Shown: piece by piece, positions 1 to 64,000 of the stretch | Numbering within the stretch: the stretch's first letter is position 1 | How the letters are laid out: every line of letters begins with the position of its first letter | NCBI GenBank assembly: GCA_942493185.1 | Contig: OW818673.1 | Location: 1,823,517 to 1,887,516, forward strand | Source: an uncultured Bacillales bacterium | GTDB taxonomy: Bacteria; Bacillota_I; Bacilli_A; Izemoplasmatales; Hujiaoplasmataceae | Direction: 5' to 3' | DNA: 64,000 nt | Made by a program: the position numbers and the translations under genes | Notes under the pieces: model-generated | What the model saw: the letters and a program-made list of their open reading frames with translations, nothing else | What the model was told of the DNA's origin: nothing | The model's database searches: none

Positions 1-10
1 CTCCCCTTAG

Positions 11-51
11 AAAAAACAAAAATCACCAAAAACTATATTATTCTGGTGATT
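11..51 (-). terminator. Putative rho-independent terminator after rpmH
   Basis: Inverted repeat aatcacca (21-28) / tggtgatt (44-51). On the minus strand it is followed by a T-run (complement of aaaaaacaaa, 11-20). The loop is rather long (15 nt). Confidence 0.45.
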
Positions 52-88
52 TCGGGTATTAATATAAGTTATTTGGTTTTATGTTGTT

Positions 89-232
89 TTAACGATCGGA
101 TACGGTGAGTGATTTACGGCCTTGTGCGCGGCGTCTCGCTAAGACTTTACGTCCTGTCGCACTTGCCATTCTTGCCAAGAAACCATGAGTTCTTACGCGT
201 TTGATTTTGCTCGGTTGAAATGTTTTTTTCAT
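89..232 (-). CDS. rpmH: 50S ribosomal protein L34
   Basis: Hand translation of the minus strand gives [47 protein letters not shown] (47 aa), the canonical L34 sequence. It is below the 60-aa cutoff of the ORF track. It sits in the classic position divergent from dnaA. Confidence 0.92.
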
Positions 233-342
233 GTTCAACACCTCCTGTTTCTAATCCAAAAACCATGCTATATCATTATAAGTGATTTTAACTTTTCTGT
301 CAACAAATATCTTTTGAACGAAAACAGAGATTTTTAGAGTTT

Positions 343-537
343 TTTTCCACATCCGTTTTTTCTCTAATTTGTGCCAAGAATTCCCCTTTTCGCGATTGTC
401 CACAAATGTGTTAAAATGTCCCTTTTCAACCACTGTGGAAAAGTCACATTGACCGCTAAATCAAGCCACTTTTTTTCCACATTCGTGGTGTAAATCGAGC
501 GGATTGTTCGGGTTTTCTCCACATTTTTTGTGGAAAA
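343..537. other. oriC part 1: DnaA-box cluster between rpmH and dnaA
   Basis: Six 9-mers match TTATCCACA with 1-2 mismatches: TTTTCCACA 343-351, TTGTCCACA 396-404, TGTGGAAAA 434-442 (reverse), TTTTCCACA 473-481, TTCTCCACA 515-523, TGTGGAAAA 529-537 (reverse). Confidence 0.85.
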
Positions 538-597
538 CTAATTGGAACAACTACCCATGGGTTGTGGTATATTTTAAGTAACATATGAGGTACACAC

Positions 598-1971
598 ATG
601 GACAATTACGAAAACCTTTGGGAAAAAATCAAATCCAAATTACAAATTACCTTAGAAGAAGATGCCTTTAACGAAACGTTTGGTGGGATTAACAACGTGT
701 TCAAGGTTGTTAATAATTATATTTACCTTGTTGCCCCAAACTCCTTCATTAAAAGCAAAATCGATGCGTTTTACCTCAATCGCTTAAATGCCATGTTAAA
801 CGATCTCGTTACAGAAAAACACATGTTCAAAATTATCACGAAAGAACAGGCTTCAGAAGAACTTTCTAAGACAACTTATAACGTCAACTCTCCCGAACAA
901 GGGCTTGAGAATAAATATAAAACCGGATTAAATAACCTTTATACCTTCGACAACTTTGTCGTTGGCGCTTCCAACCGATTAGCTTATACCTCCGCGATTA
1001 AAGTCGCAGACCAACCCGGCGCCATCGCAAACCCCTTATACATCTTTGGCGATGTCGGTCTTGGTAAAACCCACTTAATGCAATGCGTTGGCAATTACAT
1101 TTTAGAAAATGATGTCAATAAACGCGTTTTATATGCCAAAACAGATCAATTTATTGAAGATTATGCAAAAGCAACCCAAAGAAAATCCTTTGATGAGTTT
1201 TCAAAAAAATATGAAAACGTCGACATCCTTCTCGTTGATGATATTCAGTTCCTTGCTGGAAAAACCCAATCGCAATTGGAATTCTTTAAAATCTTTGAGA
1301 AACTGAAAGAAAATAACAAACAAATCGTTATTACTTCCGACCGTCCCGCTCCCGAATTGTTTGATATCATGTCTCGTTTGACCAGTCGGTTCCAATGGGG
1401 ATTATCGGTTGATATTAACCGGCCAAATCTAGATCACCGTATCTTGATTCTAAAAAAGAAATTACAAGCTGAAACCTCAGATCCCAATTTAATCCCGGAT
1501 TCTGTTTTAGAATACATCGCCAGTATCTTTGATAACAACGTGCGTGAATTAGAAGGTGCATTAAAACGGGTATTATTCTATTGTACGGCGTTTGATTATG
1601 CTTTCACGATTCCTAACGCCGAAGAATCCCTAAAGAATCTTATCAACTCAAAAAACATCTCAAACAAATCTATTAACGATGGAAATTTCAATACCGTGTT
1701 AGATATTGTAAGTGCTTATTATCATATAACCTCTACGGATTTACTATCCAACAAAAGACAAAAACAATACGTCTTTCCCAGGCAAGTATCGATGTACATT
1801 TTAAAAGAGGTTTATGACTTAACATATAAGAAAATCGGACAGATTTTTAATAACAAAGATCACTCCACCGTCATCTATAGTATCGAACAAATTACCAACG
1901 ATATTCAGACAGATCAAGACAAAAAAACGGATATCGATAAGTTGTTGATAAAGTGTGGAAAAAAAGCTTAA
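598..1971 (+). CDS. dnaA: Chromosomal replication initiator DnaA
   Basis: 457-aa ORF with AAA+ Walker A GDVGLGKTHL, Walker B LLVDDIQF, and a C-terminal DnaA-box binding helix-turn-helix (KDHSTVIYSIEQI). Confidence 0.98.
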   Translation: MDNYENLWEKIKSKLQITLEEDAFNETFGGINNVFKVVNNYIYLVAPNSFIKSKIDAFYLNRLNAMLNDLVTEKHMFKIITKEQASEELSKTTYNVNSPEQGLENKYKTGLNNLYTFDNFVVGASNRLAYTSAIKVADQPGAIANPLYIFGDVGLGKTHLMQCVGNYILENDVNKRVLYAKTDQFIEDYAKATQRKSFDEFSKKYENVDILLVDDIQFLAGKTQSQLEFFKIFEKLKENNKQIVITSDRPAPELFDIMSRLTSRFQWGLSVDINRPNLDHRILILKKKLQAETSDPNLIPDSVLEYIASIFDNNVRELEGALKRVLFYCTAFDYAFTIPNAEESLKNLINSKNISNKSINDGNFNTVLDIVSAYYHITSTDLLSNKRQKQYVFPRQVSMYILKEVYDLTYKKIGQIFNNKDHSTVIYSIEQITNDIQTDQDKKTDIDKLLIKCGKKA

Positions 1972-2110
1972 AATGTGGAGATTTAGACGCGAATTAAATG
2001 TACTTTAAGGGCCGAATATGGTATAATATAGCATGTAGGATTTGTTTTTCTCCACCGTTTCAACAGCCCTAATAACAATAATAAAAACAAAAAGACTTAA
2101 TAAATAAACA
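1954..2110. other. oriC part 2: DnaA boxes plus AT-rich putative unwinding element between dnaA and dnaN
   Basis: TGTGGAAAA 1954-1962, TGTGGAGAT 1974-1982, TTCTCCACC 2048-2056. These are followed by a short GC cluster (cagccc), then aat aac aat aat aaa aac with 3-nt periodicity, then an AT-rich run to about 2110. Confidence 0.6.
2019..2027 (+). promoter_or_regulatory. Extended -10 promoter element (TGgTATAAT) upstream of dnaN
   Basis: TGGTATAAT about 95 nt upstream of the dnaN start codon. Confidence 0.45.
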
Positions 2111-2121
2111 GGAGGTCGTTT

Positions 2122-3246
2122 ATGAACTTTACGATTAACAAAGAAGTGCTTCTGAACAATTTGCTTGTTGCCCAAAAAGCTTTGTCGACTAAAACACCGG
2201 CTCCGTATTTACAGGGAATAAAATTGGAAGTATATCAAAACGAACTCATCATGATTACTAGCAATTCAGATATCTCCATTAAATTATCTTTGAAAGACGA
2301 AAGCCTTCATGTCGAAACCGTGGGTGAAGTATTAATTCCGGGAAAATATTTTGTCGAATTAATTCGCAAACTCGACGGAAGTTTGATTTCACTCTCAGTC
2401 ATTGATGACAATGTTTTAAAGATTGTTGCCGGTAAATCAGACATCACTTTAAACATGCTTAATGCAGATGATTATCCTCACATCGATTTCATTATGAATG
2501 ATAACCCCATTAAAATTGAAACCAAAGTGATGAAGACGATTATCAAACAAACGACCTTTGCCACATCGGCAATTGAAAACCGCCCAATTCTAACCGGTGT
2601 TAACATTCGCGTTGATGGTGAACGTTTGGTTGCAATTGCAACAGATAGTTTCCGTTTAAGCCAAAAAGTCATTGATGTTCCCACCAACCTTGAGAATATG
2701 AATGTCGTTATCCCAGGAAAATCTTTGGATGAGCTAATTAAAATACTAGAATTACCTTTAGATGAAATCCTAATTCATCTCAATCATAAATCAATTTTGT
2801 TTGAATATGGCAACATTCTATTCCAATCGCGATTACTCGATGGTAATTTCCCAGAAACATCGCGGTTAATCCCTGTTGAATTTCCAATTGTCATTAAATT
2901 TAACAAAAACGATTTATTCGTAGCGATTGATCGTGCAGCGTTACTTTCTAGTCGCGAAACCAGCGCAAGCATCGTTAAATTATATTTAAGAAATGATAAT
3001 GGCGTCGAAATTACGTCGAATAGTCCAGAAATCGGTAAAGTCGTTGAAGAAGTTCAACCGGTTGAAAAACCAATTGGCGTTCCCATTCGAATTGCATTCA
3101 GTTCTAAATATTTTATGGATGCGTTAAAAACCTTTAATTCAGATCAAGTGTATGTTAAATTTACCGGTGAGATTCGTCCTTTCGTTATTGAAGGCGAAAT
3201 GGATCCAGGACTCATTCAATTGATTCTACCGGTCCGTACCGAATAA
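2122..3246 (+). CDS. dnaN: DNA polymerase III beta sliding clamp
   Basis: 374-aa ORF directly after dnaA. RBS aggagg lies 7 nt upstream. The three-domain beta-clamp length and the C-terminal LILPVRTE-type end are typical. Confidence 0.97.
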   Translation: MNFTINKEVLLNNLLVAQKALSTKTPAPYLQGIKLEVYQNELIMITSNSDISIKLSLKDESLHVETVGEVLIPGKYFVELIRKLDGSLISLSVIDDNVLKIVAGKSDITLNMLNADDYPHIDFIMNDNPIKIETKVMKTIIKQTTFATSAIENRPILTGVNIRVDGERLVAIATDSFRLSQKVIDVPTNLENMNVVIPGKSLDELIKILELPLDEILIHLNHKSILFEYGNILFQSRLLDGNFPETSRLIPVEFPIVIKFNKNDLFVAIDRAALLSSRETSASIVKLYLRNDNGVEITSNSPEIGKVVEEVQPVEKPIGVPIRIAFSSKYFMDALKTFNSDQVYVKFTGEIRPFVIEGEMDPGLIQLILPVRTE

Positions 3247-3268
3247 TTTCAAAATAAACAAGAAGTAG

Positions 3269-3300
3269 ATGGAGTTGAGAGACTCCATTTTTCTTTTTCT
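3269..3300 (+). terminator. Rho-independent terminator after dnaN
   Basis: Stem atggagt (3269-3275) / actccat (3282-3288), 6-nt loop, T-rich tail. Confidence 0.7.
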
Positions 3301-3359
3301 TATTGCATTCATAGGGGTTTAATGATATTATCTTATCGGTTTTTAAAGGGGGACAAAAC

Positions 3360-4781
3360 ATGGCTAGAACGTTTGATGTTGTTATTGTTGGTGCCGGACC
3401 GGCCGGAGCGATGACAGCTTACGAATTACACGAAAAAAATCCTAACCTATCCGTTTTATTAATCGACAAAGGACATGACATTTATGCCCGTCGTTGTCCT
3501 ATCCTTGAAAAGAAGCTCATCAAATGTCCAACCAGACGGGATGGCGAGCTTGGTTGTTACCCAGCCTGCTCCATTACCAATGGTTTTGGTGGTTCAGGGG
3601 CTTATTCAGATGGCAAATTTAACATTACCAGCGAATATGGCGGATGGATGACCGATTATTTAGAAGAAGATATTGTTGAAGAATTGATTGATTACGTCGA
3701 CCAAATCAATTTAAAATTTGGCGCACCTAGAACCATCACCGATCCCTCTACCGACGCAGTTAGAGCCATTGAACGTAAAGGTTTGGCGGTTGGGTTAAAA
3801 CTACTTAGAGGAAAAGTTCGTCACCTTGGAACAGAAATTAATCTTCAAATTCTTAAAAATATGTTTGAAGATCTCAAAAAGAAAGTCACAATGATTTATA
3901 AAACCGAAGTTGTCGATCTTATCGTCGAAAACAACCAAATTAATGGTGTTTTATTAGATACCGGTGAAACGATTTTCGCTAAAAACGTTGTTGTTGCGCC
4001 AGGACGAGACGGATCTCAGTGGTTATCGGATGTTTGTTCGAAATTAAACGTCCCGATGCATGCGAATCATGTGGATATCGGCGTTCGCGTCGAGACCAAC
4101 AATGAAATAATGGAAGAAATAAATACACATCTCTACGAAGGCAAATTTATCTACCGAACCAGCATGGGGACGCAGGTTAGAACCTTCTGTGCCAACCCCT
4201 CTGGACACGTAGTTATTGAAAATCACAGCGGGACAATCGTTGCGAACGGACATTCCTACAACGATGCAAAATTAGGGTCTAAAAACACCAATTTTGCCTT
4301 GCTCGTCAGTCATAATTTCACAGAACCGTTTAATCAACCCAACGAATTTGCACATGGGGTTTCACAGTTAGCCAATATGCTCTCAAACGGAGCCATCATC
4401 ATTCAACGATACGGGGATTTAAAAAACGGGCGCAGATCAACGGAGAAACGAATTCGCGAAGGATTTGTCGTTCCTACTTTAAAAGAAGCTGTACCGGGCG
4501 ATTTAGGCCTTGTGTTGCCTTATAAGACGATGAAATCAATCATAGAAATGATTGAAGCGTTAGATCATGTCACTCCGGGAATTGCCTCTGAACATACGTT
4601 ATTTTATGGCGTAGAAGCCAAATTTTATTCCGCAAGACCAGAAGTTGGAAACAACTTTGAAACGAAAATATCTGGGCTTTATGTTGGCGGCGATGGCGCA
4701 GGAATTACCAGAGGACTCGCACAAGCTGGAGCAAACGGCATTTGGATAGCAAGAGACATTGTCAAAAAAACATTGAATTAA
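3360..4781 (+). CDS. FAD-dependent oxidoreductase-like protein (uncharacterised FAD-dependent dehydrogenase family)
   Basis: 473 aa with an N-terminal Rossmann dinucleotide motif VVIVGAGPAGAMTA and a C-terminal GGDGAGITRG motif. Confidence 0.8.
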   Translation: MARTFDVVIVGAGPAGAMTAYELHEKNPNLSVLLIDKGHDIYARRCPILEKKLIKCPTRRDGELGCYPACSITNGFGGSGAYSDGKFNITSEYGGWMTDYLEEDIVEELIDYVDQINLKFGAPRTITDPSTDAVRAIERKGLAVGLKLLRGKVRHLGTEINLQILKNMFEDLKKKVTMIYKTEVVDLIVENNQINGVLLDTGETIFAKNVVVAPGRDGSQWLSDVCSKLNVPMHANHVDIGVRVETNNEIMEEINTHLYEGKFIYRTSMGTQVRTFCANPSGHVVIENHSGTIVANGHSYNDAKLGSKNTNFALLVSHNFTEPFNQPNEFAHGVSQLANMLSNGAIIIQRYGDLKNGRRSTEKRIREGFVVPTLKEAVPGDLGLVLPYKTMKSIIEMIEALDHVTPGIASEHTLFYGVEAKFYSARPEVGNNFETKISGLYVGGDGAGITRGLAQAGANGIWIARDIVKKTLN

Positions 4782-4788
4782 TGACGTG

Positions 4789-4819
4789 AAAAGACCGAAT
4801 GAAAATCGGTCTTTTTTTG
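4789..4819 (+). terminator. Rho-independent terminator
   Basis: Stem aaaagaccga / tcggtctttt followed by a T-run. Confidence 0.75.
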
Positions 4820-4854
4820 TTCATCAACTCGTGCTTTCAAACCACTGATAGGTA

Positions 4855-4863
4855 TGATATAAT
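4855..4863 (+). promoter_or_regulatory. Extended -10 (TGATATAAT) upstream of purA
   Basis: Exact TGATATAAT about 30 nt upstream of the purA ATG. Confidence 0.5.
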
Positions 4864-4893
4864 GGATGTGGTCTAAAAAAGAGGGGTGCCATT

Positions 4894-6180
4894 ATGGGGA
4901 AACGAGTTGTAGTCGTAGGAACACAATGGGGCGATGAAGGTAAAGGTAAAGTAACGGACTTTCTCGCAATGCAAGCGGACGTTGTTGTTCGCAGTCAAGG
5001 GGGAAACAACGCCGGACATACCATCCTTTTTAATCAACAAAAATTTGCTTTGCATTTTTTACCATCTGGGATGTTAAATTCAAAAATCACCAATTACATG
5101 ACCAACGGAATGGTCATTGAACCCGAAGCATTTTTCAAGGAATTGGATGTATTACATAAAAGCGGCATTACCGATTATCATTTGCACATTTCTGATCGTG
5201 CTCATGTGATTATGCCTTATCATATTGCCCTTGATGGTATTTTAGAAAAAATTAAAGGGGACCAAGCGGTTGGTACAACCAAAAAAGGCATAGGTCCAGC
5301 TTATACTGATAAAATAGCAAGAGTCGGCATTCGTGTTGGCGATTTACTCGATCCTTCGATGCTAAAACTACGGTTACAAGGTAATTTAGCCATCACAAAT
5401 CAATATTTATCAGCTTTAGGGGAACAACCCTATGATTTCAATGAATTGTACCCGCGTTATCTCGAGTTTGGGAAAAAACTAGCTCCGTTTGTATCCGATA
5501 CATCCTTATTGCTCAACGACGAAATTGAAGCCGGTAAAAATATTTTATTTGAAGGTGCTCAAGGCGTTATGCTTTGTATTGAACAAGGAACTTATCCCTT
5601 CGTCACAAGCAGTTCTCCTTCCGCAGCCGCTGTTCCATTAAACGCCGGAATATCCCCGATGGCCTTAACAGACGTTGTTGGCGTGACAAAAGCGTATTCT
5701 ACCCGTGTTGGCGGTGGCGCCTTTCCAACGGAATTTGAAGACGATATTTCAAGAATGATTCGCGAAGTTGGGCATGAATATGGCACAACCACGGGACGAC
5801 CAAGAAGAATTGGTTGGTTGGACATGGTTGTGTTAAAACACACGAAACGCGTCTCTGGATTAACCGGATTAGCCATTATGCTTTTAGATGTTTTGACCAG
5901 CGTCAAGACCATCAGAATTTGTACGCATTATATTCTCGATGAAAAAATCATCGATTATGTTCCCGGAAATTACGCCGACTTTATCCGCGTAAAACCGGTG
6001 TATATTGAATTACCGGGTTGGACCGAAGATATCACCCATGTGACCAGTTTTTCAGAATTACCGGAAAACGCACAAGGATATCTCCGCACCATCGAAAAAC
6101 TATCGGGTGTTAAAATCACCTTGTTTTCCGTCGGCCCAGACCGCCATCAAACTGTGGTTTTGAATCAAATATTCAAATAG
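4894..6180 (+). CDS. purA: Adenylosuccinate synthetase
   Basis: 428 aa with the N-terminal GTQWGDEGKGK P-loop and GGNNAGHT motif diagnostic of PurA. Confidence 0.98.
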   Translation: MGKRVVVVGTQWGDEGKGKVTDFLAMQADVVVRSQGGNNAGHTILFNQQKFALHFLPSGMLNSKITNYMTNGMVIEPEAFFKELDVLHKSGITDYHLHISDRAHVIMPYHIALDGILEKIKGDQAVGTTKKGIGPAYTDKIARVGIRVGDLLDPSMLKLRLQGNLAITNQYLSALGEQPYDFNELYPRYLEFGKKLAPFVSDTSLLLNDEIEAGKNILFEGAQGVMLCIEQGTYPFVTSSSPSAAAVPLNAGISPMALTDVVGVTKAYSTRVGGGAFPTEFEDDISRMIREVGHEYGTTTGRPRRIGWLDMVVLKHTKRVSGLTGLAIMLLDVLTSVKTIRICTHYILDEKIIDYVPGNYADFIRVKPVYIELPGWTEDITHVTSFSELPENAQGYLRTIEKLSGVKITLFSVGPDRHQTVVLNQIFK

Positions 6181-6196
6181 ACTGAGGAGGAAGAAA

Positions 6197-7432
6197 ATGA
6201 CGAATCACATCGTTGGAAACCATGCCTTAAACAAGGTCATGGAATCCAACATCTTGAAGATTTCACAAGAAGCAAGAGCAGCAAAAGCATTAAATCCGGA
6301 GGTTATTGACGCAACAGTCGGAATGCTTCACCGCGAAGACGGCAAACTTTTTAAATACGCCGTGGTGGAAGACTTGTTACAACATCTAACCGATCCGGAA
6401 ATGTATTATTATGCCCCAGTAAATGGGTCAAAAGAATTTTCTAATGGCGTTATTGATTGGGTTTTTGGCAATCATAAAGACGCTATTGTTAAAACGTTCC
6501 ATCTCAGCGTTATTCCAACCACCGGTGGGTCTGGAGCACTCTCAAATTCGATTTACAATTTCAATGATTTTGGCAATGCCATGTTAATTCCCAATTATTA
6601 TTGGACGCCTTATGAAAACATTGCGGAAGAAGCCCATGTTGGCGTTGAAACCTTCCAACTTTATGATGAGCATTATCATTTCAATTTAAAAGATTTTACC
6701 CAAAAGGCGAAAGCCCTTGCCATTCGCCAACAACGATTGTTTCTAATCTTAAATGATCCTTGTAATAATCCGACGGGATTTTGTTTAAGTAAAGATAATT
6801 GGAAAGATATCATTGCTGTTTTAAACGAACTATCAAGAATGGGCATTCCGGTCATTTTGGTTCATGACAGTGCTTATATCGATTATCAAATGGTTTCTCA
6901 TGAATTATCACGGGAAGTTTACGAAGCCTTCTTAGAGTTAGATGACAATATTTTAGCCATCATCGCCTTTAGCGGATCAAAGACCTTTTCGATGTATGGA
7001 TTCCGCATTGGCGCACAACTCGGGATGTCAAAGAATAAAGCCATTATTGACGAGTTTAATCGCGTCGGCGATTACAGCGTTCGCGCTCGGTTCTCAAGCG
7101 TTAGCCGACCGGCTATGAGTGTTATAGGCAAAATCTTTTCACAACCGAATCAAATGTCTCTTTATTTGAAAGAGTTGAATACAGCTGTTGATTTACTGAG
7201 AAATCGGATTGCGAAATTCCATGAATGTGCCGATAAAGAACAATTGACCATGCTACCTTATGGTGGGGGTTTCTTTGTGGGTGTTGAAACGAAAAACCCC
7301 AACATCTTTAAAGATTTGGTCAAAGACGGTGTCTTCATCATTGCGATGCCGGGAATGATTAGAATTGCATTAAGTTCGGTTAAATTATCTGAAATCGACC
7401 GGCTTGTGTCCATCATTAAAAAACACGTATAA
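6197..7432 (+). CDS. Class I PLP aminotransferase (aspartate/aromatic aminotransferase-like)
   Basis: 411 aa. The SGSKTFSMYGFRIG motif resembles the PLP-lysine motif S-x-S-K-x-F-x-x-Y-x-x-R-x-G of AspC/TyrB-type enzymes. Confidence 0.8.
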   Translation: MTNHIVGNHALNKVMESNILKISQEARAAKALNPEVIDATVGMLHREDGKLFKYAVVEDLLQHLTDPEMYYYAPVNGSKEFSNGVIDWVFGNHKDAIVKTFHLSVIPTTGGSGALSNSIYNFNDFGNAMLIPNYYWTPYENIAEEAHVGVETFQLYDEHYHFNLKDFTQKAKALAIRQQRLFLILNDPCNNPTGFCLSKDNWKDIIAVLNELSRMGIPVILVHDSAYIDYQMVSHELSREVYEAFLELDDNILAIIAFSGSKTFSMYGFRIGAQLGMSKNKAIIDEFNRVGDYSVRARFSSVSRPAMSVIGKIFSQPNQMSLYLKELNTAVDLLRNRIAKFHECADKEQLTMLPYGGGFFVGVETKNPNIFKDLVKDGVFIIAMPGMIRIALSSVKLSEIDRLVSIIKKHV

Positions 7433-7443
7433 CCCCTATAAAT

Positions 7444-7478
7444 GAAAAAAAGGATTCGAATTTCGAGTCCTTTTTTCC
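7444..7478. terminator. Bidirectional terminator between convergent genes
   Basis: 10-bp stem aaggattcga / tcgagtcctt (one G-U pair), 3-nt loop, A-run upstream and T-run downstream. Confidence 0.7.
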
Positions 7479-7501
7479 TTTTTGTGATCTAGTCCTTTGA
7501 T

Positions 7502-7717
7502 TTAAGCTAAGAATGTGACCTTGCCATTTAAGACGATGGTAATGATATCGATAATCCAACCAATGGTTGCGCCAATGAAAATCCAAATGATGCCAATAAT
7601 TAATTTTCCTTTGGCAATACGATACAAACCATAAGCGATGCCATCAATAAATGGTAAAGCAAAGATAATCTTGCCAATCAAAGGGAGATCATCTAAAAAT
7701 TTAACCCATGCTTTCAT
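7502..7717 (-). CDS. Small integral membrane protein (unknown function)
   Basis: 71 aa, two strongly hydrophobic segments, RBS-like gggagggat upstream. I recognise no family. Confidence 0.55.
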   Translation of the reverse strand: MKAWVKFLDDLPLIGKIIFALPFIDGIAYGLYRIAKGKLIIGIIWIFIGATIGWIIDIITIVLNGKVTFLA

Positions 7718-7808
7718 ATGATCCCTCCCTTCAACCGTGATTATACCATACTTTGAAAAAAAAGTTCATCGGTTCGCTGAAAAAAACGAATGATAAACTT
7801 AATTATTT

Positions 7809-8825
7809 TTATTCTAAGGTGCGATCGACCGCAAGGGCAATCTTCCGGCAGTTCTTGACCAACTCTTCAAAACGTTCCGGTTTTAAAGATTGTTGCCCAT
7901 CAGAAAGGGCTTTTTCCGGTTCAGGATGCACTTCAATAATCAACCCATCCGCTCCGGCTGCGATTGCCGCTTTTGATAAGGATTCAATGTATTCCCAACG
8001 ACCGCTGGCGTGCGAGGGGTCGATGATAATCGGCAAATGCGATAGTTTCTTGATGACAGGAACCGCACTAATGTCTAGCGTGTTTCTCGTTGAGGTTTCA
8101 AAGGTTCTGATGCCTCTTTCACAAAGCATGACATTGGGGTTTCCTCCCGCCATGATGTATTCCGCCGACATCAACCATTCTTCGATGGTGTTTGCTAAAC
8201 CGCGTTTTAAAAGAATTGGTTTTTTGGTTTTTCCCAGTTCTTTTAATAACGAGAAGTTTTGCATGTTTCTTGCGCCTACTTGAATGATATCAACATTTTC
8301 AATAAAAGCGGGTAAATCTTCAATCGACATTAATTCACTCACCACCGGAATATGATATTTCTCGCTGGCTGCTTTGAGAATATTCAAGCCTTCCATGCCC
8401 ATTCCTTGGAAGGAGTAGGGACTGGTTCTAGGTTTATAAGCACCGGCTCTCAGAATTCTCGCTCCAGCCGATTGAACCAAGGGTGTAATGATGTCGATTT
8501 GTTCGGCACTTTCTACCGCACACGGTCCACCCATAATAACGATATTTTTACCCCCAACCAAGACCCCACCACAATCAACGATGGTGTCATCGGGTTTAAA
8601 TTTTCGATTCACTTTTTTAAACGGTTCTTGAACCCTTAAAACCGTGTCAACGAATTTATAAGCATATAAGCTGTTGGCGTCGAATTTTGAGGTATCTCCT
8701 ACAACCCCAAAAATGGTATAGGTTTGTCCAATACTTTCGTGGATATCAAAACCCATCCCTTTTAGGGCGGAACGCAATATTTCTATTTCTTGGGGAGCGG
8801 TATTTTCTTTAAATTTGATAATCAT
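7809..8825 (-). CDS. aroF: 3-deoxy-7-phosphoheptulonate (DAHP) synthase, type I-beta, with an N-terminal ferredoxin-like regulatory domain
   Basis: 338 aa. The catalytic part carries GPCAVES, KPRTSPYSFQG and IDPSH motifs (KDO8PS-like DAHPS). About 70 extra N-terminal residues resemble the regulatory domain of Thermotoga-type enzymes. Confidence 0.9.
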   Translation of the reverse strand: MIIKFKENTAPQEIEILRSALKGMGFDIHESIGQTYTIFGVVGDTSKFDANSLYAYKFVDTVLRVQEPFKKVNRKFKPDDTIVDCGGVLVGGKNIVIMGGPCAVESAEQIDIITPLVQSAGARILRAGAYKPRTSPYSFQGMGMEGLNILKAASEKYHIPVVSELMSIEDLPAFIENVDIIQVGARNMQNFSLLKELGKTKKPILLKRGLANTIEEWLMSAEYIMAGGNPNVMLCERGIRTFETSTRNTLDISAVPVIKKLSHLPIIIDPSHASGRWEYIESLSKAAIAAGADGLIIEVHPEPEKALSDGQQSLKPERFEELVKNCRKIALAVDRTLE

Positions 8826-8831
8826 GATGTC

Positions 8832-9260
8832 TTATTTCCTCTCTTTTAGTAATTCAATGGCCTCTAAATAGCCTTCTATGCCTTTGCCTGATATTTGAGC
8901 GATGCAGGCAGGGTTTATCACTGATACTTTGCGAAAAGCTTCTCGTTCTTGGATGTTGGACAGATGAACTTCAACAGCGGGAACACAAACGCTTTTTAAA
9001 CAATCGTATAATGCATAAGAATAATGGGTCAAAGCCCCGGGATTAATGATGATTCCCGAAATTTTGGTGGAATAATCTTGAATCCAATCAAGTAAATCGC
9101 CTTCGTGGTTGGATTGTTTCACAATAATTTTTATACCGAGAGAACGGCCATGATCTTTGACTTTTTTTACCAAATCACGATACGTAGAACGACCATAAAT
9201 CTCTGGTTCACGAATGCCTAACCAGTTTAAATTGGGTCCATTAACGATTAAAATAGTCAT
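8832..9260 (-). CDS. aroQ: Type II 3-dehydroquinate dehydratase
   Basis: 142 aa. ILIVNGPNLNWLGIREPEIYG and QSNHEG motifs are typical of AroQ. Confidence 0.94.
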   Translation of the reverse strand: MTILIVNGPNLNWLGIREPEIYGRSTYRDLVKKVKDHGRSLGIKIIVKQSNHEGDLLDWIQDYSTKISGIIINPGALTHYSYALYDCLKSVCVPAVEVHLSNIQEREAFRKVSVINPACIAQISGKGIEGYLEAIELLKERK

Positions 9261-10494
9261 TGAGTTTCTCCTCTATTTCTCGGAGTATTTCCGGTTTTTG
9301 TCCCACGATTTTTATCCATAAATCCGCATATTTTTGATAATAAGGAGCACGAATTAACGCCAAACGTTCCACGTCTATGGGAGATTGAATCAAAGGGCGG
9401 TTTTTAATATCGACGTCCATAATTTTATGGTAGTCTTTATCCAGATAGATGATGATGCCGTTTTGTTTTAATTTGTTCATCAATTCAGCATTCATAATCA
9501 TACCACCTCCCGTTGAGATGATTTGACCATTCTTTTGATAGAGGGTATCTATTAATTCACTTTCCAAACGGCGGAAATAAGGCTCGCCTTGGGAAGCGAA
9601 AATCTCGCTAATGGATTTTTGTTCGTTTTGTTCGATGAAAGAATCGGTATCGATAACCGTCTTTTGATAACGTTCTTTTAATAAGGACGCATATAACGTT
9701 TTTCCAGACAAAGGCAATCCAACCAACACCAAGTTCGATTGTAATCGAAACAAGGTATCATAAATGCTTTTGCTTATCGAGTGATTGATATTCTTGTCAT
9801 TCAAAAACAATTCACGACTGGCCTTTGCTTGCATAACCAACATATATAAACCATTGACCGCTTGAATGCCTTGTAATTCTGCCCAGACCAACAAGTTTGT
9901 TTTTAATGGATTATAAATCAGATCGACGACGCTTTGTAACTTGGTAAAACCGGATAATGAAAACATCAATGGATCATCGTTATGAGGATACATCCCGATG
10001 GGTGTTGTATTGAATATGATTTCATAATCCAAAACCGATGAAAGGTCACTAACGGGACGTTCATCCGCCAATTTTGGATGACGACACAATTTAGTGACGA
10101 TGGATGCGCCCATATTCGTTGCCAGAAGCACCGCCGTTTTTGCGGCACCGCCGTTGCCAAGAATCAGGACTTTTTTGTTTTTAAGAGTGATATGGTGGTG
10201 TTGTAACAATTTAAACAAGCCATAATAATCGGTATTATAGCCTATTTTTTTACCATCTCGAAGGACAACGGTATTAACCGCTCCAATGGTTTTGGCAATG
10301 CCATCTAAACCATCTAAGTAAGGAATAATGGCTTCTTTATAAGGAATGGTCACATTCATTCCTTCAAAATCGGCTTTATTCATAAAAGCAGATAAATCAT
10401 CTGTTTCCCATATTTGGTAATGAGGATCCCCTAGCAGTGCATGAATGGTGGGAGACAAGGAGTGAGTCAGTTTTTTTCCAAGCAAACCAAACAT
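9241..10494 (-). CDS. aroE/aroK: Bifunctional shikimate dehydrogenase / shikimate kinase fusion
   Basis: 417 aa. The N-terminal ~250 aa carry AroE motifs (HSLSPTIH, NVTIPYKE, NTDYYG, GNGGAAKTA). The C-terminal ~165 aa carry AroK motifs (P-loop GLPLSGKT, IDTDS, STGGGM). It overlaps the aroQ start by 20 nt. Confidence 0.88.
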   Translation of the reverse strand: MFGLLGKKLTHSLSPTIHALLGDPHYQIWETDDLSAFMNKADFEGMNVTIPYKEAIIPYLDGLDGIAKTIGAVNTVVLRDGKKIGYNTDYYGLFKLLQHHHITLKNKKVLILGNGGAAKTAVLLATNMGASIVTKLCRHPKLADERPVSDLSSVLDYEIIFNTTPIGMYPHNDDPLMFSLSGFTKLQSVVDLIYNPLKTNLLVWAELQGIQAVNGLYMLVMQAKASRELFLNDKNINHSISKSIYDTLFRLQSNLVLVGLPLSGKTLYASLLKERYQKTVIDTDSFIEQNEQKSISEIFASQGEPYFRRLESELIDTLYQKNGQIISTGGGMIMNAELMNKLKQNGIIIYLDKDYHKIMDVDIKNRPLIQSPIDVERLALIRAPYYQKYADLWIKIVGQKPEILREIEEKLNDYFNR

Positions 10495-10495
10495 C

Positions 10496-11593
10496 TTATT
10501 TCATCCAATCCACAGCGTGCGCTGTAACCAATAAATCGAGGATTCCATAATAGATGGCCGCATTGATTACGTGAACAACTCTGTTTACAATCGCTGGGTC
10601 ATGTCGACCTTTTATCGAAAGTTCCACATTTTCAAGCGATTCTAAATTGATAGAAGCTTGAGGTAGGCCAATGGATGGGGTCGGTTTTATCGCTGTTCTT
10701 ATGATAATGGGCATTCCGGTTGAGATTCCTCCCAAAACACCGCCATTATGATTAGAAAGGGTGGTCACTTTTCCGGATTCATCGAGATGATAAGCATCAT
10801 TGACTTCAGATCCATAATGGTTGGTTATTTCAAATCCCGAGCCAAATTCAACACCTTTGATTGCAGGAATGCTATAAAGGAGCGCGGCTAAGTGACTTTC
10901 AATAGACATAAACAACGGTTCGCCTACCCCACCAGGAAGATTGATAATGGCAGTTTCAACGATTCCGCCGACGGAATCTTCTTTGGTTTTTGTTTCTAAG
11001 ATGAAATCGCGCATCGGTTGTTCAACATCGGGATTGATCAACGGGAAATCCAAAGTTTGTAATTTTTTTACAAGCCCTGGTTCAACGCTCGTTGGGTTGA
11101 AACCAGAATCTGACAAATGATGGAGAGACAAGATATGCGAAGCAACTTCAATGCCTTTTTGGTTGAGTATTTGTTTGGCAATGGCACCCACAATCATCAT
11201 TAAAACGGTGATTCTTCCAGAAAAGATGCCCCCGCCTCGAGGATCATTTTTTCCGTCATATTTTATATATGCAGAATAATCGGCGTGACTGGGTCTTGGG
11301 GTTTTTGATATATCTTGATAATCTTCGGATATTTTATTGTTATTGGGGACGATAAAAGTCAAGGCGGCACCCGTGGTCACGCCTTGATATAATCCGCTTA
11401 ATACTTGATAATGGTCTGTTTCTGAACGCGAGGTCGAATAAATACTTTTGGGGCGTCTTTTGGTGAGTTCAGAATCAATCAACGAAAAATCGATGGATAG
11501 TCCGGCGATTAAACCGTCAATTACAATGCCAATATAGTCGCCATGAGACTCCCCAAAGAGAGTCACTTTAACGGATTTGCCGAAACTGTTCAT
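10496..11593 (-). CDS. aroC: Chorismate synthase
   Basis: 365 aa with GESHG, RPSHADY and GRHDP motifs. Confidence 0.96.
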   Translation of the reverse strand: MNSFGKSVKVTLFGESHGDYIGIVIDGLIAGLSIDFSLIDSELTKRRPKSIYSTSRSETDHYQVLSGLYQGVTTGAALTFIVPNNNKISEDYQDISKTPRPSHADYSAYIKYDGKNDPRGGGIFSGRITVLMMIVGAIAKQILNQKGIEVASHILSLHHLSDSGFNPTSVEPGLVKKLQTLDFPLINPDVEQPMRDFILETKTKEDSVGGIVETAIINLPGGVGEPLFMSIESHLAALLYSIPAIKGVEFGSGFEITNHYGSEVNDAYHLDESGKVTTLSNHNGGVLGGISTGMPIIIRTAIKPTPSIGLPQASINLESLENVELSIKGRHDPAIVNRVVHVINAAIYYGILDLLVTAHAVDWMK

Positions 11594-11612
11594 TTAATCA
11601 CTTCCATTTTAT

Positions 11613-12599
11613 CTAGATTTTAAATTGCGATTTCACAATGACAGAAGAACCGATTTCGGTGACATCAACGATTTTTAACAAATCTTTACGGCCTTTTTTA
11701 TCACGGTTGATAAAGACTTTAAGTTCTTCGAAACTAACAGGGTCACTGGTGGGGAGATCATATTTTTTTAAACAATCGATGAGTTCTTTTTTAATATCCT
11801 GGTTTGAAAGAATCTGAACCATTCCAATGGAGACAGCTTCCCCATGCAGATATTTTTTATATTCATAATACGTTTCTAACGCATGTCCGATGGTATGGCC
11901 AAAATTAAGAGACTGACGAATGCTATTGTCAAATTCATCAGCTTCAACGTAACGGCGTTTAATTTCTAACGACTTATGAATGTAATAATCCCAATCGGCT
12001 GAAACAGTCTCGTTTTTAATCTTTTCAAAGAACGCTTTATCCGCAATCATTCCGTATTTAATCATTTCAGCCATGCCGGCATTGATTTGACGAAGCGGCA
12101 ATGTTTTTAATGTTTCGGGATCAATCAATACTTTTTTAGGAGGATAAATGGATCCAATGATATTTTTGGCACCATCGGTATTAATTGCTACTTTTCCACC
12201 AACCGATGAATCAATCTGTGCGAGCAAAGAGGTTGGAATTTGAACATATGCGATGCCGCGTAAATAGACCGAAGCGATGAATCCGGCTAAATCACCGGTA
12301 ACACCACCGCCAAGGGCGATAATGCAAGCATCTTTATGAATGTTTTGAGCAACAATAATGTTAATAATGCGGGAGAATTCAGCCATAGATTTACTTTGTT
12401 CCCCAGCCGGAAAATGAATAAGTAGATGATGAGGGCACGCATCTTTTACCGCATTTATATACTGATTGGGAATTTGATCATCAGCGATAATCACATAGTA
12501 AATTTCTGGGTCTAGATAATTTGAAAGATGTTTTAACAATCCTGATTCTATAAAAACATCATATGTTCCAGCATGAGACTTGACGCTGAGTTGGCGCAT
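11613..12599 (-). CDS. aroB: 3-dehydroquinate synthase
   Basis: 328 aa with GGGVTGDLAGF, and metal ligands in the NFGHTIGHALE and HGEAVSIG motifs. Confidence 0.94.
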   Translation of the reverse strand: MRQLSVKSHAGTYDVFIESGLLKHLSNYLDPEIYYVIIADDQIPNQYINAVKDACPHHLLIHFPAGEQSKSMAEFSRIINIIVAQNIHKDACIIALGGGVTGDLAGFIASVYLRGIAYVQIPTSLLAQIDSSVGGKVAINTDGAKNIIGSIYPPKKVLIDPETLKTLPLRQINAGMAEMIKYGMIADKAFFEKIKNETVSADWDYYIHKSLEIKRRYVEADEFDNSIRQSLNFGHTIGHALETYYEYKKYLHGEAVSIGMVQILSNQDIKKELIDCLKKYDLPTSDPVSFEELKVFINRDKKGRKDLLKIVDVTEIGSSVIVKSQFKI

Positions 12600-12601
12600 T
12601 T

Positions 12602-13867
12602 TTATTCCTCCATTAGGGTGAATTTTCCGCCCAAAGTTTGATAATCATCAAAGAAGGTTGGATAAGACTTGTTGATGGCTTCGGCGTTTTTAATGGTGAC
12701 GGGATGATTTGCTTTTATGGCCGCAATCGCAACAGCCATGACAATACGGTGATCATTGAAAGATTCAAAAATCCCACCTTCTACCAAAGGTTGACCTTTG
12801 ATGATGAGCGAGGAATCGGTCATCTGAACATCGACATTCATTTTCCGCAAAGTTTCATAGGTTGATTGTAATCGATTCGATTCTTTATACTTCAATCTTG
12901 CTGCATTTTCAATGACGGTGGTGCCTTCAGATAAAGCGCCTAAGATTGCAAGAATGGGAGCGATATCCGGAGATTGACTGACATCGATGGTGGTTCCCAC
13001 CGTGTTGGAGTAATGAAAATTAATAGCATTTTCAGACCAATCAAAAAATCCATTCATTTGACGCAGACAATCAAGGATTCGGCGGTCCGGTTGAATGGAA
13101 TCCTTTACCATGTTTTTACATAAGATATCGCCACTTAGCATACCGGCGACACCAAAGAAAGCCATTTGAGAATAATCTCCCTCGATGATGACGTGGGTGG
13201 GTGAATATTTTTGGTTTCCGCGAATAAAGTATTTCGCTTCACCGACGGTCACCTCAACACCAAACTGTTTTAAGGTATCAATGGTCATATCGATATATTC
13301 TTTTGATTCTAATTCGCCCTCAATCTCAATGACTGAATCCCCTTTTAATAAGGGCAAGGCAAACATCAATCCGGAAACAAATTGGCTCGAAATATTACCC
13401 GGGATGTGATAAGTACCCTCAGGTAATGCGCCATTGATGATAATGGATTTCTCATTGGCTTGGTAACAAAGATTGAAGCTTTTAAATAATTGTTCATAAA
13501 CGCTCATGGGTCTTTTAAACAATCCGGGTTTCCCGATTAACACGATTTTTTGACGGCTCAAGGATAATAACGGAATTAAGAACCGAAGGGTTGACCCTGA
13601 TTCATTGCAATCGATAAAATTATCATCGTTAATTGAAATTCTTGAGACACCTTGGATAATCAATTGATGATTATTACGAATTACTTTCGCACCAATTTTT
13701 TCCATGGCCGAGAGTGTTGCCAAAACATCGTCGCTTAAAACGACGTTGTTAATAACGCTTTTTCCTTTGGCCAACGCTGCACAAATAATTGCCCGGTGCG
13801 ATTGACTTTTGGAAGGCGGAACCGATATTGTTCCACTGAGCTTTGAGGGGTTTATTAAGACATTCAT
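12602..13867 (-). CDS. aroA: 3-phosphoshikimate 1-carboxyvinyltransferase (EPSP synthase)
   Basis: 421 aa with PPSKSQSHRA and NESGSTLRFL motifs. It has a 4-nt overlap with tyrA. Confidence 0.96.
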   Translation of the reverse strand: MNVLINPSKLSGTISVPPSKSQSHRAIICAALAKGKSVINNVVLSDDVLATLSAMEKIGAKVIRNNHQLIIQGVSRISINDDNFIDCNESGSTLRFLIPLLSLSRQKIVLIGKPGLFKRPMSVYEQLFKSFNLCYQANEKSIIINGALPEGTYHIPGNISSQFVSGLMFALPLLKGDSVIEIEGELESKEYIDMTIDTLKQFGVEVTVGEAKYFIRGNQKYSPTHVIIEGDYSQMAFFGVAGMLSGDILCKNMVKDSIQPDRRILDCLRQMNGFFDWSENAINFHYSNTVGTTIDVSQSPDIAPILAILGALSEGTTVIENAARLKYKESNRLQSTYETLRKMNVDVQMTDSSLIIKGQPLVEGGIFESFNDHRIVMAVAIAAIKANHPVTIKNAEAINKSYPTFFDDYQTLGGKFTLMEE

Positions 13868-14709
13868 TTCATACCCTCCTTTTCCAATTCTAATCGAATG
13901 GTTTTAGCCTCGTTCATCAGTATTACAAGAGCTTCTTCATCGTATGTTTCGATGCTCTTTTCAAACGCACTTAGTGAGGCTTTAAATTGTTTAATTTTTT
14001 TAAGTAGTTCATCACGATTTTCCATAAATAACTCCGCCCATAAAGGTGCATTAATCATCGCAATACGGGTTAAATCGCGGTAAGAGTCGCCGATAAATTT
14101 TCTCGTTTCAAACGTTCCTTGATCACTATGAACCAACGCCAATGAAAGCACGTGAGTTAACTGAGACGTATAGGCGATGATCTCGTCATGTTTGTTGGGA
14201 CTTAAATAAGAGATGGATGAAAAGCCCATTTCTTTCGCAAGTCGTTCTGTCAAAATTAACGCTTGTTCTGTATTCCGGTCTAGAGGGGTTATGATATAGT
14301 TCGCATTGGTAAATATTGAAGCGTTTGAGGATGCAACGCCGATTTTTTCACGTCCGGCGATTGGGTGGGAATACACCAGTTCAAACGTACTCTTTAACAA
14401 GGGTTCTAATTGTGCAACCAGTGACAGTTTCACACCGGAGATTTCAATAAGAATGGTATTCGGTTGTATCCGTTGAACGGCTTGATTGAGGAAGGTAACC
14501 AGTTCCCTGGGATAAAGACAAAGGTAGACAACGTCCACGTTTAAAAAGAACTGTAAGGCATCTGTATACCCATAATCAATGATGCGCTTCTCTTTAGCAA
14601 AAGAGAGGGCGAATTGATCACGATCAAGCGCATGAATCTCATAGTTTGATTTCAATGCTTTGGCGATACTACCGCCCATTAATCCAAGTCCAACAATTCC
14701 CACACGCAT
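13864..14709 (-). CDS. tyrA: Prephenate dehydrogenase
   Basis: 281 aa with an N-terminal Rossmann motif VGIVGLGLMGGS and an HPIAGRE motif. It is the first gene of the aro operon. Confidence 0.88.
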   Translation of the reverse strand: MRVGIVGLGLMGGSIAKALKSNYEIHALDRDQFALSFAKEKRIIDYGYTDALQFFLNVDVVYLCLYPRELVTFLNQAVQRIQPNTILIEISGVKLSLVAQLEPLLKSTFELVYSHPIAGREKIGVASSNASIFTNANYIITPLDRNTEQALILTERLAKEMGFSSISYLSPNKHDEIIAYTSQLTHVLSLALVHSDQGTFETRKFIGDSYRDLTRIAMINAPLWAELFMENRDELLKKIKQFKASLSAFEKSIETYDEEALVILMNEAKTIRLELEKEGMK

Positions 14710-14860
14710 ATGAGTACACCCCTCATTATATTTTATAATATTTTACCATAATTAGGACATAGATATATCGAAATCCGTTATTTTCAGTAAATACTGCACT
14801 TTTTCAAAATTTTATGGATGGATTTTCCTGAAGGAATGTCTTTTTATCATCCCTGTAATA

Positions 14861-14869
14861 TGATATAAT
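14861..14869 (+). promoter_or_regulatory. Extended -10 (TGATATAAT) for folD-purB-patB
   Basis: Exact TGATATAAT about 135 nt upstream of the folD ATG. Confidence 0.45.
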
Positions 14870-15005
14870 TGTTTCAAAGCTCGACAGTTTCACGAGATCG
14901 TATTTTTACTGTAAAAAGTCTTTGATAAAAAAATCAGTTTATTTTCCTATTGTTTAAAAAAGCTCCTCAAACACGTCCTATAAATAACCAAAGGAGACAA
15001 TCATA

Positions 15006-15857
15006 ATGGCCCAAATTCTTGATGGTAAAGCCCTCGCTCTTGAAATCAGAGAATCCATTAAAAAACAAGTAGAAATATTGATTCATAATAACGGAATAAC
15101 GCCTCATCTGGCGGTTATTCTGGTTGGTGATAACCCCGCAAGTCAATCCTATGTAAAAGGAAAAGAGACCGCCTGTATAAAAGCGGGAATTAAAAGTACA
15201 GTCGTTCGCTTGCCTGAGACAGTGACGGCATTAGAACTTTCAAAGTGTATCGATGATTTAAACGCCGATCATACTGTGCACGGAATCTTATTACAACTGC
15301 CCATTCCCAAACATTTGAATGCCGATCATTTCGTTTCCCAGATTCGGTCTGATAAAGACGTTGACGGATTTACGCCTGAGAATGTCGCAAAATTAACCAA
15401 CGGCACCCCTTATTTGGTTCCTTGTACTCCCCTTGGCATTATTAGAATTCTTAAGAAGTATCAAATTCCCATCGAAGGAAAACATTGCGTGGTTATTGGC
15501 CGAAGCCAAATCGTTGGAAAACCGATGGCTTCCTTATTACTCAAAGAAAACGGCACTGTCACCATTTGTCACAGTAAGACTTCTTCATTACCCGAAATGG
15601 CAAAAACAGCGGATATCTTAGTGGTGGCGATGGGGAAACCCAAGATGGTTGATGGCTCCTATATTAAAATCGGTGCCACCGTTATTGATGTGGGAATTTC
15701 AAAAGTTGATGGAGTTATTGTGGGCGACGTTGATTATGAATCCGCTGAAAAATTAGCCGGATATATCACCCCTGTTCCTGGCGGCGTGGGACCCATGACG
15801 ATTGCATGTTTATTAGAAAACACACTGACTTGCTACAAAGGATTGGTTGGCGCTTAA
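15006..15857 (+). CDS. folD: Bifunctional methylenetetrahydrofolate dehydrogenase / methenyl-THF cyclohydrolase
   Basis: 283 aa with ILDGK, YVKGKE, GILLQLPLP-like, DVDGF and PVPGGVGPMT motifs. Confidence 0.96.
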   Translation: MAQILDGKALALEIRESIKKQVEILIHNNGITPHLAVILVGDNPASQSYVKGKETACIKAGIKSTVVRLPETVTALELSKCIDDLNADHTVHGILLQLPIPKHLNADHFVSQIRSDKDVDGFTPENVAKLTNGTPYLVPCTPLGIIRILKKYQIPIEGKHCVVIGRSQIVGKPMASLLLKENGTVTICHSKTSSLPEMAKTADILVVAMGKPKMVDGSYIKIGATVIDVGISKVDGVIVGDVDYESAEKLAGYITPVPGGVGPMTIACLLENTLTCYKGLVGA

Positions 15858-15858
15858 G

Positions 15859-17160
15859 ATGATTGAACGATACACAAGACCGCAAATGGCGGCGATATGG
15901 ACTGAGCAATTTAAGTTTGATACCTTTCTTAAAATAGAAATTTTAAACGCCGAAGCCTTAGCATCCAAAGGATTGATGACGGCCGATGAACTGAACGCCA
16001 TTCAAAAAAAAGCTTCATTTTCAATTGATCGAATCAAAGAAATTGAAAAGGAGACACGGCACGACGTCATCGCTTTTACCAGAACGGTGTCTGAATCATT
16101 AGGTCCGGAAAAACGGTTTATTCATTACGGATTAACCTCTACGGATGTTGTCGATACCGCCAATGGCTATATCCTTAAACAAGCCAATACGTTAATCAAA
16201 GAAGATTTAATCCGTTTTTCGAATGTTTTAAAGCAGAAGGCGCTGGCTTATAAAAACATTTTTTGCATCGGCAGGACCCACGGAATCCACGCAGACATCA
16301 CCACTTTTGGATTAAAGTGGGCGCTTTGGTATGACGAAATGCAACGTAATATCAGACGGTTTAATGATGCTAGTAAAGATATCGAATGCGGAAAGATTAG
16401 TGGAGCAGTTGGAAATTATGCCTTTACGGATCCGTACGTTGAAAAATATATCATCGAACGATTAGGCATTCATCAAGTTCATATTTCCACACAAACATTA
16501 CAACGAGATCGTCACGCCTATTATTTATCGGTTCTTGCCTTAATCGGCGCATCCATGGAAAAAATTGCGACCGAAATTCGACATCTTCAACGCACCGAAG
16601 TTCGAGAGGTCTCCGAACGCTTCGAACTTGGTCAAAAAGGATCCTCCGCCATGCCTCACAAACAAAATCCGATTGTTTCTGAAAATATTTCCGGACTCTC
16701 AAGAATATTACGAGGGTACGTCATTCCGGGATATGAAGATGTTTCTTTATGGCATGAACGTGATATCAGCCATTCAAGCGTTGAACGCATCATTTTACCC
16801 GATGCGACAATCCTGGTTGATTACATGCTCAATCGCTTCGCCGACCTATTAGAAAATTTGATGGTATTCCCCGAAAGAATGTTAGAAAACATCCAATTAA
16901 CCAAAGGATTGGTGTTCTCTCAACGAGTTTTACAAGCATTGATTGACGCTTCTTTTTCGAGGGAAGAAGCGTACGATTTGGTTCAAAGCCTGGCACTTCA
17001 AGCGTTTAAAGAAGGGCTTGATTTTAAACAACTCGTCAAAGAGAATCCTCAAATACAAGCTATTTTATCCACAAGTGACATTGAAGACCTTTTTAAATTA
17101 GACTATTATCAACGCAACATCGATTTTATCTACAATCAGGTTTTTACTAACGGAGAGTAA
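15859..17160 (+). CDS. purB: Adenylosuccinate lyase
   Basis: Fumarate-lyase signature GSSAMPHKQNP. I prefer the ATG at 15859 (MIERYTRPQM...), just after the folD stop, over the TTG at 15847 given in the ORF track. Confidence 0.95.
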   Translation: MIERYTRPQMAAIWTEQFKFDTFLKIEILNAEALASKGLMTADELNAIQKKASFSIDRIKEIEKETRHDVIAFTRTVSESLGPEKRFIHYGLTSTDVVDTANGYILKQANTLIKEDLIRFSNVLKQKALAYKNIFCIGRTHGIHADITTFGLKWALWYDEMQRNIRRFNDASKDIECGKISGAVGNYAFTDPYVEKYIIERLGIHQVHISTQTLQRDRHAYYLSVLALIGASMEKIATEIRHLQRTEVREVSERFELGQKGSSAMPHKQNPIVSENISGLSRILRGYVIPGYEDVSLWHERDISHSSVERIILPDATILVDYMLNRFADLLENLMVFPERMLENIQLTKGLVFSQRVLQALIDASFSREEAYDLVQSLALQAFKEGLDFKQLVKENPQIQAILSTSDIEDLFKLDYYQRNIDFIYNQVFTNGE

Positions 17161-17161
17161 C

Positions 17162-18316
17162 ATGAGACAATACGATTTCGACCCAGTCATTTGCAGAGAA
17201 AATACCTGTAGTATCAAAAATGATGTCCGTGATTGTTCCGACATGCTGTGCATGTGGGTAGCGGACATGGATTTTGCGGTCGCAGAGCCTATTAGCGACG
17301 CTATCAAAACCCGGGCTTGTCACCCAATTTATGGGTATTCTTACATCCCTGATACTTTATTTCAGTCGGTAAGTGCTTGGTATTTAAAACGACAAGGAAT
17401 ATTGTATGACCCGACCCTCATTTTGCCTTATTACAGTGTTGTTTCAGCGATTTCTTTAACCCTATTAGCGCTCACCAAAGAAGGTGACGGCGTAACCATC
17501 ATGGCGCCAACGTACATGAATTTTCCCCCCGCTGTTGAAGGCGTCAAAAGGGTTATTCATTACTGTCCTTTAATCAATAACAACGGAATTTATGAAGTTG
17601 ATTTCGTACAATTTGAAGCTTGTTTGGCAAAATCAAAAGTCTTTTTACATTGTTCTCCGCATAATCCCTCAGGTCGTGTATGGACCCTATCAGAACAAGT
17701 TCGAATGGCGGAATTATGTGAAAAACACCATGTTTTGGTGATTAGTGATGAAATCCATTCTGATTTAATTATGCCAGGATATAAACACATCCCTTTCTTA
17801 ATCGCCTATCCAAAAGCGAAAGAATTCACTGTGACGATGTTATCCGCCACCAAAACGTTTAACTTGGCGCACAATGGGATGGCATTTATCATGCCTATCA
17901 CCAATCAACGACATCATCAAATAAAATCATTGATGGATTCGATGCATTTGGGATCGATGAATATTTTTGCGACGACCGCCGTTAACGCTGCGTATGAAGC
18001 GGGAGAAGAATGGCTTGATCAAGTATTGGCATACATCTATAAGAATTATTTACACATTAAAAACACCGTTGAAACCCATTATTCCAAAATAAAAATATTA
18101 CCCCTAGAAGGCACATATCTAATGTGGTTTGACTGCCGCGAATTAGGCATACCTGTTACGGAATTATTTGAGAAATCCGGACATATTTTAGGGGAAGACG
18201 GTATTTTATTTGGACCTCACGGGAAAGGGTATTACCGGTTGAATATTGCGACATCAAGAATCATCATAGATGAAATGCTTCATCGTCTCGATAAAGCTTA
18301 TCATACTCATTTTTAA
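17162..18316 (+). CDS. MalY/PatB-type PLP-dependent C-S lyase (cystathionine beta-lyase-like)
   Basis: 384 aa. MWVADMDF near the N-terminus and the SATKTFN lysine motif are typical of PatB/MalY. Its start is 1 nt after the purB stop. Confidence 0.85.
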   Translation: MRQYDFDPVICRENTCSIKNDVRDCSDMLCMWVADMDFAVAEPISDAIKTRACHPIYGYSYIPDTLFQSVSAWYLKRQGILYDPTLILPYYSVVSAISLTLLALTKEGDGVTIMAPTYMNFPPAVEGVKRVIHYCPLINNNGIYEVDFVQFEACLAKSKVFLHCSPHNPSGRVWTLSEQVRMAELCEKHHVLVISDEIHSDLIMPGYKHIPFLIAYPKAKEFTVTMLSATKTFNLAHNGMAFIMPITNQRHHQIKSLMDSMHLGSMNIFATTAVNAAYEAGEEWLDQVLAYIYKNYLHIKNTVETHYSKIKILPLEGTYLMWFDCRELGIPVTELFEKSGHILGEDGILFGPHGKGYYRLNIATSRIIIDEMLHRLDKAYHTHF

Positions 18317-18330
18317 TCAAGGAGAGTTGA

Positions 18331-20277
18331 ATGACAAGACATTATAAGCGATTATGGAGGGTCCTTCTCACAAGCATTCTGTGCTTATTTTTCGCTTTGC
18401 CTGTCGTTTCAGCCGAACCAGCGGATAAAACAATATTATTGGTAGAAAGAACGAATCTTAATACGGTTATTTCTAATGAGATTATCTATACAGCGGAATC
18501 ATATCTAGCGTTTGAAACGGACTTAACCGCCATCGGCGGATTAGCGGCGATTGATGCGACTATTGCTAATGTCGACGCCCTTCAAGTCGATGTTGATGCC
18601 ATGGTTGGTCAAATCCAAAGCTTGATTGCCAATCTTGTCACAAGACAAGCGCATTTGAACAGTTATGACGATTTAAGCACCGCCTATGTACAAGACTTTT
18701 CCATTTACACGCTTCGGTCAAAAGATTTGTTTATTGACGAACTTGATCGAATTCAATTAATATTAAACAATCCTCGCGCCGGAAACACCGCGATTATAGC
18801 GCTTATTGATGAAATAGAACAAGCCCATGCTATCCTGCGTTTATTAGCGAACCGAACCACTCTTGTGGAAAAACTTAATGAAGCAAATGCCATTGCATTA
18901 TCGGATGGATTATTATATACCCCTGTTTCCTTTGATGCTTTTATTGAAGCCCATGCATTAATATCGACGGAGGTTATCGCATTATATGGAATGACCGCCG
19001 AAGCCATTGCTGGATATTCTGATGCAAGCATTGATGAAGCTGAAGCCGCCCTTAATGTTATCAATTCGGCGTTATCACTTCTAAACTTACGTCCTGATAA
19101 AATTCCATTAACAAACGATTATAATGAGGCTATCGCCCATGATTTATCAGTATATACACCCAATTCAGCGGCCTTATTTACCGCAGGGCTCTCCTCAATT
19201 TTATCGGTTATCGATGACCCTAATGCATTAGATCAAGATGTTGCTCAAGCAACGATAGACTTAAATGAACTCTATGATTTATTGGTAATTTTAGCCGATA
19301 AAACCGATTTAGAAGCAACCAATGTTTTATCCCTCTTGGCTTATTATGAAGAAAGAGTACTCTATACCACCTCGTCATATGCCTTGTTTAAAGCCGCGGT
19401 TCTGGATTATGGCACATATCTTTATGTTAACTCGGTGATTGCGGATCCAAATGTCTCTCAAGCTGAGGTGGATTTATTAACTCAAACCATCCTTTCGGCT
19501 CTATCACTGCTTGAAAACGTTGCGGATACCACAGCATTACAAGCGCAATATATTCGGTTATCTTCATTGGATTTATTGCACTCCACGCCAGCGTCAGTCA
19601 CTTTGTTTGAAGCGGAACTGAACCGCATTCTTTTAATTCTCTTAAGCAAAAATACCAATCAAGCCCTTGCGGACCAAACCGTTATCGATGCTATGAATGC
19701 CGATTTGTTACTGGCTCCGCTTGCGGATAAAACCGTTCTTTTAGAAACCATTGAACTGGCATTTACTTATATTCCAACCGACTATACCTTAACCTCATAT
19801 GGAGCGCTTAAGCTATTGCTTGATACCACCGATGCCTTCATAAACGATTTGAATGTCAACCAAACCCAAGTCGATGAATTAAATGAGAAGATAGAAACGG
19901 CCGTTTCAGAATTAAGAACGACGTTGGATCCTATCGTAATAAAAGCAGGTAGCGAGCCAATTGACATCAATAGTTATGTCGTTTTGGGAGATTCGCAGAT
20001 TATCAGCTATCTTTCATCTGATCCGTTAATTGTCACCGTTGATGAAACCGGAAATGTTCTAGGGCATCAATACGGGGAAACAACCATTCGCATTACCCTT
20101 GAAAATGGATTATACGAAGACGTTCCCATCATTGTTAAAGCAAAAATCATGACATCAACCTTTGTCTTGGTTGTGACCCTTCCGGTGGTTTCAGCGGGAA
20201 TTGCCATCGCTTTTCTAAATACAAAATATAAGCCTTTAAAAATTGCCAGAAACCTTAAAAAAACAAAACAACTTTAA
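18331..20277 (+). CDS. Surface protein: signal peptide, about 7 FIVAR-like helical repeats, Ig-like (Big_2-like) domain, C-terminal TM anchor
   Basis: 648 aa. N-terminal signal ...PVVSA/EP. The motif Y-T-x-x-S-x-x-x-F recurs about every 70 aa (7 times). The segment SSDPLIVTVDETGNVLGHQYGETTIRITL looks Big_2-like. A hydrophobic C-terminal helix is followed by basic residues. Confidence 0.7.
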   Translation: MTRHYKRLWRVLLTSILCLFFALPVVSAEPADKTILLVERTNLNTVISNEIIYTAESYLAFETDLTAIGGLAAIDATIANVDALQVDVDAMVGQIQSLIANLVTRQAHLNSYDDLSTAYVQDFSIYTLRSKDLFIDELDRIQLILNNPRAGNTAIIALIDEIEQAHAILRLLANRTTLVEKLNEANAIALSDGLLYTPVSFDAFIEAHALISTEVIALYGMTAEAIAGYSDASIDEAEAALNVINSALSLLNLRPDKIPLTNDYNEAIAHDLSVYTPNSAALFTAGLSSILSVIDDPNALDQDVAQATIDLNELYDLLVILADKTDLEATNVLSLLAYYEERVLYTTSSYALFKAAVLDYGTYLYVNSVIADPNVSQAEVDLLTQTILSALSLLENVADTTALQAQYIRLSSLDLLHSTPASVTLFEAELNRILLILLSKNTNQALADQTVIDAMNADLLLAPLADKTVLLETIELAFTYIPTDYTLTSYGALKLLLDTTDAFINDLNVNQTQVDELNEKIETAVSELRTTLDPIVIKAGSEPIDINSYVVLGDSQIISYLSSDPLIVTVDETGNVLGHQYGETTIRITLENGLYEDVPIIVKAKIMTSTFVLVVTLPVVSAGIAIAFLNTKYKPLKIARNLKKTKQL

Positions 20278-20309
20278 CGAAACACAAATATCATATAGGA
20301 GGTGAAAAT

Positions 20310-20582
20310 ATGTCTCAACAAAGAAGACTTTACCGTGACACAGACAATCAAAAATTATTCGGAGTTTGTTCCGGTTTGGCAGAGTACCTTCAAGCCGATG
20401 TGACACTCGTACGGGTCGTTTGGCTAATATTGGTGCTGTGCGCTGGTACCGGTGTTTTAGCTTATCTCATCATGGCCATTGTGATGGAACCCAAAAGTGT
20501 TGTCATGAAGAAATATCCAGCAGACTTCCCAGATTCAAACGTTGTTAACGATGATCCTTTTGCTAAATACGATAAAAAATAA
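20310..20582 (+). CDS. PspC-domain membrane protein
   Basis: 90 aa. LYRDTDNQKLFGVCSGLAEYLQADVTLVRVVW matches the PspC-domain signature and is followed by a TM helix. Confidence 0.75.
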   Translation: MSQQRRLYRDTDNQKLFGVCSGLAEYLQADVTLVRVVWLILVLCAGTGVLAYLIMAIVMEPKSVVMKKYPADFPDSNVVNDDPFAKYDKK

Positions 20583-20603
20583 CGAAATATCATGATTCCT
20601 AAG

Positions 20604-20628
20604 TCGCTTTGAGAAAAGCGATTTTTTT
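20604..20628 (+). terminator. Rho-independent terminator after the pspC-like gene
   Basis: Stem tcgcttt / aaagcga, 4-nt loop, T7 run. Confidence 0.7.
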
Positions 20629-20652
20629 ACATTTTCTTTACATTCTTTTACA
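20626..20652 (+). promoter_or_regulatory. Pho box: three direct TTTACA repeats, candidate PhoP binding site
   Basis: TTTACA at 20626-20631, 20637-20642 and 20647-20652 (spacing 11 and 10 bp), about 75 nt upstream of pstS. This matches the Bacillus-type TT(A/T/C)ACA direct-repeat architecture. Confidence 0.7.
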
Positions 20653-20726
20653 TTCAAACGGTGTTTTGAAAGGCTCAAATCGATTAAAATGTGAGTGTAA
20701 ATCAATAACTCAAAGGAGAAAATGAG

Positions 20727-21677
20727 ATGAAAAAAGTAGCATTAGCCATCATGGCTGTATTAATGGGAATAACCCTTATCGCTTGTCAAAGCGCAACCAC
20801 AACGTCGGTAGAACCAACCTTCGATACCGAAAGCTCCATCAATGTTTATACCAGAGACACCACATCTGGAACTAGAACCGGATTTATGGAAGGCATCGGA
20901 TTCGCCGCAGCCGCTACCAGTGATTCTGTTTTAGTTGAAGGATTCTTAATTAAAGACAACACCGGCATTCTTAGTACCCTCGCCATTGACGAATACGGAA
21001 TCGGTTATGTCTCGCTTTCAAGTGTCAATAACACCGTTAAAGGTCTAAGTTATAACGGCGTCGCTCCTACAGAAGCCAATGTTATTAACAATACCTACGG
21101 ATTAAAAAGACCCTTTATGTGGATGGTTCGTGCCGAGGGCGATTATCCCAGCACCGAAGTTGAAGCCATCGTTAACGCCTTCATCGCTTTCTTAGGAACA
21201 ACAGATGGCGGCGATATCATCAGTAATGCCGGCGCCATTGCCTTACCAAGTTCTACAACCTGGGACTCAATCAAAGCAGATTATGATGTTTGTACCCAAA
21301 ACAACGCCGCAATCACCGTTCGTTTCGGTGGATCTGATTCCATTCAAAAAGTCGCTCAAGCATTAACTGCAGCGTTCGTTCCCAAATGTGGCAACTTCGT
21401 CGCAGAACATGACCACACCGGTTCAAGCGATGCATACAAACGCACCAATGATCCCGCTATTAAAGATACATCCGTTGGTAAAGACGTCGGTTTCGCTTCC
21501 CGATTCTTCCGTGACGCTGAGCTCACTGTTTCTGAAACATTGAGAGGTCAACTCGCTTGGGATGCCATCGTTGCCATCGTCCATGTGAACAACCCACTTG
21601 CCAATGTTACCGCAGCTGACTTAAAAGCCATCTACGACGGAACCTTCCGCAACTGGTCAGACCTCATCGAAGAATAA
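20727..21677 (+). CDS. pstS: Phosphate ABC transporter substrate-binding lipoprotein
   Basis: 316 aa. Lipobox LIAC followed by a Thr-rich linker. SGTR and GYVS-type PstS motifs. It is the first gene of the pst operon. Confidence 0.9.
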   Translation: MKKVALAIMAVLMGITLIACQSATTTSVEPTFDTESSINVYTRDTTSGTRTGFMEGIGFAAAATSDSVLVEGFLIKDNTGILSTLAIDEYGIGYVSLSSVNNTVKGLSYNGVAPTEANVINNTYGLKRPFMWMVRAEGDYPSTEVEAIVNAFIAFLGTTDGGDIISNAGAIALPSSTTWDSIKADYDVCTQNNAAITVRFGGSDSIQKVAQALTAAFVPKCGNFVAEHDHTGSSDAYKRTNDPAIKDTSVGKDVGFASRFFRDAELTVSETLRGQLAWDAIVAIVHVNNPLANVTAADLKAIYDGTFRNWSDLIEE

Positions 21678-21693
21678 GATACCCACTGTTACC

Positions 21694-21716
21694 AAAGACC
21701 CGGTTGGGTCTTTTTC
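21694..21716 (+). terminator. Intra-operon hairpin/attenuator after pstS
   Basis: Stem aaagaccc / gggtcttt with a short T-run. This would fit higher expression of the binding protein than of the permeases. Confidence 0.5.
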
Positions 21717-21736
21717 CATGAAAATGAGGTGAAGAC

Positions 21737-22699
21737 ATGACGACAAACTTTCAAAAAGTTAAAATAAGAAACACCGCAAGGGGAAGAATAACCGATCAAA
21801 TCGCAAAAACCATTTTTATGTCCACAGCGATTTTATCGGCTTCCTTTATTTTCTTGATTGCGGGCATTGTATTGATTCGCGGAATCATTCCTTTTACAAC
21901 CGATAACTTAGGAGTTGGACGCGTTAGTCTCTTACGTTTCTTGACCAATGACATCTGGTTGGTGGGAGAAACTTTCGCTTCTAACTTGTATGGCGTAGGG
22001 TTTATCATCATATCAACGTTGTTTATTACCCTGCTTTCATTGTTAATCTCTTTTCCTGTGGGGGTATTAACAGCACTATTTATCGCAAAAATCGCTCCTA
22101 AACCGCTCGCAAAAATATTAAGAACGGTTGTCGAAACTCTCGCTTCAATCCCTTCTATTGTCTTTGGCCTTTTTGGAGCGGGCGTTATTTTAAAGCTCGT
22201 CTATGATTTTTCAAGTGCGATTGGCTATCAATCAAAAGGTGGTAACTCGATTTTAGCGGTGGTGATGGTACTGGCACTTATGACCATTCCAACCATCACG
22301 ACCATCTCAGAAGTTGCGATCCGTTCCGTCGATAAAGCGATTGAACAAGGGTCGTTGGCCCTTGGCGCAAGTAAAACTCAAACCAATTTTAAAGTCGTTT
22401 TATCTTCCGCAAAATCCGGAATTTTCACCGCTGCTATTTTAGGGATAGGCCGTTCTTTGGGTGAAGCTACTGCGGTTTCGTTGGTGGCGGGAGGACGCCG
22501 TGCGGGAATATCATTTGACATTCTCGACACGACAAGTACCCTTACAACCATCATGCTTGAAGGACTAAAAGAAACCACCGGCATTGATTATGACATTCGC
22601 TTTTCCGTGGGATTGGTGCTAATGGTTGTCATCCTATTAACCAATCTCATCCTCAACGCCATCAAGCGGAAGGTGGGTGTCGTTAATGTCAAAGAATAA
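21737..22699 (+). CDS. pstC: Phosphate ABC transporter permease PstC
   Basis: 320 aa, polytopic, with an EAA-like loop [17 protein letters not shown]. Confidence 0.92.
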   Translation: MTTNFQKVKIRNTARGRITDQIAKTIFMSTAILSASFIFLIAGIVLIRGIIPFTTDNLGVGRVSLLRFLTNDIWLVGETFASNLYGVGFIIISTLFITLLSLLISFPVGVLTALFIAKIAPKPLAKILRTVVETLASIPSIVFGLFGAGVILKLVYDFSSAIGYQSKGGNSILAVVMVLALMTIPTITTISEVAIRSVDKAIEQGSLALGASKTQTNFKVVLSSAKSGIFTAAILGIGRSLGEATAVSLVAGGRRAGISFDILDTTSTLTTIMLEGLKETTGIDYDIRFSVGLVLMVVILLTNLILNAIKRKVGVVNVKE

Positions 22700-23903
22700 A
22701 GTGCGTAAACTAAAAGATCTTCTCTTAAATATTGTCACTTACTTGTCTTCAGCTGTGAGTTTGGTGACGTTGTTAGCGATCGTGATTTTCGTCTTTGGAA
22801 AAGGATACAAGCTATTAAATATCAACTTAGTCGTCGAAAATTTTGAATCTCAAGGGTATGTTGCGGATTTATACGATACAGGGCTTTATTGTGGCTGTAG
22901 TCCCACCGTTACGTTGTCTGAAGAGGCATTTTACTCACAAAAGTGGGGAATCGCCTTAACCGACACCACCGACTTGTTGGGAAAAACCGTTGTCATGGTG
23001 GAATATGTCCATCCTGATAGTCCCTTTAAAACGGTTCGAGACAAAGGAATCAGTGGCGAACCGATTCCAATGCGAACCGATTATGATATTATCCGTATTG
23101 CTTTTGACGATTATCCAACCGCCTTATCTCGTTATGGATCTGAGGCGATGATTTCAGCCCTTGAAGCCAATGACTCCATTCGCGAAATCGAGTTTGAAAC
23201 ACAAGGGGGCGGTATCAGAGGATCCATCATCACCACGCTCATCTTAATTGTTCTAACATTAGTTTTGGCATTACCAATTGGAATTGGGGCCGCCATTTAT
23301 TTAAATGAATATGCTTCTCCCAATAAGATTACCAGAACCCTTCGCTCATTAATTGAAACATTAACTGGGGTTCCATCCATCATCTATGGTTTAATGGGAT
23401 TAGCCATCTTTGTCCCAATCACCGTTAAACTCACCGGTGCAACGGGGGGAAACTTGATTTCAGGAGCGATGACCTTAGCGGTTATCTTAATGCCTATTAT
23501 CATTAGAACCACTGAAGAAAGTTTAAAAGTAGTACCCGATGATTACCGACAAGCGTCCTTGGCCCTTGGGGCGAGCAAGACACAAACGACCTTCCAAGTA
23601 GTGCTTCCTAGTGCCATCCCAGGAATATTAACCTCAGTATTATTGGCGATAGGTAGAATCATTGGTGAGTCGGCAGCGTTGGTTTTCGCAATAGGAACGA
23701 CCATCAAAGATGATGTTTCACTGACTGGAAAATCAACCTCCTTAGCCGTACATATTTGGTCAATGATGACCGACGAACCGGCCAACATTGAATTATCCGC
23801 AACCATCGCCATCATCATTATGATCATTGTTGTTTTACTCAATATTTTTATCAAAATAATTTCTGCACGTTATATGCAAAGAAAACTGGGGGTGAGCTCA
23901 TGA
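22686..23903 (+). CDS. pstA: Phosphate ABC transporter permease PstA (long form with an extracytoplasmic insertion)
   Basis: EAA loop [19 protein letters not shown] prefer the ATG at 22686 (RBS ggaaggtggg) over the GTG at 22677. About 130 non-hydrophobic residues lie between TM1 and TM2. Confidence 0.9.
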
Positions 23904-24667
23904 CCAATCAACTACAAAATGCTTTTGAAATCAACCAACTAAATTTATTTTATGGGACGAAACAAGCGTTGAAAGAAATCAACCTCAACATTGTGAAAAA
24001 CCAAGTGACAGCTTTAATCGGTCCGTCCGGATGTGGTAAATCAACCTTTCTTAGAACATTAAACCGGATGAATGACTTAATCCCCAATTGTAAAGTAGAA
24101 GGATCCATTCGTTATCATAACGATGATTTATATGCTCAATCGTTTGATGTCATTGAATTAAGACGGAAAGTCGGAATGGTTTTCCAAAAACCAAACCCCT
24201 TTCCAATGAGTATTTTTGAAAACGTTGCATATGGATTACGTTGCCAAGGAATAAAAGATAAAGCGATTCTCCAACTAGCCGTCAAGCAAGCCTTAATTGA
24301 TGCGGCCCTCTACGAAGAAGTCAAAGACCGCCTAAAAGAAAGTGCTCTCAGCTTATCGGGTGGTCAGCAACAAAGACTTTGTATCGCAAGAGCCATTGCG
24401 ATGGCACCAGAAGTGATTTTAATGGATGAACCGACCAGTGCCTTAGACCCCATCGCCACCGCAAAAATTGAAGAACTTATCAACGAACTAAAAAAAGACT
24501 ATACAATTATCATCGTCACGCATAATATGCAACAAGCATTACGCATATCGGATTACACCGCTTTCTTCTTAATGGGAGAGATTATGGAGTATGGGGAAAC
24601 CAATCAAATCTTTAGTCATCCTAAAAAAGCCAAAACCGAAGACTATATTACCGGTCGGTTCGGATAA
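23900..24667 (+). CDS. pstB: Phosphate ABC transporter ATP-binding protein
   Basis: 255 aa with Walker [10 protein letters not shown], signature LSGGQQQR and Walker B ILMDEP. It has a 4-nt overlap with pstA. Confidence 0.97.
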
Positions 24668-24715
24668 AATTGAAAAGTAACGCATAAAAATGTATAATGA
24701 AAGTTGGAGGATTTT

Positions 24716-25378
24716 ATGACCTATCGTGCACAATTTGAACATGAACTAGAAAATTTAAAGTTAGAACTCATTAAAATGGGAGATGCCGTCATTAGCAACA
24801 TCAAAGACGGGTTAAAATCGTTCTTGACAATGGATACTGCTTTGGCAGAATCCACGATTAAAAAAGATCGATTAGTCAATGATTATGAAAAACAGATTGA
24901 AAAGCAATGCCTCCAAATTATCTTAAAAGAACAACCTGTTGCGAAAGATCTTCGGTTAATCACCGCCATCCTAAAGATGATAACTGATCTTGAGCGGATT
25001 GGCGATCACGCTGCGGATATTTCCAAAATGACGATTTTTATGCAAGGAACACCCAAACCCTTTGTGATTATTCAAATGCGATTGATGACAGAAGCGAGTC
25101 AAAAAATGATTAAAAAAGCCTTAGACTCGTTTGTGAATAGCGATTTGGTCTTAGCACAAAACGTCATTGACGACGATGATGAAGTCGACCAATATTTTGA
25201 AGAGGTCAAAAAAATTGTCGCAAATGCCATTAGAAACAACGAAATTGACGCAGATTACGCTTTATACATGATGATGGTTGCTAAATACTTAGAACGGATT
25301 AGTGACCACGCTGTGAACATTGGCGAATGGGTCATCTTCTCAATATTAGGAGAACATAAACACGACGTCATATTTTAG
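24716..25378 (+). CDS. phoU: Phosphate signalling regulator PhoU
   Basis: Two PhoU repeats with ERIGDHA / ERISDHA motifs. The ATG at 24716 is preceded by a ggagg RBS; the ORF-track TTG at 24704 lies inside that RBS. Confidence 0.93.
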   Translation: MTYRAQFEHELENLKLELIKMGDAVISNIKDGLKSFLTMDTALAESTIKKDRLVNDYEKQIEKQCLQIILKEQPVAKDLRLITAILKMITDLERIGDHAADISKMTIFMQGTPKPFVIIQMRLMTEASQKMIKKALDSFVNSDLVLAQNVIDDDDEVDQYFEEVKKIVANAIRNNEIDADYALYMMMVAKYLERISDHAVNIGEWVIFSILGEHKHDVIF

Positions 25379-25389
25379 GGGTATCAAGT

Positions 25390-26076
25390 ATGAATCCACT
25401 CATCTATTCAGTTGAAGACGATATCAACATTTCCCACGTTATTAACATCGCTTTAACCAACTCCGGGTATCAGGTTCATTCGTTCACCGAAGGAAAGTCG
25501 ATGTTTTCAGCTTTAGAAAGCAATCGTCCCGCTCTCATATTATTAGATATTATGTTGCCGGAAATGGATGGTATCGAAATCCTTAAACGATTAAAAAGCG
25601 GATCAAAATATCAAGAAATTCCTGTGATGATTGTTTCTGCCAAATCGACCGAACTTGATAAGGTGATTGGACTAGATACCGGCGCCGATGATTATCTATT
25701 AAAACCGTTTGGGGTTTTAGAACTCATCAGCCGCGTTAAAGCATTATTAAGACGGTCCAACAAAGAAGAAACTGGGCTGTTGTTAGAATCGAATGGACTT
25801 TTACTAAACATTGAAGAACATAGTTGTTTCTATCATAACGAGCAGATTCCGTTGACGTCAAAGGAATTTTCACTCTTAAAAATTCTTATCCAAAACAAGA
25901 ACAAAACCTTGACTCGTGAAACGATTTTCACCACCGTTTGGGGTTTTGATTTTGTTGGGGAAACAAGAACGCTTGACGTACATATGAAGGAAGTGAGGTC
26001 AAAGCTGGCAAAAGCCGGAGTGGATCCTGATTTGATCCAAACGGTTAGAGGTGTCGGCTATAAGTGGATTGAATGA
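25390..26076 (+). CDS. phoP: OmpR-family response regulator (PhoP/PhoB-like)
   Basis: 228 aa. Receiver domain (LLDIMLPEMDG, phospho-acceptor Asp) plus a winged-helix C-terminus (RGVGYKW). Confidence 0.9.
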   Translation: MNPLIYSVEDDINISHVINIALTNSGYQVHSFTEGKSMFSALESNRPALILLDIMLPEMDGIEILKRLKSGSKYQEIPVMIVSAKSTELDKVIGLDTGADDYLLKPFGVLELISRVKALLRRSNKEETGLLLESNGLLLNIEEHSCFYHNEQIPLTSKEFSLLKILIQNKNKTLTRETIFTTVWGFDFVGETRTLDVHMKEVRSKLAKAGVDPDLIQTVRGVGYKWIE

Positions 26077-27773
26077 AACGTAAAATTAGTCTGCAGTACT
26101 CCCTCATTGTTATAATCGCAATCATCGCCTTTTCAGTTGGTGCAACGTTGATTGCCAGAAACAATATTAACCGTGTTACTGAACACCATTTAGAGTATTA
26201 TTTATCCATCATTGAAAACGATTATAGTTCCTTTGATAACGGAACTGTGCTTGTTCAAAAATATAGTACGGTGATTCAGGATGTTCGAATAACCATTCTC
26301 AATCCAGAAGGAATGGTAGTGGCTGATACCAATATCACACCAGATGACAACCATTTAACCCGTCCGGAATTCGTCGATTTGGGAACGCCTTATATTCGTT
26401 ACTCTGAAACGTTAGACAAAAAGATGATGTACTTGGCTGAAGAAATGCCAGACGGAGGATATCTCCGTGTTGCCATTTCGATTAGCAGTATCCTTCCTTT
26501 TTTAAATGATTTCATTTTATTTGCGATTTTCATTGGCACGCTCATCATTATTTTAGCGGTATTTTTAATCACGTTAACCACCAATAAGGCGTTAGCTCCC
26601 CTTAAAGAAACTGTGCAATCGTTAAATGCGGTCGCTCAAGGAGAGTATATTGAAAAATTACCGTTGGAACAATCTGAAGAAATGAATTCAATTATCAATG
26701 ACATCAACGACATCAGTCGCATGATATCGAGTAATATCAATCTTTTGAACATCGAAAAAAGAAAACTAGAGTTCATATTAAATCGAATGGACCAAGGGTT
26801 GTGTGTTCTTGACTCGGAACAAAACGTTATCATGGTCAATCAATTTGTCGAAGGATTGTTTCAGTATCGCACAGAACTCAACCTAAATAAGGCGTATCTA
26901 TATTTGTTCCGCAACCCGGTCATTCAAAAAATCATCGAAGATTTAAGGTCGGGCGAAGAAAATCTGGTATCATTCTTCTCTGAAAATGATCGATTCTATT
27001 CCGTTTCCGCAAACAAGATGATTGCGAGCTGGGAAAAGAAGGAAATGACCCTTTTGATTTTTAATGATATTACGGCGATGAAACAACTTGAAACGTTAAA
27101 ACGTGATTTTTTCATCAACGCATCGCATGAATTAAAATCCCCTTTAACCTCCATCATCGGTTCATCAGAGTTAATCTCTTCGAAGATTGTCCAAAATCCC
27201 GATGAAATCACCGATTTGGCCAGTCGGATTTTACAAGAAGCAAACCGAATGAATAACCTCGTTATCGATATGTTAAATCTATCAAAATATGAGAACAATT
27301 TACTTTCAAGAGCGGACGTTGAGGTGGACTTATCCTTGATTGTTCAAGATGTTTTTAAGAGCCTTGAACCCTTGGCCCAATCAAAGCATATTGAATTAAT
27401 CTCTTATTTAGAGCCTGTCATTTTCCGTGCCGATTATGAACATATGACACAATTGGTTCGCAACTTAACAGACAACGCCATTCAATATGGGGTTGAAAAT
27501 GGACATGTGACGGTCAAACTTTATACCTTAGGGGATAAAATTCGTTTAGAAGTCATTGATGATGGCATTGGTATTCCCAAAGCGGATCAAAGTCGGGTCT
27601 TCGAGCGTTTTTATCGGGTTGACAAAGCGCGAAGCAAAAAAACCGGAGGAACCGGGTTGGGATTATCCATCGTCAAACATATTTGTGCGATGTATCATGC
27701 TCAAATCGCCTTAGAAAGCGAATTGAATAAAGGCACAACCATCACCATCACCCTTCCCACTCAAAACGAATAA
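26073..27773 (+). CDS. phoR: Sensor histidine kinase (PhoR-like)
   Basis: 566 aa with two TM segments, H-box FINASHELKSPLT, N box DNAIQYG and G boxes DDGIGI / GGTGLGLS. It has a 4-nt overlap with phoP. Confidence 0.9.
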   Translation: MKRKISLQYSLIVIIAIIAFSVGATLIARNNINRVTEHHLEYYLSIIENDYSSFDNGTVLVQKYSTVIQDVRITILNPEGMVVADTNITPDDNHLTRPEFVDLGTPYIRYSETLDKKMMYLAEEMPDGGYLRVAISISSILPFLNDFILFAIFIGTLIIILAVFLITLTTNKALAPLKETVQSLNAVAQGEYIEKLPLEQSEEMNSIINDINDISRMISSNINLLNIEKRKLEFILNRMDQGLCVLDSEQNVIMVNQFVEGLFQYRTELNLNKAYLYLFRNPVIQKIIEDLRSGEENLVSFFSENDRFYSVSANKMIASWEKKEMTLLIFNDITAMKQLETLKRDFFINASHELKSPLTSIIGSSELISSKIVQNPDEITDLASRILQEANRMNNLVIDMLNLSKYENNLLSRADVEVDLSLIVQDVFKSLEPLAQSKHIELISYLEPVIFRADYEHMTQLVRNLTDNAIQYGVENGHVTVKLYTLGDKIRLEVIDDGIGIPKADQSRVFERFYRVDKARSKKTGGTGLGLSIVKHICAMYHAQIALESELNKGTTITITLPTQNE

Positions 27774-27777
27774 CCTT

Positions 27778-27809
27778 GAAGATTGCCAAAAAATGGCAAT
27801 CTTCTTTTT
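27778..27809 (+). terminator. Rho-independent terminator after phoR
   Basis: Perfect 11-bp stem gaagattgcca / tggcaatcttc, 5-nt loop, T-run. Confidence 0.85.
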
Positions 27810-27932
27810 ATAAAAGAAAGATGAAAACCAATCGTCATCATGATTGGCGCGATTCATCATAGAATGAATACTTTCAACACCAGTGAAATGACATTGTTTT
27901 CATAAAAGAAAATGACTGTCAAGACTATAAAA

Positions 27933-27954
27933 ACCGATTCAAAATCGGTATAAT
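27933..27954 (+). promoter_or_regulatory. Promoter -10 (TATAAT 27949-27954) overlapped by the palindrome ACCGATT-n3-AATCGGT
   Basis: Perfect 7-bp inverted repeat at 27933-27939 / 27943-27949, abutting the -10 hexamer of the Y-family polymerase gene. Possible operator. Confidence 0.4.
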
Positions 27955-27980
27955 AGAAGTATAGTCGGGAGGTGATTGAA

Positions 27981-29246
27981 ATGGATGAACTAAGAATGCA
28001 CCGAACCATTCTGTGTATTGACTTAAAAAGCTTTTATGCATCGGTTGAATGTAGTTTGTTAGGTCTTGATCCATTTAAAACCCCATTGGTCGTTGCGGAC
28101 TATGCCCGCGGCGGTGGCTCAATCGTCTTAGCCGTCTCCCCCTATCTCAAAAAATTTGGTGTCCCAAGTCGCTGCCGTATCTTTGAATTGCCCACCAACA
28201 TTAAAATCATCTTTCAAAAACCCCGAATGGAAAAGTATTTGGAATATTCGACAAAAATCGTAGAAATTTATATGCGATATCTGTCCGAAGAAGATCTTTA
28301 TGTTTATTCGGTTGATGAAGTCTTCTTAGATTTCACGGACTATCTGGAATACTACCATAAAAACGATATTGAAATTGCGAAAATGATTATGGCGGAAATT
28401 TATAAAGAGACGAAGGTCTATTCGACGTGTGGTATTGGTCCTAATATGCTGATGGCGAAACTGGCCTTAGACATTGAGTCGAAACATTCTCCCGATTTCA
28501 TTGCTAAATGGGATTACGAAGACCTTCCGCAAAAACTATGGCCCATTACTCCGCTTTCAGAAATGTGGGGCATTGGTCATAACATGGAAGCCCATCTCAA
28601 TAAAATGGGACTGTATAAAATTGGTGACATTGCCAAATACGACGTCGCCAAATTAAAACGCAAATTCGGCATCATTGGTGAAGAACTTTATTACCATACC
28701 CATGGCATCGATTCAAGCTTGGTTCAGGATAAAAATAAAGTAAAACCCATTTCTAAAAGTTATGGAACTGGGCAAACCCTATTTAGGGATTATTTTCCTC
28801 CCGATGTTTATCAAATCATTTTAGAATTGGTCGATGACGTCAGTCACCGACTAAGAAGAAGTCAAAAACAGGCTAAAACCGTCCATTTTGGCATTGGTTA
28901 TAGCAAGGAATCGGGCGGTGGATTCTCCCGCCAATTCACACTTGCACAACCCACCGCCAGCGAAAGCGAAATCTACAAGGCCTGTTTACACCTGTTCAAT
29001 CTTTACTATGAACGTGAACCGATTCGTCGTGTTCACGTCAGCGTCACCAATCTTATTAGCCAACCGGACGTTCAAATGAGTCTTTTTGAAGACGTCAATA
29101 AAGCCATTAAGGAAGCAGAAGTCTTTTCGGCAATTGATGAAGTCAAATTTAGATTTGGTAAAAACGCCGTCAATCGCGCTTCAAGCGAATTAAAAGCTTC
29201 CACCGTCAAAGCTCGTAATGACATGATTGGAGGCCACCATGCTTAA
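27981..29246 (+). CDS. Y-family (translesion) DNA polymerase, UvrX/YqjW-like
   Basis: IDLKSFYASVE and SVDEVFLD catalytic motifs. The ATG at 27981 is preceded by a gggaggtg RBS. Confidence 0.88.
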   Translation: MDELRMHRTILCIDLKSFYASVECSLLGLDPFKTPLVVADYARGGGSIVLAVSPYLKKFGVPSRCRIFELPTNIKIIFQKPRMEKYLEYSTKIVEIYMRYLSEEDLYVYSVDEVFLDFTDYLEYYHKNDIEIAKMIMAEIYKETKVYSTCGIGPNMLMAKLALDIESKHSPDFIAKWDYEDLPQKLWPITPLSEMWGIGHNMEAHLNKMGLYKIGDIAKYDVAKLKRKFGIIGEELYYHTHGIDSSLVQDKNKVKPISKSYGTGQTLFRDYFPPDVYQIILELVDDVSHRLRRSQKQAKTVHFGIGYSKESGGGFSRQFTLAQPTASESEIYKACLHLFNLYYEREPIRRVHVSVTNLISQPDVQMSLFEDVNKAIKEAEVFSAIDEVKFRFGKNAVNRASSELKASTVKARNDMIGGHHA

Positions 29247-29568
29247 AACCTATGTTGATCGAGGCATTATCAAATGGAACGCGTTTGATGCACTGGTTGG
29301 ATACTCTTCGATGCTTGAAGAAATGCGATACCGTTTAGGAAAGAAAGAACGTCCCGTTTTGAGTGATGATGATTATGAACAATTGAACCGCGACTTAATC
29401 AACGCCATGCAAGATCGTCTTGAAATCGAAATTCGATATTTTCATGACGGTTATGCACGTTTCACGTATGGAACGATAAAACGCGTGGATTATACCAACC
29501 GTGAAATCGTCTTATCGACGATGGAACGTTTAAAAGCGGAAGACATCATTGGAATGACCATCCTATGA
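29239..29568 (+). CDS. YolD-like protein (accessory partner of Y-family polymerases)
   Basis: About 109 aa. It overlaps the polymerase stop by 8 nt. GIIKWNAF and the EIRYF...G..., REIVL pattern resemble YolD-like proteins, which sit downstream of uvrX/yqjW in Bacillus. Confidence 0.65.
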   Translation: MLKTYVDRGIIKWNAFDALVGYSSMLEEMRYRLGKKERPVLSDDDYEQLNRDLINAMQDRLEIEIRYFHDGYARFTYGTIKRVDYTNREIVLSTMERLKAEDIIGMTIL

Positions 29569-29646
29569 TGTCTTTTTTATAGGAGTCTGTATAAAAGCAA
29601 AACGGTCTATGATAAAATAATCAAAGAAAGATGCGGGTGTTACGCC

Positions 29647-30507
29647 ATGACGACCATCAAAGCTTACGCAAAAGTTAATTTATTTCTCAATGTTGTGGGA
29701 CTAAGAAACGACCATTATCATGATTTAGAGATGATTAACGCCAAAATCGATTTGGCGGACGTTTTGCATTTTTGCGACACCCAATCGAACAATCAAGTGA
29801 CCATCCATTCGAATGATCTCTTCTTAGAAAATCAACCAAACCTATTAAAAAAAGTCGCAACCTATATGATGGAACATTATGCCAAAAATCATCAACTTGA
29901 GATAACCGTCGAAAAAAACATTCCTGCCGGTGCGGGTTTAGGCGGAAATAGCGCTGATGCGGCGGCGATTATCAAAGGTATTAATCAACTTTATCACTTA
30001 AATTTATCAAACGAGGAAATGCGTTTAATCGGACGCCTTTTTGGAGCGGATATTCCCTATTGCTTAACCGAGGGGTTTGCGAAAGTGACCGGCATCGGTG
30101 ATGTCATCGAACCCCTCCAGTTTTCTTTAGACGGATATAAAGTTTTGGTCTTAAAACCAAAGGCGTTTGTTAAAACAGAGGACGTCTTTAACTTGGGGGA
30201 TGCGATGGGATTTGAGCATCAGGCGATAGCTCCCATTTTAGCAGCGATAAAGTCCAAAAATATCCCACGGTTTTTATCCAACATGCGTAACGGACTTGAA
30301 AAAATAACGTTTTTGTTAAGTCCAGAAACCTTGGAAGCGAAACAATTAATCGTTCGCGAATTGGGGCCTGACGGAGCGATTATGAGCGGAAGCGGGTCGA
30401 CAATTATTAAGATAATTAGCGAGAAAGATGAAAGAATCTCATCATTTATCGCTAAAAACGCTGAAAAATACACCATATTTCTCACAAATATCATCAATAA
30501 CGAATAA
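29647..30507 (+). CDS. ispE: 4-diphosphocytidyl-2-C-methyl-D-erythritol kinase
   Basis: 286 aa with AYAKVNLFLNV and the GHMP kinase motif IPAGAGLGGNSADAAA. Confidence 0.93.
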   Translation: MTTIKAYAKVNLFLNVVGLRNDHYHDLEMINAKIDLADVLHFCDTQSNNQVTIHSNDLFLENQPNLLKKVATYMMEHYAKNHQLEITVEKNIPAGAGLGGNSADAAAIIKGINQLYHLNLSNEEMRLIGRLFGADIPYCLTEGFAKVTGIGDVIEPLQFSLDGYKVLVLKPKAFVKTEDVFNLGDAMGFEHQAIAPILAAIKSKNIPRFLSNMRNGLEKITFLLSPETLEAKQLIVRELGPDGAIMSGSGSTIIKIISEKDERISSFIAKNAEKYTIFLTNIINNE

Positions 30508-30534
30508 AAAGGGCTTTTAAATCGCTATATCTCG

Positions 30535-30543
30535 TGATATAAT
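30535..30543 (+). promoter_or_regulatory. Extended -10 (TGATATAAT) upstream of spoVG
   Basis: Exact 9-mer 20 nt upstream of the spoVG ATG region. Confidence 0.5.
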
Positions 30544-30562
30544 CAAAGAAAGAGGTGGTAAT

Positions 30563-30835
30563 ATGAAGATAACAGAAGTACGTGCTAAGAGAGTTAATGG
30601 AGAGAACCGTTTAGTCGGAATTGCCGCCATTACCATTGATGAGTGCTTCGTCGTTCATGAACTGCGCATTATTGAGGGAAAAGACGGGTTGTTTGTTGCA
30701 ATGCCAAGTCGGAAAATGCCGAATGGTGAGTTCAAGGACGTTGCCCACCCCATTAATACCGAAACCAGAAGCCAAATTGAAAATGCTGTGTTAGAAGCGT
30801 TCAATCAACTTCCGGCCATTAAAGTAGAAGAATAA
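30563..30835 (+). CDS. spoVG: Regulatory protein SpoVG
   Basis: 90 aa. MKITEVRAKRV...GIAAITIDECFVVHELRIIEGKDGLFVAMPSRK is the canonical SpoVG sequence. Confidence 0.95.
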   Translation: MKITEVRAKRVNGENRLVGIAAITIDECFVVHELRIIEGKDGLFVAMPSRKMPNGEFKDVAHPINTETRSQIENAVLEAFNQLPAIKVEE

Positions 30836-30850
30836 GCATTGCACCCAAGA

Positions 30851-30884
30851 GTGCCCACTTTTTTTGAAAGTTGGCACTTTTTTA
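30851..30884 (+). terminator. Rho-independent terminator after spoVG
   Basis: Stem gtgcccac / gttggcac (one mismatch) followed by T6. Confidence 0.6.
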
Positions 30885-30943
30885 ATTGAGTGGATTGTTA
30901 TATAATATAGTGTGGTAAAAAAACATATCGATGGAGGAATAAG

Positions 30944-31894
30944 ATGGCGATTTTTCACGGATCAAAAGTAAAGATTTTCTCGCTTAGCTCGAATTTAGAA
31001 CTGGCTCAGGAAATTGCAGATTATATTGGCATTCCACTTAGCGATTGCGAGGTATCACGTTTCGCTGACGGCGAAATCAACATTAACATTTCCGAAACAG
31101 TGCGAGGACACAAAGTATTTGTCGTTCAATCGACTTCGGCTCCGGTCAACGAACACGTTATGGAGCTTTTGATTATGATTGATGCACTCAAGCGTGCATC
31201 CGCAAGAGAAATTAACATTGTCATGCCTTATTATGGTTATTCACGTCAAGACCGAAAAGCAAAAGCGCGTCAACCTATTTCTGCAAAATTAATGGCAGAC
31301 TTACTCCAAGTTGCCGGAGCGACTCGGGTCATTTGTGTGGACTTACATGCCGCACAAATCCAAGGTTTCTTTAATATTCCCATCGATAATTTCCGTTCCA
31401 TGCCGATTATTGCGGAATACATCAAAGGCAAGAACATCAAAAACATGGTTGTCGTATCGCCAGACCATGGCGGCGTTGCTCGTGCAAGAGCCCTTGCGGA
31501 CACCCTGAATTCACCTATCGCCATTATCGATAAAACGCGTCCGGAACCAAACGTTGCGGAAGTTATGAATATCATTGGTAGTGTCAAAGGGAAAAACTGT
31601 GTCATTTTTGATGATATGATTGATACCGCCGGGTCCATCGTTGCGGCTGCGAATGCTTTAAAAGAAGCTGGCGCAAAAGACATTTGGGCGTGCTGCACGC
31701 ATCCCTTATTATCTGGTCCCGCCGTTGAACGCATTACGAACTCGCCGTTAATCGAAATGATTTGCACCAACACCGTTCGGTTACCAGAAGAAAAGAAATT
31801 CCCCAAATTGGTTCAACTATCGATTGCACATTTATTAGGACAAGGGATCATTAACATTGTTGATGATCAAGGCGTTTCGACATTATTTAGTTAA
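30944..31894 (+). CDS. prs: Ribose-phosphate pyrophosphokinase
   Basis: 316 aa with [21 protein letters not shown] and the PRPP-binding loop [11 protein letters not shown]. Confidence 0.97.
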
Positions 31895-31901
31895 CGACAT
31901 C

Positions 31902-31936
31902 AACACATCCTCATCCATTGGGGGTGTGTTTTTTCA
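31902..31936 (+). terminator. Rho-independent terminator after prs
   Basis: Stem aacacatcc / ggggtgtgtt followed by a T-run. Confidence 0.6.
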
Positions 31937-31996
31937 ATTAGGTCGCAATTATTGGATGTGTCTTTACAAAAAACACTTCTATGATATAATAGGTAT

Positions 31997-32217
31997 AAAT
32001 CGAAGAACGGAAAAGTATGATTAATCGGGTTTTTAGCGAGTGAGGGCGGGTGCGAGCCTCATACGATGATTTTTCAGAAGAACACCGGGAGAGACAGAAG
32101 AATTTAGTAGACCTGTTCGCATTGTCTGCGTTATGGACTTTAAGAGCCAGATTTTTGGAACAAAGGTGGTACCGCGGTCGTTATTGATCGTCCTTCTAAG
32201 TGAGGACGATTTTTTTT
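31997..32217 (+). ncRNA. T-box riboswitch leader, probable Asn (AAC) specifier
   Basis: Promoter TGATATAAT at 31982-31990. AG-box agcga (32035-32039). Distal-loop motif ggtgcga. Candidate specifier AAC at 32081-32083 followed by A. F-box-like gcgtta. Canonical T-box aaaggtggtaccgcg at 32162-32176. Terminator stem atcgtcct (32187-32194) / aggacgat (32203-32210) plus T7. Confidence 0.88.
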
Positions 32218-32237
32218 ATTTTTAAGGGGGTGGTTTT

Positions 32238-32915
32238 ATGAAACTAATTGATCAAATCAATCAATTTAGAAGGATTAATGATCCTAAACGAGAAATCGTC
32301 GGTCCTGAAGGATATTACCTCATTGGGGTTCGGGCAGATGATTTGAATCGAGTCGCGAAAACAAACGCTAAAACAACCACTCTTTCCGAATTGTCCGAAT
32401 TAATTGCCTCACCCGTCTTTGATTACCGTGAACTTGCCTTAAAAATCATGGTTGAAAAGATGGCAAAAGCCAATGATGACGAACAAAAACAACTCTATGA
32501 TTTTTATCGATTGAATCAACGTTTCATCAATAGTTGGGGCTTGGTCGACATTGCGGCGCATTATGTGGTTGGACGATATCTGTACAACCAGAAAAACTAT
32601 CAACCCCTATTTGAAATGGTTCATTCCGACGATTTATGGACCAAACGCATTTCAATCGTATCGACTTGGTGGTTGATTCGCAAAGGCGAATTACATATCC
32701 CACTACAGATTATCGAACTAGCATTAAATGACTCACGAGATCTCATTCATAAAGCCATGGGATGGATGCTCCGCGAAGTCGGTAAACGAAATCTTGATTT
32801 GTTAAACACCTTCATTAAAGAACATTATCACCAATTACCCAGAACCACATTGCGTTATGCCATTGAACGCCATGACGAAATCGTTCGTCAGGCGATATTG
32901 AAAGGAATATTATAG
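32238..32915 (+). CDS. DNA alkylation repair protein (AlkD/AlkC-like HEAT-repeat family)
   Basis: 225 aa. WGLVD, WTKRISIV, HKAMGWMLREVGKR and RYAIE motifs are typical of the DNA alkylation repair enzyme family. Confidence 0.8.
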   Translation: MKLIDQINQFRRINDPKREIVGPEGYYLIGVRADDLNRVAKTNAKTTTLSELSELIASPVFDYRELALKIMVEKMAKANDDEQKQLYDFYRLNQRFINSWGLVDIAAHYVVGRYLYNQKNYQPLFEMVHSDDLWTKRISIVSTWWLIRKGELHIPLQIIELALNDSRDLIHKAMGWMLREVGKRNLDLLNTFIKEHYHQLPRTTLRYAIERHDEIVRQAILKGIL

Positions 32916-32924
32916 GAGAAATAT

Positions 32925-34310
32925 ATGAAAACCCTCGTCAAACAATTGTACACAGATTATCAAAAATTAGCGAACACAACCGTTACGTTATCGGGTTGGG
33001 TTAGAAACAACCGAGCTCAAAAAGAATTTGGATTTATTGATTTAAACGATGGATCATTCTTCGAGACGATTCAAGTCGTCTATGAATCAAAATTACCATT
33101 ATTCAAAGATATTCAAAAATTCAGAGTTGGTGCTTCTATCGAAGTCACCGGTGTTTTAACATTGACACCAGAAATGAAACAACCCTTTGAAATCAAAGCG
33201 GATTCAGTGGTTCTTTTAGGCGATAGCCCCGAAGATTATCCCATTCAACCGAAACGTCATTCCCGTGAATTTCTCCGTGAAAATGCGCATCTAAGAATGA
33301 GAACCAACTTATTTAGTGCCGTGTTCCGCGTCCGTTCATTGATTAGTTTTGCAATTCATCAATTCTTCCAAGAACAAAACTTTGTATATGTTCATACGCC
33401 CATCATCACCGGTTCTGATGCTGAAGGGGCAGGAGAAATGTTTAGAGTCACAACGCTTGACCTTGATGAAATCGTTAAAAAAGGTGAAAAGGTGATTGAT
33501 TACGGAAAAGACTTTTTCGGTAAATCAACCAACTTAACCGTATCGGGTCAGTTACAAGTTGAAACCTATGCCATGGCATTTCGTAACGTCTATACTTTTG
33601 GACCCACGTTCCGTGCTGAAAACTCCAACACCCAAAGACACGCTTCCGAGTTTTGGATGGTTGAACCGGAAATCGCCTTTGCTGATATCAAAGACGATAT
33701 GAGACTTGCTGAATCGATGGTCAAATACGTCATAGGATATATTCTCGCAAAAGCCCCAGAAGAGATTGCGTTTTTTGATGCGTTTGTCGAAAAAGGCTTA
33801 AAAGCGAAATTAGAACAAGTCGTTCATTCTACATTCAAATCCGTGACCCATCACGACGCGATCGATATATTGATTGCGAGCGGTGAGTCTTTTGAAAACA
33901 AACCCGAACACGGTGAAGATTTGGCAACCGAGCACGAAAAGTACTTAACCAAACATTTCGGCGGTCCGGTTTTCGTCATCGATTGGCCCAAAGAGATTAA
34001 AGCGTTCTATATGCGTTTGAACGATGACCAAAAAACCGTAGCCGCTATGGATTTATTGGTTCCTGGCGCTGGCGAACTCATTGGTGGATCACAACGTGAG
34101 GAACGGTTAGATTTGTTAGAAAAACGGATGAAAGAGATGCATGTTCCCAAAGACGATTTATGGTGGTATCTCGATTTGCGTAAATACGGCGGATGCAAAC
34201 ATGCCGGATTTGGACTTGGTCTTGAACGCATGGTGATGTACGTCACCGGTGTTGATAACATCCGTGACGTTATCTCCTTCCCAAGAACACCGAAGAACTG
34301 CGAATTTTAA
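32925..34310 (+). CDS. asnS: Asparagine--tRNA ligase
   Basis: 461 aa, class IIb aaRS. N-terminal OB domain (GWVRNNR), motif 2 [21 protein letters not shown], motif 3 [10 protein letters not shown]. Confidence 0.96.
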
Positions 34311-34350
34311 TAATGACTATTCAATCAAATCAACATAAAGGAGGCGTCCA

Positions 34351-35835
34351 ATGAAAAAGCACCTCATCTTTTGGCTCTCGTTGCTTTTGTTGTTTTCACT
34401 CTTCGGTTGTACTGAAAAAACAACGACAGACGTTACCGACACAACCACCGGGTGGCATTATACCTATACTCCTTCCGATCAAACATATGGAGAACAAATT
34501 GCGGTTTATGCCAATACGTATAATATTGCTTTGTTCTTAACGGAAAATCCATCGACGTCTATGGGCATCAATTTTGAACTTCCTGAGGATGGACCGGGGT
34601 TCGTTGAATACAGAATCTTAGGAACCACCGGACCTACAACCGTCGTCTACACGACAAAAAAAATCAATACCGTCGGTCGAAAAACGGTTTATCACTATGA
34701 AACTGTTTTGACAAATTTAACGCCGGGAACCACCTATGAATATCGAATTTTTAACGAATCAAGAAGCATCGTCAGCGATGCGCACCAGTTCGTAACCCCT
34801 CAAGAAACCCCCACCGATTTTTCATTCATGGTTCTGGCTGACCCTCAAGAAACGTCAGAACTGGGGTACATGGCGTTCGCTCATGCGGTCTTAAATGTGA
34901 TGGATGAGGTCACCCAAAAACCAGACTTCATGATGTTTGTTGGAGACGTTGTCAATGACTCTGATGTGCGCAGCCAATGGAATGCTTTATTCAAATATTC
35001 CTCGATGTTTATCTATGACACACCCATCATCGCAACGACCGGAAACCACGATATTGCGGGCATTTCCGGAGCGAGAATGACGGACATAGAATTTGATGGC
35101 TACTTTAATCTTCCCAATAACGGTCCGACCTACAACGCGTTTGATGAGCTTGAATCAGATGTCCGCCCTGCCAATTTTGACGATGGAAAAACCTATAGCA
35201 TCACCTATGGTAATACTCACTTTGTTGCCATCAATACCGAAACATTGTGTGATGGAACCACGGCATGTGCGAGCAACGATACTTCCAATGTTCAACAATT
35301 AAAAGAATGGTTGAACGCCGATTTATCCGCCAATGAGTCAAAATGGACCATCGTCTTTATGCACAGGGGACCTTATACATTGTCTTATAATACCTACATG
35401 GTTCGTCAAGAACTTGTTCCAATTTTTGAAGCACATCAGGTTGATTTGGTATTTTCAGGCCATGATCATCAGTACTCGCGTTCGGTTTACATTGAGACAA
35501 ATATGGTTCCGTTTAAACGCGGTGATGTGTATGCAAGAGGAAGCTTGCTCCTTGATCCATCGGATTTGCTCGATTCGCATTTTAACAATTATTCATCTTC
35601 CCTTGGCGTAACTTATGTGGTAGGAAATACAGCCAGCACGAAATTTTATGGTGGCGATAAAGCCTCAGGCATTCCGGTTCAATATCGCTACATCGAAGAA
35701 AACCCAGTGATTCCACATGTCATAGTTTCAGATTCATCGATACAAGTATTTGCCTATGGGTTGTTAAAAAGCAACGCAATCCAAATCGAAGTCGATGAAG
35801 TTTATCTCTTAGAAAGTTTTACCATCACCAAATAA
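34351..35835 (+). CDS. Lipoprotein metallophosphoesterase (purple-acid-phosphatase-like)
   Basis: 494 aa. Lipobox LFGC plus a Thr-rich linker. N-terminal PAP-like beta domain (TPGTTYEYR). Calcineurin-like motifs: ADPQ, GDVVND, GNHD, HRGPY, GHDHQYSR. Confidence 0.82.
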   Translation: MKKHLIFWLSLLLLFSLFGCTEKTTTDVTDTTTGWHYTYTPSDQTYGEQIAVYANTYNIALFLTENPSTSMGINFELPEDGPGFVEYRILGTTGPTTVVYTTKKINTVGRKTVYHYETVLTNLTPGTTYEYRIFNESRSIVSDAHQFVTPQETPTDFSFMVLADPQETSELGYMAFAHAVLNVMDEVTQKPDFMMFVGDVVNDSDVRSQWNALFKYSSMFIYDTPIIATTGNHDIAGISGARMTDIEFDGYFNLPNNGPTYNAFDELESDVRPANFDDGKTYSITYGNTHFVAINTETLCDGTTACASNDTSNVQQLKEWLNADLSANESKWTIVFMHRGPYTLSYNTYMVRQELVPIFEAHQVDLVFSGHDHQYSRSVYIETNMVPFKRGDVYARGSLLLDPSDLLDSHFNNYSSSLGVTYVVGNTASTKFYGGDKASGIPVQYRYIEENPVIPHVIVSDSSIQVFAYGLLKSNAIQIEVDEVYLLESFTITK

Positions 35836-35839
35836 AACA

Positions 35840-35878
35840 AAAAAGGTATTCGGATGTGAACCGGATACCTTTTCTTTT
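35840..35878. terminator. Bidirectional terminator between convergent genes
   Basis: 9-bp stem ggtattcgg / ccggatacc (one G-U pair) flanked by an A-run and a T-run. Confidence 0.7.
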
Positions 35879-35885
35879 GATTAAG

Positions 35886-36836
35886 TTACTTTTTAAGTGA
35901 TTCGATAACGCCAGTAGCGAGACCAACCATTCCTTGTAAATCGGAAGGAATGATAATCTTTGTGGCTTGACCTTGTGCAATCTTTTCCATCGATTTGTAA
36001 GCTTCGAGGGTAAGATAAGCTTGGCTGGCTTTAGCATCATTGATTAATTGAATACCTTTTGCGATGGCTTCTTGAACTTTTAGAATAGCTTCTGCTTGTC
36101 CTTCAGCTTCACGAATGGCAGCTTCTTTTTTAGCCTCAGCTCTTAAAATTGCGGATAATTTTTCGCCTTCGGCTTCCAATACAGAAGAAGCTTTTTTACC
36201 TTCAGCGATAAGGATTGACTCACGGCGTTCACGTTCAGCGCGCATTTGTTTTTCCATGGCTTCACGAATTTCTTTAGGCGGGATAATATTTTTAACTTCA
36301 ACACGGTTGATTTTGATACCCCATGGGTCCGTTGCTTCATCAAGAATAACTCTCATTTTTTCGTTGATGAGGTCGCGGCTGGTGAGGGTTTCATCCAATT
36401 CGAGATCACCGATGATGTTACGAAGGGTGGTAGCCGTCAAATGTTCGATTAACATACCAGGATTTTCAGCACCGTATACGAATAATTTCGCATCGGTAAT
36501 TTGCATGAAGACGACGGTGTCGATTTGCATTGTGACGTTATCTTTCGTAATAACGGCTTGAGGAACGAAATCGAGTACTTGTTCTTTCAAAGTGATGGAT
36601 TCCATGATTTGTCCGCGAGCATTATAGGTTTTTTTAATTCTGTCTACGAATGGAATCAAAAAGTGTAGTCCGGCAATCCAAGTGGTATCATAACGGCCCC
36701 AACGTTCAATTACGACGACCGTTGCTTGTGGAACGATGCGAATACGAGATCCAAAGAATACAAGAACAATAATTGCGACAACAATTAAAACAACAAGACC
36801 AAATTCAGATAAAGCAAGAAAAGCTGGTGTGAACAT
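35886..36836 (-). CDS. SPFH/band-7 (stomatin/flotillin-like) membrane protein
   Basis: 316 aa with an N-terminal TM helix, an SPFH core (RIVPQATVVVIERWGRY...) and an Ala/Glu-rich coiled-coil tail. Confidence 0.9.
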   Translation of the reverse strand: MFTPAFLALSEFGLVVLIVVAIIVLVFFGSRIRIVPQATVVVIERWGRYDTTWIAGLHFLIPFVDRIKKTYNARGQIMESITLKEQVLDFVPQAVITKDNVTMQIDTVVFMQITDAKLFVYGAENPGMLIEHLTATTLRNIIGDLELDETLTSRDLINEKMRVILDEATDPWGIKINRVEVKNIIPPKEIREAMEKQMRAERERRESILIAEGKKASSVLEAEGEKLSAILRAEAKKEAAIREAEGQAEAILKVQEAIAKGIQLINDAKASQAYLTLEAYKSMEKIAQGQATKIIIPSDLQGMVGLATGVIESLKK

Positions 36837-36868
36837 TTGAAACCTCCTATTTTAATTTTTTTTATTTA

Positions 36869-37537
36869 TTAGTAACCGTAACCGGTTTTGACAACGGACA
36901 TTTTTAAGAATAAATCACGTAGGGTACTTTTGTTCTTGGTAAAGGTGATTAATATTAAATCGATGGCAAGCGATAACAAGAATAATGCTGCCCCGGCGTA
37001 CATACTGACAGAGAAAACCAATACGATGAAGAAGTATTTTAATACAACATCATGGAAGAAGATTGAGATGGGATTAACCGGGCCTTCCAATTTGACTTGC
37101 ATCAAACGTCTACCCATTGTTTTTGCATTAAACGCCAAACTGTATACGGCGGTTAAAATCAGGAACCCGATGGAGAAGTAGTAGATACAAGATAAGAAAT
37201 AACCTGTTAATGGCTTATTATAAGGTTCAATATCAACAATATTTTGAGCATCGAGCATGGCTTTCTTAGAAGCATACGTTGCTTGCGCAGCGGCTTCTAG
37301 ATCAGCGTCCCCATCCGCAATTTCTAACGCGGCGGTGTACTCGGTGGTAATATTTTCTAAATCGACATTATAGGAATCAATAATTTCGTTATAAACGGTG
37401 AAAATCTCTGTAAAATTGGGGGTTTGATTACGAATAATCGAACGTCCAAACAGATAGAACGTTGAAACAACAACCACAAACACAATGACGAGGTCTACCA
37501 GTGAAGACAACGCCCGTTTCATAAATCCAGCATTCAT
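36869..37537 (-). CDS. RDD-family-like polytopic membrane protein
   Basis: 222 aa. MKRALSSLVDLVIV... resembles the N-terminal signature of the RDD domain. There are three or more hydrophobic helices. The start overlaps the NfeD stop (TAATG). Confidence 0.55.
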   Translation of the reverse strand: MNAGFMKRALSSLVDLVIVFVVVVSTFYLFGRSIIRNQTPNFTEIFTVYNEIIDSYNVDLENITTEYTAALEIADGDADLEAAAQATYASKKAMLDAQNIVDIEPYNKPLTGYFLSCIYYFSIGFLILTAVYSLAFNAKTMGRRLMQVKLEGPVNPISIFFHDVVLKYFFIVLVFSVSMYAGAALFLLSLAIDLILITFTKNKSTLRDLFLKMSVVKTGYGY

Positions 37538-37983
37538 TATAGTTTTTTGACCACAAGTTTTACGCCATCAATGGCTAAAACTTCCACTTTCTCATTGATT
37601 TCAATGGTATCATTGGCAATAGCCGTCCAAATTTTTCCATCAATTTTGACTTCGCCACGTTCATCGGGGGTTATTTTTTTTATACAAAACGCATTTTTAC
37701 CGATTAAACGGTCAGCGTTGGTTCTAACTTCGTTCTTCTTAAGATATTTTTTGAAGATGGGACGAAGAAAGATGAGCATCAAAGCCGAGACAATCGTGAA
37801 AGCCAAGAATTGAGCTGCAAGGCTGTTTGGAAAGATAATGGCGATGAGTAAAGAAATGAGAGCGCCACCGGAGAACCAAATGCTGGTCAAATCCATGGTA
37901 GAGGCCTCGATGACACCTGCAAATACGAATACGGCAGCCCAAATAATGATCATGGTGTCGGTGATTCCAAGCGCGAAAAACAT
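37537..37983 (-). CDS. NfeD-family membrane protein
   Basis: N-terminal TM helices plus a C-terminal OB-like domain (GEVKIDGKIWTAIA...VEVLAIDGVKLVV). I prefer the ATG at 37983, 7 nt downstream of an aaggagggt RBS, over 38013. Confidence 0.85.
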   Translation of the reverse strand: MFFALGITDTMIIIWAAVFVFAGVIEASTMDLTSIWFSGGALISLLIAIIFPNSLAAQFLAFTIVSALMLIFLRPIFKKYLKKNEVRTNADRLIGKNAFCIKKITPDERGEVKIDGKIWTAIANDTIEINEKVEVLAIDGVKLVVKKL

Positions 37984-37987
37984 ATAT

Positions 37988-38371
37988 TTAACCCTCCTTG
38001 TGAGCCAAATCAATAATCAAGGCAGAATCTTTTTCGTTCCAAACGGCCTTGTATTTATAAGACTCGTTGTTTCCAAATTTCAAATTCATCAATTCTGATA
38101 CTTCCAGTAAGAAAGACTTATTGCAGATTCTTGAATAACTGGATTTAACAGTAATGTTGTGTCGTTGTTCTTCCGGAATGTAACCAAGTGAGACTTCCTC
38201 TTTTGAAACAGGCTTGACGGCGATTAACTTGTTAACGCGGTCAAGACCCAGCAAAACAACGTACGCGTTTTCAAAATACGTGCTAGCCGATTTGTTTAAT
38301 GTGATATTCGCCTCATACAGTGTAGCGATATCATCCAGTGGCTTTTTTGATGCCCAGACAAAGTTTGTCAT
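37988..38371 (-). CDS. Hypothetical cytoplasmic protein, first gene of the NfeD/RDD/SPFH operon
   Basis: About 127 aa from the ATG at 38371 (ggagg RBS 8 nt upstream). Its stop is 4 nt before the NfeD ATG. I recognise no family. Confidence 0.55.
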   Translation of the reverse strand: MTNFVWASKKPLDDIATLYEANITLNKSASTYFENAYVVLLGLDRVNKLIAVKPVSKEEVSLGYIPEEQRHNITVKSSYSRICNKSFLLEVSELMNLKFGNNESYKYKAVWNEKDSALIIDLAHKEG

Positions 38372-38538
38372 TGATTCAACCTCCATTATACGCATATCTT
38401 TTTACATTGCTAATTATATCATGTCACTTTTAGAATATCAAGTATTATTTTAAATTATTTTTAATTATTTTGAATAACAACACTGTTTACAAAACCCACA
38501 TTATTCAGTATAATAGAGAGTCTAAGATGAGGTGTACC

Positions 38539-39363
38539 ATGAGAGAATTTGGTTTTCAACAAGCAGTAGAACGCAGTTTAATTAAAAGTTACAAAGGCCC
38601 CATCTATTCTAAGTTTTTAGAAGCCATTGACTTGTATCAACTGATTCAACCGGGCGATAAAATCGCTGTGGCATTATCGGGGGGTAAAGATAGCTTGGTG
38701 ATGGCCAAATTATTCCAAGAATTAAAAAGACACGGATCAATCGATTTTGATTTGGTGTTTTTGACAATGGATCCGGGATATTACGAACAAGATCTACAAA
38801 AGCACCTAGACACTTGTGCCAAATTAGGCATTGAAGTTATTGTCGAAAAGTCGAATATTTTTTCGATTACTGACGATATTGCCAAAGAAAATCCTTGTTA
38901 TCTCTGCGCTCGTATGCGCAGGGGATTCCTTTATAAGTTTGCGCAACAATATGGATGCAATAAGTTGGCTCTTGGGCATCACTTTGATGATGTCATTGAA
39001 ACAACCATGATCAACATCCTTTATGCCGGTTGTTTCAAAACGATGTTACCAAAAGCCAAATCAGAAAACTTTGAAGGACTAGAATTAATAAGACCGATGT
39101 ATCTTGTAAAGGAAAAAGACATTATCCGATTTGTTAATAGACATCATTTGGAAGCCATGAGCTGTGGTTGTAAAATCGCAAGGAATGAGTTAGACTCAAA
39201 ACGAAAAGAAATCAAAACACTCATTGAATCGTTACGGAAAGTCTATAAGAACATTGATATCAATATCTTTCGATCCGCTGAGAATGTGAACATTCAAAGT
39301 ATCTTAGGCTATTACGATGACGATGCAAAACATAGCTTCTTAGATCATTATAACAAAGATTAA
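38539..39363 (+). CDS. ttcA: PP-loop ATPase, tRNA 2-thiocytidine synthetase TtcA-like
   Basis: SGGKDS PP-loop, and CYLCARMRRG and CGC cysteine motifs. The upstream part of the ORF-track frame contains the promoter (agtataat, 38506-38514), so I prefer the ATG at 38539 (RBS gaggtg). Confidence 0.8.
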   Translation: MREFGFQQAVERSLIKSYKGPIYSKFLEAIDLYQLIQPGDKIAVALSGGKDSLVMAKLFQELKRHGSIDFDLVFLTMDPGYYEQDLQKHLDTCAKLGIEVIVEKSNIFSITDDIAKENPCYLCARMRRGFLYKFAQQYGCNKLALGHHFDDVIETTMINILYAGCFKTMLPKAKSENFEGLELIRPMYLVKEKDIIRFVNRHHLEAMSCGCKIARNELDSKRKEIKTLIESLRKVYKNIDINIFRSAENVNIQSILGYYDDDAKHSFLDHYNKD

Positions 39364-39379
39364 TGGTGGACATGTGAAG

Positions 39380-39414
39380 AAAAAAAGCAGTCGATGAATT
39401 TCGACTGCTTTTAT
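39380..39414. terminator. Bidirectional terminator (ttcA / mnmE convergent)
   Basis: Perfect 10-bp stem aagcagtcga / tcgactgctt, 6-nt loop, A-run and T-run flanks. Confidence 0.8.
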
Positions 39415-39433
39415 AATGGTTTCACGTGAAACA

Positions 39434-40783
39434 TCATTTTCCTAAACAAAACTTTGAAAATAGGGTTGAAATCAAAGTATCGGTCCCGTTTTCACCGGTA
39501 ATTTCACCTAAAGCATCCCATGCATGGCGTAAATCGATTTCAACCATATCGACAGGATACTCATTATTAGCTCCATTAATGGCGTCTTGTAAGGCTTTTT
39601 TTGCTTCCTTTAGTTTTCCTATATGACGGGTATTAGACAACATGACCTCTTGATCGCCCACAAGCTTCTCATCAATGAAAAGGCGTTTGACTTCTGATTC
39701 CAATGTTTCAATTCCGGTCTTATTTTTAGCGGAAATGCGAATCATTTTTACAGTATCTAAATCGGTATTAGAACCTAAATCGTGTTTGTTTCCCACGATG
39801 ATTCTAACTTTATCCTTAGTCATTTCAAGCAATTCTTTATCAGCATCGGTCAAAGATTGACTCTGGTCTAAGACGAGAAGAACAAGGTCCGCTTCATTCA
39901 GTGCTTTTTTTGCTCGGTCAATCCCGATTTTTTCGACCACGTCATTCGTCGAACGAATACCGGCGGTATCGATTAATTTTAGCAAGATTCCCCCTAAGTT
40001 TAGTTCGCCTTCAATGAGATCTCTTGTAGTCCCTGAAATTTCGGTTACTATCGCTTTTTCCTCGCGAAGTAAGGTATTTAATAGGCTGGATTTACCAACG
40101 TTAGGTTTGCCAATAATGACGGTTTTAAGGCCATCACGGATGATTTTACCGGTATTTGATTTAACTAAAACCTCATCAATTTTATCGATTAACGCGGTGG
40201 CTTCAGGGATAATGATGGCATTGGTCATTGTAATGGCATCGTCATATTCGGGGTAGTCAATGTTGACTTCGATTTTCGCCATTAAGGTTAACAAGTCGGC
40301 TTGTAACTCTGATATGAGGTTTTTTACTTGACCACTCAGGCCTTGATTCGCAATTTGTAACTGTGTCGATGTTTTGGCATTCACCATGTCCATAATACTT
40401 TCGGCTTGTGTCAAATCAATTCGTCCGTTTAAATAAGCGCGTTTGGTAAACTCGCCAGGTTCGGCTAAACGGCAACCATTTTTGATTAAAGATTCAACGA
40501 TTTTATCAGCGATTAAATAACCGCCATGCGTACTAATTTCTACAACATTTTCAGACGTAAAGGATCTAGGCTCACGAAAAATAGCGACCAATACTTCATC
40601 TAATATCGTTTTTTCATCGACGATATGGCCATAATGGACGGTATGCGAAGGTTGTTCAATGAGCGGCTTTCCGTCAAAAAGTTTAGCGACAATTTGAATG
40701 GCATCGCTTCCTGATACTCTTATGACATTTATGGCGCTGATTCCTCTTAATGTTGCAATTCCTACAATCGTATCAAATAACAT
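39434..40783 (-). CDS. mnmE: tRNA modification GTPase MnmE
   Basis: 449 aa with G-domain GKPNVGKSSLLN, DTAGIR and the diagnostic C-terminal CLGK tetrapeptide. Confidence 0.96.
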   Translation of the reverse strand: MLFDTIVGIATLRGISAINVIRVSGSDAIQIVAKLFDGKPLIEQPSHTVHYGHIVDEKTILDEVLVAIFREPRSFTSENVVEISTHGGYLIADKIVESLIKNGCRLAEPGEFTKRAYLNGRIDLTQAESIMDMVNAKTSTQLQIANQGLSGQVKNLISELQADLLTLMAKIEVNIDYPEYDDAITMTNAIIIPEATALIDKIDEVLVKSNTGKIIRDGLKTVIIGKPNVGKSSLLNTLLREEKAIVTEISGTTRDLIEGELNLGGILLKLIDTAGIRSTNDVVEKIGIDRAKKALNEADLVLLVLDQSQSLTDADKELLEMTKDKVRIIVGNKHDLGSNTDLDTVKMIRISAKNKTGIETLESEVKRLFIDEKLVGDQEVMLSNTRHIGKLKEAKKALQDAINGANNEYPVDMVEIDLRHAWDALGEITGENGTDTLISTLFSKFCLGK

Positions 40784-40849
40784 AGTATCACCAATAATAT
40801 TTTATCATAAGTTGAGTCATTTATTGTATAATACATGATGGGTGATAGC

Positions 40850-41329
40850 ATGAAGCAATATAAGAAACCAGCAAAATTTTATCTGACGTTATTTATCATT
40901 ACCTTTGGGGTTGTTGGAGCGTACACGCTCTATTTGTTTTTTACCGATGCATTGACGGGACCAGACATTTGGAACCTCCTCGTTTTACCGGTTATTTTTA
41001 CAGGAATTTACTGGGCCGGAGATTCGGTTATGCAAAAGATTAAAGACAAACGTTATAAAACCAATTACGAAGATCAATTCTTAGAACTGGTGAACAATAA
41101 AATGCGTTCTTCAAATCAATTTTTGATTGAAGATTTTCGTCGCATTCAAATGAACGCCAAATTTCAAGAATCTTTGAAGATGGCCTATTATATTTATCAA
41201 AACGACGAAAATGATGTATTTACACTTTCAAAACTCGAAAAAAAGTTTGATTCTAAATCAATTGAAGGTCGTGCAATGACTTTTGTCATCACAGAAGTTA
41301 AGGAAAAATTGGCAAATAAGTCCGAATAA
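40850..41329 (+). CDS. Hypothetical membrane protein (two N-terminal TM helices plus a soluble domain)
   Basis: ORF frame 40835-41329. The -10 element tataat at 40827-40832 makes the ATG at 40850 (MKQYKK...) the more likely start. No recognisable family. Confidence 0.5.
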   Translation: MKQYKKPAKFYLTLFIITFGVVGAYTLYLFFTDALTGPDIWNLLVLPVIFTGIYWAGDSVMQKIKDKRYKTNYEDQFLELVNNKMRSSNQFLIEDFRRIQMNAKFQESLKMAYYIYQNDENDVFTLSKLEKKFDSKSIEGRAMTFVITEVKEKLANKSE

Positions 41330-41382
41330 GCCTGTCAAAAAGCAGTGAAATAAAGTATAATAGACTCAAGGAGTTGGATACG

Positions 41383-42120
41383 ATGAAGAGCCTTTCCGGA
41401 TTGATTATACAAAACGGTATCGCATACGGAAAAGCCCATCTATTGGTTCCGGCGGCCGAATCGAATAAACCCCTTGATTTATATATAAATCAAAAAGAAA
41501 TCTTACACCAAGCTTTAAAAAGAAGTACTAAAGCGATTGAAAAAGCGGTTCAACAAAATGCGGATGCATCAAATGATGCAATTTCAATGATCTTTGAAGC
41601 GCATAAATTGATGGTGAATGATCCCATCCTTATTGATTCAACCGAACGTTATATTAATGAGGGCATGGATGCCTATCATGCGTATAAGAAAGCTACGGAT
41701 CAAGTTATCGAGCAGTTTCAACAATTAACGAACGACTATATGCGAAATCGTATCATCGACATTCAAGATGCGACGGACCGGGTATTATATTCAATACAAA
41801 ATTCCGAGTATGAACAACGACTAACTTTTGACACACCACGCGTATTAGTTGTTCAGTCAATCAAACCCTCTTTGATTTTAGGACTAGACAAACGACATGT
41901 TTGTGGCTTTTTAATTGAAAAAGGGAGTTATGATCAACACGCTTCCTTGATTGCCAGAGAAAAGAATATACCTGGAATGATTGTAGAAGATATTGTTTCT
42001 ATCATTCATTCTGAGGATTGGATTTTAGTGGATGCAAATCAAGGGAAGGTCTATATTAATCCCACCCACGCCATAGTACAATCATACAATCTTAAAGGAG
42101 TTGAAACGGATGAGCTATAA
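41383..42120 (+). CDS. Stand-alone PTS Enzyme-I-like N-terminal module (HPr-binding plus phospho-histidine swivel domain, no PEP-binding domain)
   Basis: About 245 aa. IAYGKAHLL, IFEAHKLMVNDP and DQHASLIAREKNIPGMIV align to the EI N-terminal motifs (GxAxG..., F.AH..ML.DP, TSH.AI.AR..GIPA). The ORF ends 11 nt into dnaX. RBS aaggag lies before the ATG at 41383. Confidence 0.7.
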   Translation: MKSLSGLIIQNGIAYGKAHLLVPAAESNKPLDLYINQKEILHQALKRSTKAIEKAVQQNADASNDAISMIFEAHKLMVNDPILIDSTERYINEGMDAYHAYKKATDQVIEQFQQLTNDYMRNRIIDIQDATDRVLYSIQNSEYEQRLTFDTPRVLVVQSIKPSLILGLDKRHVCGFLIEKGSYDQHASLIAREKNIPGMIVEDIVSIIHSEDWILVDANQGKVYINPTHAIVQSYNLKGVETDEL

Positions 42121-44047
42121 AGCCCTTTATCGAACCTACCGACCTGCCGATTTCAATGAAGTTGCCGGTCAAACGCATATTACGACGACCTTAAAGAACG
42201 CGCTTGTCAACGGGAAGGTTGCCCATGCTTATCTTTTTAGCGGGCCTAGAGGAACAGGAAAAACATCCATTGCAAAAATTTTTGCAAAAGCGATTAACTG
42301 TGAAAAAGCACCGACCGCCAATCCTTGTAATGTTTGTGCCAATTGTTTGGGAATTCAAAATGGATCAATTAATGATGTGATTGAAATAGACGCCGCCAGC
42401 AATAACGGGGTCGATGAAATTCGTGAAATTCGTGATAAGGTTCGTTATCTACCCGGCTACGTAAAATTCAAAGTCTACATCATCGATGAAGTACATATGC
42501 TGTCAACCGGAGCTTTTAATGCACTTTTAAAAACGTTGGAAGAACCCCCCGCCCACGTTATTTTCATTTTGTGTACCACCGAACCGCAGAAAATTCCATT
42601 GACGATTCATTCGCGTTGTCAACGGTTTGATTTTAAAGCCATTACTCCCGCAGAAATTACCGAGAAACTTCGTGAAATCATTGAAAAAGAACATATTCAA
42701 ATCGAAGAAGCGGCATTAGACCAAATCGCTTTATACGCAGAGGGTGGATTGCGAGATGCCATTGGATTATTAGACCAAACCTATTCGTATAGTCCTAACT
42801 TCATTTCCATCGACGATGTCAACCAAATCTGTGGTGCTTTGTCTTTAAAAGCACAAATGGATATTGTATCTGCCATTATGAAATTGAATGCTTCAGAAGC
42901 GATTCATTTGATGGATCAATTATTGGTATCCGGAAAAGAAGTTCAAAAGATTTGTCAAAATCTCATTCAATTTTATCGCGATATTTTGGTTTATAAAAAT
43001 GTCGGCCTCAACGACGCCACACCAAAGTTATACCAAAACGAAGACTTTATTCAATTGGCAAAAACCATGAGTAATAAACGTTTGTTCTTTTATATGGATA
43101 TTCTCAATAAGGCAGCGAACGATATCAAATGGAGCAATACCCCTCGGTTATATTTAGAATTAGCATTCATCAAAATGACTGATGAAGAACCCGGTAGCGA
43201 CGCTAAAATTTGGTCGACATTCAATGATTTAGAAAACCGAATTGGCAAGATGGAAAAAATGCCAGTTGTTGAAAAAGCAACCATTGTCGTCCCTCAACCA
43301 AAACCAGAACCCCTCGTCGTTCCTGCCGAAAAACCGGTTCTAAAACCCGTTGAAATGAAGCCGGATACCGTTCCAACTCCGGTGTCAATTCTACCGGAAG
43401 CGACGAAAATTAAGAGTGAGGAAGTCGCTATAGAAGACACCCTTTTTGATACCATTAAAACTCAAGATTTAGAGGTTTCCGCAGACTCTTTAGAAGAAGT
43501 ACAAACTCCAGGTGTTGCCCCCGCTATTTCAATTCGAAACATTGCAAATACCTATCCCATCGAATTCGTTGAAGATGTCTTAAATAACGGGAACCGCGAT
43601 GATAAAACGTATTTGATTAATCACTGGTATCAATTGTCTAGAACCAACACGTCCGGTCAAAACGAACAATACGCTTCGCTCTTTGAAACCGGTCAATTGG
43701 TGGCTAGTTCTGCCGATAAAATTATTGTCACCTTTGCCAGTCCAGGGACTTGCAACCGACTAATGAAACCCTCGGTCAAGGCCGTTATGAAATCCGTGAT
43801 GCGCAATGCGTTTGATCGTGAAATTGAATATATGGCAATTCCTACCGATGTTTTTCAAACGATATCGGATGAGTTCGCTTTCTTATGGAGACAAGGAAAA
43901 CGGAAAATAAAACTATCGCCAATCGTTCATTCTGACTTGCGTGATGTGTCAGATGAAATTGGTGAAAGTGCTCAAAAATCCGAAAGTAAAGTCGTCACAG
44001 ACGCCTTGGATATTTTCGGCGATCTTGTCAAAATTAAAAAACAATAA
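42110..44047 (+). CDS. dnaX: DNA polymerase III subunit gamma/tau
   Basis: MSYKALYRTYRP start, Walker A GPRGTGKTS, Zn module CNVCANC, SRCQRF sensor, and a Pro/Val-rich linker. I prefer the ATG at 42110. Confidence 0.96.
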   Translation: MSYKALYRTYRPADFNEVAGQTHITTTLKNALVNGKVAHAYLFSGPRGTGKTSIAKIFAKAINCEKAPTANPCNVCANCLGIQNGSINDVIEIDAASNNGVDEIREIRDKVRYLPGYVKFKVYIIDEVHMLSTGAFNALLKTLEEPPAHVIFILCTTEPQKIPLTIHSRCQRFDFKAITPAEITEKLREIIEKEHIQIEEAALDQIALYAEGGLRDAIGLLDQTYSYSPNFISIDDVNQICGALSLKAQMDIVSAIMKLNASEAIHLMDQLLVSGKEVQKICQNLIQFYRDILVYKNVGLNDATPKLYQNEDFIQLAKTMSNKRLFFYMDILNKAANDIKWSNTPRLYLELAFIKMTDEEPGSDAKIWSTFNDLENRIGKMEKMPVVEKATIVVPQPKPEPLVVPAEKPVLKPVEMKPDTVPTPVSILPEATKIKSEEVAIEDTLFDTIKTQDLEVSADSLEEVQTPGVAPAISIRNIANTYPIEFVEDVLNNGNRDDKTYLINHWYQLSRTNTSGQNEQYASLFETGQLVASSADKIIVTFASPGTCNRLMKPSVKAVMKSVMRNAFDREIEYMAIPTDVFQTISDEFAFLWRQGKRKIKLSPIVHSDLRDVSDEIGESAQKSESKVVTDALDIFGDLVKIKKQ

Positions 44048-44060
44048 AGAGGTGGCTTCG

Positions 44061-44369
44061 ATGATTAATCCCCAAATGATAAAAAAACTTCAAAAGATGC
44101 AAGAAGATATGAAGAAGGCTCAAGCTGAAATCAATGCCTCCACGTTTTATGGCCAAGCCGGTGGTTCGGTAGTGAAAGTAGCTGTGAAGGGAACCAAAGA
44201 AGTCATCAGCATTGATATCAAAAAAGATGAAATCGATTTATCAGATTTGGACATGCTTCAAGAAATGCTTGTAGCAGCGCTCAATGATGCTTTTAAACGC
44301 GTTGATAAAGAAGTAGAAGAAACAATGGGTTCTTTGACTCAAGGCATGCGGATGCCTGGGATGTTTTAA
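44061..44369 (+). CDS. ybaB: Nucleoid-associated protein YbaB/EbfC
   Basis: 102 aa from the ATG at 44061 (RBS agaggtgg). The MQEDMKKAQAEI...GGSVVKVAVKG pattern is typical. Conserved dnaX-ybaB-recR synteny. Confidence 0.92.
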   Translation: MINPQMIKKLQKMQEDMKKAQAEINASTFYGQAGGSVVKVAVKGTKEVISIDIKKDEIDLSDLDMLQEMLVAALNDAFKRVDKEVEETMGSLTQGMRMPGMF

Positions 44370-44371
44370 TC

Positions 44372-44971
44372 ATGGATTATCCGCAAGCCTTAGAAACATT
44401 GATTCAAGAATTTATGAAATATCCTGGCGTTGGACGTAAAACGGCGGAACGATATGCTTTATTCACCGTCAATAAAATGGATAACGAATCCGTATCGACC
44501 TTTAGCGATGCGCTTGTGAAAGGCAAATCGCTCATCAGACAATGTTCGATTTGCGGACATTTGACAGATATTAATCCATGTGCGATATGTTCTAATCACA
44601 ACCGGATTCAGAGTCAAATCTTGGTCGTTGAAACGGCGAAAGACGTCTTCGCCATTGAAAAATCCGGACGTTACCACGGGTTATATCATGTTTTAAATGG
44701 CGCACTATCGCCTATGAACGGCGTTGGACTAGAGGATTTGAACTTACAAAGTCTATGGGTTCGAATTCAAAACGAGGAAGTTAAGGAAATCATCATTGCT
44801 ACTTCTGGCACTCAAGAGGGCGAAGCAACGGCCATGTACATCAAACGCGTTCTAAAAGACGTCGATGTTAAAGTGTCTAGAATTGGCTATGGGGTACCGG
44901 TTGGTGGTAATCTTGAATACGCTGATAGCGAGACACTTTCAAGAGCCATTGAGAACCGTCGTGAATTTTGA
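44372..44971 (+). CDS. recR: Recombination protein RecR
   Basis: 199 aa with helix-hairpin-helix YPGVGRKTAER, a C4 zinc finger CSICGH...CAIC, and a Toprim domain. Confidence 0.96.
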   Translation: MDYPQALETLIQEFMKYPGVGRKTAERYALFTVNKMDNESVSTFSDALVKGKSLIRQCSICGHLTDINPCAICSNHNRIQSQILVVETAKDVFAIEKSGRYHGLYHVLNGALSPMNGVGLEDLNLQSLWVRIQNEEVKEIIIATSGTQEGEATAMYIKRVLKDVDVKVSRIGYGVPVGGNLEYADSETLSRAIENRREF

Positions 44972-45012
44972 AAAAAAATCCTTAAAAATTGTGTTGGAAA
45001 AATATATCAAAA

Positions 45013-45021
45013 TGATATAAT
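45013..45021 (+). promoter_or_regulatory. Extended -10 (TGATATAAT) upstream of the small membrane protein gene
   Basis: Exact 9-mer 40 nt upstream of the ATG at 45061. Confidence 0.45.
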
Positions 45022-45060
45022 AGTATTACATAGTAATATTAGTCCATATGAGGTGAGACA

Positions 45061-45375
45061 ATGTCAATTCTCAATGCTTTGAGATTCAATGCAATTATTG
45101 ATACAATCAATGGTTTCTTAGAACCACTAATTACTAATGGAGTCCAATTATTACAAGGCTTTCCAATCTGGATTCAAGGTTTAATTTTGTTAGCACTCGG
45201 TCTTTTTGCCATTATCGGAGTATTCGTGTTTATCAAAAAATTCTTTAAGCTTTTTATCGTTCTCGCAATACTAGGCGCCATCGGCTATTACTTGTATTTT
45301 GAGACCGACATCATCACCAATCTACTTGGAAGCCTAACTACCGCGATTTTCACAACCCTACCGACACTGCTGTAA
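45061..45375 (+). CDS. Small membrane protein, unknown function
   Basis: 104 aa with two or three hydrophobic helices, RBS gaggtga, and its own promoter and terminator. Confidence 0.55.
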   Translation: MSILNALRFNAIIDTINGFLEPLITNGVQLLQGFPIWIQGLILLALGLFAIIGVFVFIKKFFKLFIVLAILGAIGYYLYFETDIITNLLGSLTTAIFTTLPTLL

Positions 45376-45380
45376 CAAGC

Positions 45381-45421
45381 AAAGAGTGTTGCTTTTTCCT
45401 AAAGCAAAACTCTTTTTTTTT
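45381..45421 (+). terminator. Rho-independent terminator
   Basis: Long interrupted stem aaagagtgttgcttt / aaagcaaaactcttt followed by T9. Confidence 0.8.
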
Positions 45422-45544
45422 CATTAAAACCCATATTTATCCCACTTTTATTAGCATCATTCTCAAAGATATATAGAATATATATATTTTTGAAATTTTA
45501 TGTTTATACACGTTGCTAACACATTACGAATAGGAGAATTAATC

Positions 45545-46627
45545 ATGGAAATCAAAATGCTTAACTTAACCAAAATCTTCGTCAGTAAGGACAAAAGAGA
45601 GGTTCATGCGGTTGATCATGTCGATTTGACAATCCCGGCAGGAAAACTCATTGGCTTACTCGGACCTTCTGGTTGCGGTAAATCAACAACCCTTTATCTC
45701 ATTGCCGGTCTATTAAGACAAACCGAAGGCGAAATTTATTTTGGAGATGAAGAAGTATCAGACACCCCTCCAGAAAAACGGGGAATTGGACTGGTATTTC
45801 AGAACTACGCATTATATCCACACATGACCGTTCGTGAAAACATTCTTTTCCCACTTGAAAACCTCAAAGTAGAAAAGAATGAAGCGAAAGAACGGACCAT
45901 TGAAATGGCAAAATTGGTGGGTCTTGGCGAAATGCTGGACCGAAAACCAAAAGAACTCTCCGGTGGTCAACAACAACGTGTTGCGATTGCGCGTGCATTG
46001 GTTAAGAAACCCAGAGTTTTATTGCTAGACGAACCGCTTTCGAACTTAGATGCCCGCTTACGTTTACAAACTCGCGAAGAAATCAAACGGATTCAACGCG
46101 AAACAGGAATTACGACCGTGTTTGTAACCCATGACCAAGAAGAAGCAATGTCCATTTCTGATGAAATCGTCGTTATGAAAGATGGCGTTATCCAACAAAT
46201 GGGCAAACCCCAAGAAGTCTATGATCACCCCGTCAACCTTTTTGTTGCGAGATTCTTAGGAACACCACAAATCAATATTTTTGACGGCGTTATCAAAGAT
46301 CAAAAGATTTACATTAGCAATATGTTGGTTGGTAAAACAACGTTAGCAGATCAAACTGTCAAGATTGGTGTTAGACCAGAAGGTTTCGTTGTTGATGCAA
46401 CCAAGAAAAGCGAATTTAAATTTGAAATCGATTTGGTTGAAACAATCGGCCGCGATACAACCCTAATTATCGAAGTTCCTGGAAATGAAGGAAGCCTCCT
46501 CGATAAGATTACCTTTAAAGCCATTGTTGATGCTACGCACCGTATTCAAGCGGGTGATTGGGTTCATTTCTCCATAAAACCGGAAAAAATGCATTTATTT
46601 AATCTTGAAGGCAAGTTTCTTGAATAA
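45545..46627 (+). CDS. ABC importer ATP-binding protein (MalK/UgpC/MsmX type)
   Basis: Walker [11 protein letters not shown]-loop, LSGGQQQR, Walker B LLLDEP, and a C-terminal MalK-like regulatory/TOBE domain. I prefer the ATG at 45545 (RBS aggaga). Confidence 0.93.
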   Translation: MEIKMLNLTKIFVSKDKREVHAVDHVDLTIPAGKLIGLLGPSGCGKSTTLYLIAGLLRQTEGEIYFGDEEVSDTPPEKRGIGLVFQNYALYPHMTVRENILFPLENLKVEKNEAKERTIEMAKLVGLGEMLDRKPKELSGGQQQRVAIARALVKKPRVLLLDEPLSNLDARLRLQTREEIKRIQRETGITTVFVTHDQEEAMSISDEIVVMKDGVIQQMGKPQEVYDHPVNLFVARFLGTPQINIFDGVIKDQKIYISNMLVGKTTLADQTVKIGVRPEGFVVDATKKSEFKFEIDLVETIGRDTTLIIEVPGNEGSLLDKITFKAIVDATHRIQAGDWVHFSIKPEKMHLFNLEGKFLE

Positions 46628-46629
46628 AT

Positions 46630-47541
46630 ATGGAGACAAAAAATAACTTAAAGGCTTGGCTGTATCTTGCGCCAATGCTGATATTAATGATTGTTTTCAC
46701 CTTTTACCCGTTAATTAACGCATTTGTCATCTCGTTTTACAAAGGATACCTCCCTTTAGGAAATGATGGAGCTGGCTCTATCACCGGTTATACCTTCGCA
46801 AACTATGGTGTTATTTTAAGAAACCAATTATTCTGGGATTCGATTAAAAACACCTTCACCCTCGCTTTTGTCTCAGTACCTATTTCGATTATCATCTCTT
46901 TGTTAATTGCTGTGGCCTTAAAAGCCATTCCAAAACTTAAAGGATTTTTCCAAACCATCTTTTTCCTTCCGTATGTTACCAACGGTATCGCCGTCGGTAT
47001 GACTTTCGCGGTTATGTTCCACCGCGAATATGGATTGTTTAATTTGGTCTTAAGTTGGTTTGGCATTGCTCCCATGGACTGGATTAATGGCGGGGCAACT
47101 TGGTGGGCTCAAATGGGTGCATTAATGATTTTCACCATTTGGGAAAGTTTGGCCTTTAAAATCCTCGTCTTCGCAAGCGGACTTCAAAACATTGATAAAC
47201 AATATTATGATGCCGCAAAAATCGATCACGCGACGAAATGGACGATTTTCAAACGCATTACCATTCCACTTTTATCGCCTTTAATTCTTTATATTTCCAT
47301 TACTTCTATGATTGGCGCATTGAAAGCCTATAACTCAGTCATTGGATTATTTGGTACAAATCTAGGGGGTCAACCCTACTCGATGATTACCATCGTTGCG
47401 TTCGTCTATAAGTACCGTTCTGATTTTGCGTTTGAAGGTTATTATAGTTACGCAGCCGCAGCAGCCATCATTCTGTTTTTCATTACACTCGTTTTTTCGC
47501 TGGTTCAAACCATGATCAGCAAAAAACGCGTGCATTATTAG
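46630..47541 (+). CDS. ABC importer permease (CUT1 family, MalF/UgpA-like)
   Basis: 303 aa, 6 predicted TM helices, EAA-like loop DAAKIDHATKWTIFKRITIP. Its start is 2 nt after the ATPase stop. Confidence 0.9.
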   Translation: METKNNLKAWLYLAPMLILMIVFTFYPLINAFVISFYKGYLPLGNDGAGSITGYTFANYGVILRNQLFWDSIKNTFTLAFVSVPISIIISLLIAVALKAIPKLKGFFQTIFFLPYVTNGIAVGMTFAVMFHREYGLFNLVLSWFGIAPMDWINGGATWWAQMGALMIFTIWESLAFKILVFASGLQNIDKQYYDAAKIDHATKWTIFKRITIPLLSPLILYISITSMIGALKAYNSVIGLFGTNLGGQPYSMITIVAFVYKYRSDFAFEGYYSYAAAAAIILFFITLVFSLVQTMISKKRVHY

Positions 47542-47553
47542 GGGGTGCTGACG

Positions 47554-48486
47554 ATGTCTGATGTTTATGTAAAAAATGAAGTATCTTACAAAACAAAGAA
47601 AATTATCGGCAATATTCTCACGTATTCCTTCTTGGCAGCCGTTGCCATTGTTGTCCTAGTGCCTTTTTATTGGATGATTCTGACCTCTTTAAAAAGCACT
47701 ATTATGATTGAACAGATTCCACCGTTGTTATTCCTAAGACCCTCTGAATGGCGCTTAAGCAACTATACCAGCCTCTTCGAAATTGTGCAGGGTGGCGCCA
47801 GAGACGGTCAACCCGTCTTCCCATTCTTCACCTATTTGGGAAATACAGTCTTAGTATCAATCATCACCACGATTGGCACAACGATTACCACGATTTTAGC
47901 CGCTTACGCGTTTGCGCGTTTAAACTTTAAAGGACGCGACATCGTATTCGCCATTATTCTTGGCACGATGATGATTCCTGGCGAAATCTTTATCTTAACA
48001 AACTTTATTACTGTTAACCGTTTAGGGTTATATGATATCAACAACCAAACCTTCTCGGATGCTTTAATTGCGATGACCTTGCCCTTTATGACCAGCGTAT
48101 TTTATACGTTTTATCTCAGACAAACGTTTAAACAAATTCCGAACGAGCTTTACTACGCTGCAAAAGTGGATGGTACCAGTGATTTTAAATATTTGTTAAA
48201 AATCATGATTCCGGTTGCCAGTCCCACCATCATCACCATCATTATTCTTAACTCCATGGGTGCATGGAGCGCCTATATCTGGCCGGCGATGGTTACTGCA
48301 AAAGACTCATTCCGACTTGTTTCCAACGGATTGCGCGGAGCATTTACGGATGCCGGTACCGGAAGAACCAACTTTGGACAACAAATGGCTTCAGCGACGC
48401 TTGTCACGTTACCATTACTCATCATCTTCTTTGTATTCCGCAAACAAATTATGCGCGGTGTATCTAGAAGCGGTATTAAAGGCTAA
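47554..48486 (+). CDS. ABC importer permease (CUT1 family, MalG/UgpE-like)
   Basis: EAA loop YAAKVDGTSDFKYLLKIMIPV. ATG at 47554 with RBS gggggtg. Confidence 0.9.
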   Translation: MSDVYVKNEVSYKTKKIIGNILTYSFLAAVAIVVLVPFYWMILTSLKSTIMIEQIPPLLFLRPSEWRLSNYTSLFEIVQGGARDGQPVFPFFTYLGNTVLVSIITTIGTTITTILAAYAFARLNFKGRDIVFAIILGTMMIPGEIFILTNFITVNRLGLYDINNQTFSDALIAMTLPFMTSVFYTFYLRQTFKQIPNELYYAAKVDGTSDFKYLLKIMIPVASPTIITIIILNSMGAWSAYIWPAMVTAKDSFRLVSNGLRGAFTDAGTGRTNFGQQMASATLVTLPLLIIFFVFRKQIMRGVSRSGIKG

Positions 48487-48539
48487 ACCCACGAAAGTGG
48501 ATTAATATAATCTACAAAAATAATTAAAGGAGAAAATAC

Positions 48540-50216
48540 ATGAAGAAAATCGTTCTTGGTTTTGTAACATTATTCAGTTTCTTCGCTTTGTTTGGTTGCG
48601 TTGAATACGCCACGACAACCACAACCGAAGAAATCACAACGACCACCTCAGGAACTGCCACCACGACTAAACTCAAGATGGATATTCCTACCGATGAAGT
48701 CGAAATCAATTTCTGGCACATTTATGGTCAAGGCAAAACCGCTTTGCTAGACCAAATTATCGCCGAATTCGAAGCGATGTATCCAAACGTAACCATCACT
48801 TCCACTTCGCAAACCGATTATAATACCTTAAGAGAAAAAATTAATCTAGGTATTTCTGTTGGTCAAGTTCCCACGATGGCATTAGGTTATCCCGACCATT
48901 TTGCAGGGTATATCAGTGCTGGTGCCGCTTATGCGCTCAACAACCTCATCTATTCCAACATCTCTTATGAAATTACCGACCCAACATCCACCATTTACGG
49001 TGAGTTCGTTGATGTCGCCGCTGATCTATCCGACTATGTTCCTGCTTACTTAGCAGAAAACAATCAATACGTTGGTGGATTGTATTACTCGATGCCTTAT
49101 TCGAAATCGACTGAAACAATGGCTGTCAACCGTACGGTTTTAAAAGCCCATGTTGCTGAGATTAGAGCCATTGGAATTACCATTTCCGATGAAGGATTCC
49201 TTTCTCATACCACGCCACTCACTTTTACACAACTACAAGCATTAAACGCAATCTTGGTTAGCACTATGGTTGATGAAAATGATAAGCCGATTACGGATGT
49301 TACCAACAAGAAATGCGCTTATTTACTCAACTACGATTCATCCGGAAATATGTACATCAATATGAGCCGTCAATGGAATGCTGGTTACACCAATTCCCAA
49401 GGCGACATCCTTATTGATAACGGCACCACCAAATCGATGCTTAATTACATCGATGCAATGTTCAACAACAGAACTTTTGCATTACCGGTTGCCTTTGGAC
49501 AAACTTATGGTTCAACCAACTTCAAATATGGTGATGTTTGCATGACCGTCGGTTCAACCGCCGGTGTTGCATACAATATTCCAACATTAGCTGACCCACA
49601 AGATAGCTTAAAGTTTGGAACCTTCAATGTTGATTTCTTACAAGTACCACAAATGGCCGCTACCGAAGGCGCTAATGTAACGTTAAGCGTTGGTTCAACG
49701 GACTATGAAGTTGAATCTTCGTTATCCGCTGTTCAACAAGGACCAAACATTGGTATTTTCTCGAAAGCTTCTACCAACGAAAAACTCTTTGCTTGGTTAT
49801 TCATCAAGTATTTAACATCCACCAATAACACTGCACTATGGGCGATGAACACTGGATACCTCCCAGTTCGTACATCCGCTTATACCACCAATATCCAAAT
49901 TCCGTTAACCAGCACTTATAGTGTTACTTACACCGAATTCTTACAGATTGCGACGGATTTCTGGGCCGCTGATGGCGCCGTTACATGGGCAGAAACCGAT
50001 GAACGTTGGGATTATCTTTATTCCTCAATGGTTGCGAATATTGCTAAGAACCAAACCGAATACTATCAATACGACCCCGCTTTCGCCGCAGGATCATCCA
50101 GCGCCGGATCCGCAACGGTTCGTGTTGAAGCTGGTATTTGCCTTGAATACATTTATAACAAGACAAAAACTCCGTTAGAAGCACTAAACTTCTTCAAAAA
50201 CCAAGTAGATTGGTAA
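48540..50216 (+). CDS. Oversized family-1 extracellular solute-binding lipoprotein (substrate unknown)
   Basis: 558 aa. Lipobox LFGC plus a poly-Thr linker. The start INFWHIYGQGKTALLDQIIAEFEAMYPNV is typical of family-1 SBPs. It is about 100-130 aa longer than usual sugar SBPs. Confidence 0.85.
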   Translation: MKKIVLGFVTLFSFFALFGCVEYATTTTTEEITTTTSGTATTTKLKMDIPTDEVEINFWHIYGQGKTALLDQIIAEFEAMYPNVTITSTSQTDYNTLREKINLGISVGQVPTMALGYPDHFAGYISAGAAYALNNLIYSNISYEITDPTSTIYGEFVDVAADLSDYVPAYLAENNQYVGGLYYSMPYSKSTETMAVNRTVLKAHVAEIRAIGITISDEGFLSHTTPLTFTQLQALNAILVSTMVDENDKPITDVTNKKCAYLLNYDSSGNMYINMSRQWNAGYTNSQGDILIDNGTTKSMLNYIDAMFNNRTFALPVAFGQTYGSTNFKYGDVCMTVGSTAGVAYNIPTLADPQDSLKFGTFNVDFLQVPQMAATEGANVTLSVGSTDYEVESSLSAVQQGPNIGIFSKASTNEKLFAWLFIKYLTSTNNTALWAMNTGYLPVRTSAYTTNIQIPLTSTYSVTYTEFLQIATDFWAADGAVTWAETDERWDYLYSSMVANIAKNQTEYYQYDPAFAAGSSSAGSATVRVEAGICLEYIYNKTKTPLEALNFFKNQVDW

Positions 50217-50243
50217 AATATCTGACACAAAGGACTGAATGAA

Positions 50244-51713
50244 ATGTTTAAAAAATTAACTTTGATCATACTTGCCGTTTTCCTCACCGTGGGAATTACT
50301 GCTTGCAACAAGACAACGACGGCCACCACGACCACTACGGAAACGACAACAAGCGATTCACTGGTATCACTCCCTAATTTAAATGGAGCGAACCGCGAAA
50401 CGATTACTTCAACGCTTGAAGGCCTTGGACTGACGGTTAAATATTTCTTCGATGTGACAACCCCTTTTACAAGCGAAAGTCAGTATGACAAGTTTGTTAA
50501 ATACGGAACCGACCTCGTTGCCGGCTCACAAGTTCAAATCGGCACCGAAGTCCGTGTTTATACCACCCCGCTTAATCTTTCCATCCAATACTATCCCAAT
50601 CTTGATGCTTCCTTGCAATTAGAAGTAGCGGATTATCAAGGAAAAGAATTTATTGAAGATGGCATTGGCGTAGTAACAGTCAACCGTTACGTGGATGGCG
50701 ATACCACTCAGTTTACCAGTGGATCCGAATCATTCTCAGTTCGATATTTAGGAATTGATACCCCAGAATCAACCGCATTGTATGAGGCTTGGGGAAAAGC
50801 CGCAGCCATCTACACGGAAAACAAATTGAAAAATGCTGAAACCATCGTTCTTGAAGCCGAAGGCGAAAGACAAGATGGTAATGGCAGATATCTCGCTTGG
50901 GTTTGGTACCGCGAGACCGCTGAAAGCAAATTCATTCTTCTCAATTTGGAATTGGTGGAATTAGCCTATTCTAAAAACAAAGTTGCCATCGGTTCAAAAT
51001 TTACGACCGTTCTGACTTTGGCAGACTGGAATGCCTCTTTGACGAAAAGAAGAGTTTGGGGAGAATTAGACCCCGCCTTTGATTACAGCAAAGAAGGAAC
51101 CCAAATGAGTATTCAGCATTTGATGGAGCATTTCGATGATTATGTCGGCTTAAAAGTCGTCGTCACCGGAACCATCACGAGAATGATTGGCAACAACATC
51201 TTTTTGCAGGATGAAAATGGTTATGGTGTTTATATGTACGCCGGGTTTACCACCTCCGCCCAACTTCAGTTGGGGGTTAATGTAACCATCGGCGCTTTAA
51301 CACCCACCTATTACAGTGGAAGTCCACAATTATCCAATTTTAACAAGATTAATTTAACGGTCAATTCTTCAGACAACATTGTTACACCCTTAGTCGTAAC
51401 GTATAACGATTTCACATTTAGTCGGATTGGCACACTAGTGACCATCCAGAATCTCACGATTACCGGAGTGAATGGTGCGAAAACAAGCATTTATGTAAAA
51501 GATGCTTTAAATCAAACATTCACCGTCCGAATCGATGACTCAACCGGCTTAAACGCCGATACTTTAGGTCTTACCGTCGGTCAGATCATCAGTGTCACTG
51601 GACCGCTCAGCTATTATGACTACGATTATGATAGTTCTAATACCAATTATGTTTATGAGCCTTCCAATTTCCAATTGATGTTAACGTCCGCCGATGATTT
51701 AGTAATAGAGTAA
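50244..51713 (+). CDS. Lipoprotein nuclease: PASTA-like module, staphylococcal-nuclease (SNase) domain, tandem OB-like modules
   Basis: 489 aa. Lipobox ITAC plus poly-Thr. LPNLNGANRETITSTLEGLGL...GTEVRVYT looks PASTA-like. The SNase core is VDGDTTQF...VRYLGIDTPES...GERQDGNGRYLAWVW...LNLELVELAYS. The C-terminal part (LKVVVTGTITRMIGNNIFLQDENGYGVYMY...) resembles the OB modules of YhcR/ExeM-type nucleases. Confidence 0.85.
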   Translation: MFKKLTLIILAVFLTVGITACNKTTTATTTTTETTTSDSLVSLPNLNGANRETITSTLEGLGLTVKYFFDVTTPFTSESQYDKFVKYGTDLVAGSQVQIGTEVRVYTTPLNLSIQYYPNLDASLQLEVADYQGKEFIEDGIGVVTVNRYVDGDTTQFTSGSESFSVRYLGIDTPESTALYEAWGKAAAIYTENKLKNAETIVLEAEGERQDGNGRYLAWVWYRETAESKFILLNLELVELAYSKNKVAIGSKFTTVLTLADWNASLTKRRVWGELDPAFDYSKEGTQMSIQHLMEHFDDYVGLKVVVTGTITRMIGNNIFLQDENGYGVYMYAGFTTSAQLQLGVNVTIGALTPTYYSGSPQLSNFNKINLTVNSSDNIVTPLVVTYNDFTFSRIGTLVTIQNLTITGVNGAKTSIYVKDALNQTFTVRIDDSTGLNADTLGLTVGQIISVTGPLSYYDYDYDSSNTNYVYEPSNFQLMLTSADDLVIE

Positions 51714-51746
51714 TAAGATTCAAAAATATACTATAGGAGGAATCAT

Positions 51747-54700
51747 ATGAAATTGTCTTTCAAGAAACTAGCCTTACTTGGATTAGCCTTGACTGCTATG
51801 TTCGTGCTTGTCGGTTGTGTTGAAAACACCACAACAACGACAACCCAATCAACATCCAGTCAAACCTCAGCGACACTCTCTGACACTCAGAAAGTTCAAG
51901 CTGTTTTGGATGGCATCACACTCGGTGATGTAACAGCCGTGACTGCTAATTTAACATTACCGACCGCAAGCGTTAATGGCGTTGCCATCTCTTGGTCAAC
52001 AGAGGATGCCGATATCGTCTCAGCAACAGGCGAAATCACAATCCCAGACTATGTTACCGGAGATCAAAGTGTTACATTGACCCTAACCGCTACTTTAAAT
52101 GCGGTAACATTGACAAAGACTTTTGAAGTTACTGTCAAATCCGAAACGGCTCAAGTTTTCCTAAACAGAGTCGCAGCTAGCATCATCATCGATGGTAGCG
52201 ATTCGATTGTTGCCAACTTTAAATTACCGGGAACAGCACAAGGTGCAACCATCGTTTGGTCTTCAAGCAACCTTGATGTAGTAACAATTGGTGCCGTTGC
52301 TGATGGCGAAGGATTCTACACCGCTACAGTAGTACGTCCAAAAATGGAAGATGGTGGCGTTAACACATCCGTCACATTGACCGCTGCTTTAACGATTGGA
52401 TCGACAACAGTAGAAGCCACTAAATCAGTTCGTATTATTGCTGAACCATTGGCTACTGTTTATACGTCTTTCCAAACGTTACATGAAACAGCCTTATTGA
52501 ATGATTATGTCGACCTCACCGGAACAGTATACGCTAAATTTAAACTTGGCTACTTCATGGTTGATACCGTTGGCAAATACATCGCCATCTATACAACCGA
52601 AGCCAACGCTTCCGCAGTTGCCATTGGCGATTCCGTTCATGTTAAAGGTTTGTATAAGAACTATAACACCTTATTCCAAATCTCGAACTTAACAAAACAA
52701 GAAGTCTTATCTTCTGGCAACCCAGTGAATATTACCAAAATCGTTTTAGAAGATGCAAATGATCTTCTTGACGTTGATTCTTCAAACAAATTGATTCATG
52801 GTCAAGTTTATACCATTACCGTAACACCACAATTAAGAGGTACTTATAACAACGTTTATCTATTTGCAGGTGCAACTCAAGTTGCGACTGTATATTACAA
52901 TTCACTTGCTGCTTCGATTGATGCTTTAGAAGAAGTTGTAGGCAAAGTTGTAACAATCGATGTTGTATATTACACCTTCTATTCAGGATCTAGCGTTTTA
53001 ACGCCTGGCGTACCTGAAGTTTATATTACCTTTGACGGCCTTGCTGCTGATATCGAACTTGCTCCACTCGTTGGACAAGAAGCTTTGGATGCAGATGCTG
53101 CCAATATCGCATTAACAACTGCTGTTGTCGGCGGACAATCCTTCACTCTTCCAACAACCGGCGGATATGGCTCAGCCATCGCTTGGTCAGTTACAACCGG
53201 CGGAGCTTATGCTTCGATCGCTAGCGGAAAATTGACATTCGTTGATGTTACCGCTGTTCAAGAAGTAACAGTTACTGCTAGCTTGACTATTGATGGAGTG
53301 GTTGATCCTACGACCAGAGTCTTCACGTTTACTGTGACTCCAATTACAACTTCAACCATCGCTCAAGTATGGGGATTGGCAAAGAACGACATCGCCCAAG
53401 TTGAAGGCACTGTATACTTCTTTATCAATAACGGTTACTTCGTATTTGATGGCACTGGATTGTTATTCATCTACACGACAGCTCCAGCAGGTACTGCACT
53501 TGGCGACAAATTAGTCATTTTCGGTACAGTTGACATTTATAACGGTCAACATCAAATTAAATCAGCTGTTGTTAAATCGGTTACTTCAACCGGCAACGCT
53601 TATGCACAAACACCTGTAACTTATGTTCCCGGAACGACAGCATTGGTAAGTGGACAAACTTACGCTGTTACCGCAACCATTAAAGAACTTACCGAAGGTG
53701 GATACACGAACCTATTCTTATTTGATGGCGAAACCAAATTAGCTCAAATCTACTATCGTTCAACCATTAATGGCTCATATGCCGCTTTACAAGCTAATAA
53801 GGATAAAGAAGTTATCGTTAATGTTGTATTCTATTATGTAAGTAATGAAGTAGTGTTCTTTGTATATCAAGAAGGTGCTGCAGGTATCGTATTTACTCCT
53901 GAACAACAAGCTGCTATTAACGCAGAAAACGTTACTACAAAAACATCAGTCGTAAGTGCTGAAGTCGTTGCTCTTCCCGCTTTGGAAGGCGCATCGACCA
54001 TCGTTTGGGCCGTTAAAGACGCTAATCCAAACGCAACCATCCTCGATGGAAATGTCACATACGCTACTGTTGCATCCGCAACACAAGTAACTTTAGTCGC
54101 AACCATCACATTTGACATGGGTGAAGCTGCAGATATCGTAGATGTCAAAGAAATCGTTGTTACCATTTCGACATATGCTGAAAAAGTATTAGAAGACAAA
54201 ACAGCATTAACCGTCGCTTTGACAGCCAATGAATTTGATGTTATCACTTTACCAGTTGCTGGATTAAATGGTTCGGCAATCACATGGGCTTTAACAGCTA
54301 CAGATAACGCTACATTAGCAGCGAACGTATTAACACTTGAATATCTCGGTGTTGAATACTCTGTTACCGTTACTGCTACCCTCGCTTTCGCAGCTGCTCC
54401 AGAAGCAACTGAAACCAAAGAATTTGTTATCGTTGTTTCTCCAGTGACCATTATTACTGAATTTGGTCCTTATACAACTCAAACAGCTGGCGCTTGGACA
54501 ATTCCAAATGCCGTCGGCGTATATATTAAGGGTGTTGTAACTGGATTTAATGGAACAAACGGAATCTTTGTTCAAGACGCTAGTGGCGATGCATTGTATG
54601 TTTATACACCAGCCATTGTTAGTTTAGTTGCTATAGGCGACGAAGTTGTCGTTTATGGTAATCTGGTTGATTACAAAACATCCTATGCTATTGAATACAG

Positions 54701-56102
54701 ATTTAGAGAAATCGACACCGCTTCACTAAAAACAAAATTAACAACCGGCAACGCCGTTGTCGTTACCACATTGACGGTTGCCGAAATCGAAGCCATGAAT
54801 TTCTATGAAAACTTAGGTAAAGTTATGGAAGTTACTGGATTCGTCGTTTCATACGATGCTTCCAACATTTACTTCAATTGGAAATTGGTAGGCGATCCCG
54901 CTGTTCAATACACGATTTCCTTCTATGATTCCTTAGCACCATGGTTGAGATCAGTATATCCTGCAGGCTCTGTACTCCCAGCCGTCCAATTCACATTAAC
55001 GAACATTTCGTCGAGCTTCACGAAAGTTTATGGCGGTAACTTAGTTATCACTATGACTGATGAAAATGCCATCGTTGCTGATTCTAAAAAACTTCCAGCT
55101 TCCTTAGAATTAGTAGCTAGCTATGTATTACCAACCCCAACGTTTGGTACTGCATTTGCCATTACAGCAATCTCAGCTGAATTGACTGCTTATATTACAA
55201 ATCAAGGCGTTGTAACATTGCCAGAAACGACAGATGCTGTTGGAACCATCACCATCTCTGTAACAAAAGGCACAGCTACTCCTCTAGATGTTGTGGTTGC
55301 AGTCACAATTAAAGCCATGACAGATGCTCAAAAATTAGCTGATGTCCTTGCTGATCTTCCCGCTACATTAGCATTAGCTTACCATTACACCATCCCAACA
55401 CAATACAGCGCTGTTTTCAGCGGTCTTGTAGTTCCAACAGAGTTGACCGGACTAGTAGCATTATCTGCTGATGCATCAAAACTTGAAATCGTTCGTCCTG
55501 CAGGAACTGCTCCAGCAATTGGAACCGTCACATTAACCGTTACTGTTGGTACCGCAACACAAAACGTTGACATCGCCATGACTGTTATGGGACTTACCGA
55601 TTTGTTCTTCTCTGAATACATCGAAGGCGGAAGTAATAACAAGGCTTTCGAGATTTACAACGGAACTGGCGCATCAGTTGATTTGTCAGCTTACTCGGTA
55701 GAATTATATGCTAACGGTGTTAGTGTTCCAGGTACTACTGTTGTTTTAACAGGAACTTTAGTTGACGGCGACGTTTATATCATTTTCAACTCTGGTTCAG
55801 TAGCTGGTATAACCTCAATTGGTGACCTTGCAAGCACATTGACTTATTACAATGGCGATGACGCATTAGTATTAAAACACAACGGCGTAATTATCGATGT
55901 TATCGGCCAAGTAGGAACTGACCCAGGCACTTTATGGGGTACTGCTGGCGTAAATAGCACTCTTAATATGACGCTCGTAAGAAAATCTACCGTTCATGTT
56001 GGAGACGTAGTAGCATCCGATCCGTTCGATCCATCTGTTGAATGGGATGCATACCCACAAGATACATTTACTTATCTCGGCTCTCACACAGAAGCAGAGT
56101 AA
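51747..56102 (+). CDS. Giant surface lipoprotein: about 7 Ig-like repeats, 3 OB-like modules, C-terminal lamin-tail domain (LTD); no catalytic domain recognised
   Basis: 1451 aa. Lipobox LVGC plus a Thr/Ser linker. Repeated L-P-x-x-x-x-G-x-x-I-x-W-S ... V-T-L-T-A-T Ig-like units. OB-like modules at about aa 237-440, 535-715 and 905-1100. LTD from aa ~1283 (nt ~55593): LFFSEYIEGGSNNKAFEIYNGTGASVDLSAY...YYNGDDALVLKHNG. Confidence 0.85.
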   Translation: MKLSFKKLALLGLALTAMFVLVGCVENTTTTTTQSTSSQTSATLSDTQKVQAVLDGITLGDVTAVTANLTLPTASVNGVAISWSTEDADIVSATGEITIPDYVTGDQSVTLTLTATLNAVTLTKTFEVTVKSETAQVFLNRVAASIIIDGSDSIVANFKLPGTAQGATIVWSSSNLDVVTIGAVADGEGFYTATVVRPKMEDGGVNTSVTLTAALTIGSTTVEATKSVRIIAEPLATVYTSFQTLHETALLNDYVDLTGTVYAKFKLGYFMVDTVGKYIAIYTTEANASAVAIGDSVHVKGLYKNYNTLFQISNLTKQEVLSSGNPVNITKIVLEDANDLLDVDSSNKLIHGQVYTITVTPQLRGTYNNVYLFAGATQVATVYYNSLAASIDALEEVVGKVVTIDVVYYTFYSGSSVLTPGVPEVYITFDGLAADIELAPLVGQEALDADAANIALTTAVVGGQSFTLPTTGGYGSAIAWSVTTGGAYASIASGKLTFVDVTAVQEVTVTASLTIDGVVDPTTRVFTFTVTPITTSTIAQVWGLAKNDIAQVEGTVYFFINNGYFVFDGTGLLFIYTTAPAGTALGDKLVIFGTVDIYNGQHQIKSAVVKSVTSTGNAYAQTPVTYVPGTTALVSGQTYAVTATIKELTEGGYTNLFLFDGETKLAQIYYRSTINGSYAALQANKDKEVIVNVVFYYVSNEVVFFVYQEGAAGIVFTPEQQAAINAENVTTKTSVVSAEVVALPALEGASTIVWAVKDANPNATILDGNVTYATVASATQVTLVATITFDMGEAADIVDVKEIVVTISTYAEKVLEDKTALTVALTANEFDVITLPVAGLNGSAITWALTATDNATLAANVLTLEYLGVEYSVTVTATLAFAAAPEATETKEFVIVVSPVTIITEFGPYTTQTAGAWTIPNAVGVYIKGVVTGFNGTNGIFVQDASGDALYVYTPAIVSLVAIGDEVVVYGNLVDYKTSYAIEYRFREIDTASLKTKLTTGNAVVVTTLTVAEIEAMNFYENLGKVMEVTGFVVSYDASNIYFNWKLVGDPAVQYTISFYDSLAPWLRSVYPAGSVLPAVQFTLTNISSSFTKVYGGNLVITMTDENAIVADSKKLPASLELVASYVLPTPTFGTAFAITAISAELTAYITNQGVVTLPETTDAVGTITISVTKGTATPLDVVVAVTIKAMTDAQKLADVLADLPATLALAYHYTIPTQYSAVFSGLVVPTELTGLVALSADASKLEIVRPAGTAPAIGTVTLTVTVGTATQNVDIAMTVMGLTDLFFSEYIEGGSNNKAFEIYNGTGASVDLSAYSVELYANGVSVPGTTVVLTGTLVDGDVYIIFNSGSVAGITSIGDLASTLTYYNGDDALVLKHNGVIIDVIGQVGTDPGTLWGTAGVNSTLNMTLVRKSTVHVGDVVASDPFDPSVEWDAYPQDTFTYLGSHTEAE

Positions 56103-56138
56103 ACGTTAATTTATCACATATATTTACAGATTTGAATT

Positions 56139-56170
56139 AAGGCGCAGCTGTCTTGGCTGTGCCTTTTTCT
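56139..56170 (+). terminator. Rho-independent terminator after the 1451-aa gene
   Basis: Stem aaggcgcagc / gctgtgcctt (one G-U pair) followed by T5. Confidence 0.7.
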
Positions 56171-56206
56171 TAATTTGAGAAAATGCATCGAGAAATAGAC
56201 CTAAAA

Positions 56207-56215
56207 TGATATAAT
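56207..56215 (+). promoter_or_regulatory. Extended -10 (TGATATAAT) for the second LTD lipoprotein gene
   Basis: Exact 9-mer 43 nt upstream of the ATG at 56258. Confidence 0.5.
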
Positions 56216-56257
56216 TGAATTAATATCTATCAAGTCAATTATATGAGAGGTCTATGT

Positions 56258-58183
56258 ATGAATTTGCGCAAATTTTTATTGATTTTCACACTCTTCATTG
56301 CATTATTTGGTATCGTTGCTTGTGATAAAAACGTTGAAACAACAACCACTACCGAATCTACATCAAGTACTCAATCAACCACATCAACGACTGTATCTTC
56401 AGGGACTACGATTACTACAACTACCACAAGCAATACCACAATCTCAACTACAACCACAACGACGACCGCTACAACCCAGGATCAAACTCTATTGCTTCTG
56501 GAAGCCGCTGCAAGTAACATCGTTATTGCTAATGCCGATAACATTACCGCTGATTTCCAATTACCCTCAAATGCTGGTTCCATTGAAATTGTTTGGGAGT
56601 CCAGTAATCCTGAAATCATTATTATTGCCTCAACCACTGTTTCGGTTGAAGAAGCCCAATTCTTTAATGTATTGGTAAACAGTCCCGCTGGTTCAGATGA
56701 GACTATTACTTTGACCGCAACTTTATCCTTAAATGCTCAGACGCTTGAAAGATCAATTCAATTAGTTGTAAAAGCGGAAGTGGGGCTATCGGCTTATAAT
56801 ACAGTAAGCGAAATGTATTCAACCGCCGTTTTAAATGAATATATTCAAATGTCGGGTTACGTCTATATGGTTTACGAAGCTGGATATGCAATTCTCGATT
56901 CGAATGGGGACGGACTTATTATCTATACAACCGTAGAAAATGCCGATTTGGTTCAGGTTGGCGATTATGTATCCGTTAAAGGCATTTATGCTCAGTATAA
57001 TACCCTTTTCCAATTAAAAGATTTAACGAAGCAATATATTTTAAGTCGGGGAAACAATGTTTCTGTATCTCCAATCATTTTAGAGAATCCACAGGATTTA
57101 TTAGCAGTAGATTCAGCCAATAAATTAAATCATGGAAAGATTTATACCATCACCACCGAAGTTTATATCAACGGTTCTGGAAATGTTGTCTTATATGATG
57201 GAGAAACTTACATAGGAACAGTCTATTATAATTCCAATGTTGACTCGATAAACGCACTTAAAGCCCATGACGGCGAAAAAGTGACCATCGATGTCTTATA
57301 TTATGTTCTTCATCCAACCGATGGTGTTCGAGTGGCCTTTGATGGATTAGAAGAAGACATTGAAGTTGTTCCCTACACGTTAGAACAAATGTTTAATCTA
57401 GATGGTCAAATCTTATCTGAACCAATTACCCTATCTGACTTATTTGAACTCCCCCAATTGTTATTCTCTACGTATGATGGCATCGTTATCTCAGAAGCGT
57501 TGGCCAACAATTTAACGTACGATGGAAATGAGTACGCAATTGTTCGCCCATCGAACATAGAAGGAAATGTATCCGGTACTTTGACAATTACCATTCGTAT
57601 TGGCGAAGAAACAAGAGAAGTTATTGTGAATGTTACGATTATAGCGGAATCATCAGCCAGCGCCACTGACTTGTTTATTAGTGAGTACATCGAAGGCGGA
57701 AGCTACAATAAACTAATAGAAATCTACAACGCAACCAATAGCGCAATTGATTTATCCGAATACACCCTAGAACTGTATGTTTGTGGCTCATCTTGTGCAA
57801 CAACCGCCTCAACGGTTCTCTCCTTAAGCGGCACACTCCAACCCGGTCAAACATTAGCGATATATAATGCCGGTGCCACCGCAGAATTTAAATTAAAAGC
57901 GAATATCAATGTCGAATCGAATCCTTTGGCCAATTTTAATGGCGATGATACGATTGTATTAAAACATAACGGCGATATCATTGATAGTATTGGACAAATT
58001 GGCACTGATCCCGGTGATTTTTGGGGCGATGTATCCGTATCCACGAAAGATATGACTCTGGTTCGTAAGCCATATATTAAATCAGGAGATACTAATCCTA
58101 ATGATGCCTATGATCCTAGCGCGGAGTGGATTGCATATGCAAAAGATACATATACTAATGTTGGAACGCATACCGTCGAATAA
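56258..58183 (+). CDS. Surface lipoprotein, shorter paralog of 51747-56102 (Ig-like repeat, one OB-like module, Ig-like unit, C-terminal LTD)
   Basis: About 641 aa from the ATG at 56258 (RBS gagagg). Lipobox IVAC plus a ~55-aa Thr/Ser-rich linker. It is colinear with aa ~140-440 of the 1451-aa protein (for example [19 protein letters not shown] versus KGLYKNYNTLFQISNLTKQ). LTD from nt ~57664: [31 protein letters not shown]...[13 protein letters not shown]. Confidence 0.85.
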   Translation: [641 protein letters not shown]

Positions 58184-58191
58184 TTAAAGAT

Positions 58192-58233
58192 AAAAAAAGA
58201 ACGCCAAGACATAAAAAATCTTGGCGTTTTTGT
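58192..58233. terminator. Bidirectional terminator (LTD gene / endonuclease I gene convergent)
   Basis: Perfect 10-bp stem aacgccaaga / tcttggcgtt with A-run and T-run flanks. Confidence 0.8.
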
Positions 58234-58250
58234 TCATCAATTTTTATTGA

Positions 58251-59540
58251 TTAAGACCAAATCATGTCCACAAATTGTGGATAATCAATGAATGGATTAC
58301 GGTTATGTTGGAATGAATAGATTTTGTCGTTGCGGTTTCTTTCAAAATCATCGACAGGGTCTAAATCGTGCCATTCCAATAACGTATCAAGTTTTCCCAT
58401 TTGATTGGTTGTTGGCGTTGTATTTACTAACGAATATATTTGATACATAATAACCATATAGAATAATATTCTAGCTAAATCGCCTCGCACTTCTAGTCGG
58501 GTGGGAGCATAGCTGACGGAAGTTGTCAAATCATCATAAAATTTATTACCACGGCTGGAATTGGTTGAGGGATTAGCGGGTTTCAGATTATGAAGATCAC
58601 TTGCGGCATTGACCGTTCCGTTATCAGCGGGAACCCCTAATAATGATTGCGGCCACACATGTTCTCGGTTCCATGTGATACCACCATCCCATGCGCCGCT
58701 AACAGAAGTACCCAGATAAACCAAAATGAGATTGTTCGCATTATTGGGGTCTCTATCGGTATCATCGAGCATGTATCTTGCATCCCCATAAGTGACGCCA
58801 ACAAAACCGGTGTGGACGATGATTCTTAGTTGACTAACCAACTGTGTTCCTGTTAAACCTTCAGCGCTTTGGTAATATTCTGTTAATACAAGGGTATCTT
58901 CAGAAATTGTAATGGTGAAAGAAGATTCTAAGCCCAGTACGGATATGATGACCTCAACTTCACCAACCGTTGACATATCCACATCGTTTAGAGAATATTG
59001 CGAATTTGTTAAAGTAATATAAGAGGTATCTTCACCCACAAGTTTAACCACCATTCCGGTTAAATCAAGAGTTTCGTTAACGGAATATTCTAGTTTTGTT
59101 GGCGGGGTAACGGATAATGTAAATGAGAAGTTTATGGGTGTTTCTTTGACATAGACCACAAAGGTCTTTGTAAAAGTAGCATAAGTAACCGTAATTGTTT
59201 GCATACCCGGTGTTTGGTTGTCATAACCAGAGACAGTATATACTTCACTTGATAAAACGGTTTTATCGCCCAATCCGTTAATAGCACTGACAATTAGACC
59301 GGTTAAATCGAGTGATTCACCCAATTCATAAACATTTTTGTATGTACCGGATAACTCAATATCAACGTCGTGTTGCCACCATGTACCAGAGGTGAGATAC
59401 TCCGTTGTCGTAGAAGCGGTGGTTTCTGTGGTTGCTGTTGTTGTTGTGCTGGAAGTGGTAAATAAGTCACAAGCAAGAACGGAAAAACTGGTTAATAAGA
59501 TTAAAAGAAATGCGATTATTTTTTTTGTGTAAAATGTCAT
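58251..59540 (-). CDS. Lipoprotein Endonuclease I family nuclease with two N-terminal Ig-like domains
   Basis: 429 aa. Lipobox VLAC plus poly-Thr. Two units of the Y-x-x-G/N-E-x-L-D-L-T-G-L/M-x-V ... V-T/I-V type. The Endonuclease I core carries NREHVWPQS, DLHNLKPANPSTNSSRGN, RGDLARILFYM and NRNDKIYSFQHNRNPFIDYP. Confidence 0.88.
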   Translation of the reverse strand: MTFYTKKIIAFLLILLTSFSVLACDLFTTSSTTTTATTETTASTTTEYLTSGTWWQHDVDIELSGTYKNVYELGESLDLTGLIVSAINGLGDKTVLSSEVYTVSGYDNQTPGMQTITVTYATFTKTFVVYVKETPINFSFTLSVTPPTKLEYSVNETLDLTGMVVKLVGEDTSYITLTNSQYSLNDVDMSTVGEVEVIISVLGLESSFTITISEDTLVLTEYYQSAEGLTGTQLVSQLRIIVHTGFVGVTYGDARYMLDDTDRDPNNANNLILVYLGTSVSGAWDGGITWNREHVWPQSLLGVPADNGTVNAASDLHNLKPANPSTNSSRGNKFYDDLTTSVSYAPTRLEVRGDLARILFYMVIMYQIYSLVNTTPTTNQMGKLDTLLEWHDLDPVDDFERNRNDKIYSFQHNRNPFIDYPQFVDMIWS

Positions 59541-59690
59541 AATAGCCCAACCTTTATATAGAGTAATGAAGTGTATTTAGTATACCACAATTTTTGGATA
59601 ATTCCAATTGTTTCTATCATGCCCCCTACCCCAATAAAGTGCAATACAAGCCATTTTAGAAGCCTTTATCTTTCTATCTCGAATATTCCA

Positions 59691-59699
59691 TGATATAAT
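59691..59699 (+). promoter_or_regulatory. Extended -10 (TGATATAAT) for the DHH gene pair
   Basis: Exact 9-mer 32 nt upstream of the ATG at 59731. Confidence 0.5.
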
Positions 59700-59730
59700 A
59701 TAATACTCTAAAGAATATGGAGTTTATGAA

Positions 59731-60666
59731 ATGACAAAAACAATCATCGACTTAATCAATGAAAACCAAAAAATAATTATCTTACGCCATAAAGATCCCG
59801 ACTTAGACGCATACGGGTCACAATTTGGATTATATTATGCACTAAAAGCCAAATTTCCCAATAAACAAATAAGTGCCGTTGGCGATACCAATGCATTAAA
59901 TCGTTTTGAACCGTTAAGTACTGTTTTACCTTCAGATTATCAAGAGTCCTTGGTATTTATCTTGGATACTGTTTCCAAACAAATGCTTGAAGGATCTTTA
60001 TACGAACAATCAAAAACACTTGTTTTGATTGATCACCATCAAAACGAACCCGATATTCGTTATGACCACTATATAAGGAATACAAGCGCGTCCTCGTGCG
60101 CGGAGATGATTGCGAGTTTCTTGCTTGAAAATCATATCCCGATTCCTTTAAATTCAGCGGGCGCTTTATTTACCGGGATTGTATCTGATACAGGTCGGTT
60201 CTTATATCGAAACGTCACAGCAACATCCTTTGAAATTGCGGCTAAATTAATCGCAACCGGCCTTGATATTCAACCCATTTACGCCCAAATGTATTCTGAA
60301 CCCTTACAAAACAAACGCTTAAAAGCGATCTTCTTTAGTACCGTTCAGTTCTCAAAACATCACGTTGCTTACCGAAAGAACGATGAGGACTTCTTAAAAG
60401 CCAATAATATTGATTCTTACAGCGTTAGCCGTGGGATGGTTAATCAAATGTCTGGTATTGATGAAGTGCCGATTTGGGCAAACTTTACATATGACCAAAA
60501 AACTGGTAAAATCTTATGTGAGCTCCGCTCTAAAAACATCGCCATTGTCGATGTTGCAAAAAAATATGGCGGCGGTGGACACTTAAACGCTTGTGGCTGT
60601 ATGGTATCATCGTGGGAAGAAACGGATTTAATCATACAAGATTTAGATAACCTATTGGAGGAATAA
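59731..60666 (+). CDS. nrnA: DHH/DHHA1 phosphoesterase (NrnA-like nanoRNase / pAp phosphatase)
   Basis: 311 aa with HKDPDLDAYGS, ILDT, DHH (LIDHHQN), SDTGRF, and the DHHA1 motif GGGGHLNACG. Confidence 0.85.
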   Translation: MTKTIIDLINENQKIIILRHKDPDLDAYGSQFGLYYALKAKFPNKQISAVGDTNALNRFEPLSTVLPSDYQESLVFILDTVSKQMLEGSLYEQSKTLVLIDHHQNEPDIRYDHYIRNTSASSCAEMIASFLLENHIPIPLNSAGALFTGIVSDTGRFLYRNVTATSFEIAAKLIATGLDIQPIYAQMYSEPLQNKRLKAIFFSTVQFSKHHVAYRKNDEDFLKANNIDSYSVSRGMVNQMSGIDEVPIWANFTYDQKTGKILCELRSKNIAIVDVAKKYGGGGHLNACGCMVSSWEETDLIIQDLDNLLEE

Positions 60667-60667
60667 C

Positions 60668-61633
60668 ATGGACAAACAATTTATACTAGATAAGATTTTA
60701 GCGTACAAAAAAATCATCATACACATGCATATGCGTCCAGATGGCGACTGCTACGGCGCCGGATTTGGACTAAAGCACATTCTTAAAGAATCATTTCCCG
60801 AAAAAGAAGTTTACATTGTTGGCGAAACGGCCGATTATGTTAAATTTATCGGCGATGTGGATATCATCACAGATGAAACCTACCAAGGAGCTTTATCGAT
60901 TGTGGTGGATACTGCCACAAAAGACCGTGTTGCAGATCAACGCTTTGTAAAAGGCGAATACGTCATTAAAATTGATCATCATCTCCCAGTAGATCAATAC
61001 GGGGATTACCAATACGTGGATGTTACAAGACCGGCAACCTCACAAATCATTTTGGAATTTTACTTAGAATATTCCAATATTTTGAAACTCAATATGGCCG
61101 CAGCTAGAGCGCTATACACCGGCATCGTCACCGATACCGGTCGGTTCAAATACCGTTCAGTTACCGCTGATACCTTTAAAGCCGTCGCTCATTTAATCGA
61201 TTTTGGCCTTGATTTTGGTAATATCCTAACAATGTTAGATGTTAAAACCGAAAATCAAATGAAACTTCAAGGTTATGTCTTACAAAACTTCGAAAAGACA
61301 CCCAATGGCGTTGCCTATATCAAAATGTCTCCAGACATCATTAAAAAATTCAATGTTTCTTTAGAAGAAGCAACCTCCTTGGTCAACGAATTATCGTGTT
61401 TAGAGGATTGCCCGGTATGGATGTTATTCGCTGAATACGAAAACAACATTGTCAGAGCCAGACTACGTTCAAAAGGCCCCGCCATCAACTTGTTAGCCAA
61501 CAAATATGACGGCGGCGGACACCCCATGGCCTGCGGAGCCAATGTTGGAAACTGGGAAACGGTTGATAAGATTTTAAAAGACGCAGACGATTTAGTTAAA
61601 GAGTATAAAGCCAATTTAAAGCCAATCGCTTAA
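60668..61633 (+). CDS. Second DHH/DHHA1 phosphoesterase (NrnA/Pde2-like paralog)
   Basis: 321 aa with HMRPDGDCYGAG, VVDT, IDHH, TDTGRFKY and GGGHPMACG. Its start is 1 nt after the previous stop. Confidence 0.85.
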   Translation: MDKQFILDKILAYKKIIIHMHMRPDGDCYGAGFGLKHILKESFPEKEVYIVGETADYVKFIGDVDIITDETYQGALSIVVDTATKDRVADQRFVKGEYVIKIDHHLPVDQYGDYQYVDVTRPATSQIILEFYLEYSNILKLNMAAARALYTGIVTDTGRFKYRSVTADTFKAVAHLIDFGLDFGNILTMLDVKTENQMKLQGYVLQNFEKTPNGVAYIKMSPDIIKKFNVSLEEATSLVNELSCLEDCPVWMLFAEYENNIVRARLRSKGPAINLLANKYDGGGHPMACGANVGNWETVDKILKDADDLVKEYKANLKPIA

Positions 61634-61655
61634 TCAAACTTATTCATTCATTACG

Positions 61656-61696
61656 AGAGCTATTCCCCGTATTCTTATCGGGAATAGCTCTTTCTA
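61656..61696 (+). terminator. Rho-independent terminator after the DHH pair
   Basis: 12-bp perfect stem agagctattccc / gggaatagctct followed by a T-rich tail. Confidence 0.8.
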
Positions 61697-61760
61697 TTTA
61701 TATTTTATGCAATTAATCGAATGAAAGTGTTTTTATATTATTCTTTTATTGAAGCGGATT

Positions 61761-61769
61761 TGATATAAT
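61761..61769 (+). promoter_or_regulatory. Extended -10 (TGATATAAT) upstream of the Na/Pi cotransporter gene
   Basis: Exact 9-mer about 95 nt upstream of the start codon. Confidence 0.45.
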
Positions 61770-61865
61770 GATAGCGGCTGAGAAAACCATAAAAACAATT
61801 TGCCTTCTGGCAATTCAATGATATAACTTTACAACATTCGACACACTATAAATCGGAGGGTTTGC

Positions 61866-63542
61866 ATGCTGCTAATGGATATCGTAATTGATTGGCAATG
61901 GACCATTTTTCACATCGTCGGCGGTCTTGGAATTTTTTTATACGGAATAAACCTCATGGGCGATTCGCTCAAAAAGATCGCAGGTAAAAAATTAAAAATC
62001 ATTTTAGAAAAAACAACGAACACGCCCCTTAAAGGAATTTTCGTTGGTATTATCGTTACTGGATTAATCCAGTCCTCTTCGGCAACCACCGTTTTAGTGG
62101 TTGGCTTAGTCCGCGCCGGCTTGATGACTTTACCGCAAGCGGTTGGTGTTATATTTGGTGCTAACATAGGTACCACCATCACCTCCATTTTAATCGGGTT
62201 AGACATAGGAGCTTATGCACTTCCCATCATGTTTGTGGGTAGTGCCTTGTCATTCTTCTTCCAAGGTAAAAAAATACGCGATATTGGAAAAACTATTTTA
62301 GGCTTTGGAATGATGTTTTTCGGACTCGAATTAATGGGTGATTCATTAAAACAATTGGCTCAGTTACCCAGCTTTGCAAATATGCTCTTATCCGTCGCAC
62401 ATTACCCAATTCTAGGGGTTTTAGTCGGACTTGGCACCACAGTGGTCATTCAATCTTCTTCGGCGACCATTGGTCTATTACAACAACTATTCGTGACTGG
62501 CGGTATTCCTTTAGTTGGCGCTATTGCCATCGTATTGGGAGATAACATTGGCACAACGATTACTTCTGTAATCGCTTCAATTGGGGCACCTTCTGCCGCG
62601 AAGCGATCAGCAGCGATTCATGTCATGTTTAACTTAATTGGTAGTGTCGTCTTTTTCATCTTATTGACGCCTTATACAGCTGTAGTAGCTTGGGTTAGTG
62701 AAAGCATGGTAGGCGCTGGCTATTTGACCGATAAATTAACCGTATCAGTTGCCCACGTTTTGTTTAACGTCATCAACGTCTTCGTCTTGTATTGGTTTAT
62801 CAAACAAATGGTTTGGGTGGTAACCAAGCTTATCCCCTCTAAAAACGAAGTGGTTATCGACGACATCGTTTTAGATGAATCGTTGGTTCAAAACTCGGCC
62901 GTCCTTGCGTTGGAAAACTCGAAAAAAGCGATTATCAATATGGGAAATGTTTGCCGCGCGATGTTTGAATATGCGTACGATTATTCCTTTGAAAATGTGG
63001 CGAAGAACCGTGAAATGGGTTTGCAATGCGAAGAAATTATTGATGGCATGGATGACAAGATTCATAACTATTTGGTCCGGGTCGGAGCGGGAGAATTAGG
63101 CCGTTACGAAATGACGGAAATGGCCAAACAAATTGATACGATCAGTGACTTTGAACGTATTGGCGACCATTTGACCAATTTGATTGAATTCTTCGAAGAA
63201 CGCTATAACCAAAAAATCGATTTACATCCTGAAGCAAAAGCCGATTTGGTCGATTTATATACCTTATTAAGAAAGACCTTGCATCAGTCGCTACAAGCCT
63301 TTGATTCTAAAGACAAAAACGTTGCGACGGAAGTCAATGTCCGTGAAAACGAATTAGACAAACTCGTCAAAAAGTATCGTAAAAACCATATCAACCGGAT
63401 TAATGACAAAACCTGTTCTGAAACCGAAGCGGGATTTTACGTCGATATCCTTTCGAATATGGAACGCATTGGCGACCATTGCAATAACATCGTTGTTAAT
63501 GTGCTTTCTGAGAGTTATTCGCATGACGATAATTTCTTTTAA
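61866..63542 (+). CDS. Na+/phosphate cotransporter (NptA/YjbB type) with a C-terminal PhoU-like domain
   Basis: 558 aa. Duplicated QSSSATT/QSSSATI and GANIGTT/GDNIGTT motifs of the Na/Pi-cotransporter family. C-terminal paired ERIGDH motifs (PhoU-like). Confidence 0.9.
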   Translation: MLLMDIVIDWQWTIFHIVGGLGIFLYGINLMGDSLKKIAGKKLKIILEKTTNTPLKGIFVGIIVTGLIQSSSATTVLVVGLVRAGLMTLPQAVGVIFGANIGTTITSILIGLDIGAYALPIMFVGSALSFFFQGKKIRDIGKTILGFGMMFFGLELMGDSLKQLAQLPSFANMLLSVAHYPILGVLVGLGTTVVIQSSSATIGLLQQLFVTGGIPLVGAIAIVLGDNIGTTITSVIASIGAPSAAKRSAAIHVMFNLIGSVVFFILLTPYTAVVAWVSESMVGAGYLTDKLTVSVAHVLFNVINVFVLYWFIKQMVWVVTKLIPSKNEVVIDDIVLDESLVQNSAVLALENSKKAIINMGNVCRAMFEYAYDYSFENVAKNREMGLQCEEIIDGMDDKIHNYLVRVGAGELGRYEMTEMAKQIDTISDFERIGDHLTNLIEFFEERYNQKIDLHPEAKADLVDLYTLLRKTLHQSLQAFDSKDKNVATEVNVRENELDKLVKKYRKNHINRINDKTCSETEAGFYVDILSNMERIGDHCNNIVVNVLSESYSHDDNFF

Positions 63543-63628
63543 AAAACAACGAAAAAATAATGAAAAGATGATACTTGTATTTGACAACGTTTTAATATAT
63601 AATATGTAAAGCATTTAATAGGTGAATT

Positions 63629-64000
63629 ATGACGAAAGTTGAAATCCTTTTTTCGATGGCCATTGATGGCGAAAATGGGACGGTTTTTCAAACAAACGGG
63701 ACTATTTCGAATGGGTTGGTCAACTTTATCGATCCTGAAGGTTTTTCGTACACGGTTGAGTTCGAACCTAATAGCGTTCGAATCAGACGAATTGGAAAAA
63801 CAACCATGGACCTCACGTTCAAACCCAAAATAACAACAGAAGGATTGCTTACTGTTGATGGGGTGACCTTCAAATTCACCGTGATGACGCATGTGCTTCA
63901 GATCTCTACGGATAAAATTCTCATCAACTATGATATGATTGAGAGTGGATCTGTCCTGAGCCATCACCAAATGCTTATAAAGTGGATTCATAATGGAAGG
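63629..64000 (+). CDS. DUF1934-like small beta-barrel protein (partial; runs off the window end)
   Basis: Hand translation from the ATG at 63629 gives 124 codons with no stop: MTKVEILFSMAIDGENGTVFQTNGTISNGLVNFIDPEGFSYTVEFEPNSVRIRRIGKTTMDLTFKP... The alternating beta-strand pattern resembles DUF1934/YwiB. It is absent from the ORF track because it is open-ended. Confidence 0.6.
   Translation, partial: MTKVEILFSMAIDGENGTVFQTNGTISNGLVNFIDPEGFSYTVEFEPNSVRIRRIGKTTMDLTFKPKITTEGLLTVDGVTFKFTVMTHVLQISTDKILINYDMIESGSVLSHHQMLIKWIHNGR

Follow-up and report, generated by a model that had tools for sequence, protein, structure and literature searches.

Does a cluster of eleven genes for surface nucleases, an ABC importer, cytoplasmic phosphoesterases and a phosphate transporter form a single route for feeding on nucleic acids? 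The cluster lies in the window analysed here (the whole stretch of 64,000 nucleotides), which belongs to a wall-less, free-living relative of the mycoplasmas from a UBA5603-like family of the Izemoplasmatales, and it would let DNA and RNA be digested outside the cell and the pieces be eaten. An earlier note on this DNA proposed a route of capture, cleavage, import, trimming and phosphate handling, and considered that the combination had not been described as a unit. The functional part of that interpretation is correct, supported by intact catalytic residues, deep synteny and published experiments in relatives, but its novelty is low. Exactly such a unit, with an ABC transporter, a SNase, a large OB/LTD protein, two NrnA genes and a Na/Pi transporter, was described by Wasmund et al. 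2021 (Nat Microbiol, PMC8289736, Fig. 6, Supp. Table 5), and the loci of two cultured relatives were found by qRT-PCR to be DNA/RNA-induced (Zheng et al. 2021, ISME J, Fig. 4A; Zheng et al. 2023, mBio, Fig. S7). The cluster, already published in 2021 and DNA-induced in cultured relatives, is therefore not new. Judging from its sequence, it is very probably the “DNA-degradation locus” of the Izemoplasmatales, devoted to nutrient acquisition from extracellular DNA and RNA.

Organization and conservation of the locus

The earlier note had the eleven genes right, from coordinates and domains to lipoboxes and Thr-rich linkers, and also the terminator at 56139 (Table 1); Pfam and NCBIfam HMM searches confirm the SNase, Endonuclease_1, LTD, DHH, DHHA1, ABC and SBP (substrate-binding protein) assignments. 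The short co-directional gaps that had been claimed measure 2, 3, 53, 27 and 33 nt, with the ORFs exactly at the positions given.

Table 1. Genes and predicted signals of the locus, in window coordinates
Feature	Position	Strand	Evidence
Hairpin and U-run, predicted terminator	45381..45424	+	Sequence read; fold -14.3 kcal/mol, z = -3.9
Promoter-like sites 5′ of ABC operon	45451..45488	+	Consensus scan, 9/12 matches, weak
RBS (AGGAGA) of ABC operon	45532-45537	+	Sequence read
ABC importer ATPase, MalK/UgpC type, C-terminal TOBE_2	45545..46627	+	Pfam ABC_tran 3.4e-39 and TOBE_2
CUT1-type permease 1, UgpA/MalF-like	46630..47541	+	BPD_transp_1; best NCBIfam match UgpA, far under cut-off
CUT1-type permease 2, UgpE/MalG-like	47545..48486	+	BPD_transp_1; best NCBIfam match UgpE
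Substrate-binding lipoprotein, 558 aa	48540..50216	+	SBP_bac_8; profile vs PDB; AF2 and Foldseek; residue mapping
Surface SNase lipoprotein	50244..51713	+	Pfam SNase
Non-catalytic surface lipoprotein, 1451 aa	51747..56102	+	Pfam aBig_2 x4 and LTD
Intrinsic terminator closing ABC-SNase-LTD operon (predicted)	56139..56165	+	Fold -19.4 kcal/mol, z = -5.4
Promoter-like site, extended -10 (TGATATAAT), for short paralog	56188..56215	+	Consensus scan, sequence read
Short OB/LTD paralog, 646 aa	56258..58183 (ORF from 56243)	+	Pfam aBig_2 and LTD
Hairpin between A-run and T-run, predicted bidirectional terminator of convergent genes	58197..58231	.	Fold z = -5.8
Surface Endonuclease I lipoprotein, two Big_3 domains	58251..59540	-	Endonuclease_1 9.3e-27, Big_3 x2
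Cytoplasmic DHH/DHHA1 phosphoesterase, NrnA-like paralog 1	59731..60666	+	NrnA model best, 202 bits (cut-off 350)
Cytoplasmic DHH/DHHA1 phosphoesterase, NrnA-like paralog 2	60668..61633	+	NrnA model best, 245 bits (cut-off 350)
Strong hairpin 3′ of NrnA pair, predicted terminator	61655..61692	+	Fold -22.4 kcal/mol, z = -6.6
Na/Pi cotransporter, two C-terminal PhoU domains	61866..63542	+	Na_Pi_cotrans x2 and PhoU x2

The locus is predicted to comprise several transcription units, at least five, rather than one. Its 5′ boundary would be marked by the first hairpin of Table 1, predicted to end the upstream dnaX-ybaB-recR-orf104 unit, and in a terminator scan with fold z-scores the first strong terminator 3′ of 45545 is the one that closes the ABC-SNase-LTD operon. 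An own promoter for the short paralog, proposed earlier, agrees with the extended -10 promoter-like site seen 5′ of this gene. The ORF of the paralog from 56243 also stands, but the likely start of the gene is the ATG at 56258, which has an RBS (GAGAGG), and a 97%-identical homolog has 641 aa. A search for an operator or Pho box shared across the units of the locus found none.

The gene order is deeply conserved. The succession dnaX-ybaB-recR-orf104, then ABC-SBP-SNase-OB/LTD and, further on, NrnA-NrnA-Na/Pi recurs in dozens of relatives, including Ca. Izemoplasma acidinucleici (scaffold_255). The nearest genomes, HGW-Tenericutes-1 and UBA5603, are ~73-74% identical at the SNase protein. Among the loci having both a full-length homolog of the SNase with its C-terminal domain and enough upstream sequence, the SBP gene lies directly 5′ of the SNase gene in 64/64; in the loci without it (n=8), matches to the SNase protein all stop within its first ~280-300 residues. 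Because of this constant SBP-SNase neighbourhood, the clustering is not due to chance. The full ABC set occurs in 57/66 loci, an LTD/OB protein follows downstream in 55/66, and the NrnA pair is present in at least 31 of 43, so that the ABC, SNase and LTD genes are indeed kept together in relatives, as the earlier note had wished to see verified.

Surface nucleases and non-catalytic companions

The first step of the route would be the cutting of polymeric nucleic acid at the membrane by two lipid-anchored nucleases, a SNase with a C-terminal OB-like domain and an Endonuclease I with Ig-like domains. The SNase protein carries, in this order, a lipobox, a Thr linker, a PASTA-like domain, the SNase domain and a C-terminal DUF5689/OB-like domain, with PASTA and DUF5689 seen in homologs. 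Its catalytic set (D151/D153/T154, R167, D172, T173, E175, R215) and its Ca-binding residues can be aligned with S. aureus nuclease, and homologs conserve them. In the Endonuclease I, E293-H294 (the EH motif), N318, N327 (which aligns to Asn127 of Vvn) and R330 are conserved in orthologs. The active-site residues of both nucleases are intact.

Two further lipid-anchored proteins, in which Ig spacers are combined with OB modules and a lamin-tail domain (LTD), would keep the polymer close to the cell. In the 1451-aa protein, a domain map drawn by phmmer with segments of the short paralog has Ig-like (aBig_2) domains alternating with three OB modules (about 239-416, 537-698 and 905-1090) and a C-terminal LTD (1283-1448), which tile its entire length; no nuclease family match was found in this protein by Pfam, NCBIfam or the phmmer map. 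The short paralog consists of a lipobox, a long disordered Thr/Ser linker, Ig, an OB module, Ig and LTD. Its AF2 model (pLDDT 83) gives domain-level Foldseek matches to the OB folds of YgiW (prob 1.00) and of a telomere end-binding protein, and neither Foldseek nor Pfam and NCBIfam found a nuclease fold or catalytic domain in it. The non-catalytic OB/LTD reading holds, with AF2/Foldseek giving only OB and Ig matches and the larger protein fully tiled. DNA binding by these proteins is putative; for the LTD itself it is not established, and in ExeM this domain is dispensable, with a role that is unknown.

The translations of the five exported proteins of the locus all show a lipobox Cys and, after it, a stretch rich in Thr and Ser (5/5), which predicts that they are surface lipoproteins. 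The two features were rightly noted in all five, but they are not a mark of the locus: they are generic in the organism, because PstS (20727) and a purple-acid-phosphatase-like lipoprotein (34351) of the same window share both.

Proposed import and intracellular processing

The small products would enter through a CUT1-type ABC importer. The best NCBIfam match of its ATPase is UgpC (1.4e-109, under the equivalog cut-off), with MalK also among the best matches. Sequence and model place its SBP in the UgpB/dinucleotide-binder branch of CUT1: the top relatives in profile searches against PDB are a Thermus SBP (7C0x, 1.3e-23), the GPC-binding UgpB of M. tuberculosis (1.6e-21) and E. coli UgpB (4.7e-17), and the top 30 Foldseek matches of the AF2 model (pLDDT 89.6) are the UpG dinucleotide-binding protein (7C0x) and UgpBs, with target-normalised TM-scores of ~0.8. 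Identity to the dinucleotide binder is no more than 17-18%, and sugar binders come a close second: 9xf5 (5e-19) in the profile search and GacH (7e-19) in the fold search. The phosphate-binding Tyr/Ser tetrad of the UgpB/GPC/U3G clade, which is reported absent from glucose binders (PMC12718374), is retained as Y94, S190, S339 and Y440, near-invariant across 63-66 orthologs. As for the Thermus ligand site, the window SBP has the same residues as at Y56, S127 and Q274, F79 and N81 are conservatively replaced (Y117, D119), and no counterpart of Y224, T240 or Y246 was mapped by sequence. In one relative (GCA_016937095.1), an LTD is inserted into the orthologous SBP of the same locus.

The retained tetrad, together with the kinship to the dinucleotide binder and UgpB, is a hint that phosphorylated fragments (dinucleotides, very short oligonucleotides or NMPs) rather than nucleosides are imported, a reading that we hold tentatively, at somewhat short of an even chance. 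Two cytoplasmic NrnA-like enzymes would then hydrolyse these fragments to mononucleotides, possibly dividing the labour, and inorganic phosphate would be handled by the Na/Pi cotransporter. The DHH and GGGH motifs were read in both NrnA-like proteins, both of which score under the NCBIfam equivalog cut-off, and no signal peptide was found in paralog 1.

Within the same overall role, the importer could instead carry nucleosides or nucleobases, as Wasmund et al. 2021 (PMC8289736) inferred from the gene neighbourhoods of SBP homologs, with products dephosphorylated outside and the NrnA pair serving general RNA turnover. The surface phosphatase-like lipoprotein encoded 10 kb upstream within the window would fit this proposal, and a Na/Pi transporter suits extracellular phosphate release. 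However, nucleosides are imported in mycoplasmas through an SBP of a different type, the PnrA/BmpA-like family shown to bind them, whereas the window SBP is CUT1/UgpB-like and keeps the tetrad; moreover, no 5′-nucleotidase gene occurs within the locus and synteny of the NrnA pair with the importer extends to at least 31/43 relatives, which makes nucleoside import rather unlikely. We regard as improbable an ordinary UgpB-type importer of glycerol-3-phosphate or glycerophosphodiesters in a general organophosphate-scavenging island, with no coupled nucleic-acid pathway. The four ABC components do have UgpC, UgpA, UgpE and UgpB as best NCBIfam matches, the tetrad is conserved and pstSCAB-phoU-phoPR is nearby, but all these scores are far under the equivalog cut-offs, residue mapping finds neither the glycerol-clamping Trp pair of UgpB (E. 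coli W169/W172) nor Glu66 in the SBP, and at Q400 and N403 it agrees with the dinucleotide binder instead of UgpB. Nor is there a ugpQ/glpQ gene, and the constant SNase neighbour and the LTD-bearing SBP also speak against it.

A carbohydrate (CUT1) transporter, or surface proteins serving mainly adhesion, biofilm remodelling or DNA uptake for transformation instead of nutrition, appears very improbable. Most CUT1 systems import sugars, sugar binders ranked closely behind in the structure searches, LTD- and Ig-rich surface proteins can act as adhesins, and ExeM affects biofilms; against this, com genes and glycoside hydrolases are absent from the locus, the tetrad is one that glucose binders are reported to lack, and a cytoplasmic nanoRNase pair and a phosphate transporter are conserved with the locus. 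Relatives, in addition, grow on DNA and induce the locus, and DNA-SIP labelling of Ca. Izemoplasma shows that DNA carbon is taken up.

Comparison with known systems

The window, from a different species, has the set and order of the published Ca. Izemoplasmatales loci (ABC ATPase, two permeases, SBP, SNase, large OB/LTD protein, further nuclease, two NrnA, Na/Pi) at the same site after dnaX-ybaB-recR. Every protein of the locus shows direct similarity to Ca. I. acidinucleici scaffold_255 (27-59% identity), and the proposed function is the same, including the DNA tethering by the large protein put forward by Wasmund et al. 2021 (PMC8289736), whose guess at the substrate was nucleosides or nucleobases. 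Unlike the published loci, the window has an additional, short OB/LTD paralog and a convergent gene for Endonuclease I where marine genomes carry a second SNase. The “C-terminal endonuclease I domain” published for a 1049-aa protein was not found by Pfam, and we see no nuclease domain in that protein. To the published account we add the SBP kinship, the LTD within one SBP, the nuclease-less OB/LTD proteins and the generic lipobox with poly-Thr.

The mycoplasma P80-SNase-ABC operons (M. agalactiae MAG_5030-5070; M. hyopneumoniae mhp379) are alike by description, with a surface SNase lipoprotein and an SBP lipoprotein beside a sugar-type ABC transporter; their genes are co-transcribed and have been proposed to supply the importer with nucleic-acid precursors. 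In M. agalactiae, however, the SBP and SNase genes precede those of the ATPase and permeases, and OB/LTD proteins, Endonuclease I and the Na/Pi transporter are not reported for these operons. An NrnA-type gene (MG_190/MPN140) presumably lies near the cluster of M. genitalium and M. pneumoniae.

The Thermus thermophilus dinucleotide (UpG)-binding SBP (PDB 7C0F series) and UgpB (E. coli 4AQ4; M. tuberculosis 6R1B), the best profile and fold matches, have the tetrad in common with the window SBP, at an identity of only 16-18%. The window protein is longer by ~150 residues, has several insertions and is extended at its C-terminus, and differs from UgpB by the missing Trp clamp. Finally, the extracellular nucleases ExeM, NucH, Xds and EddB share with both OB/LTD proteins the LTD and a YhcR-like OB region: NCBIfam ExeM models match these parts, and LTD homologs in other proteins co-occur with EEP and Endonuclease_1 domains. 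In contrast to those nucleases, both window proteins are devoid of the catalytic EEP domain, and the modules occur here as separate, lipid-anchored, multi-OB proteins.

Gene content of the locus

The genes lying between 45545 and 63542 very probably make up a locus for the catabolism and uptake of extracellular nucleic acids. All the genes that the earlier note had placed there were recovered in an ORF check, and the domain assignments of every one of them were upheld by the HMM searches run (Pfam and NCBIfam, see the table). The stretch 45545-56102 is a co-directional gene string with intergenic gaps of 2, 3, 53, 27 and 33 nt, and its importer is of the CUT1 type, in which the MalK-like ATPase ends in a regulatory (TOBE) domain and is joined by two permeases of the MalF/MalG kind and a solute-binding protein (SBP) of the cluster type. 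The five exported proteins all carry a lipobox cysteine followed by a Thr/Ser-rich linker, as read from their sequences, which in the AlphaFold2 (AF2) model of the 646-aa protein is the sole disordered part. The presence of this feature in all five, noted before, stands; as a trait specific to the locus it does not, because a phosphatase lipoprotein encoded at 34351-35835 has it too, as does PstS, so that it is a generic trait of the lipoproteins of this organism.

Features of the window and of related loci
Feature	Position	Description	Source
dnaA, dnaN	598-3246	at the start of the window	
648-aa ORF	18331-20277	signal-peptide-like N-terminus; immediately upstream of pstS; no Pfam match	Pfam
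Phosphate operon	20626-27773	pstS-pstC-pstA-pstB-phoU, then response regulator and histidine kinase (PhoPR-like)	
Perfect Pho box	20626-20642	~85 nt upstream of pstS	motif search
T-box leader	31994-32198	93.1 bits, just at gathering score	Rfam
DNA_alkylation-repair-like ORF	32238-32915	downstream of the T-box	
tRNA synthetase gene	32925-34310	class II, Asp/Asn/Lys type	
Phosphatase lipoprotein	34351-35835	purple-acid-phosphatase-like metallophosphoesterase; lipobox and Thr-rich linker (LFGC-TEKTTTDVTDTTTG)	
104-aa ORF	45061-45375	hydrophobic; between recR and the ABC operon; no Pfam match	Pfam
Hairpin + U-run	45381-45424	directly 3' of the 104-aa ORF	
2-mismatch Pho site	45505		motif search
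ATPase		MalK/UgpC-type, TOBE_2 domain	Pfam, NCBIfam
Permeases (two)		BPD_transp_1	Pfam, NCBIfam
SBP	48540-50216	558 aa, SBP_bac_8 lipoprotein	Pfam
SNase lipoprotein	50244-51713	SNase domain	Pfam
1451-aa protein	51747-56102	four aBig_2, C-terminal lamin-tail domain (LTD)	Pfam
Hairpin + U-run	56139-56165		
646-aa paralog	56243/56258-58183	aBig_2, LTD	Pfam
Hairpin + U-run	58197-58231	bidirectional, between convergent genes	
Endonuclease I lipoprotein		convergent, minus strand; Endonuclease_1, two Big_3	Pfam (Endonuclease_1 9.3e-27)
DHH/DHHA1 genes (two)		best match NrnA	Pfam, NCBIfam
Hairpin + U-run	61655-61692		
Na/Pi cotransporter		two PhoU domains	Pfam
LTD-bearing SBP, 742 aa	L082 5641-7869; L083 4604-6832	homologous loci	GCA_016937095.1, SRR13394437
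1049-aa protein	L048 11087-14700	Ca. Izemoplasma acidinucleici	Pfam

Since dnaA and dnaN open the window, ~45-63 kb separate the replication origin region from the nuclease locus. The product of 34351-35835 is probably another surface phosphorus-scavenging enzyme, whereas the DNA_alkylation-repair-like ORF makes an unusual first gene behind a T-box.

Conservation in relatives

A scan of species-representative genomes with the SNase protein yielded 80 loci, of which the nearest, from HGW-Tenericutes-1 and UBA5603, encode a SNase protein 73-74% identical. The homologs carry the names of Candidatus Izemoplasmatales or Bacilli MAGs. Mapping of all window proteins revealed a conserved order, dnaX-ybaB-recR-(orf104)-ATPase-permease-permease-SBP-SNase-OB/LTD protein-...-NrnA-NrnA-Na/Pi, that spans Izemoplasmatales, Mariniplasma/Acholeplasma-like MAGs, Liberiplasma and one Haloplasma MAG. 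The SBP gene is directly 5' of the SNase gene in 64 of the 72 loci with enough sequence, the full ABC set occurs in 57/66, and an OB/LTD gene follows just downstream in 55/66, in agreement with the expectation that the three kinds of genes are conserved together. In the eight exceptions without SBP, the SNase matches are confined to the first ~280-300 residues and the C-terminal domain is missing. The NrnA pair is found at most 10 kb away in at least 31 of 43 loci, and synteny with the published Ca. Izemoplasma acidinucleici locus and with UBA5603-family genomes is borne out by three homologous loci (L002, L003 and L048), which keep the order of the window with a tblastn match for every gene.

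Gene content differs most in the central part of the locus: UBA5603-type genomes, like the window, have the short paralog and the convergent Endonuclease I gene, which in marine genomes are replaced by a second SNase. The 104-aa ORF is kept in many relatives at 40-73% identity.

Transcription units and regulation

Four strong hairpins followed by U-runs (folding z-scores of -3.9 to -6.6) punctuate the region, and promoter-like sites with an extended -10 occur 5' of the 646-aa gene, the NrnA pair and the Na/Pi gene. The earlier placement of the first terminator at 56139, and of a promoter belonging to the short paralog, thus agrees with these predictions. The likely units, as predicted from the DNA, are five: the four ABC genes with SNase and the 1451-aa gene; the 646-aa gene; Endonuclease I on the minus strand; the two NrnA genes; and the Na/Pi gene.

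Comparison of 12-mers across the four intergenic promoter regions disclosed no shared operator, the only recurring element being the generic extended -10 (TGATATAAT). Phosphate control was considered through a search of the whole window for the B. subtilis-type Pho box (TTHACA-N5-TTHACA), whose sole perfect copy precedes pstS. Such regulation of the locus is not supported, because upstream of its promoters there is only one site, with two mismatches, and the overall count is at chance level (75 observed against 82.8 expected). No riboswitch or other known RNA was detected by Rfam in the locus.

Nucleases and NrnA-like enzymes

In the SNase (PF00565) lipoprotein, residues D153, D172 and T173 align with the Ca-binding Asp21, Asp40 and Thr41 of the S. 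aureus nuclease, and R167, E175 and R215 with its catalytic Arg35, Glu43 and Arg87; these positions are invariant or nearly so in the homolog alignment and ~100 tblastn matches. The Endonuclease I (PF04231) lipoprotein shows the general-base motif EH (E293-H294), and its N327 aligns to Asn127 of Vvn, the Mg-binding Asn of the DLHNL...N..R segment, both features being kept in the orthologs (n=7-8). These intact residues argue against catalytically dead nuclease domains, a possibility that the earlier note had raised against its own reading.

A DHH and a DHHA1 domain, the motifs DHH and GGGH, and the lack of a signal peptide characterise both NrnA-like proteins. Their scores of 202.5 and 244.6 bits fall under the NCBIfam equivalog cut-off of 350 bits, so the NrnA assignment holds at the family level only. 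In M. pneumoniae and M. genitalium, an NrnA gene may adjoin the SNase-ABC cluster; a literature check found no support for this neighbour.

The OB/LTD proteins as putative tethers

Modelled with confidence by AF2 (pLDDT 83), the 646-aa protein consists of an Ig domain, an OB module, a second Ig domain and the LTD. Whole-chain Foldseek searches retrieved mostly generic multi-Ig proteins and were informative only at the domain level, where OB folds such as YgiW (probability 1.00) and a telomere end-binding protein were matched; no nuclease fold was found by Foldseek in this model. In the 1451-aa protein, segment searches assign every stretch, end to end, to Ig domains, to one of three OB modules or to the LTD. 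Both proteins have in common with ExeM/NucH the LTD and OB (YhcR-like) region, and only these parts are matched by the NCBIfam ExeM models (model positions 13-174 and 15-162), but the catalytic EEP domain of ExeM/NucH is missing from both by Pfam and NCBIfam. They are therefore not members of that family, their full length being accounted for by Ig, OB and LTD modules, and their description as non-catalytic is a fair one, given that there is no nuclease fold, no room for a catalytic domain and no EEP.

Tethering of DNA by the OB/LTD proteins is plausible. ExeM itself depends on its OB-like region but can do without the LTD, and LTDs are not known to bind DNA. A hint about the LTD comes from the equivalent locus of GCA_016937095.1, where an LTD is inserted in the SBP at about residue 480 of the window SBP, and none was seen in the adjoining 1375-aa large protein. 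Because the domain sits there in the SBP and not in the large protein, this swap, as judged from sequence, ties the putative function of the LTD to the importer, and may point to a hand-off of products at the membrane.

One annotation in the literature is also corrected. The large 'nuclease' protein described for Ca. Izemoplasma acidinucleici (1049 aa) gave aBig_2, LTD and a weak S1/OB match in Pfam and, contrary to its published description, no Endonuclease_1 domain, which makes it a putative non-catalytic tether. This protein appears split from an upstream 157-aa aBig_2 ORF, possibly through a frameshift in the MAG.

The binding protein and its ligand

The family profile of the SBP has its best PDB match in the Thermus thermophilus protein of the 7C0x structures (1.3e-23), whose titles name a dinucleotide-binding protein in complex with uridylyl-3'-5'-phosphoguanosine (UpG). 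Next come the M. tuberculosis UgpB, a GPC binder (1.6e-21), and the E. coli UgpB (4.7e-17). Foldseek with the AF2 model (pLDDT 89.6) reproduced this ranking. The identity with the Thermus protein is only 17-18%, and sugar binders come close behind (9xf5 at 5e-19, GacH at 7e-19). A tetrad of residues that coordinates phosphate, two of them Tyr and two Ser, has been defined in a 2025 PNAS paper (PMC12718374); UgpB and the binders of GPC and UpG all keep it strictly, which glucose binders do not. In the window SBP the tetrad corresponds to Y94, S190, S339 and Y440, aligned with Y65, S144, S253 and Y329 of the E. coli UgpB precursor. None of the four varies in the family alignment, and among 63-66 orthologs they hardly vary.

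The depositors of the Thermus structures mutated the ligand-site residues Y56, F79, N81, S127, Y224, T240, Y246 and Q274. The window SBP has the same amino acid as Thermus at Y56, S127 and Q274, and Y117 and D119 in place of F79 and N81; for Y224, T240 and Y246 no counterpart was mapped by sequence comparison, although the spacing of S339/Y345, taken by itself, fits that of T240/Y246. Residues 259-374, compared with the PDB to map these three positions, returned only chance-level matches to binase (E ~0.9). The weak resemblance of residues 259-330 (window 49314-49529) to binase/barnase ribonucleases, at the same E value, is read as a coincidence, since the stretch lies within the well-modelled SBP fold.

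With some reserve, we favour an importer of phosphorylated fragments (dinucleotides, very short oligonucleotides or NMPs) that the NrnA pair would finish in the cytoplasm, on the grounds of the kinship with the UpG binder and UgpB, the tetrad, the lack of a nucleotidase gene in the locus, and the PnrA-type binding protein that serves nucleoside import in mycoplasmas. Uptake of nucleosides, as in the model of Wasmund et al., we regard as rather unlikely; the phosphate tetrad and the missing nucleotidase point the other way. The tetrad is also what glycerophosphodiester import would have in its favour, but the Trp clamp that holds glycerol in UgpB (W169/W172 in E. coli) is neither aligned nor conserved in the SBP family, the Glu66 position is P118, the NCBIfam UgpB score is 20 bits for a cut-off of 411, and Q400 and N403 agree with the dinucleotide binder and not with UgpB; such a ligand is improbable. 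Least probable of all are sugars, despite the closeness of sugar binders in the searches, or a non-nutritional role of the surface proteins.

Under the favoured import of phosphorylated fragments, the tandem NrnA enzymes would be fed by the importer, and capture modules coupled physically to it would hand off the products at the membrane. The complete scheme, with a dedicated importer, NrnA as an obligate finishing step and physical coupling, is proposed with at least the same reserve. In the searchable literature, no bacterium was found for which a nutritional oligonucleotide-import pathway of this kind is on record.

Comparison with known systems

Extracellular DNA is a major pool of P, N and C in sediments and the subsurface, and the Izemoplasmatales are its best-documented specialist consumers. 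The window provides one more example of their hallmark locus, from what appears to be a complete genome. The earlier note had considered the combination not yet described as a unit, and this was wrong: Wasmund et al. (2021, PMC8289736) reported such 'conspicuous genomic loci' in Ca. Izemoplasmataceae and family UBA5603, and with the studies of Zheng et al. (2021, 2023) any claim of novelty fails. The locus adds no more than one member to a type that is on record, and the functional reading first given to it, which agrees with the published one, was largely right.

The window matches the set of Wasmund et al. in its secreted nucleases, ABC transporter with SBP, large OB/LTD protein, two NrnA genes and phosphate transporter. 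Their scaffold_255, which is our L048, is collinear with it (Supp. Table 5: SBP peg.643, SNase 644, large protein 646, second surface nuclease 647, NrnA 648 and 649, Na/Pi transporter 650), and their supplement proposes that the large protein keeps DNA near the cell during digestion. The same kind of locus was drawn for the cultured Xianfuyuplasma coldseepsis zrk13, where DNA was degraded and stimulated growth and the locus genes were induced (Zheng et al. 2021, PMC8397711), and likewise for Hujiaoplasma nucleasis zrk29 (Zheng et al. 2023, PMC10470597), whose locus includes the nucleoid-associated protein and RecR also neighbouring ours; induction of such loci by DNA/RNA is known from these two strains only, by qRT-PCR.

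Besides the annotation correction and the generic nature of the lipobox and linker, what is added here is the ligand hypothesis, phosphorylated di- or oligonucleotides through a UgpB-like SBP instead of nucleosides, and the LTD-SBP fusion. If true, the ligand prediction would explain why two nanoRNases accompany the importer and why the locus needs no nucleotidase. The precedent invoked for SNase lipoproteins within mycoplasma ABC transporter operons is in print, as the co-transcribed P80-SNase-ABC genes, a proposed importer of nucleic-acid precursors, and the same prediction could possibly explain a long-standing puzzle, the cargo of the 'sugar' ABC transporters that are linked to SNase genes in pathogenic mycoplasmas.

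Follow-up and report, generated by a model that had tools for sequence, protein, structure and literature searches.

Two adjacent genes, termed A and B here, encode what are probably non-catalytic, lipid-anchored surface proteins of a locus for scavenging extracellular nucleic acids, found in the window (the entire 64-kb stretch of DNA that was analyzed). Most likely, these proteins keep extracellular DNA on the cell surface, available to the neighboring nucleases and importer, with DNA binding being predicted from gene context, fusions to other domains and the class of the fold. The bacteria that host this cluster are wall-less marine forms, and the locus represents a conserved DNA-scavenging cluster.

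Paralogous lipoproteins in a conserved gene neighborhood

The genes, domains and transcription signals of the locus are as follows:

45500..50216, +: ABC importer made up of a UgpC-like ATPase with TOBE, a pair of UgpA/E-like permeases and an SBP_bac_8 lipoprotein of 558 aa
50244..51713, +: SNase-domain lipoprotein, 489 aa, NucI/EcnA-like, with a lipobox (Pfam SNase)
51747..56102, +: gene A, 1451-aa lipoprotein, coordinates exactly those of the NCBI gene call; signal peptide with lipobox, three tandem OBs preceded by two, one and two Ig-like units respectively, then two more Ig-like units and the lamin-tail domain (LTD)
51747..51818, +: A signal peptide and lipobox LVG-C24, then a short T/S-rich linker; same N-terminus in homologs
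51897..52442, +: A Ig-like units 1-2 (aa 51-133, 138-232; aBig_2); best Pfam stretch 61-132, HMM E 1.5e-10 and 8.6e-21
52452..53051, +: A module 1 (aa 236-435), OB 236-329 and second OB-like barrel 331-435; HMM E 3e-61, NCBIfam ExeM_NucH positions 38-144
53052..53339, +: A Ig-like unit 3 (aa 436-531), weak score (HMM E 0.005-0.014), L-P..G..I.W.S motif present
53358..53852, +: A module 2 (aa 538-702), OB 544-619 and second barrel 629-701; HMM E 1.1e-24
53889..54446, +: A Ig-like units 4-5 (aa ~715-900), from weak HMM matches (741-794, 866-898), the Pfam aBig_2 count and the motif in the sequence
54489..55031, +: A module 3 (aa 915-1095), OB 925-983 followed by a second half that has diverged; HMM E 1.1e-12 for 925-1027
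55047..55586, +: A Ig-like units 6-7 (aa 1101-1191, 1189-1280), HMM E 6.8e-15 and 2.1e-14; of the type preceding the LTD in B
55596..56090, +: A LTD (aa 1284-1448), ExeM N-terminal type; Pfam LTD 3.6e-12, NCBIfam ExeM positions 13-174
56139..56165, +: terminator-like hairpin directly 3' of A, 12-bp stem and T run
56188..56215, +: promoter-like site ahead of B, TCGAGA-16-TG-TATAAT (only a match to the consensus)
56258..58183, +: gene B, lipoprotein of 641 aa; after the signal peptide with lipobox IVA-C come a T/S-rich linker of ~55 aa, an Ig-like unit, one tandem OB, another Ig-like unit and the LTD
56492..56782, +: B Ig-like unit (aa 84-180, 646-aa numbering; aBig_2), Pfam 96-178, model pLDDT ~85-90
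56783..57358, +: B tandem-OB module (aa 181-372), from the AF2 model and Foldseek matches
57359..57652, +: B helix and second Ig-like unit (aa 373-470), from the structure model and HMM
57653..58180, +: B LTD (aa 471-646), Pfam LTD 5.5e-18, Foldseek
58200..58228, -: terminator-like hairpin between the convergent B and Endonuclease I genes
58251..59540, -: Endonuclease I lipoprotein, 429 aa, two Big_3 domains
59731..61633, +: pair of NrnA-like DHH/DHHA1 phosphoesterases lacking signal peptides (breakdown of oligonucleotides in the cytoplasm)
61866..63542, +: Na/Pi cotransporter with PhoU domains

Within the longest frame of gene B (56243-58183, + strand; 646 aa) translation begins at the ATG at 56258, yielding 641 aa: a GAGAGG ribosome-binding site lies 8 nt 5' of this ATG, and the same start is used by a 97%-identical homolog (P0001) and by the NCBI gene call. 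The lipobox Cys (Cys24 of LVGC in A, Cys27 of IVAC in B by the 646-aa numbering) is almost invariant among homologs. B aligns colinearly with A 3-641 (30% identity, E 1e-74) and also with A 1204-1448 (42% identity, E 1e-54), with further alignments to A 447-890 and A 769-1194. Alignments, lipoboxes and the start at 56258 thus bear out the preliminary description of two paralogous lipoproteins, with B as a colinear, single-module version of 641 aa. Both mature proteins are strongly acidic (A, net charge -78, pI 4.2; B, net charge -54, pI 4.05), and their OB domains alone are neutral to acidic.

The order ABC importer, binding protein, SNase, A, B, Endonuclease I, two NrnA-like genes and Na/Pi cotransporter is kept in L001, L003/L007, L005, L008, L009 and L085, such that at least six related contigs of the Candidatus Izemoplasmatales type have the same gene order. 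The full-length relatives of A and B that were found come from Izemoplasmatales or uncultured Bacillales MAGs. The separately encoded nuclease lipoproteins invoked earlier are indeed present, with the SNase (50244-51713) and Endonuclease I (58251-59540) proteins flanking A and B; the SNase gene ends 33 nt ahead of A. Neither a glycoside hydrolase nor competence genes were found at the locus.

Tandem OB modules, Ig-like units and lamin-tail domains

Scoring A with a module HMM built from the B-family homologs recovered the three ~190-aa modules that had been noted in it (matches 236-435, 538-702 and 925-1027), and an alignment of these with the module of B displays the underlying motif as invariant G, V, G, D, G, YT, GD, G and Y. 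The second half of A module 3 is too divergent to be scored by this HMM; the module aligns to residues 412-552 of the EEP nucleases P0025/P0017. As modeled for B with AF2 (pLDDT 91.7; two barrels of the form beta1-3/helix/beta4-5), each module is a tandem OB-fold pair, in agreement with the OB fold proposed beforehand. The best Foldseek matches of the B module are Teb1, POT1, TEBP, RPA, S1, IFI16 and YgiW, the leading neighbors being nucleic-acid-binding tandem OBs and anticodon-binding OBs, with no carbohydrate- or toxin-type OB among the best 50. With E-values of 1e-4 to 1e-3 these matches are modest, and the good structural matches also include the BOF-type OB of YgiW. A survey of the relatives showed that module copy number does vary, from 2 to 5.

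Pfam aBig_2 detects four stretches in A (E 1e-34) and two in B; together with the HMM and the sequence motif, this supports the earlier assignment of one or two Ig-like units ahead of each A module. The first Ig-like unit of B aligns to the aBig_2-like domain of the arabinanase AbnA (5ho0). Two further Ig-like units, between A module 3 and the LTD, were missing from the preliminary description.

The C-terminal LTD claimed for both proteins is confirmed by Pfam PF00932 (47.1 bits in A and 65.8 in B, gathering threshold 34.3) and in fold by Foldseek, which matches the LTD of B to the lamin-B1 tail 3umn (probability 1.0, TM 0.64). The LTD of A is 57-58% identical to those of EEP nucleases, and many polar residues of the LTD are invariant (D476, E484, K490, E493, N496, D569, D581, R608 and H643). 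The 17-nt stretch reported at the start of both LTDs, TACATCGAAGGCGGAAG, is present at 55617 and 57686; since the motif that contains it, YIEGGS, is the best conserved of the LTD, it mirrors the homology and is no independent evidence.

No EEP, SNase, HNH or Endonuclease_1 domain was detected in A or B with Pfam or NCBIfam (both at E<=1), nor any catalytic fold with Foldseek or a custom EEP profile, and the ExeM/NucH NCBIfam matches span non-catalytic positions only (13-174 of 884 and about 15-162 of 546). Hence, the view that both proteins are composed solely of accessory-type domains, none of them catalytic, stands.

A candidate role in DNA capture

In the mechanism we favor, flexible chains of Ig-like spacers would present the tandem OBs (one in B, three in A) and the terminal LTD away from the membrane, and the OB pairs would bind polymeric DNA or RNA multivalently, thereby retaining it at the cell surface. 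There, the co-anchored SNase and Endonuclease I lipoproteins may cleave the captured polymer, and the adjacent binding protein and ABC importer could take in the products; the two cytoplasmic NrnA-like enzymes would complete the breakdown of short oligonucleotides, and the Na/Pi transporter might import the freed phosphate. We infer the hand-over to nucleases and transporter, as well as any role of the LTD.

Several features argue for DNA capture, namely the OB-pair fold with its nucleic-acid-binding neighbors, the homology of the OBs to the region between LTD and EEP in ExeM/NucH, which ExeM and Xds need for nuclease activity, the conserved locus order, the position of A right behind the SNase gene and ahead of a terminator, with B having its own promoter-like site, and the lack of a catalytic domain in either protein. 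Combinations of the module with EEP (P0257, P0284), PLD-type (P0270) and binding-protein domains elsewhere, and in cis with the SNase of the window, point the same way: P0190 combines SBP_bac_8, three OB modules and an LTD in a single polypeptide, its SBP being 35% identical to that of the window, and other such fusions involve SBP_bac_8 (P0203, P0209) or SBP_bac_5 (P0214, P0164). The use of DNA by relatives is likewise supportive, in that Izemoplasmatales break down extracellular DNA and, in cultured strains, DNA induces genes of the cluster homologous to this one (PMC8289736, PMC8397711, PMC10470597). Counting against this reading, DNA binders are not usually so acidic, and binding would have to rely on cation bridging or stacking; the Foldseek E-values are modest, OB folds are able to accommodate different ligands, glycoside hydrolases and fimbrillin-like proteins contain aBig_2 and LTD as well, and the importer is closest to UgpC/A/E-type transporters.

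The acidic surface, in speaking against direct DNA contact, would fit an unlikely alternative, wherein A and B are scaffolds whose Ig units and LTD assemble the SNase, Endonuclease I and binding-protein lipoproteins, with the OB pairs being structural or protein-binding. Protein-protein contacts are possible via OB folds, the LTD has been suggested to tether proteins, and the SBP fusions fit physical association equally well. However, this OB type recurs with three unrelated nuclease superfamilies, its 2-5-fold repetition suits polymer avidity better than docking, the localization of Xds did not need the LTD, and the same OB type is required for activity in ExeM and Xds, which lose nuclease activity when the region between LTD and EEP is deleted (PMC6085458, PMC6746945). 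It is also quite improbable that A and B bind a non-nucleic-acid polymer (polysaccharide, teichoic-acid-like or another phosphodiester polymer) or are general adhesins. The oligonucleotide/oligosaccharide affinity for which OB folds are named, the aBig_2 of GH43 and GH32 enzymes, the LTDs of fimbrillin-like and glycan-associated proteins, the Ugp/CUT1-like importer and the acidity would all be compatible with this, but no CBM family matches A, B or the five relatives rescanned, the structural neighbors of the module are nucleic-acid binders, and the locus combines two nucleases, two NrnA-like genes and a phosphate transporter with no glycoside hydrolase.

A and B diverge faster than every neighboring gene, and the center of A is a mosaic that blastn cannot align between contigs 96-99% identical on both flanks, although metagenome assembly chimeras could inflate this apparent mosaicism. 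Along with the variable module number, this might suggest that they were mainly selected as variable surface antigens or decoys (phage/predator evasion), like many Mollicutes lipoproteins, with incidental OB content. We consider this very unlikely, as the types of domain, their order and the place in the locus stay strictly the same over deep divergence, and diversification is compatible with a binding role. Multivalent surface DNA binding would also serve natural transformation, with A and B as receptors for uptake of intact DNA rather than for feeding, and nucleic acids induced ComE/ComF genes in strain zrk29; we give this little credence, given the conserved operon with nucleases, ABC importer, NrnA and Pi transporter, the absence of competence genes from the locus and the lack of a Pfam HhH/ComEA-type domain in A or B. 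Least credible is a cryptic hydrolytic activity, e.g. in the LTD with its invariant D/E/N/K/H residues: ExeM without its LTD is slower in vitro, but Xds activity does not depend on the LTD and that of ExeM hardly does, while EEP is essential (PMC6085458, PMC6746945), neither structure model has a catalytic fold, and the acidic/Asn set would fit a Ca2+ site equally well.

Relationship to known systems

Both the OB and the LTD parts belong specifically to the ExeM/NucH type: the OB profile matches the region just upstream of EEP in these nucleases, and the ExeM/Xds/NucH families (NCBIfam NF033680, NF033681) share the LTD subtype (SEY-x-EG-x-NK-x-E-x-YN; 49-58% identity) with A and B. Both groups are envelope-associated and act on extracellular DNA, in the case of A and B by prediction. 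In contrast to these families, A and B lack the defining EEP domain, reach scores of only 85 bits against a family cut-off of 1300 and 44 against 300, bear the LTD at the C- instead of the N-terminus, have multiplied OB modules interleaved with aBig_2 units, and are anchored by lipid rather than GlyGly-CTERM. The earlier idea of a split version of a single-polypeptide nuclease does not hold in the literal sense: EEP is absent throughout the 64-kb window, the partner nucleases come from other superfamilies, the SNase lipoprotein has its own OB in cis (aa 305-380; OB HMM E 1e-6), and the C-terminal LTD makes for a different domain order. This in-cis arrangement is also that of Bacillus subtilis YhcR-type nucleases (OB folds, SNase and nucleotidase), where a sugar-nonspecific surface nuclease comes with OBs from the same subfamily; A and B are without the SNase and nucleotidase domains of YhcR.

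The SusE/F-like glycan-binding lipoproteins of polysaccharide utilization loci are likewise non-catalytic, lipid-anchored, multi-domain beta-sandwich proteins that capture polymer at the surface, and their genes adjoin those for degradative enzymes and an importer. The SusE-like protein 4ak1 is among the weak whole-chain Foldseek matches; the likeness is an analogy only, as the binding domains are not homologous, and substrate, transporter type and phylum differ.

Wasmund et al. 2021 (Nat Microbiol, PMC8289736, Fig. 6 and supplementary text) described a "DNA-degradation locus" of the same type, with an ABC transporter, secreted nucleases, 3'-5' nucleases/phosphohydrolases and a phosphate transporter. 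Its large protein, predicted to be secreted, has the same YhcR-type OB and LTD content and was proposed to hold polymeric DNA near the cell, within reach of the other nucleases and the transporter; hence, the present reading is plausible but not new. What is added here, beyond that account, is the tandem-OB anatomy, the range of 2-5 modules among relatives, the conserved small paralog with a promoter-like site of its own, the occurrence in other organisms of fusions between the module and the binding protein of the transporter, and the mosaic, fast-evolving center of A.

Genes A and B and their setting

The preliminary description of this region as encoding two paralogous lipoproteins, each built of repeated modules and a C-terminal lamin-tail domain (LTD), holds with small corrections on the evidence of the ORFs, the HMM-placed domains and the alignment of B to A. 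The genes of the locus are arranged as follows:

Upstream of gene A, + strand: ABC ATPase, two permeases and a 558-aa SBP_bac_8 substrate-binding (SBP) lipoprotein (48540-50216)
50244-51713: SNase-domain lipoprotein, ending 33 nt before gene A
51747-56102, + strand: gene A, 1451 aa
56258-58183, + strand: gene B, 641 aa
58251-59540, downstream of and convergent with gene B: Endonuclease I lipoprotein with Big_3 domains
Beyond the Endonuclease I gene: two NrnA-like DHH/DHHA1 proteins lacking signal peptides
Beyond the NrnA-like pair: Na/Pi cotransporter with PhoU domains

Gene B had been listed from 56243 (646 aa), and its real start is the ATG at 56258: a GAGAGG ribosome-binding site lies upstream of this codon, the 97%-identical homolog P0001 begins at the equivalent position, and the contig that carries A has an NCBI-called protein of exactly this 641-aa sequence. 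Both proteins possess a signal peptide and a lipobox (LVG-C in A, IVA-C in B) whose cysteine, the predicted site of lipidation, is nearly invariant across the alignment, and in both the lipobox is followed by a Thr/Ser-rich linker that is disordered in the structural model. The first 641 residues of A (E 1e-74) and its last 245 (E 1e-54) each give a colinear alignment to B, which also matches two more internal stretches of A, indicating that the two are paralogs and that A contains internal repeats. Self-BLAST of A returned the identity match alone, and the repeats were demonstrated with HMMs instead. We rejected a 17-nt identity between the two genes as independent evidence, since it sits in the most conserved motif of the LTD, and took a 194-aa minus-strand ORF within A (53867-54451) and a 126-aa ORF within B as spurious overlaps.

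A Thr/Ser-rich stretch directly after the lipobox cysteine is found in all six predicted lipoproteins considered (34351-35835, 48540-50216, 50244-51713, 51747-56102, 56258-58183 and 58251-59540); it is longest in B (~55 aa) and may represent a stalk or glycosylation region. The first of these six, 10 kb upstream, is a purple-acid-phosphatase-type metallophosphoesterase with the lipobox LFGC and a T-rich linker like those of the locus lipoproteins, and possibly serves as another surface enzyme of phosphate scavenging.

A strong terminator-like hairpin follows A, another hairpin separates B from the convergent nuclease gene, and upstream of B lies a promoter-like site whose -10 is of the extended type. 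Going by these consensus matches, A looks like the last gene of a transporter/SNase operon, with B as a separate unit. The importer resembles Ugp-type systems, and its assignment to products of DNA digestion is putative. Immediately upstream of the ABC genes lie dnaX, ybaB and recR (42101-44971), and between recR and the ABC ATPase gene there is a 104-aa ORF (45061-45375) with no Pfam match and with a promoter-like site (45079-45107) within or near it. The 'nucleic acid-degradation locus' of Hujiaoplasma nucleasis zrk29 also includes a nucleoid-associated protein and RecR, the latter induced ~27-fold (PMC10470597); the proximity of recR and ybaB and the induction of RecR probably reflect read-through or neighbourhood rather than function.

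The full gene order recurs in at least six related contigs (L001, L003/L007, L005, L008, L009 and L085), and across such loci the small single-module paralog, of the B type, is conserved beside the large one. By record title, the full-length relatives nearest to A and B are Candidatus Izemoplasmatales, uncultured Bacillales or Bacillota MAGs. 'DNA-degradation loci' were described in Candidatus Izemoplasmatales by Wasmund et al. in 2021 (PMC8289736), and the ABC transporter, secreted nucleases, 3'-5' nucleases/phosphohydrolases and phosphate transporter of the published locus are all present in the window. The supplementary text of that study draws attention to a large protein in which YhcR-like OB folds are combined with an LTD (PMC8289736), and its YhcR_OBF-like OB region, LTD and predicted secretion are likewise seen in A and B. 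The same authors reported a C-terminal endonuclease I domain for a 1,049-aa protein (PMC8289736), that is, within the large protein, whereas in the window Endonuclease I is a separate gene; the endonuclease I family (PF04231) has no match in A or B at E≤1, nor in the relatives P0116, P0119, P0122, P0133 and P0138 at E≤0.01. For A, B and the relatives scanned, which are non-catalytic, the label 'nuclease domain' given in the earlier publication is not valid. Wasmund et al. hypothesised that the large protein holds polymeric DNA near the cell, helping the other secreted nucleases and the transporter to work efficiently (PMC8289736); the DNA-holding role assigned to A and B in the preliminary description is this hypothesis, already published in 2021 (PMC8289736). 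What is new here is the tandem-OB anatomy, the range of copy number, the conserved small paralog, the survey of the module family and the fusions to nucleases and SBPs. Relatives in culture break DNA down and, on DNA or RNA, switch on genes of equivalent clusters (PMC8397711, PMC10470597); the papers on X. coldseepsis zrk13 (CP048914) and H. nucleasis zrk29 (CP051151) list an 'EddB' (~20-fold) and a 'hypothetical protein' (~27-fold) among the induced genes. No other relevant work on LTD/OB lipoproteins in Mollicutes emerged from a literature search.

Domain anatomy and predicted folds

In A and B, Pfam detects no domains other than aBig_2 Ig-like units, in four stretches of A and two of B, and a single C-terminal LTD per protein. 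Both families exceed their gathering thresholds, with 118.3 bits in A and 27.9 in B against 27 for aBig_2 (PF20578), and 47.1 and 65.8 bits against 34.3 for the LTD (PF00932). The domains of A were placed with HMMs built on the B-family alignment:

aa 51-133 and 138-232: Ig units (HMM)
aa 236-435: OB module 1 (HMM E 3e-61)
aa 436-531: weak Ig unit (HMM)
aa 538-702: OB module 2 (HMM E 1e-24)
aa ~715-900: two further Ig-like units
aa 925-1027: clear first half of OB module 3 (HMM E 1e-12); second half divergent
aa 1101-1280: two Ig units (HMM E ~1e-14)
aa 1284-1448: LTD (HMM E 7e-62)

The module motif noticed earlier in the sequence is visible in an alignment of the window's four modules. B was modelled with AlphaFold2 on 13 sequences; the model is confident except in the linker, and all-beta apart from short helices. 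Whole-chain Foldseek of this model yielded no catalytic fold; its two meaningful single-domain matches were the OB fold YgiW of E. coli and the tail of lamin B1 (3umn; probability 1.0, TM 0.64 to the LTD). The list was dominated by multi-Ig proteins such as alpha2-macroglobulin and cadherins, which we dismissed as meaningless (TM ~0.1), and the module was therefore modelled alone. Residues 181-372 of B (numbered on the 646-aa ORF) gave a pLDDT of 91.7 and two consecutive barrels, each with strands 1-3, a helix and strands 4-5, so that in the predicted structures each ~190-aa module is a tandem OB pair. The PDB structures nearest to it are nucleic-acid-binding OBs, tandem or single: Teb1 AB, POT1, Oxytricha TEBP-alpha, RPA, ribosomal protein S1, the HIN domains of IFI16, the anticodon domains of Asn- and Asp-tRNA synthetases and the PolC OB. 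YgiW is a further match, with Foldseek probabilities overall of ~1.0 and E-values of 1e-4 to 1e-3; the top 50 matches include no toxin- or carbohydrate-type OB. The Pfam tRNA_anti-codon family is precomputed for the relatives P0042, P0120 and P0130 and falls below threshold in P0133 (20.5 against 27 bits). Searching PDB sequences with the family profile returned just the aBig_2-like domain of the arabinanase AbnA and signal-peptide noise, which is uninformative on function. Profile HMMs and structure prediction both support the OB and LTD folds that had been proposed from the sequence.

Both domain types also link A and B to the ExeM/NucH nucleases. The NCBIfam models for ExeM and ExeM/NucH (NF033680 and NF033681) match them partially and far below threshold (85.3 and 82.2 bits against 1300; 44.3 and 24 bits against 300), in N-terminal, non-catalytic model positions only: the LTDs match ExeM positions 13-174 and the modules NF033681 positions ~15-162. 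Conversely, in genuine ExeM/NucH enzymes the OB HMM matches the region that separates the N-terminal LTD from the C-terminal endonuclease/exonuclease/phosphatase (EEP) domain, the LTD of A is 57-58% identical to that of EEP nucleases, and module 3 of A aligns to their residues 412-552. PF03372 and PF19580, the EEP families, have no match in A or B at E≤1, and nothing in either protein aligns to the EEP part (661-936) of the nuclease P0020. Hence, A and B carry exactly the accessory domains of ExeM/NucH without the enzyme, and the claim that they lack a catalytic domain is upheld by Pfam, NCBIfam, Foldseek and the EEP alignment and profile. A custom EEP HMM that recovers 28 control proteins matches no ORF in the 64-kb window (best E 0.87). 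The preliminary description had called the arrangement a split version of the usual single-polypeptide nuclease; its non-catalytic accessory-domain build stands on Pfam, Foldseek and the EEP profile, while the 'split nuclease' wording is inaccurate because no EEP partner is encoded in the window. Deletion of the homologous OB region abolishes the activity of Shewanella ExeM and Vibrio Xds, and the LTD is dispensable or nearly so in both and unneeded for the localisation of Xds (PMC6085458, PMC6746945).

The SNase lipoprotein (50244-51713) carries an OB domain of the A/B type behind its nuclease domain (aa 305-380, E 1e-6) and, by eye, a second similar motif at aa ~400-470 (unscored). This arrangement is YhcR-like, and accessory OB domains therefore occur in this locus both in cis and in trans.

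The module family and its probable role

Among relatives the large paralog measures 1076 to 1947 aa; nearly all its versions are lipoproteins, and none has a catalytic Pfam domain. The number of its OB modules varies from 2 to 5, as the copy-number survey suggested earlier has now established. An exhaustive profile search recovered the tandem-OB module in 1,629 cluster representatives, 340 of them at E≤1e-10. From the top 150, 132 representatives were new; 92 of these have a lipobox-like N-terminus, and in ~110 any stretch left unassigned beyond Ig, OB and LTD units is shorter than 300 aa. The other domains fused to the module are of two kinds, nuclease-type (EEP in P0257 and P0284, a PLD-like domain in P0270) and ABC substrate-binding. 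P0190 combines SBP_bac_8, 35% identical to the window SBP, with three OB modules and an LTD in one chain; further SBP-OB fusions are P0203 and P0209 (SBP_bac_8) and P0214 and P0164 (SBP_bac_5), and the fused SBP_bac_8 domains are 34-37% identical to the window SBP. Such fusions argue for a physical cooperation of OB/LTD proteins and importer, and make coupling of binder to transporter a testable hypothesis.

We consider non-catalytic capture, probably of nucleic acid, to be the best explanation of A and B. A carbohydrate ligand is the alternative suggested by the occurrence of aBig_2 and LTD domains in carbohydrate-active and fimbrial proteins; CBM and GH families have no match in A or B at E≤1, nor in five relatives. 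There is likewise no match to the helix-hairpin-helix family of the ComEA type in A or B. Both proteins are strongly acidic (net charge -78 and pI 4.2 for A, -54 and 4.05 for B), the OB domains being merely their least acidic parts, and capture of nucleic acid would therefore have to use stacking or cation bridging. A bolder and more tentative reading is that A and B belong to a widespread, unrecognised class of nucleic-acid capture lipoproteins (~1,600 clusters with the module, mostly enzyme-free lipoproteins), the counterpart of the surface glycan-binding proteins of polysaccharide-utilisation loci, which might grip DNA or RNA multivalently and deliver it both to nucleases anchored alongside them and straight to the ABC binding protein (in some lineages the two are fused), with module cassettes reshuffled by population recombination.

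In sediments, extracellular DNA is a major source of P, N and C, and one on which Izemoplasmatales are believed to specialise. DNA capture, if true, would account for how a cell without a wall retains a diffusible polymer, and the products of its digestion, at the surface, and would define a compact 'nucleic-acid utilisation locus' of binder, nucleases, importer, oligonucleotide-finishing enzymes and phosphate transporter. None of these results overturns current views; the 192-aa tandem-OB module and the 165-aa LTD are clear recombinant targets, and the most interesting loose ends are the fusions to SBPs and the fast-evolving, probably mosaic middle of gene A.

Rapid evolution and the centre of gene A

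When the related loci L001, L003/L007, L005, L008 and L009 are compared with window positions 45500-63542, identity is 60-86% for the transporter, NrnA and Na/Pi proteins and just 24-53% for the Ig/OB parts of A and B: A and B are the fastest-evolving genes of the locus. L085 (contig k141_184513) is 98.9% identical to the window in nucleotide sequence over 47501-52173 and 96.5% over 54447-59588, and the intervening centre of A (52173-54447, aa ~143-900) gives no blastn alignment with L085 4719-8190. This centre spans 2.3 kb with three OB modules in the window versus 3.5 kb with four in L085. An assembly chimera in L085, a metagenome contig, could also produce such a break. The central stretch of A is 64-93% identical to P0117 and P0118; for residues 960-1080 P0116 is closest (93-100%), with P0120 the next best outside L085 (81-93%). 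This pattern of sequence affinities suggests that gene A is a mosaic allele shaped by cassette recombination.

Other rearrangements are seen among the related contigs. In L003 an IS element with HTH and rve integrase genes (8776-9845) is inserted between the large and small LTD genes, and the Izemoplasmatales contig L016 (1-3713) has an apparent duplicated unit, in which an LTD protein followed by Endonuclease I occurs twice in succession upstream of the NrnA pair.
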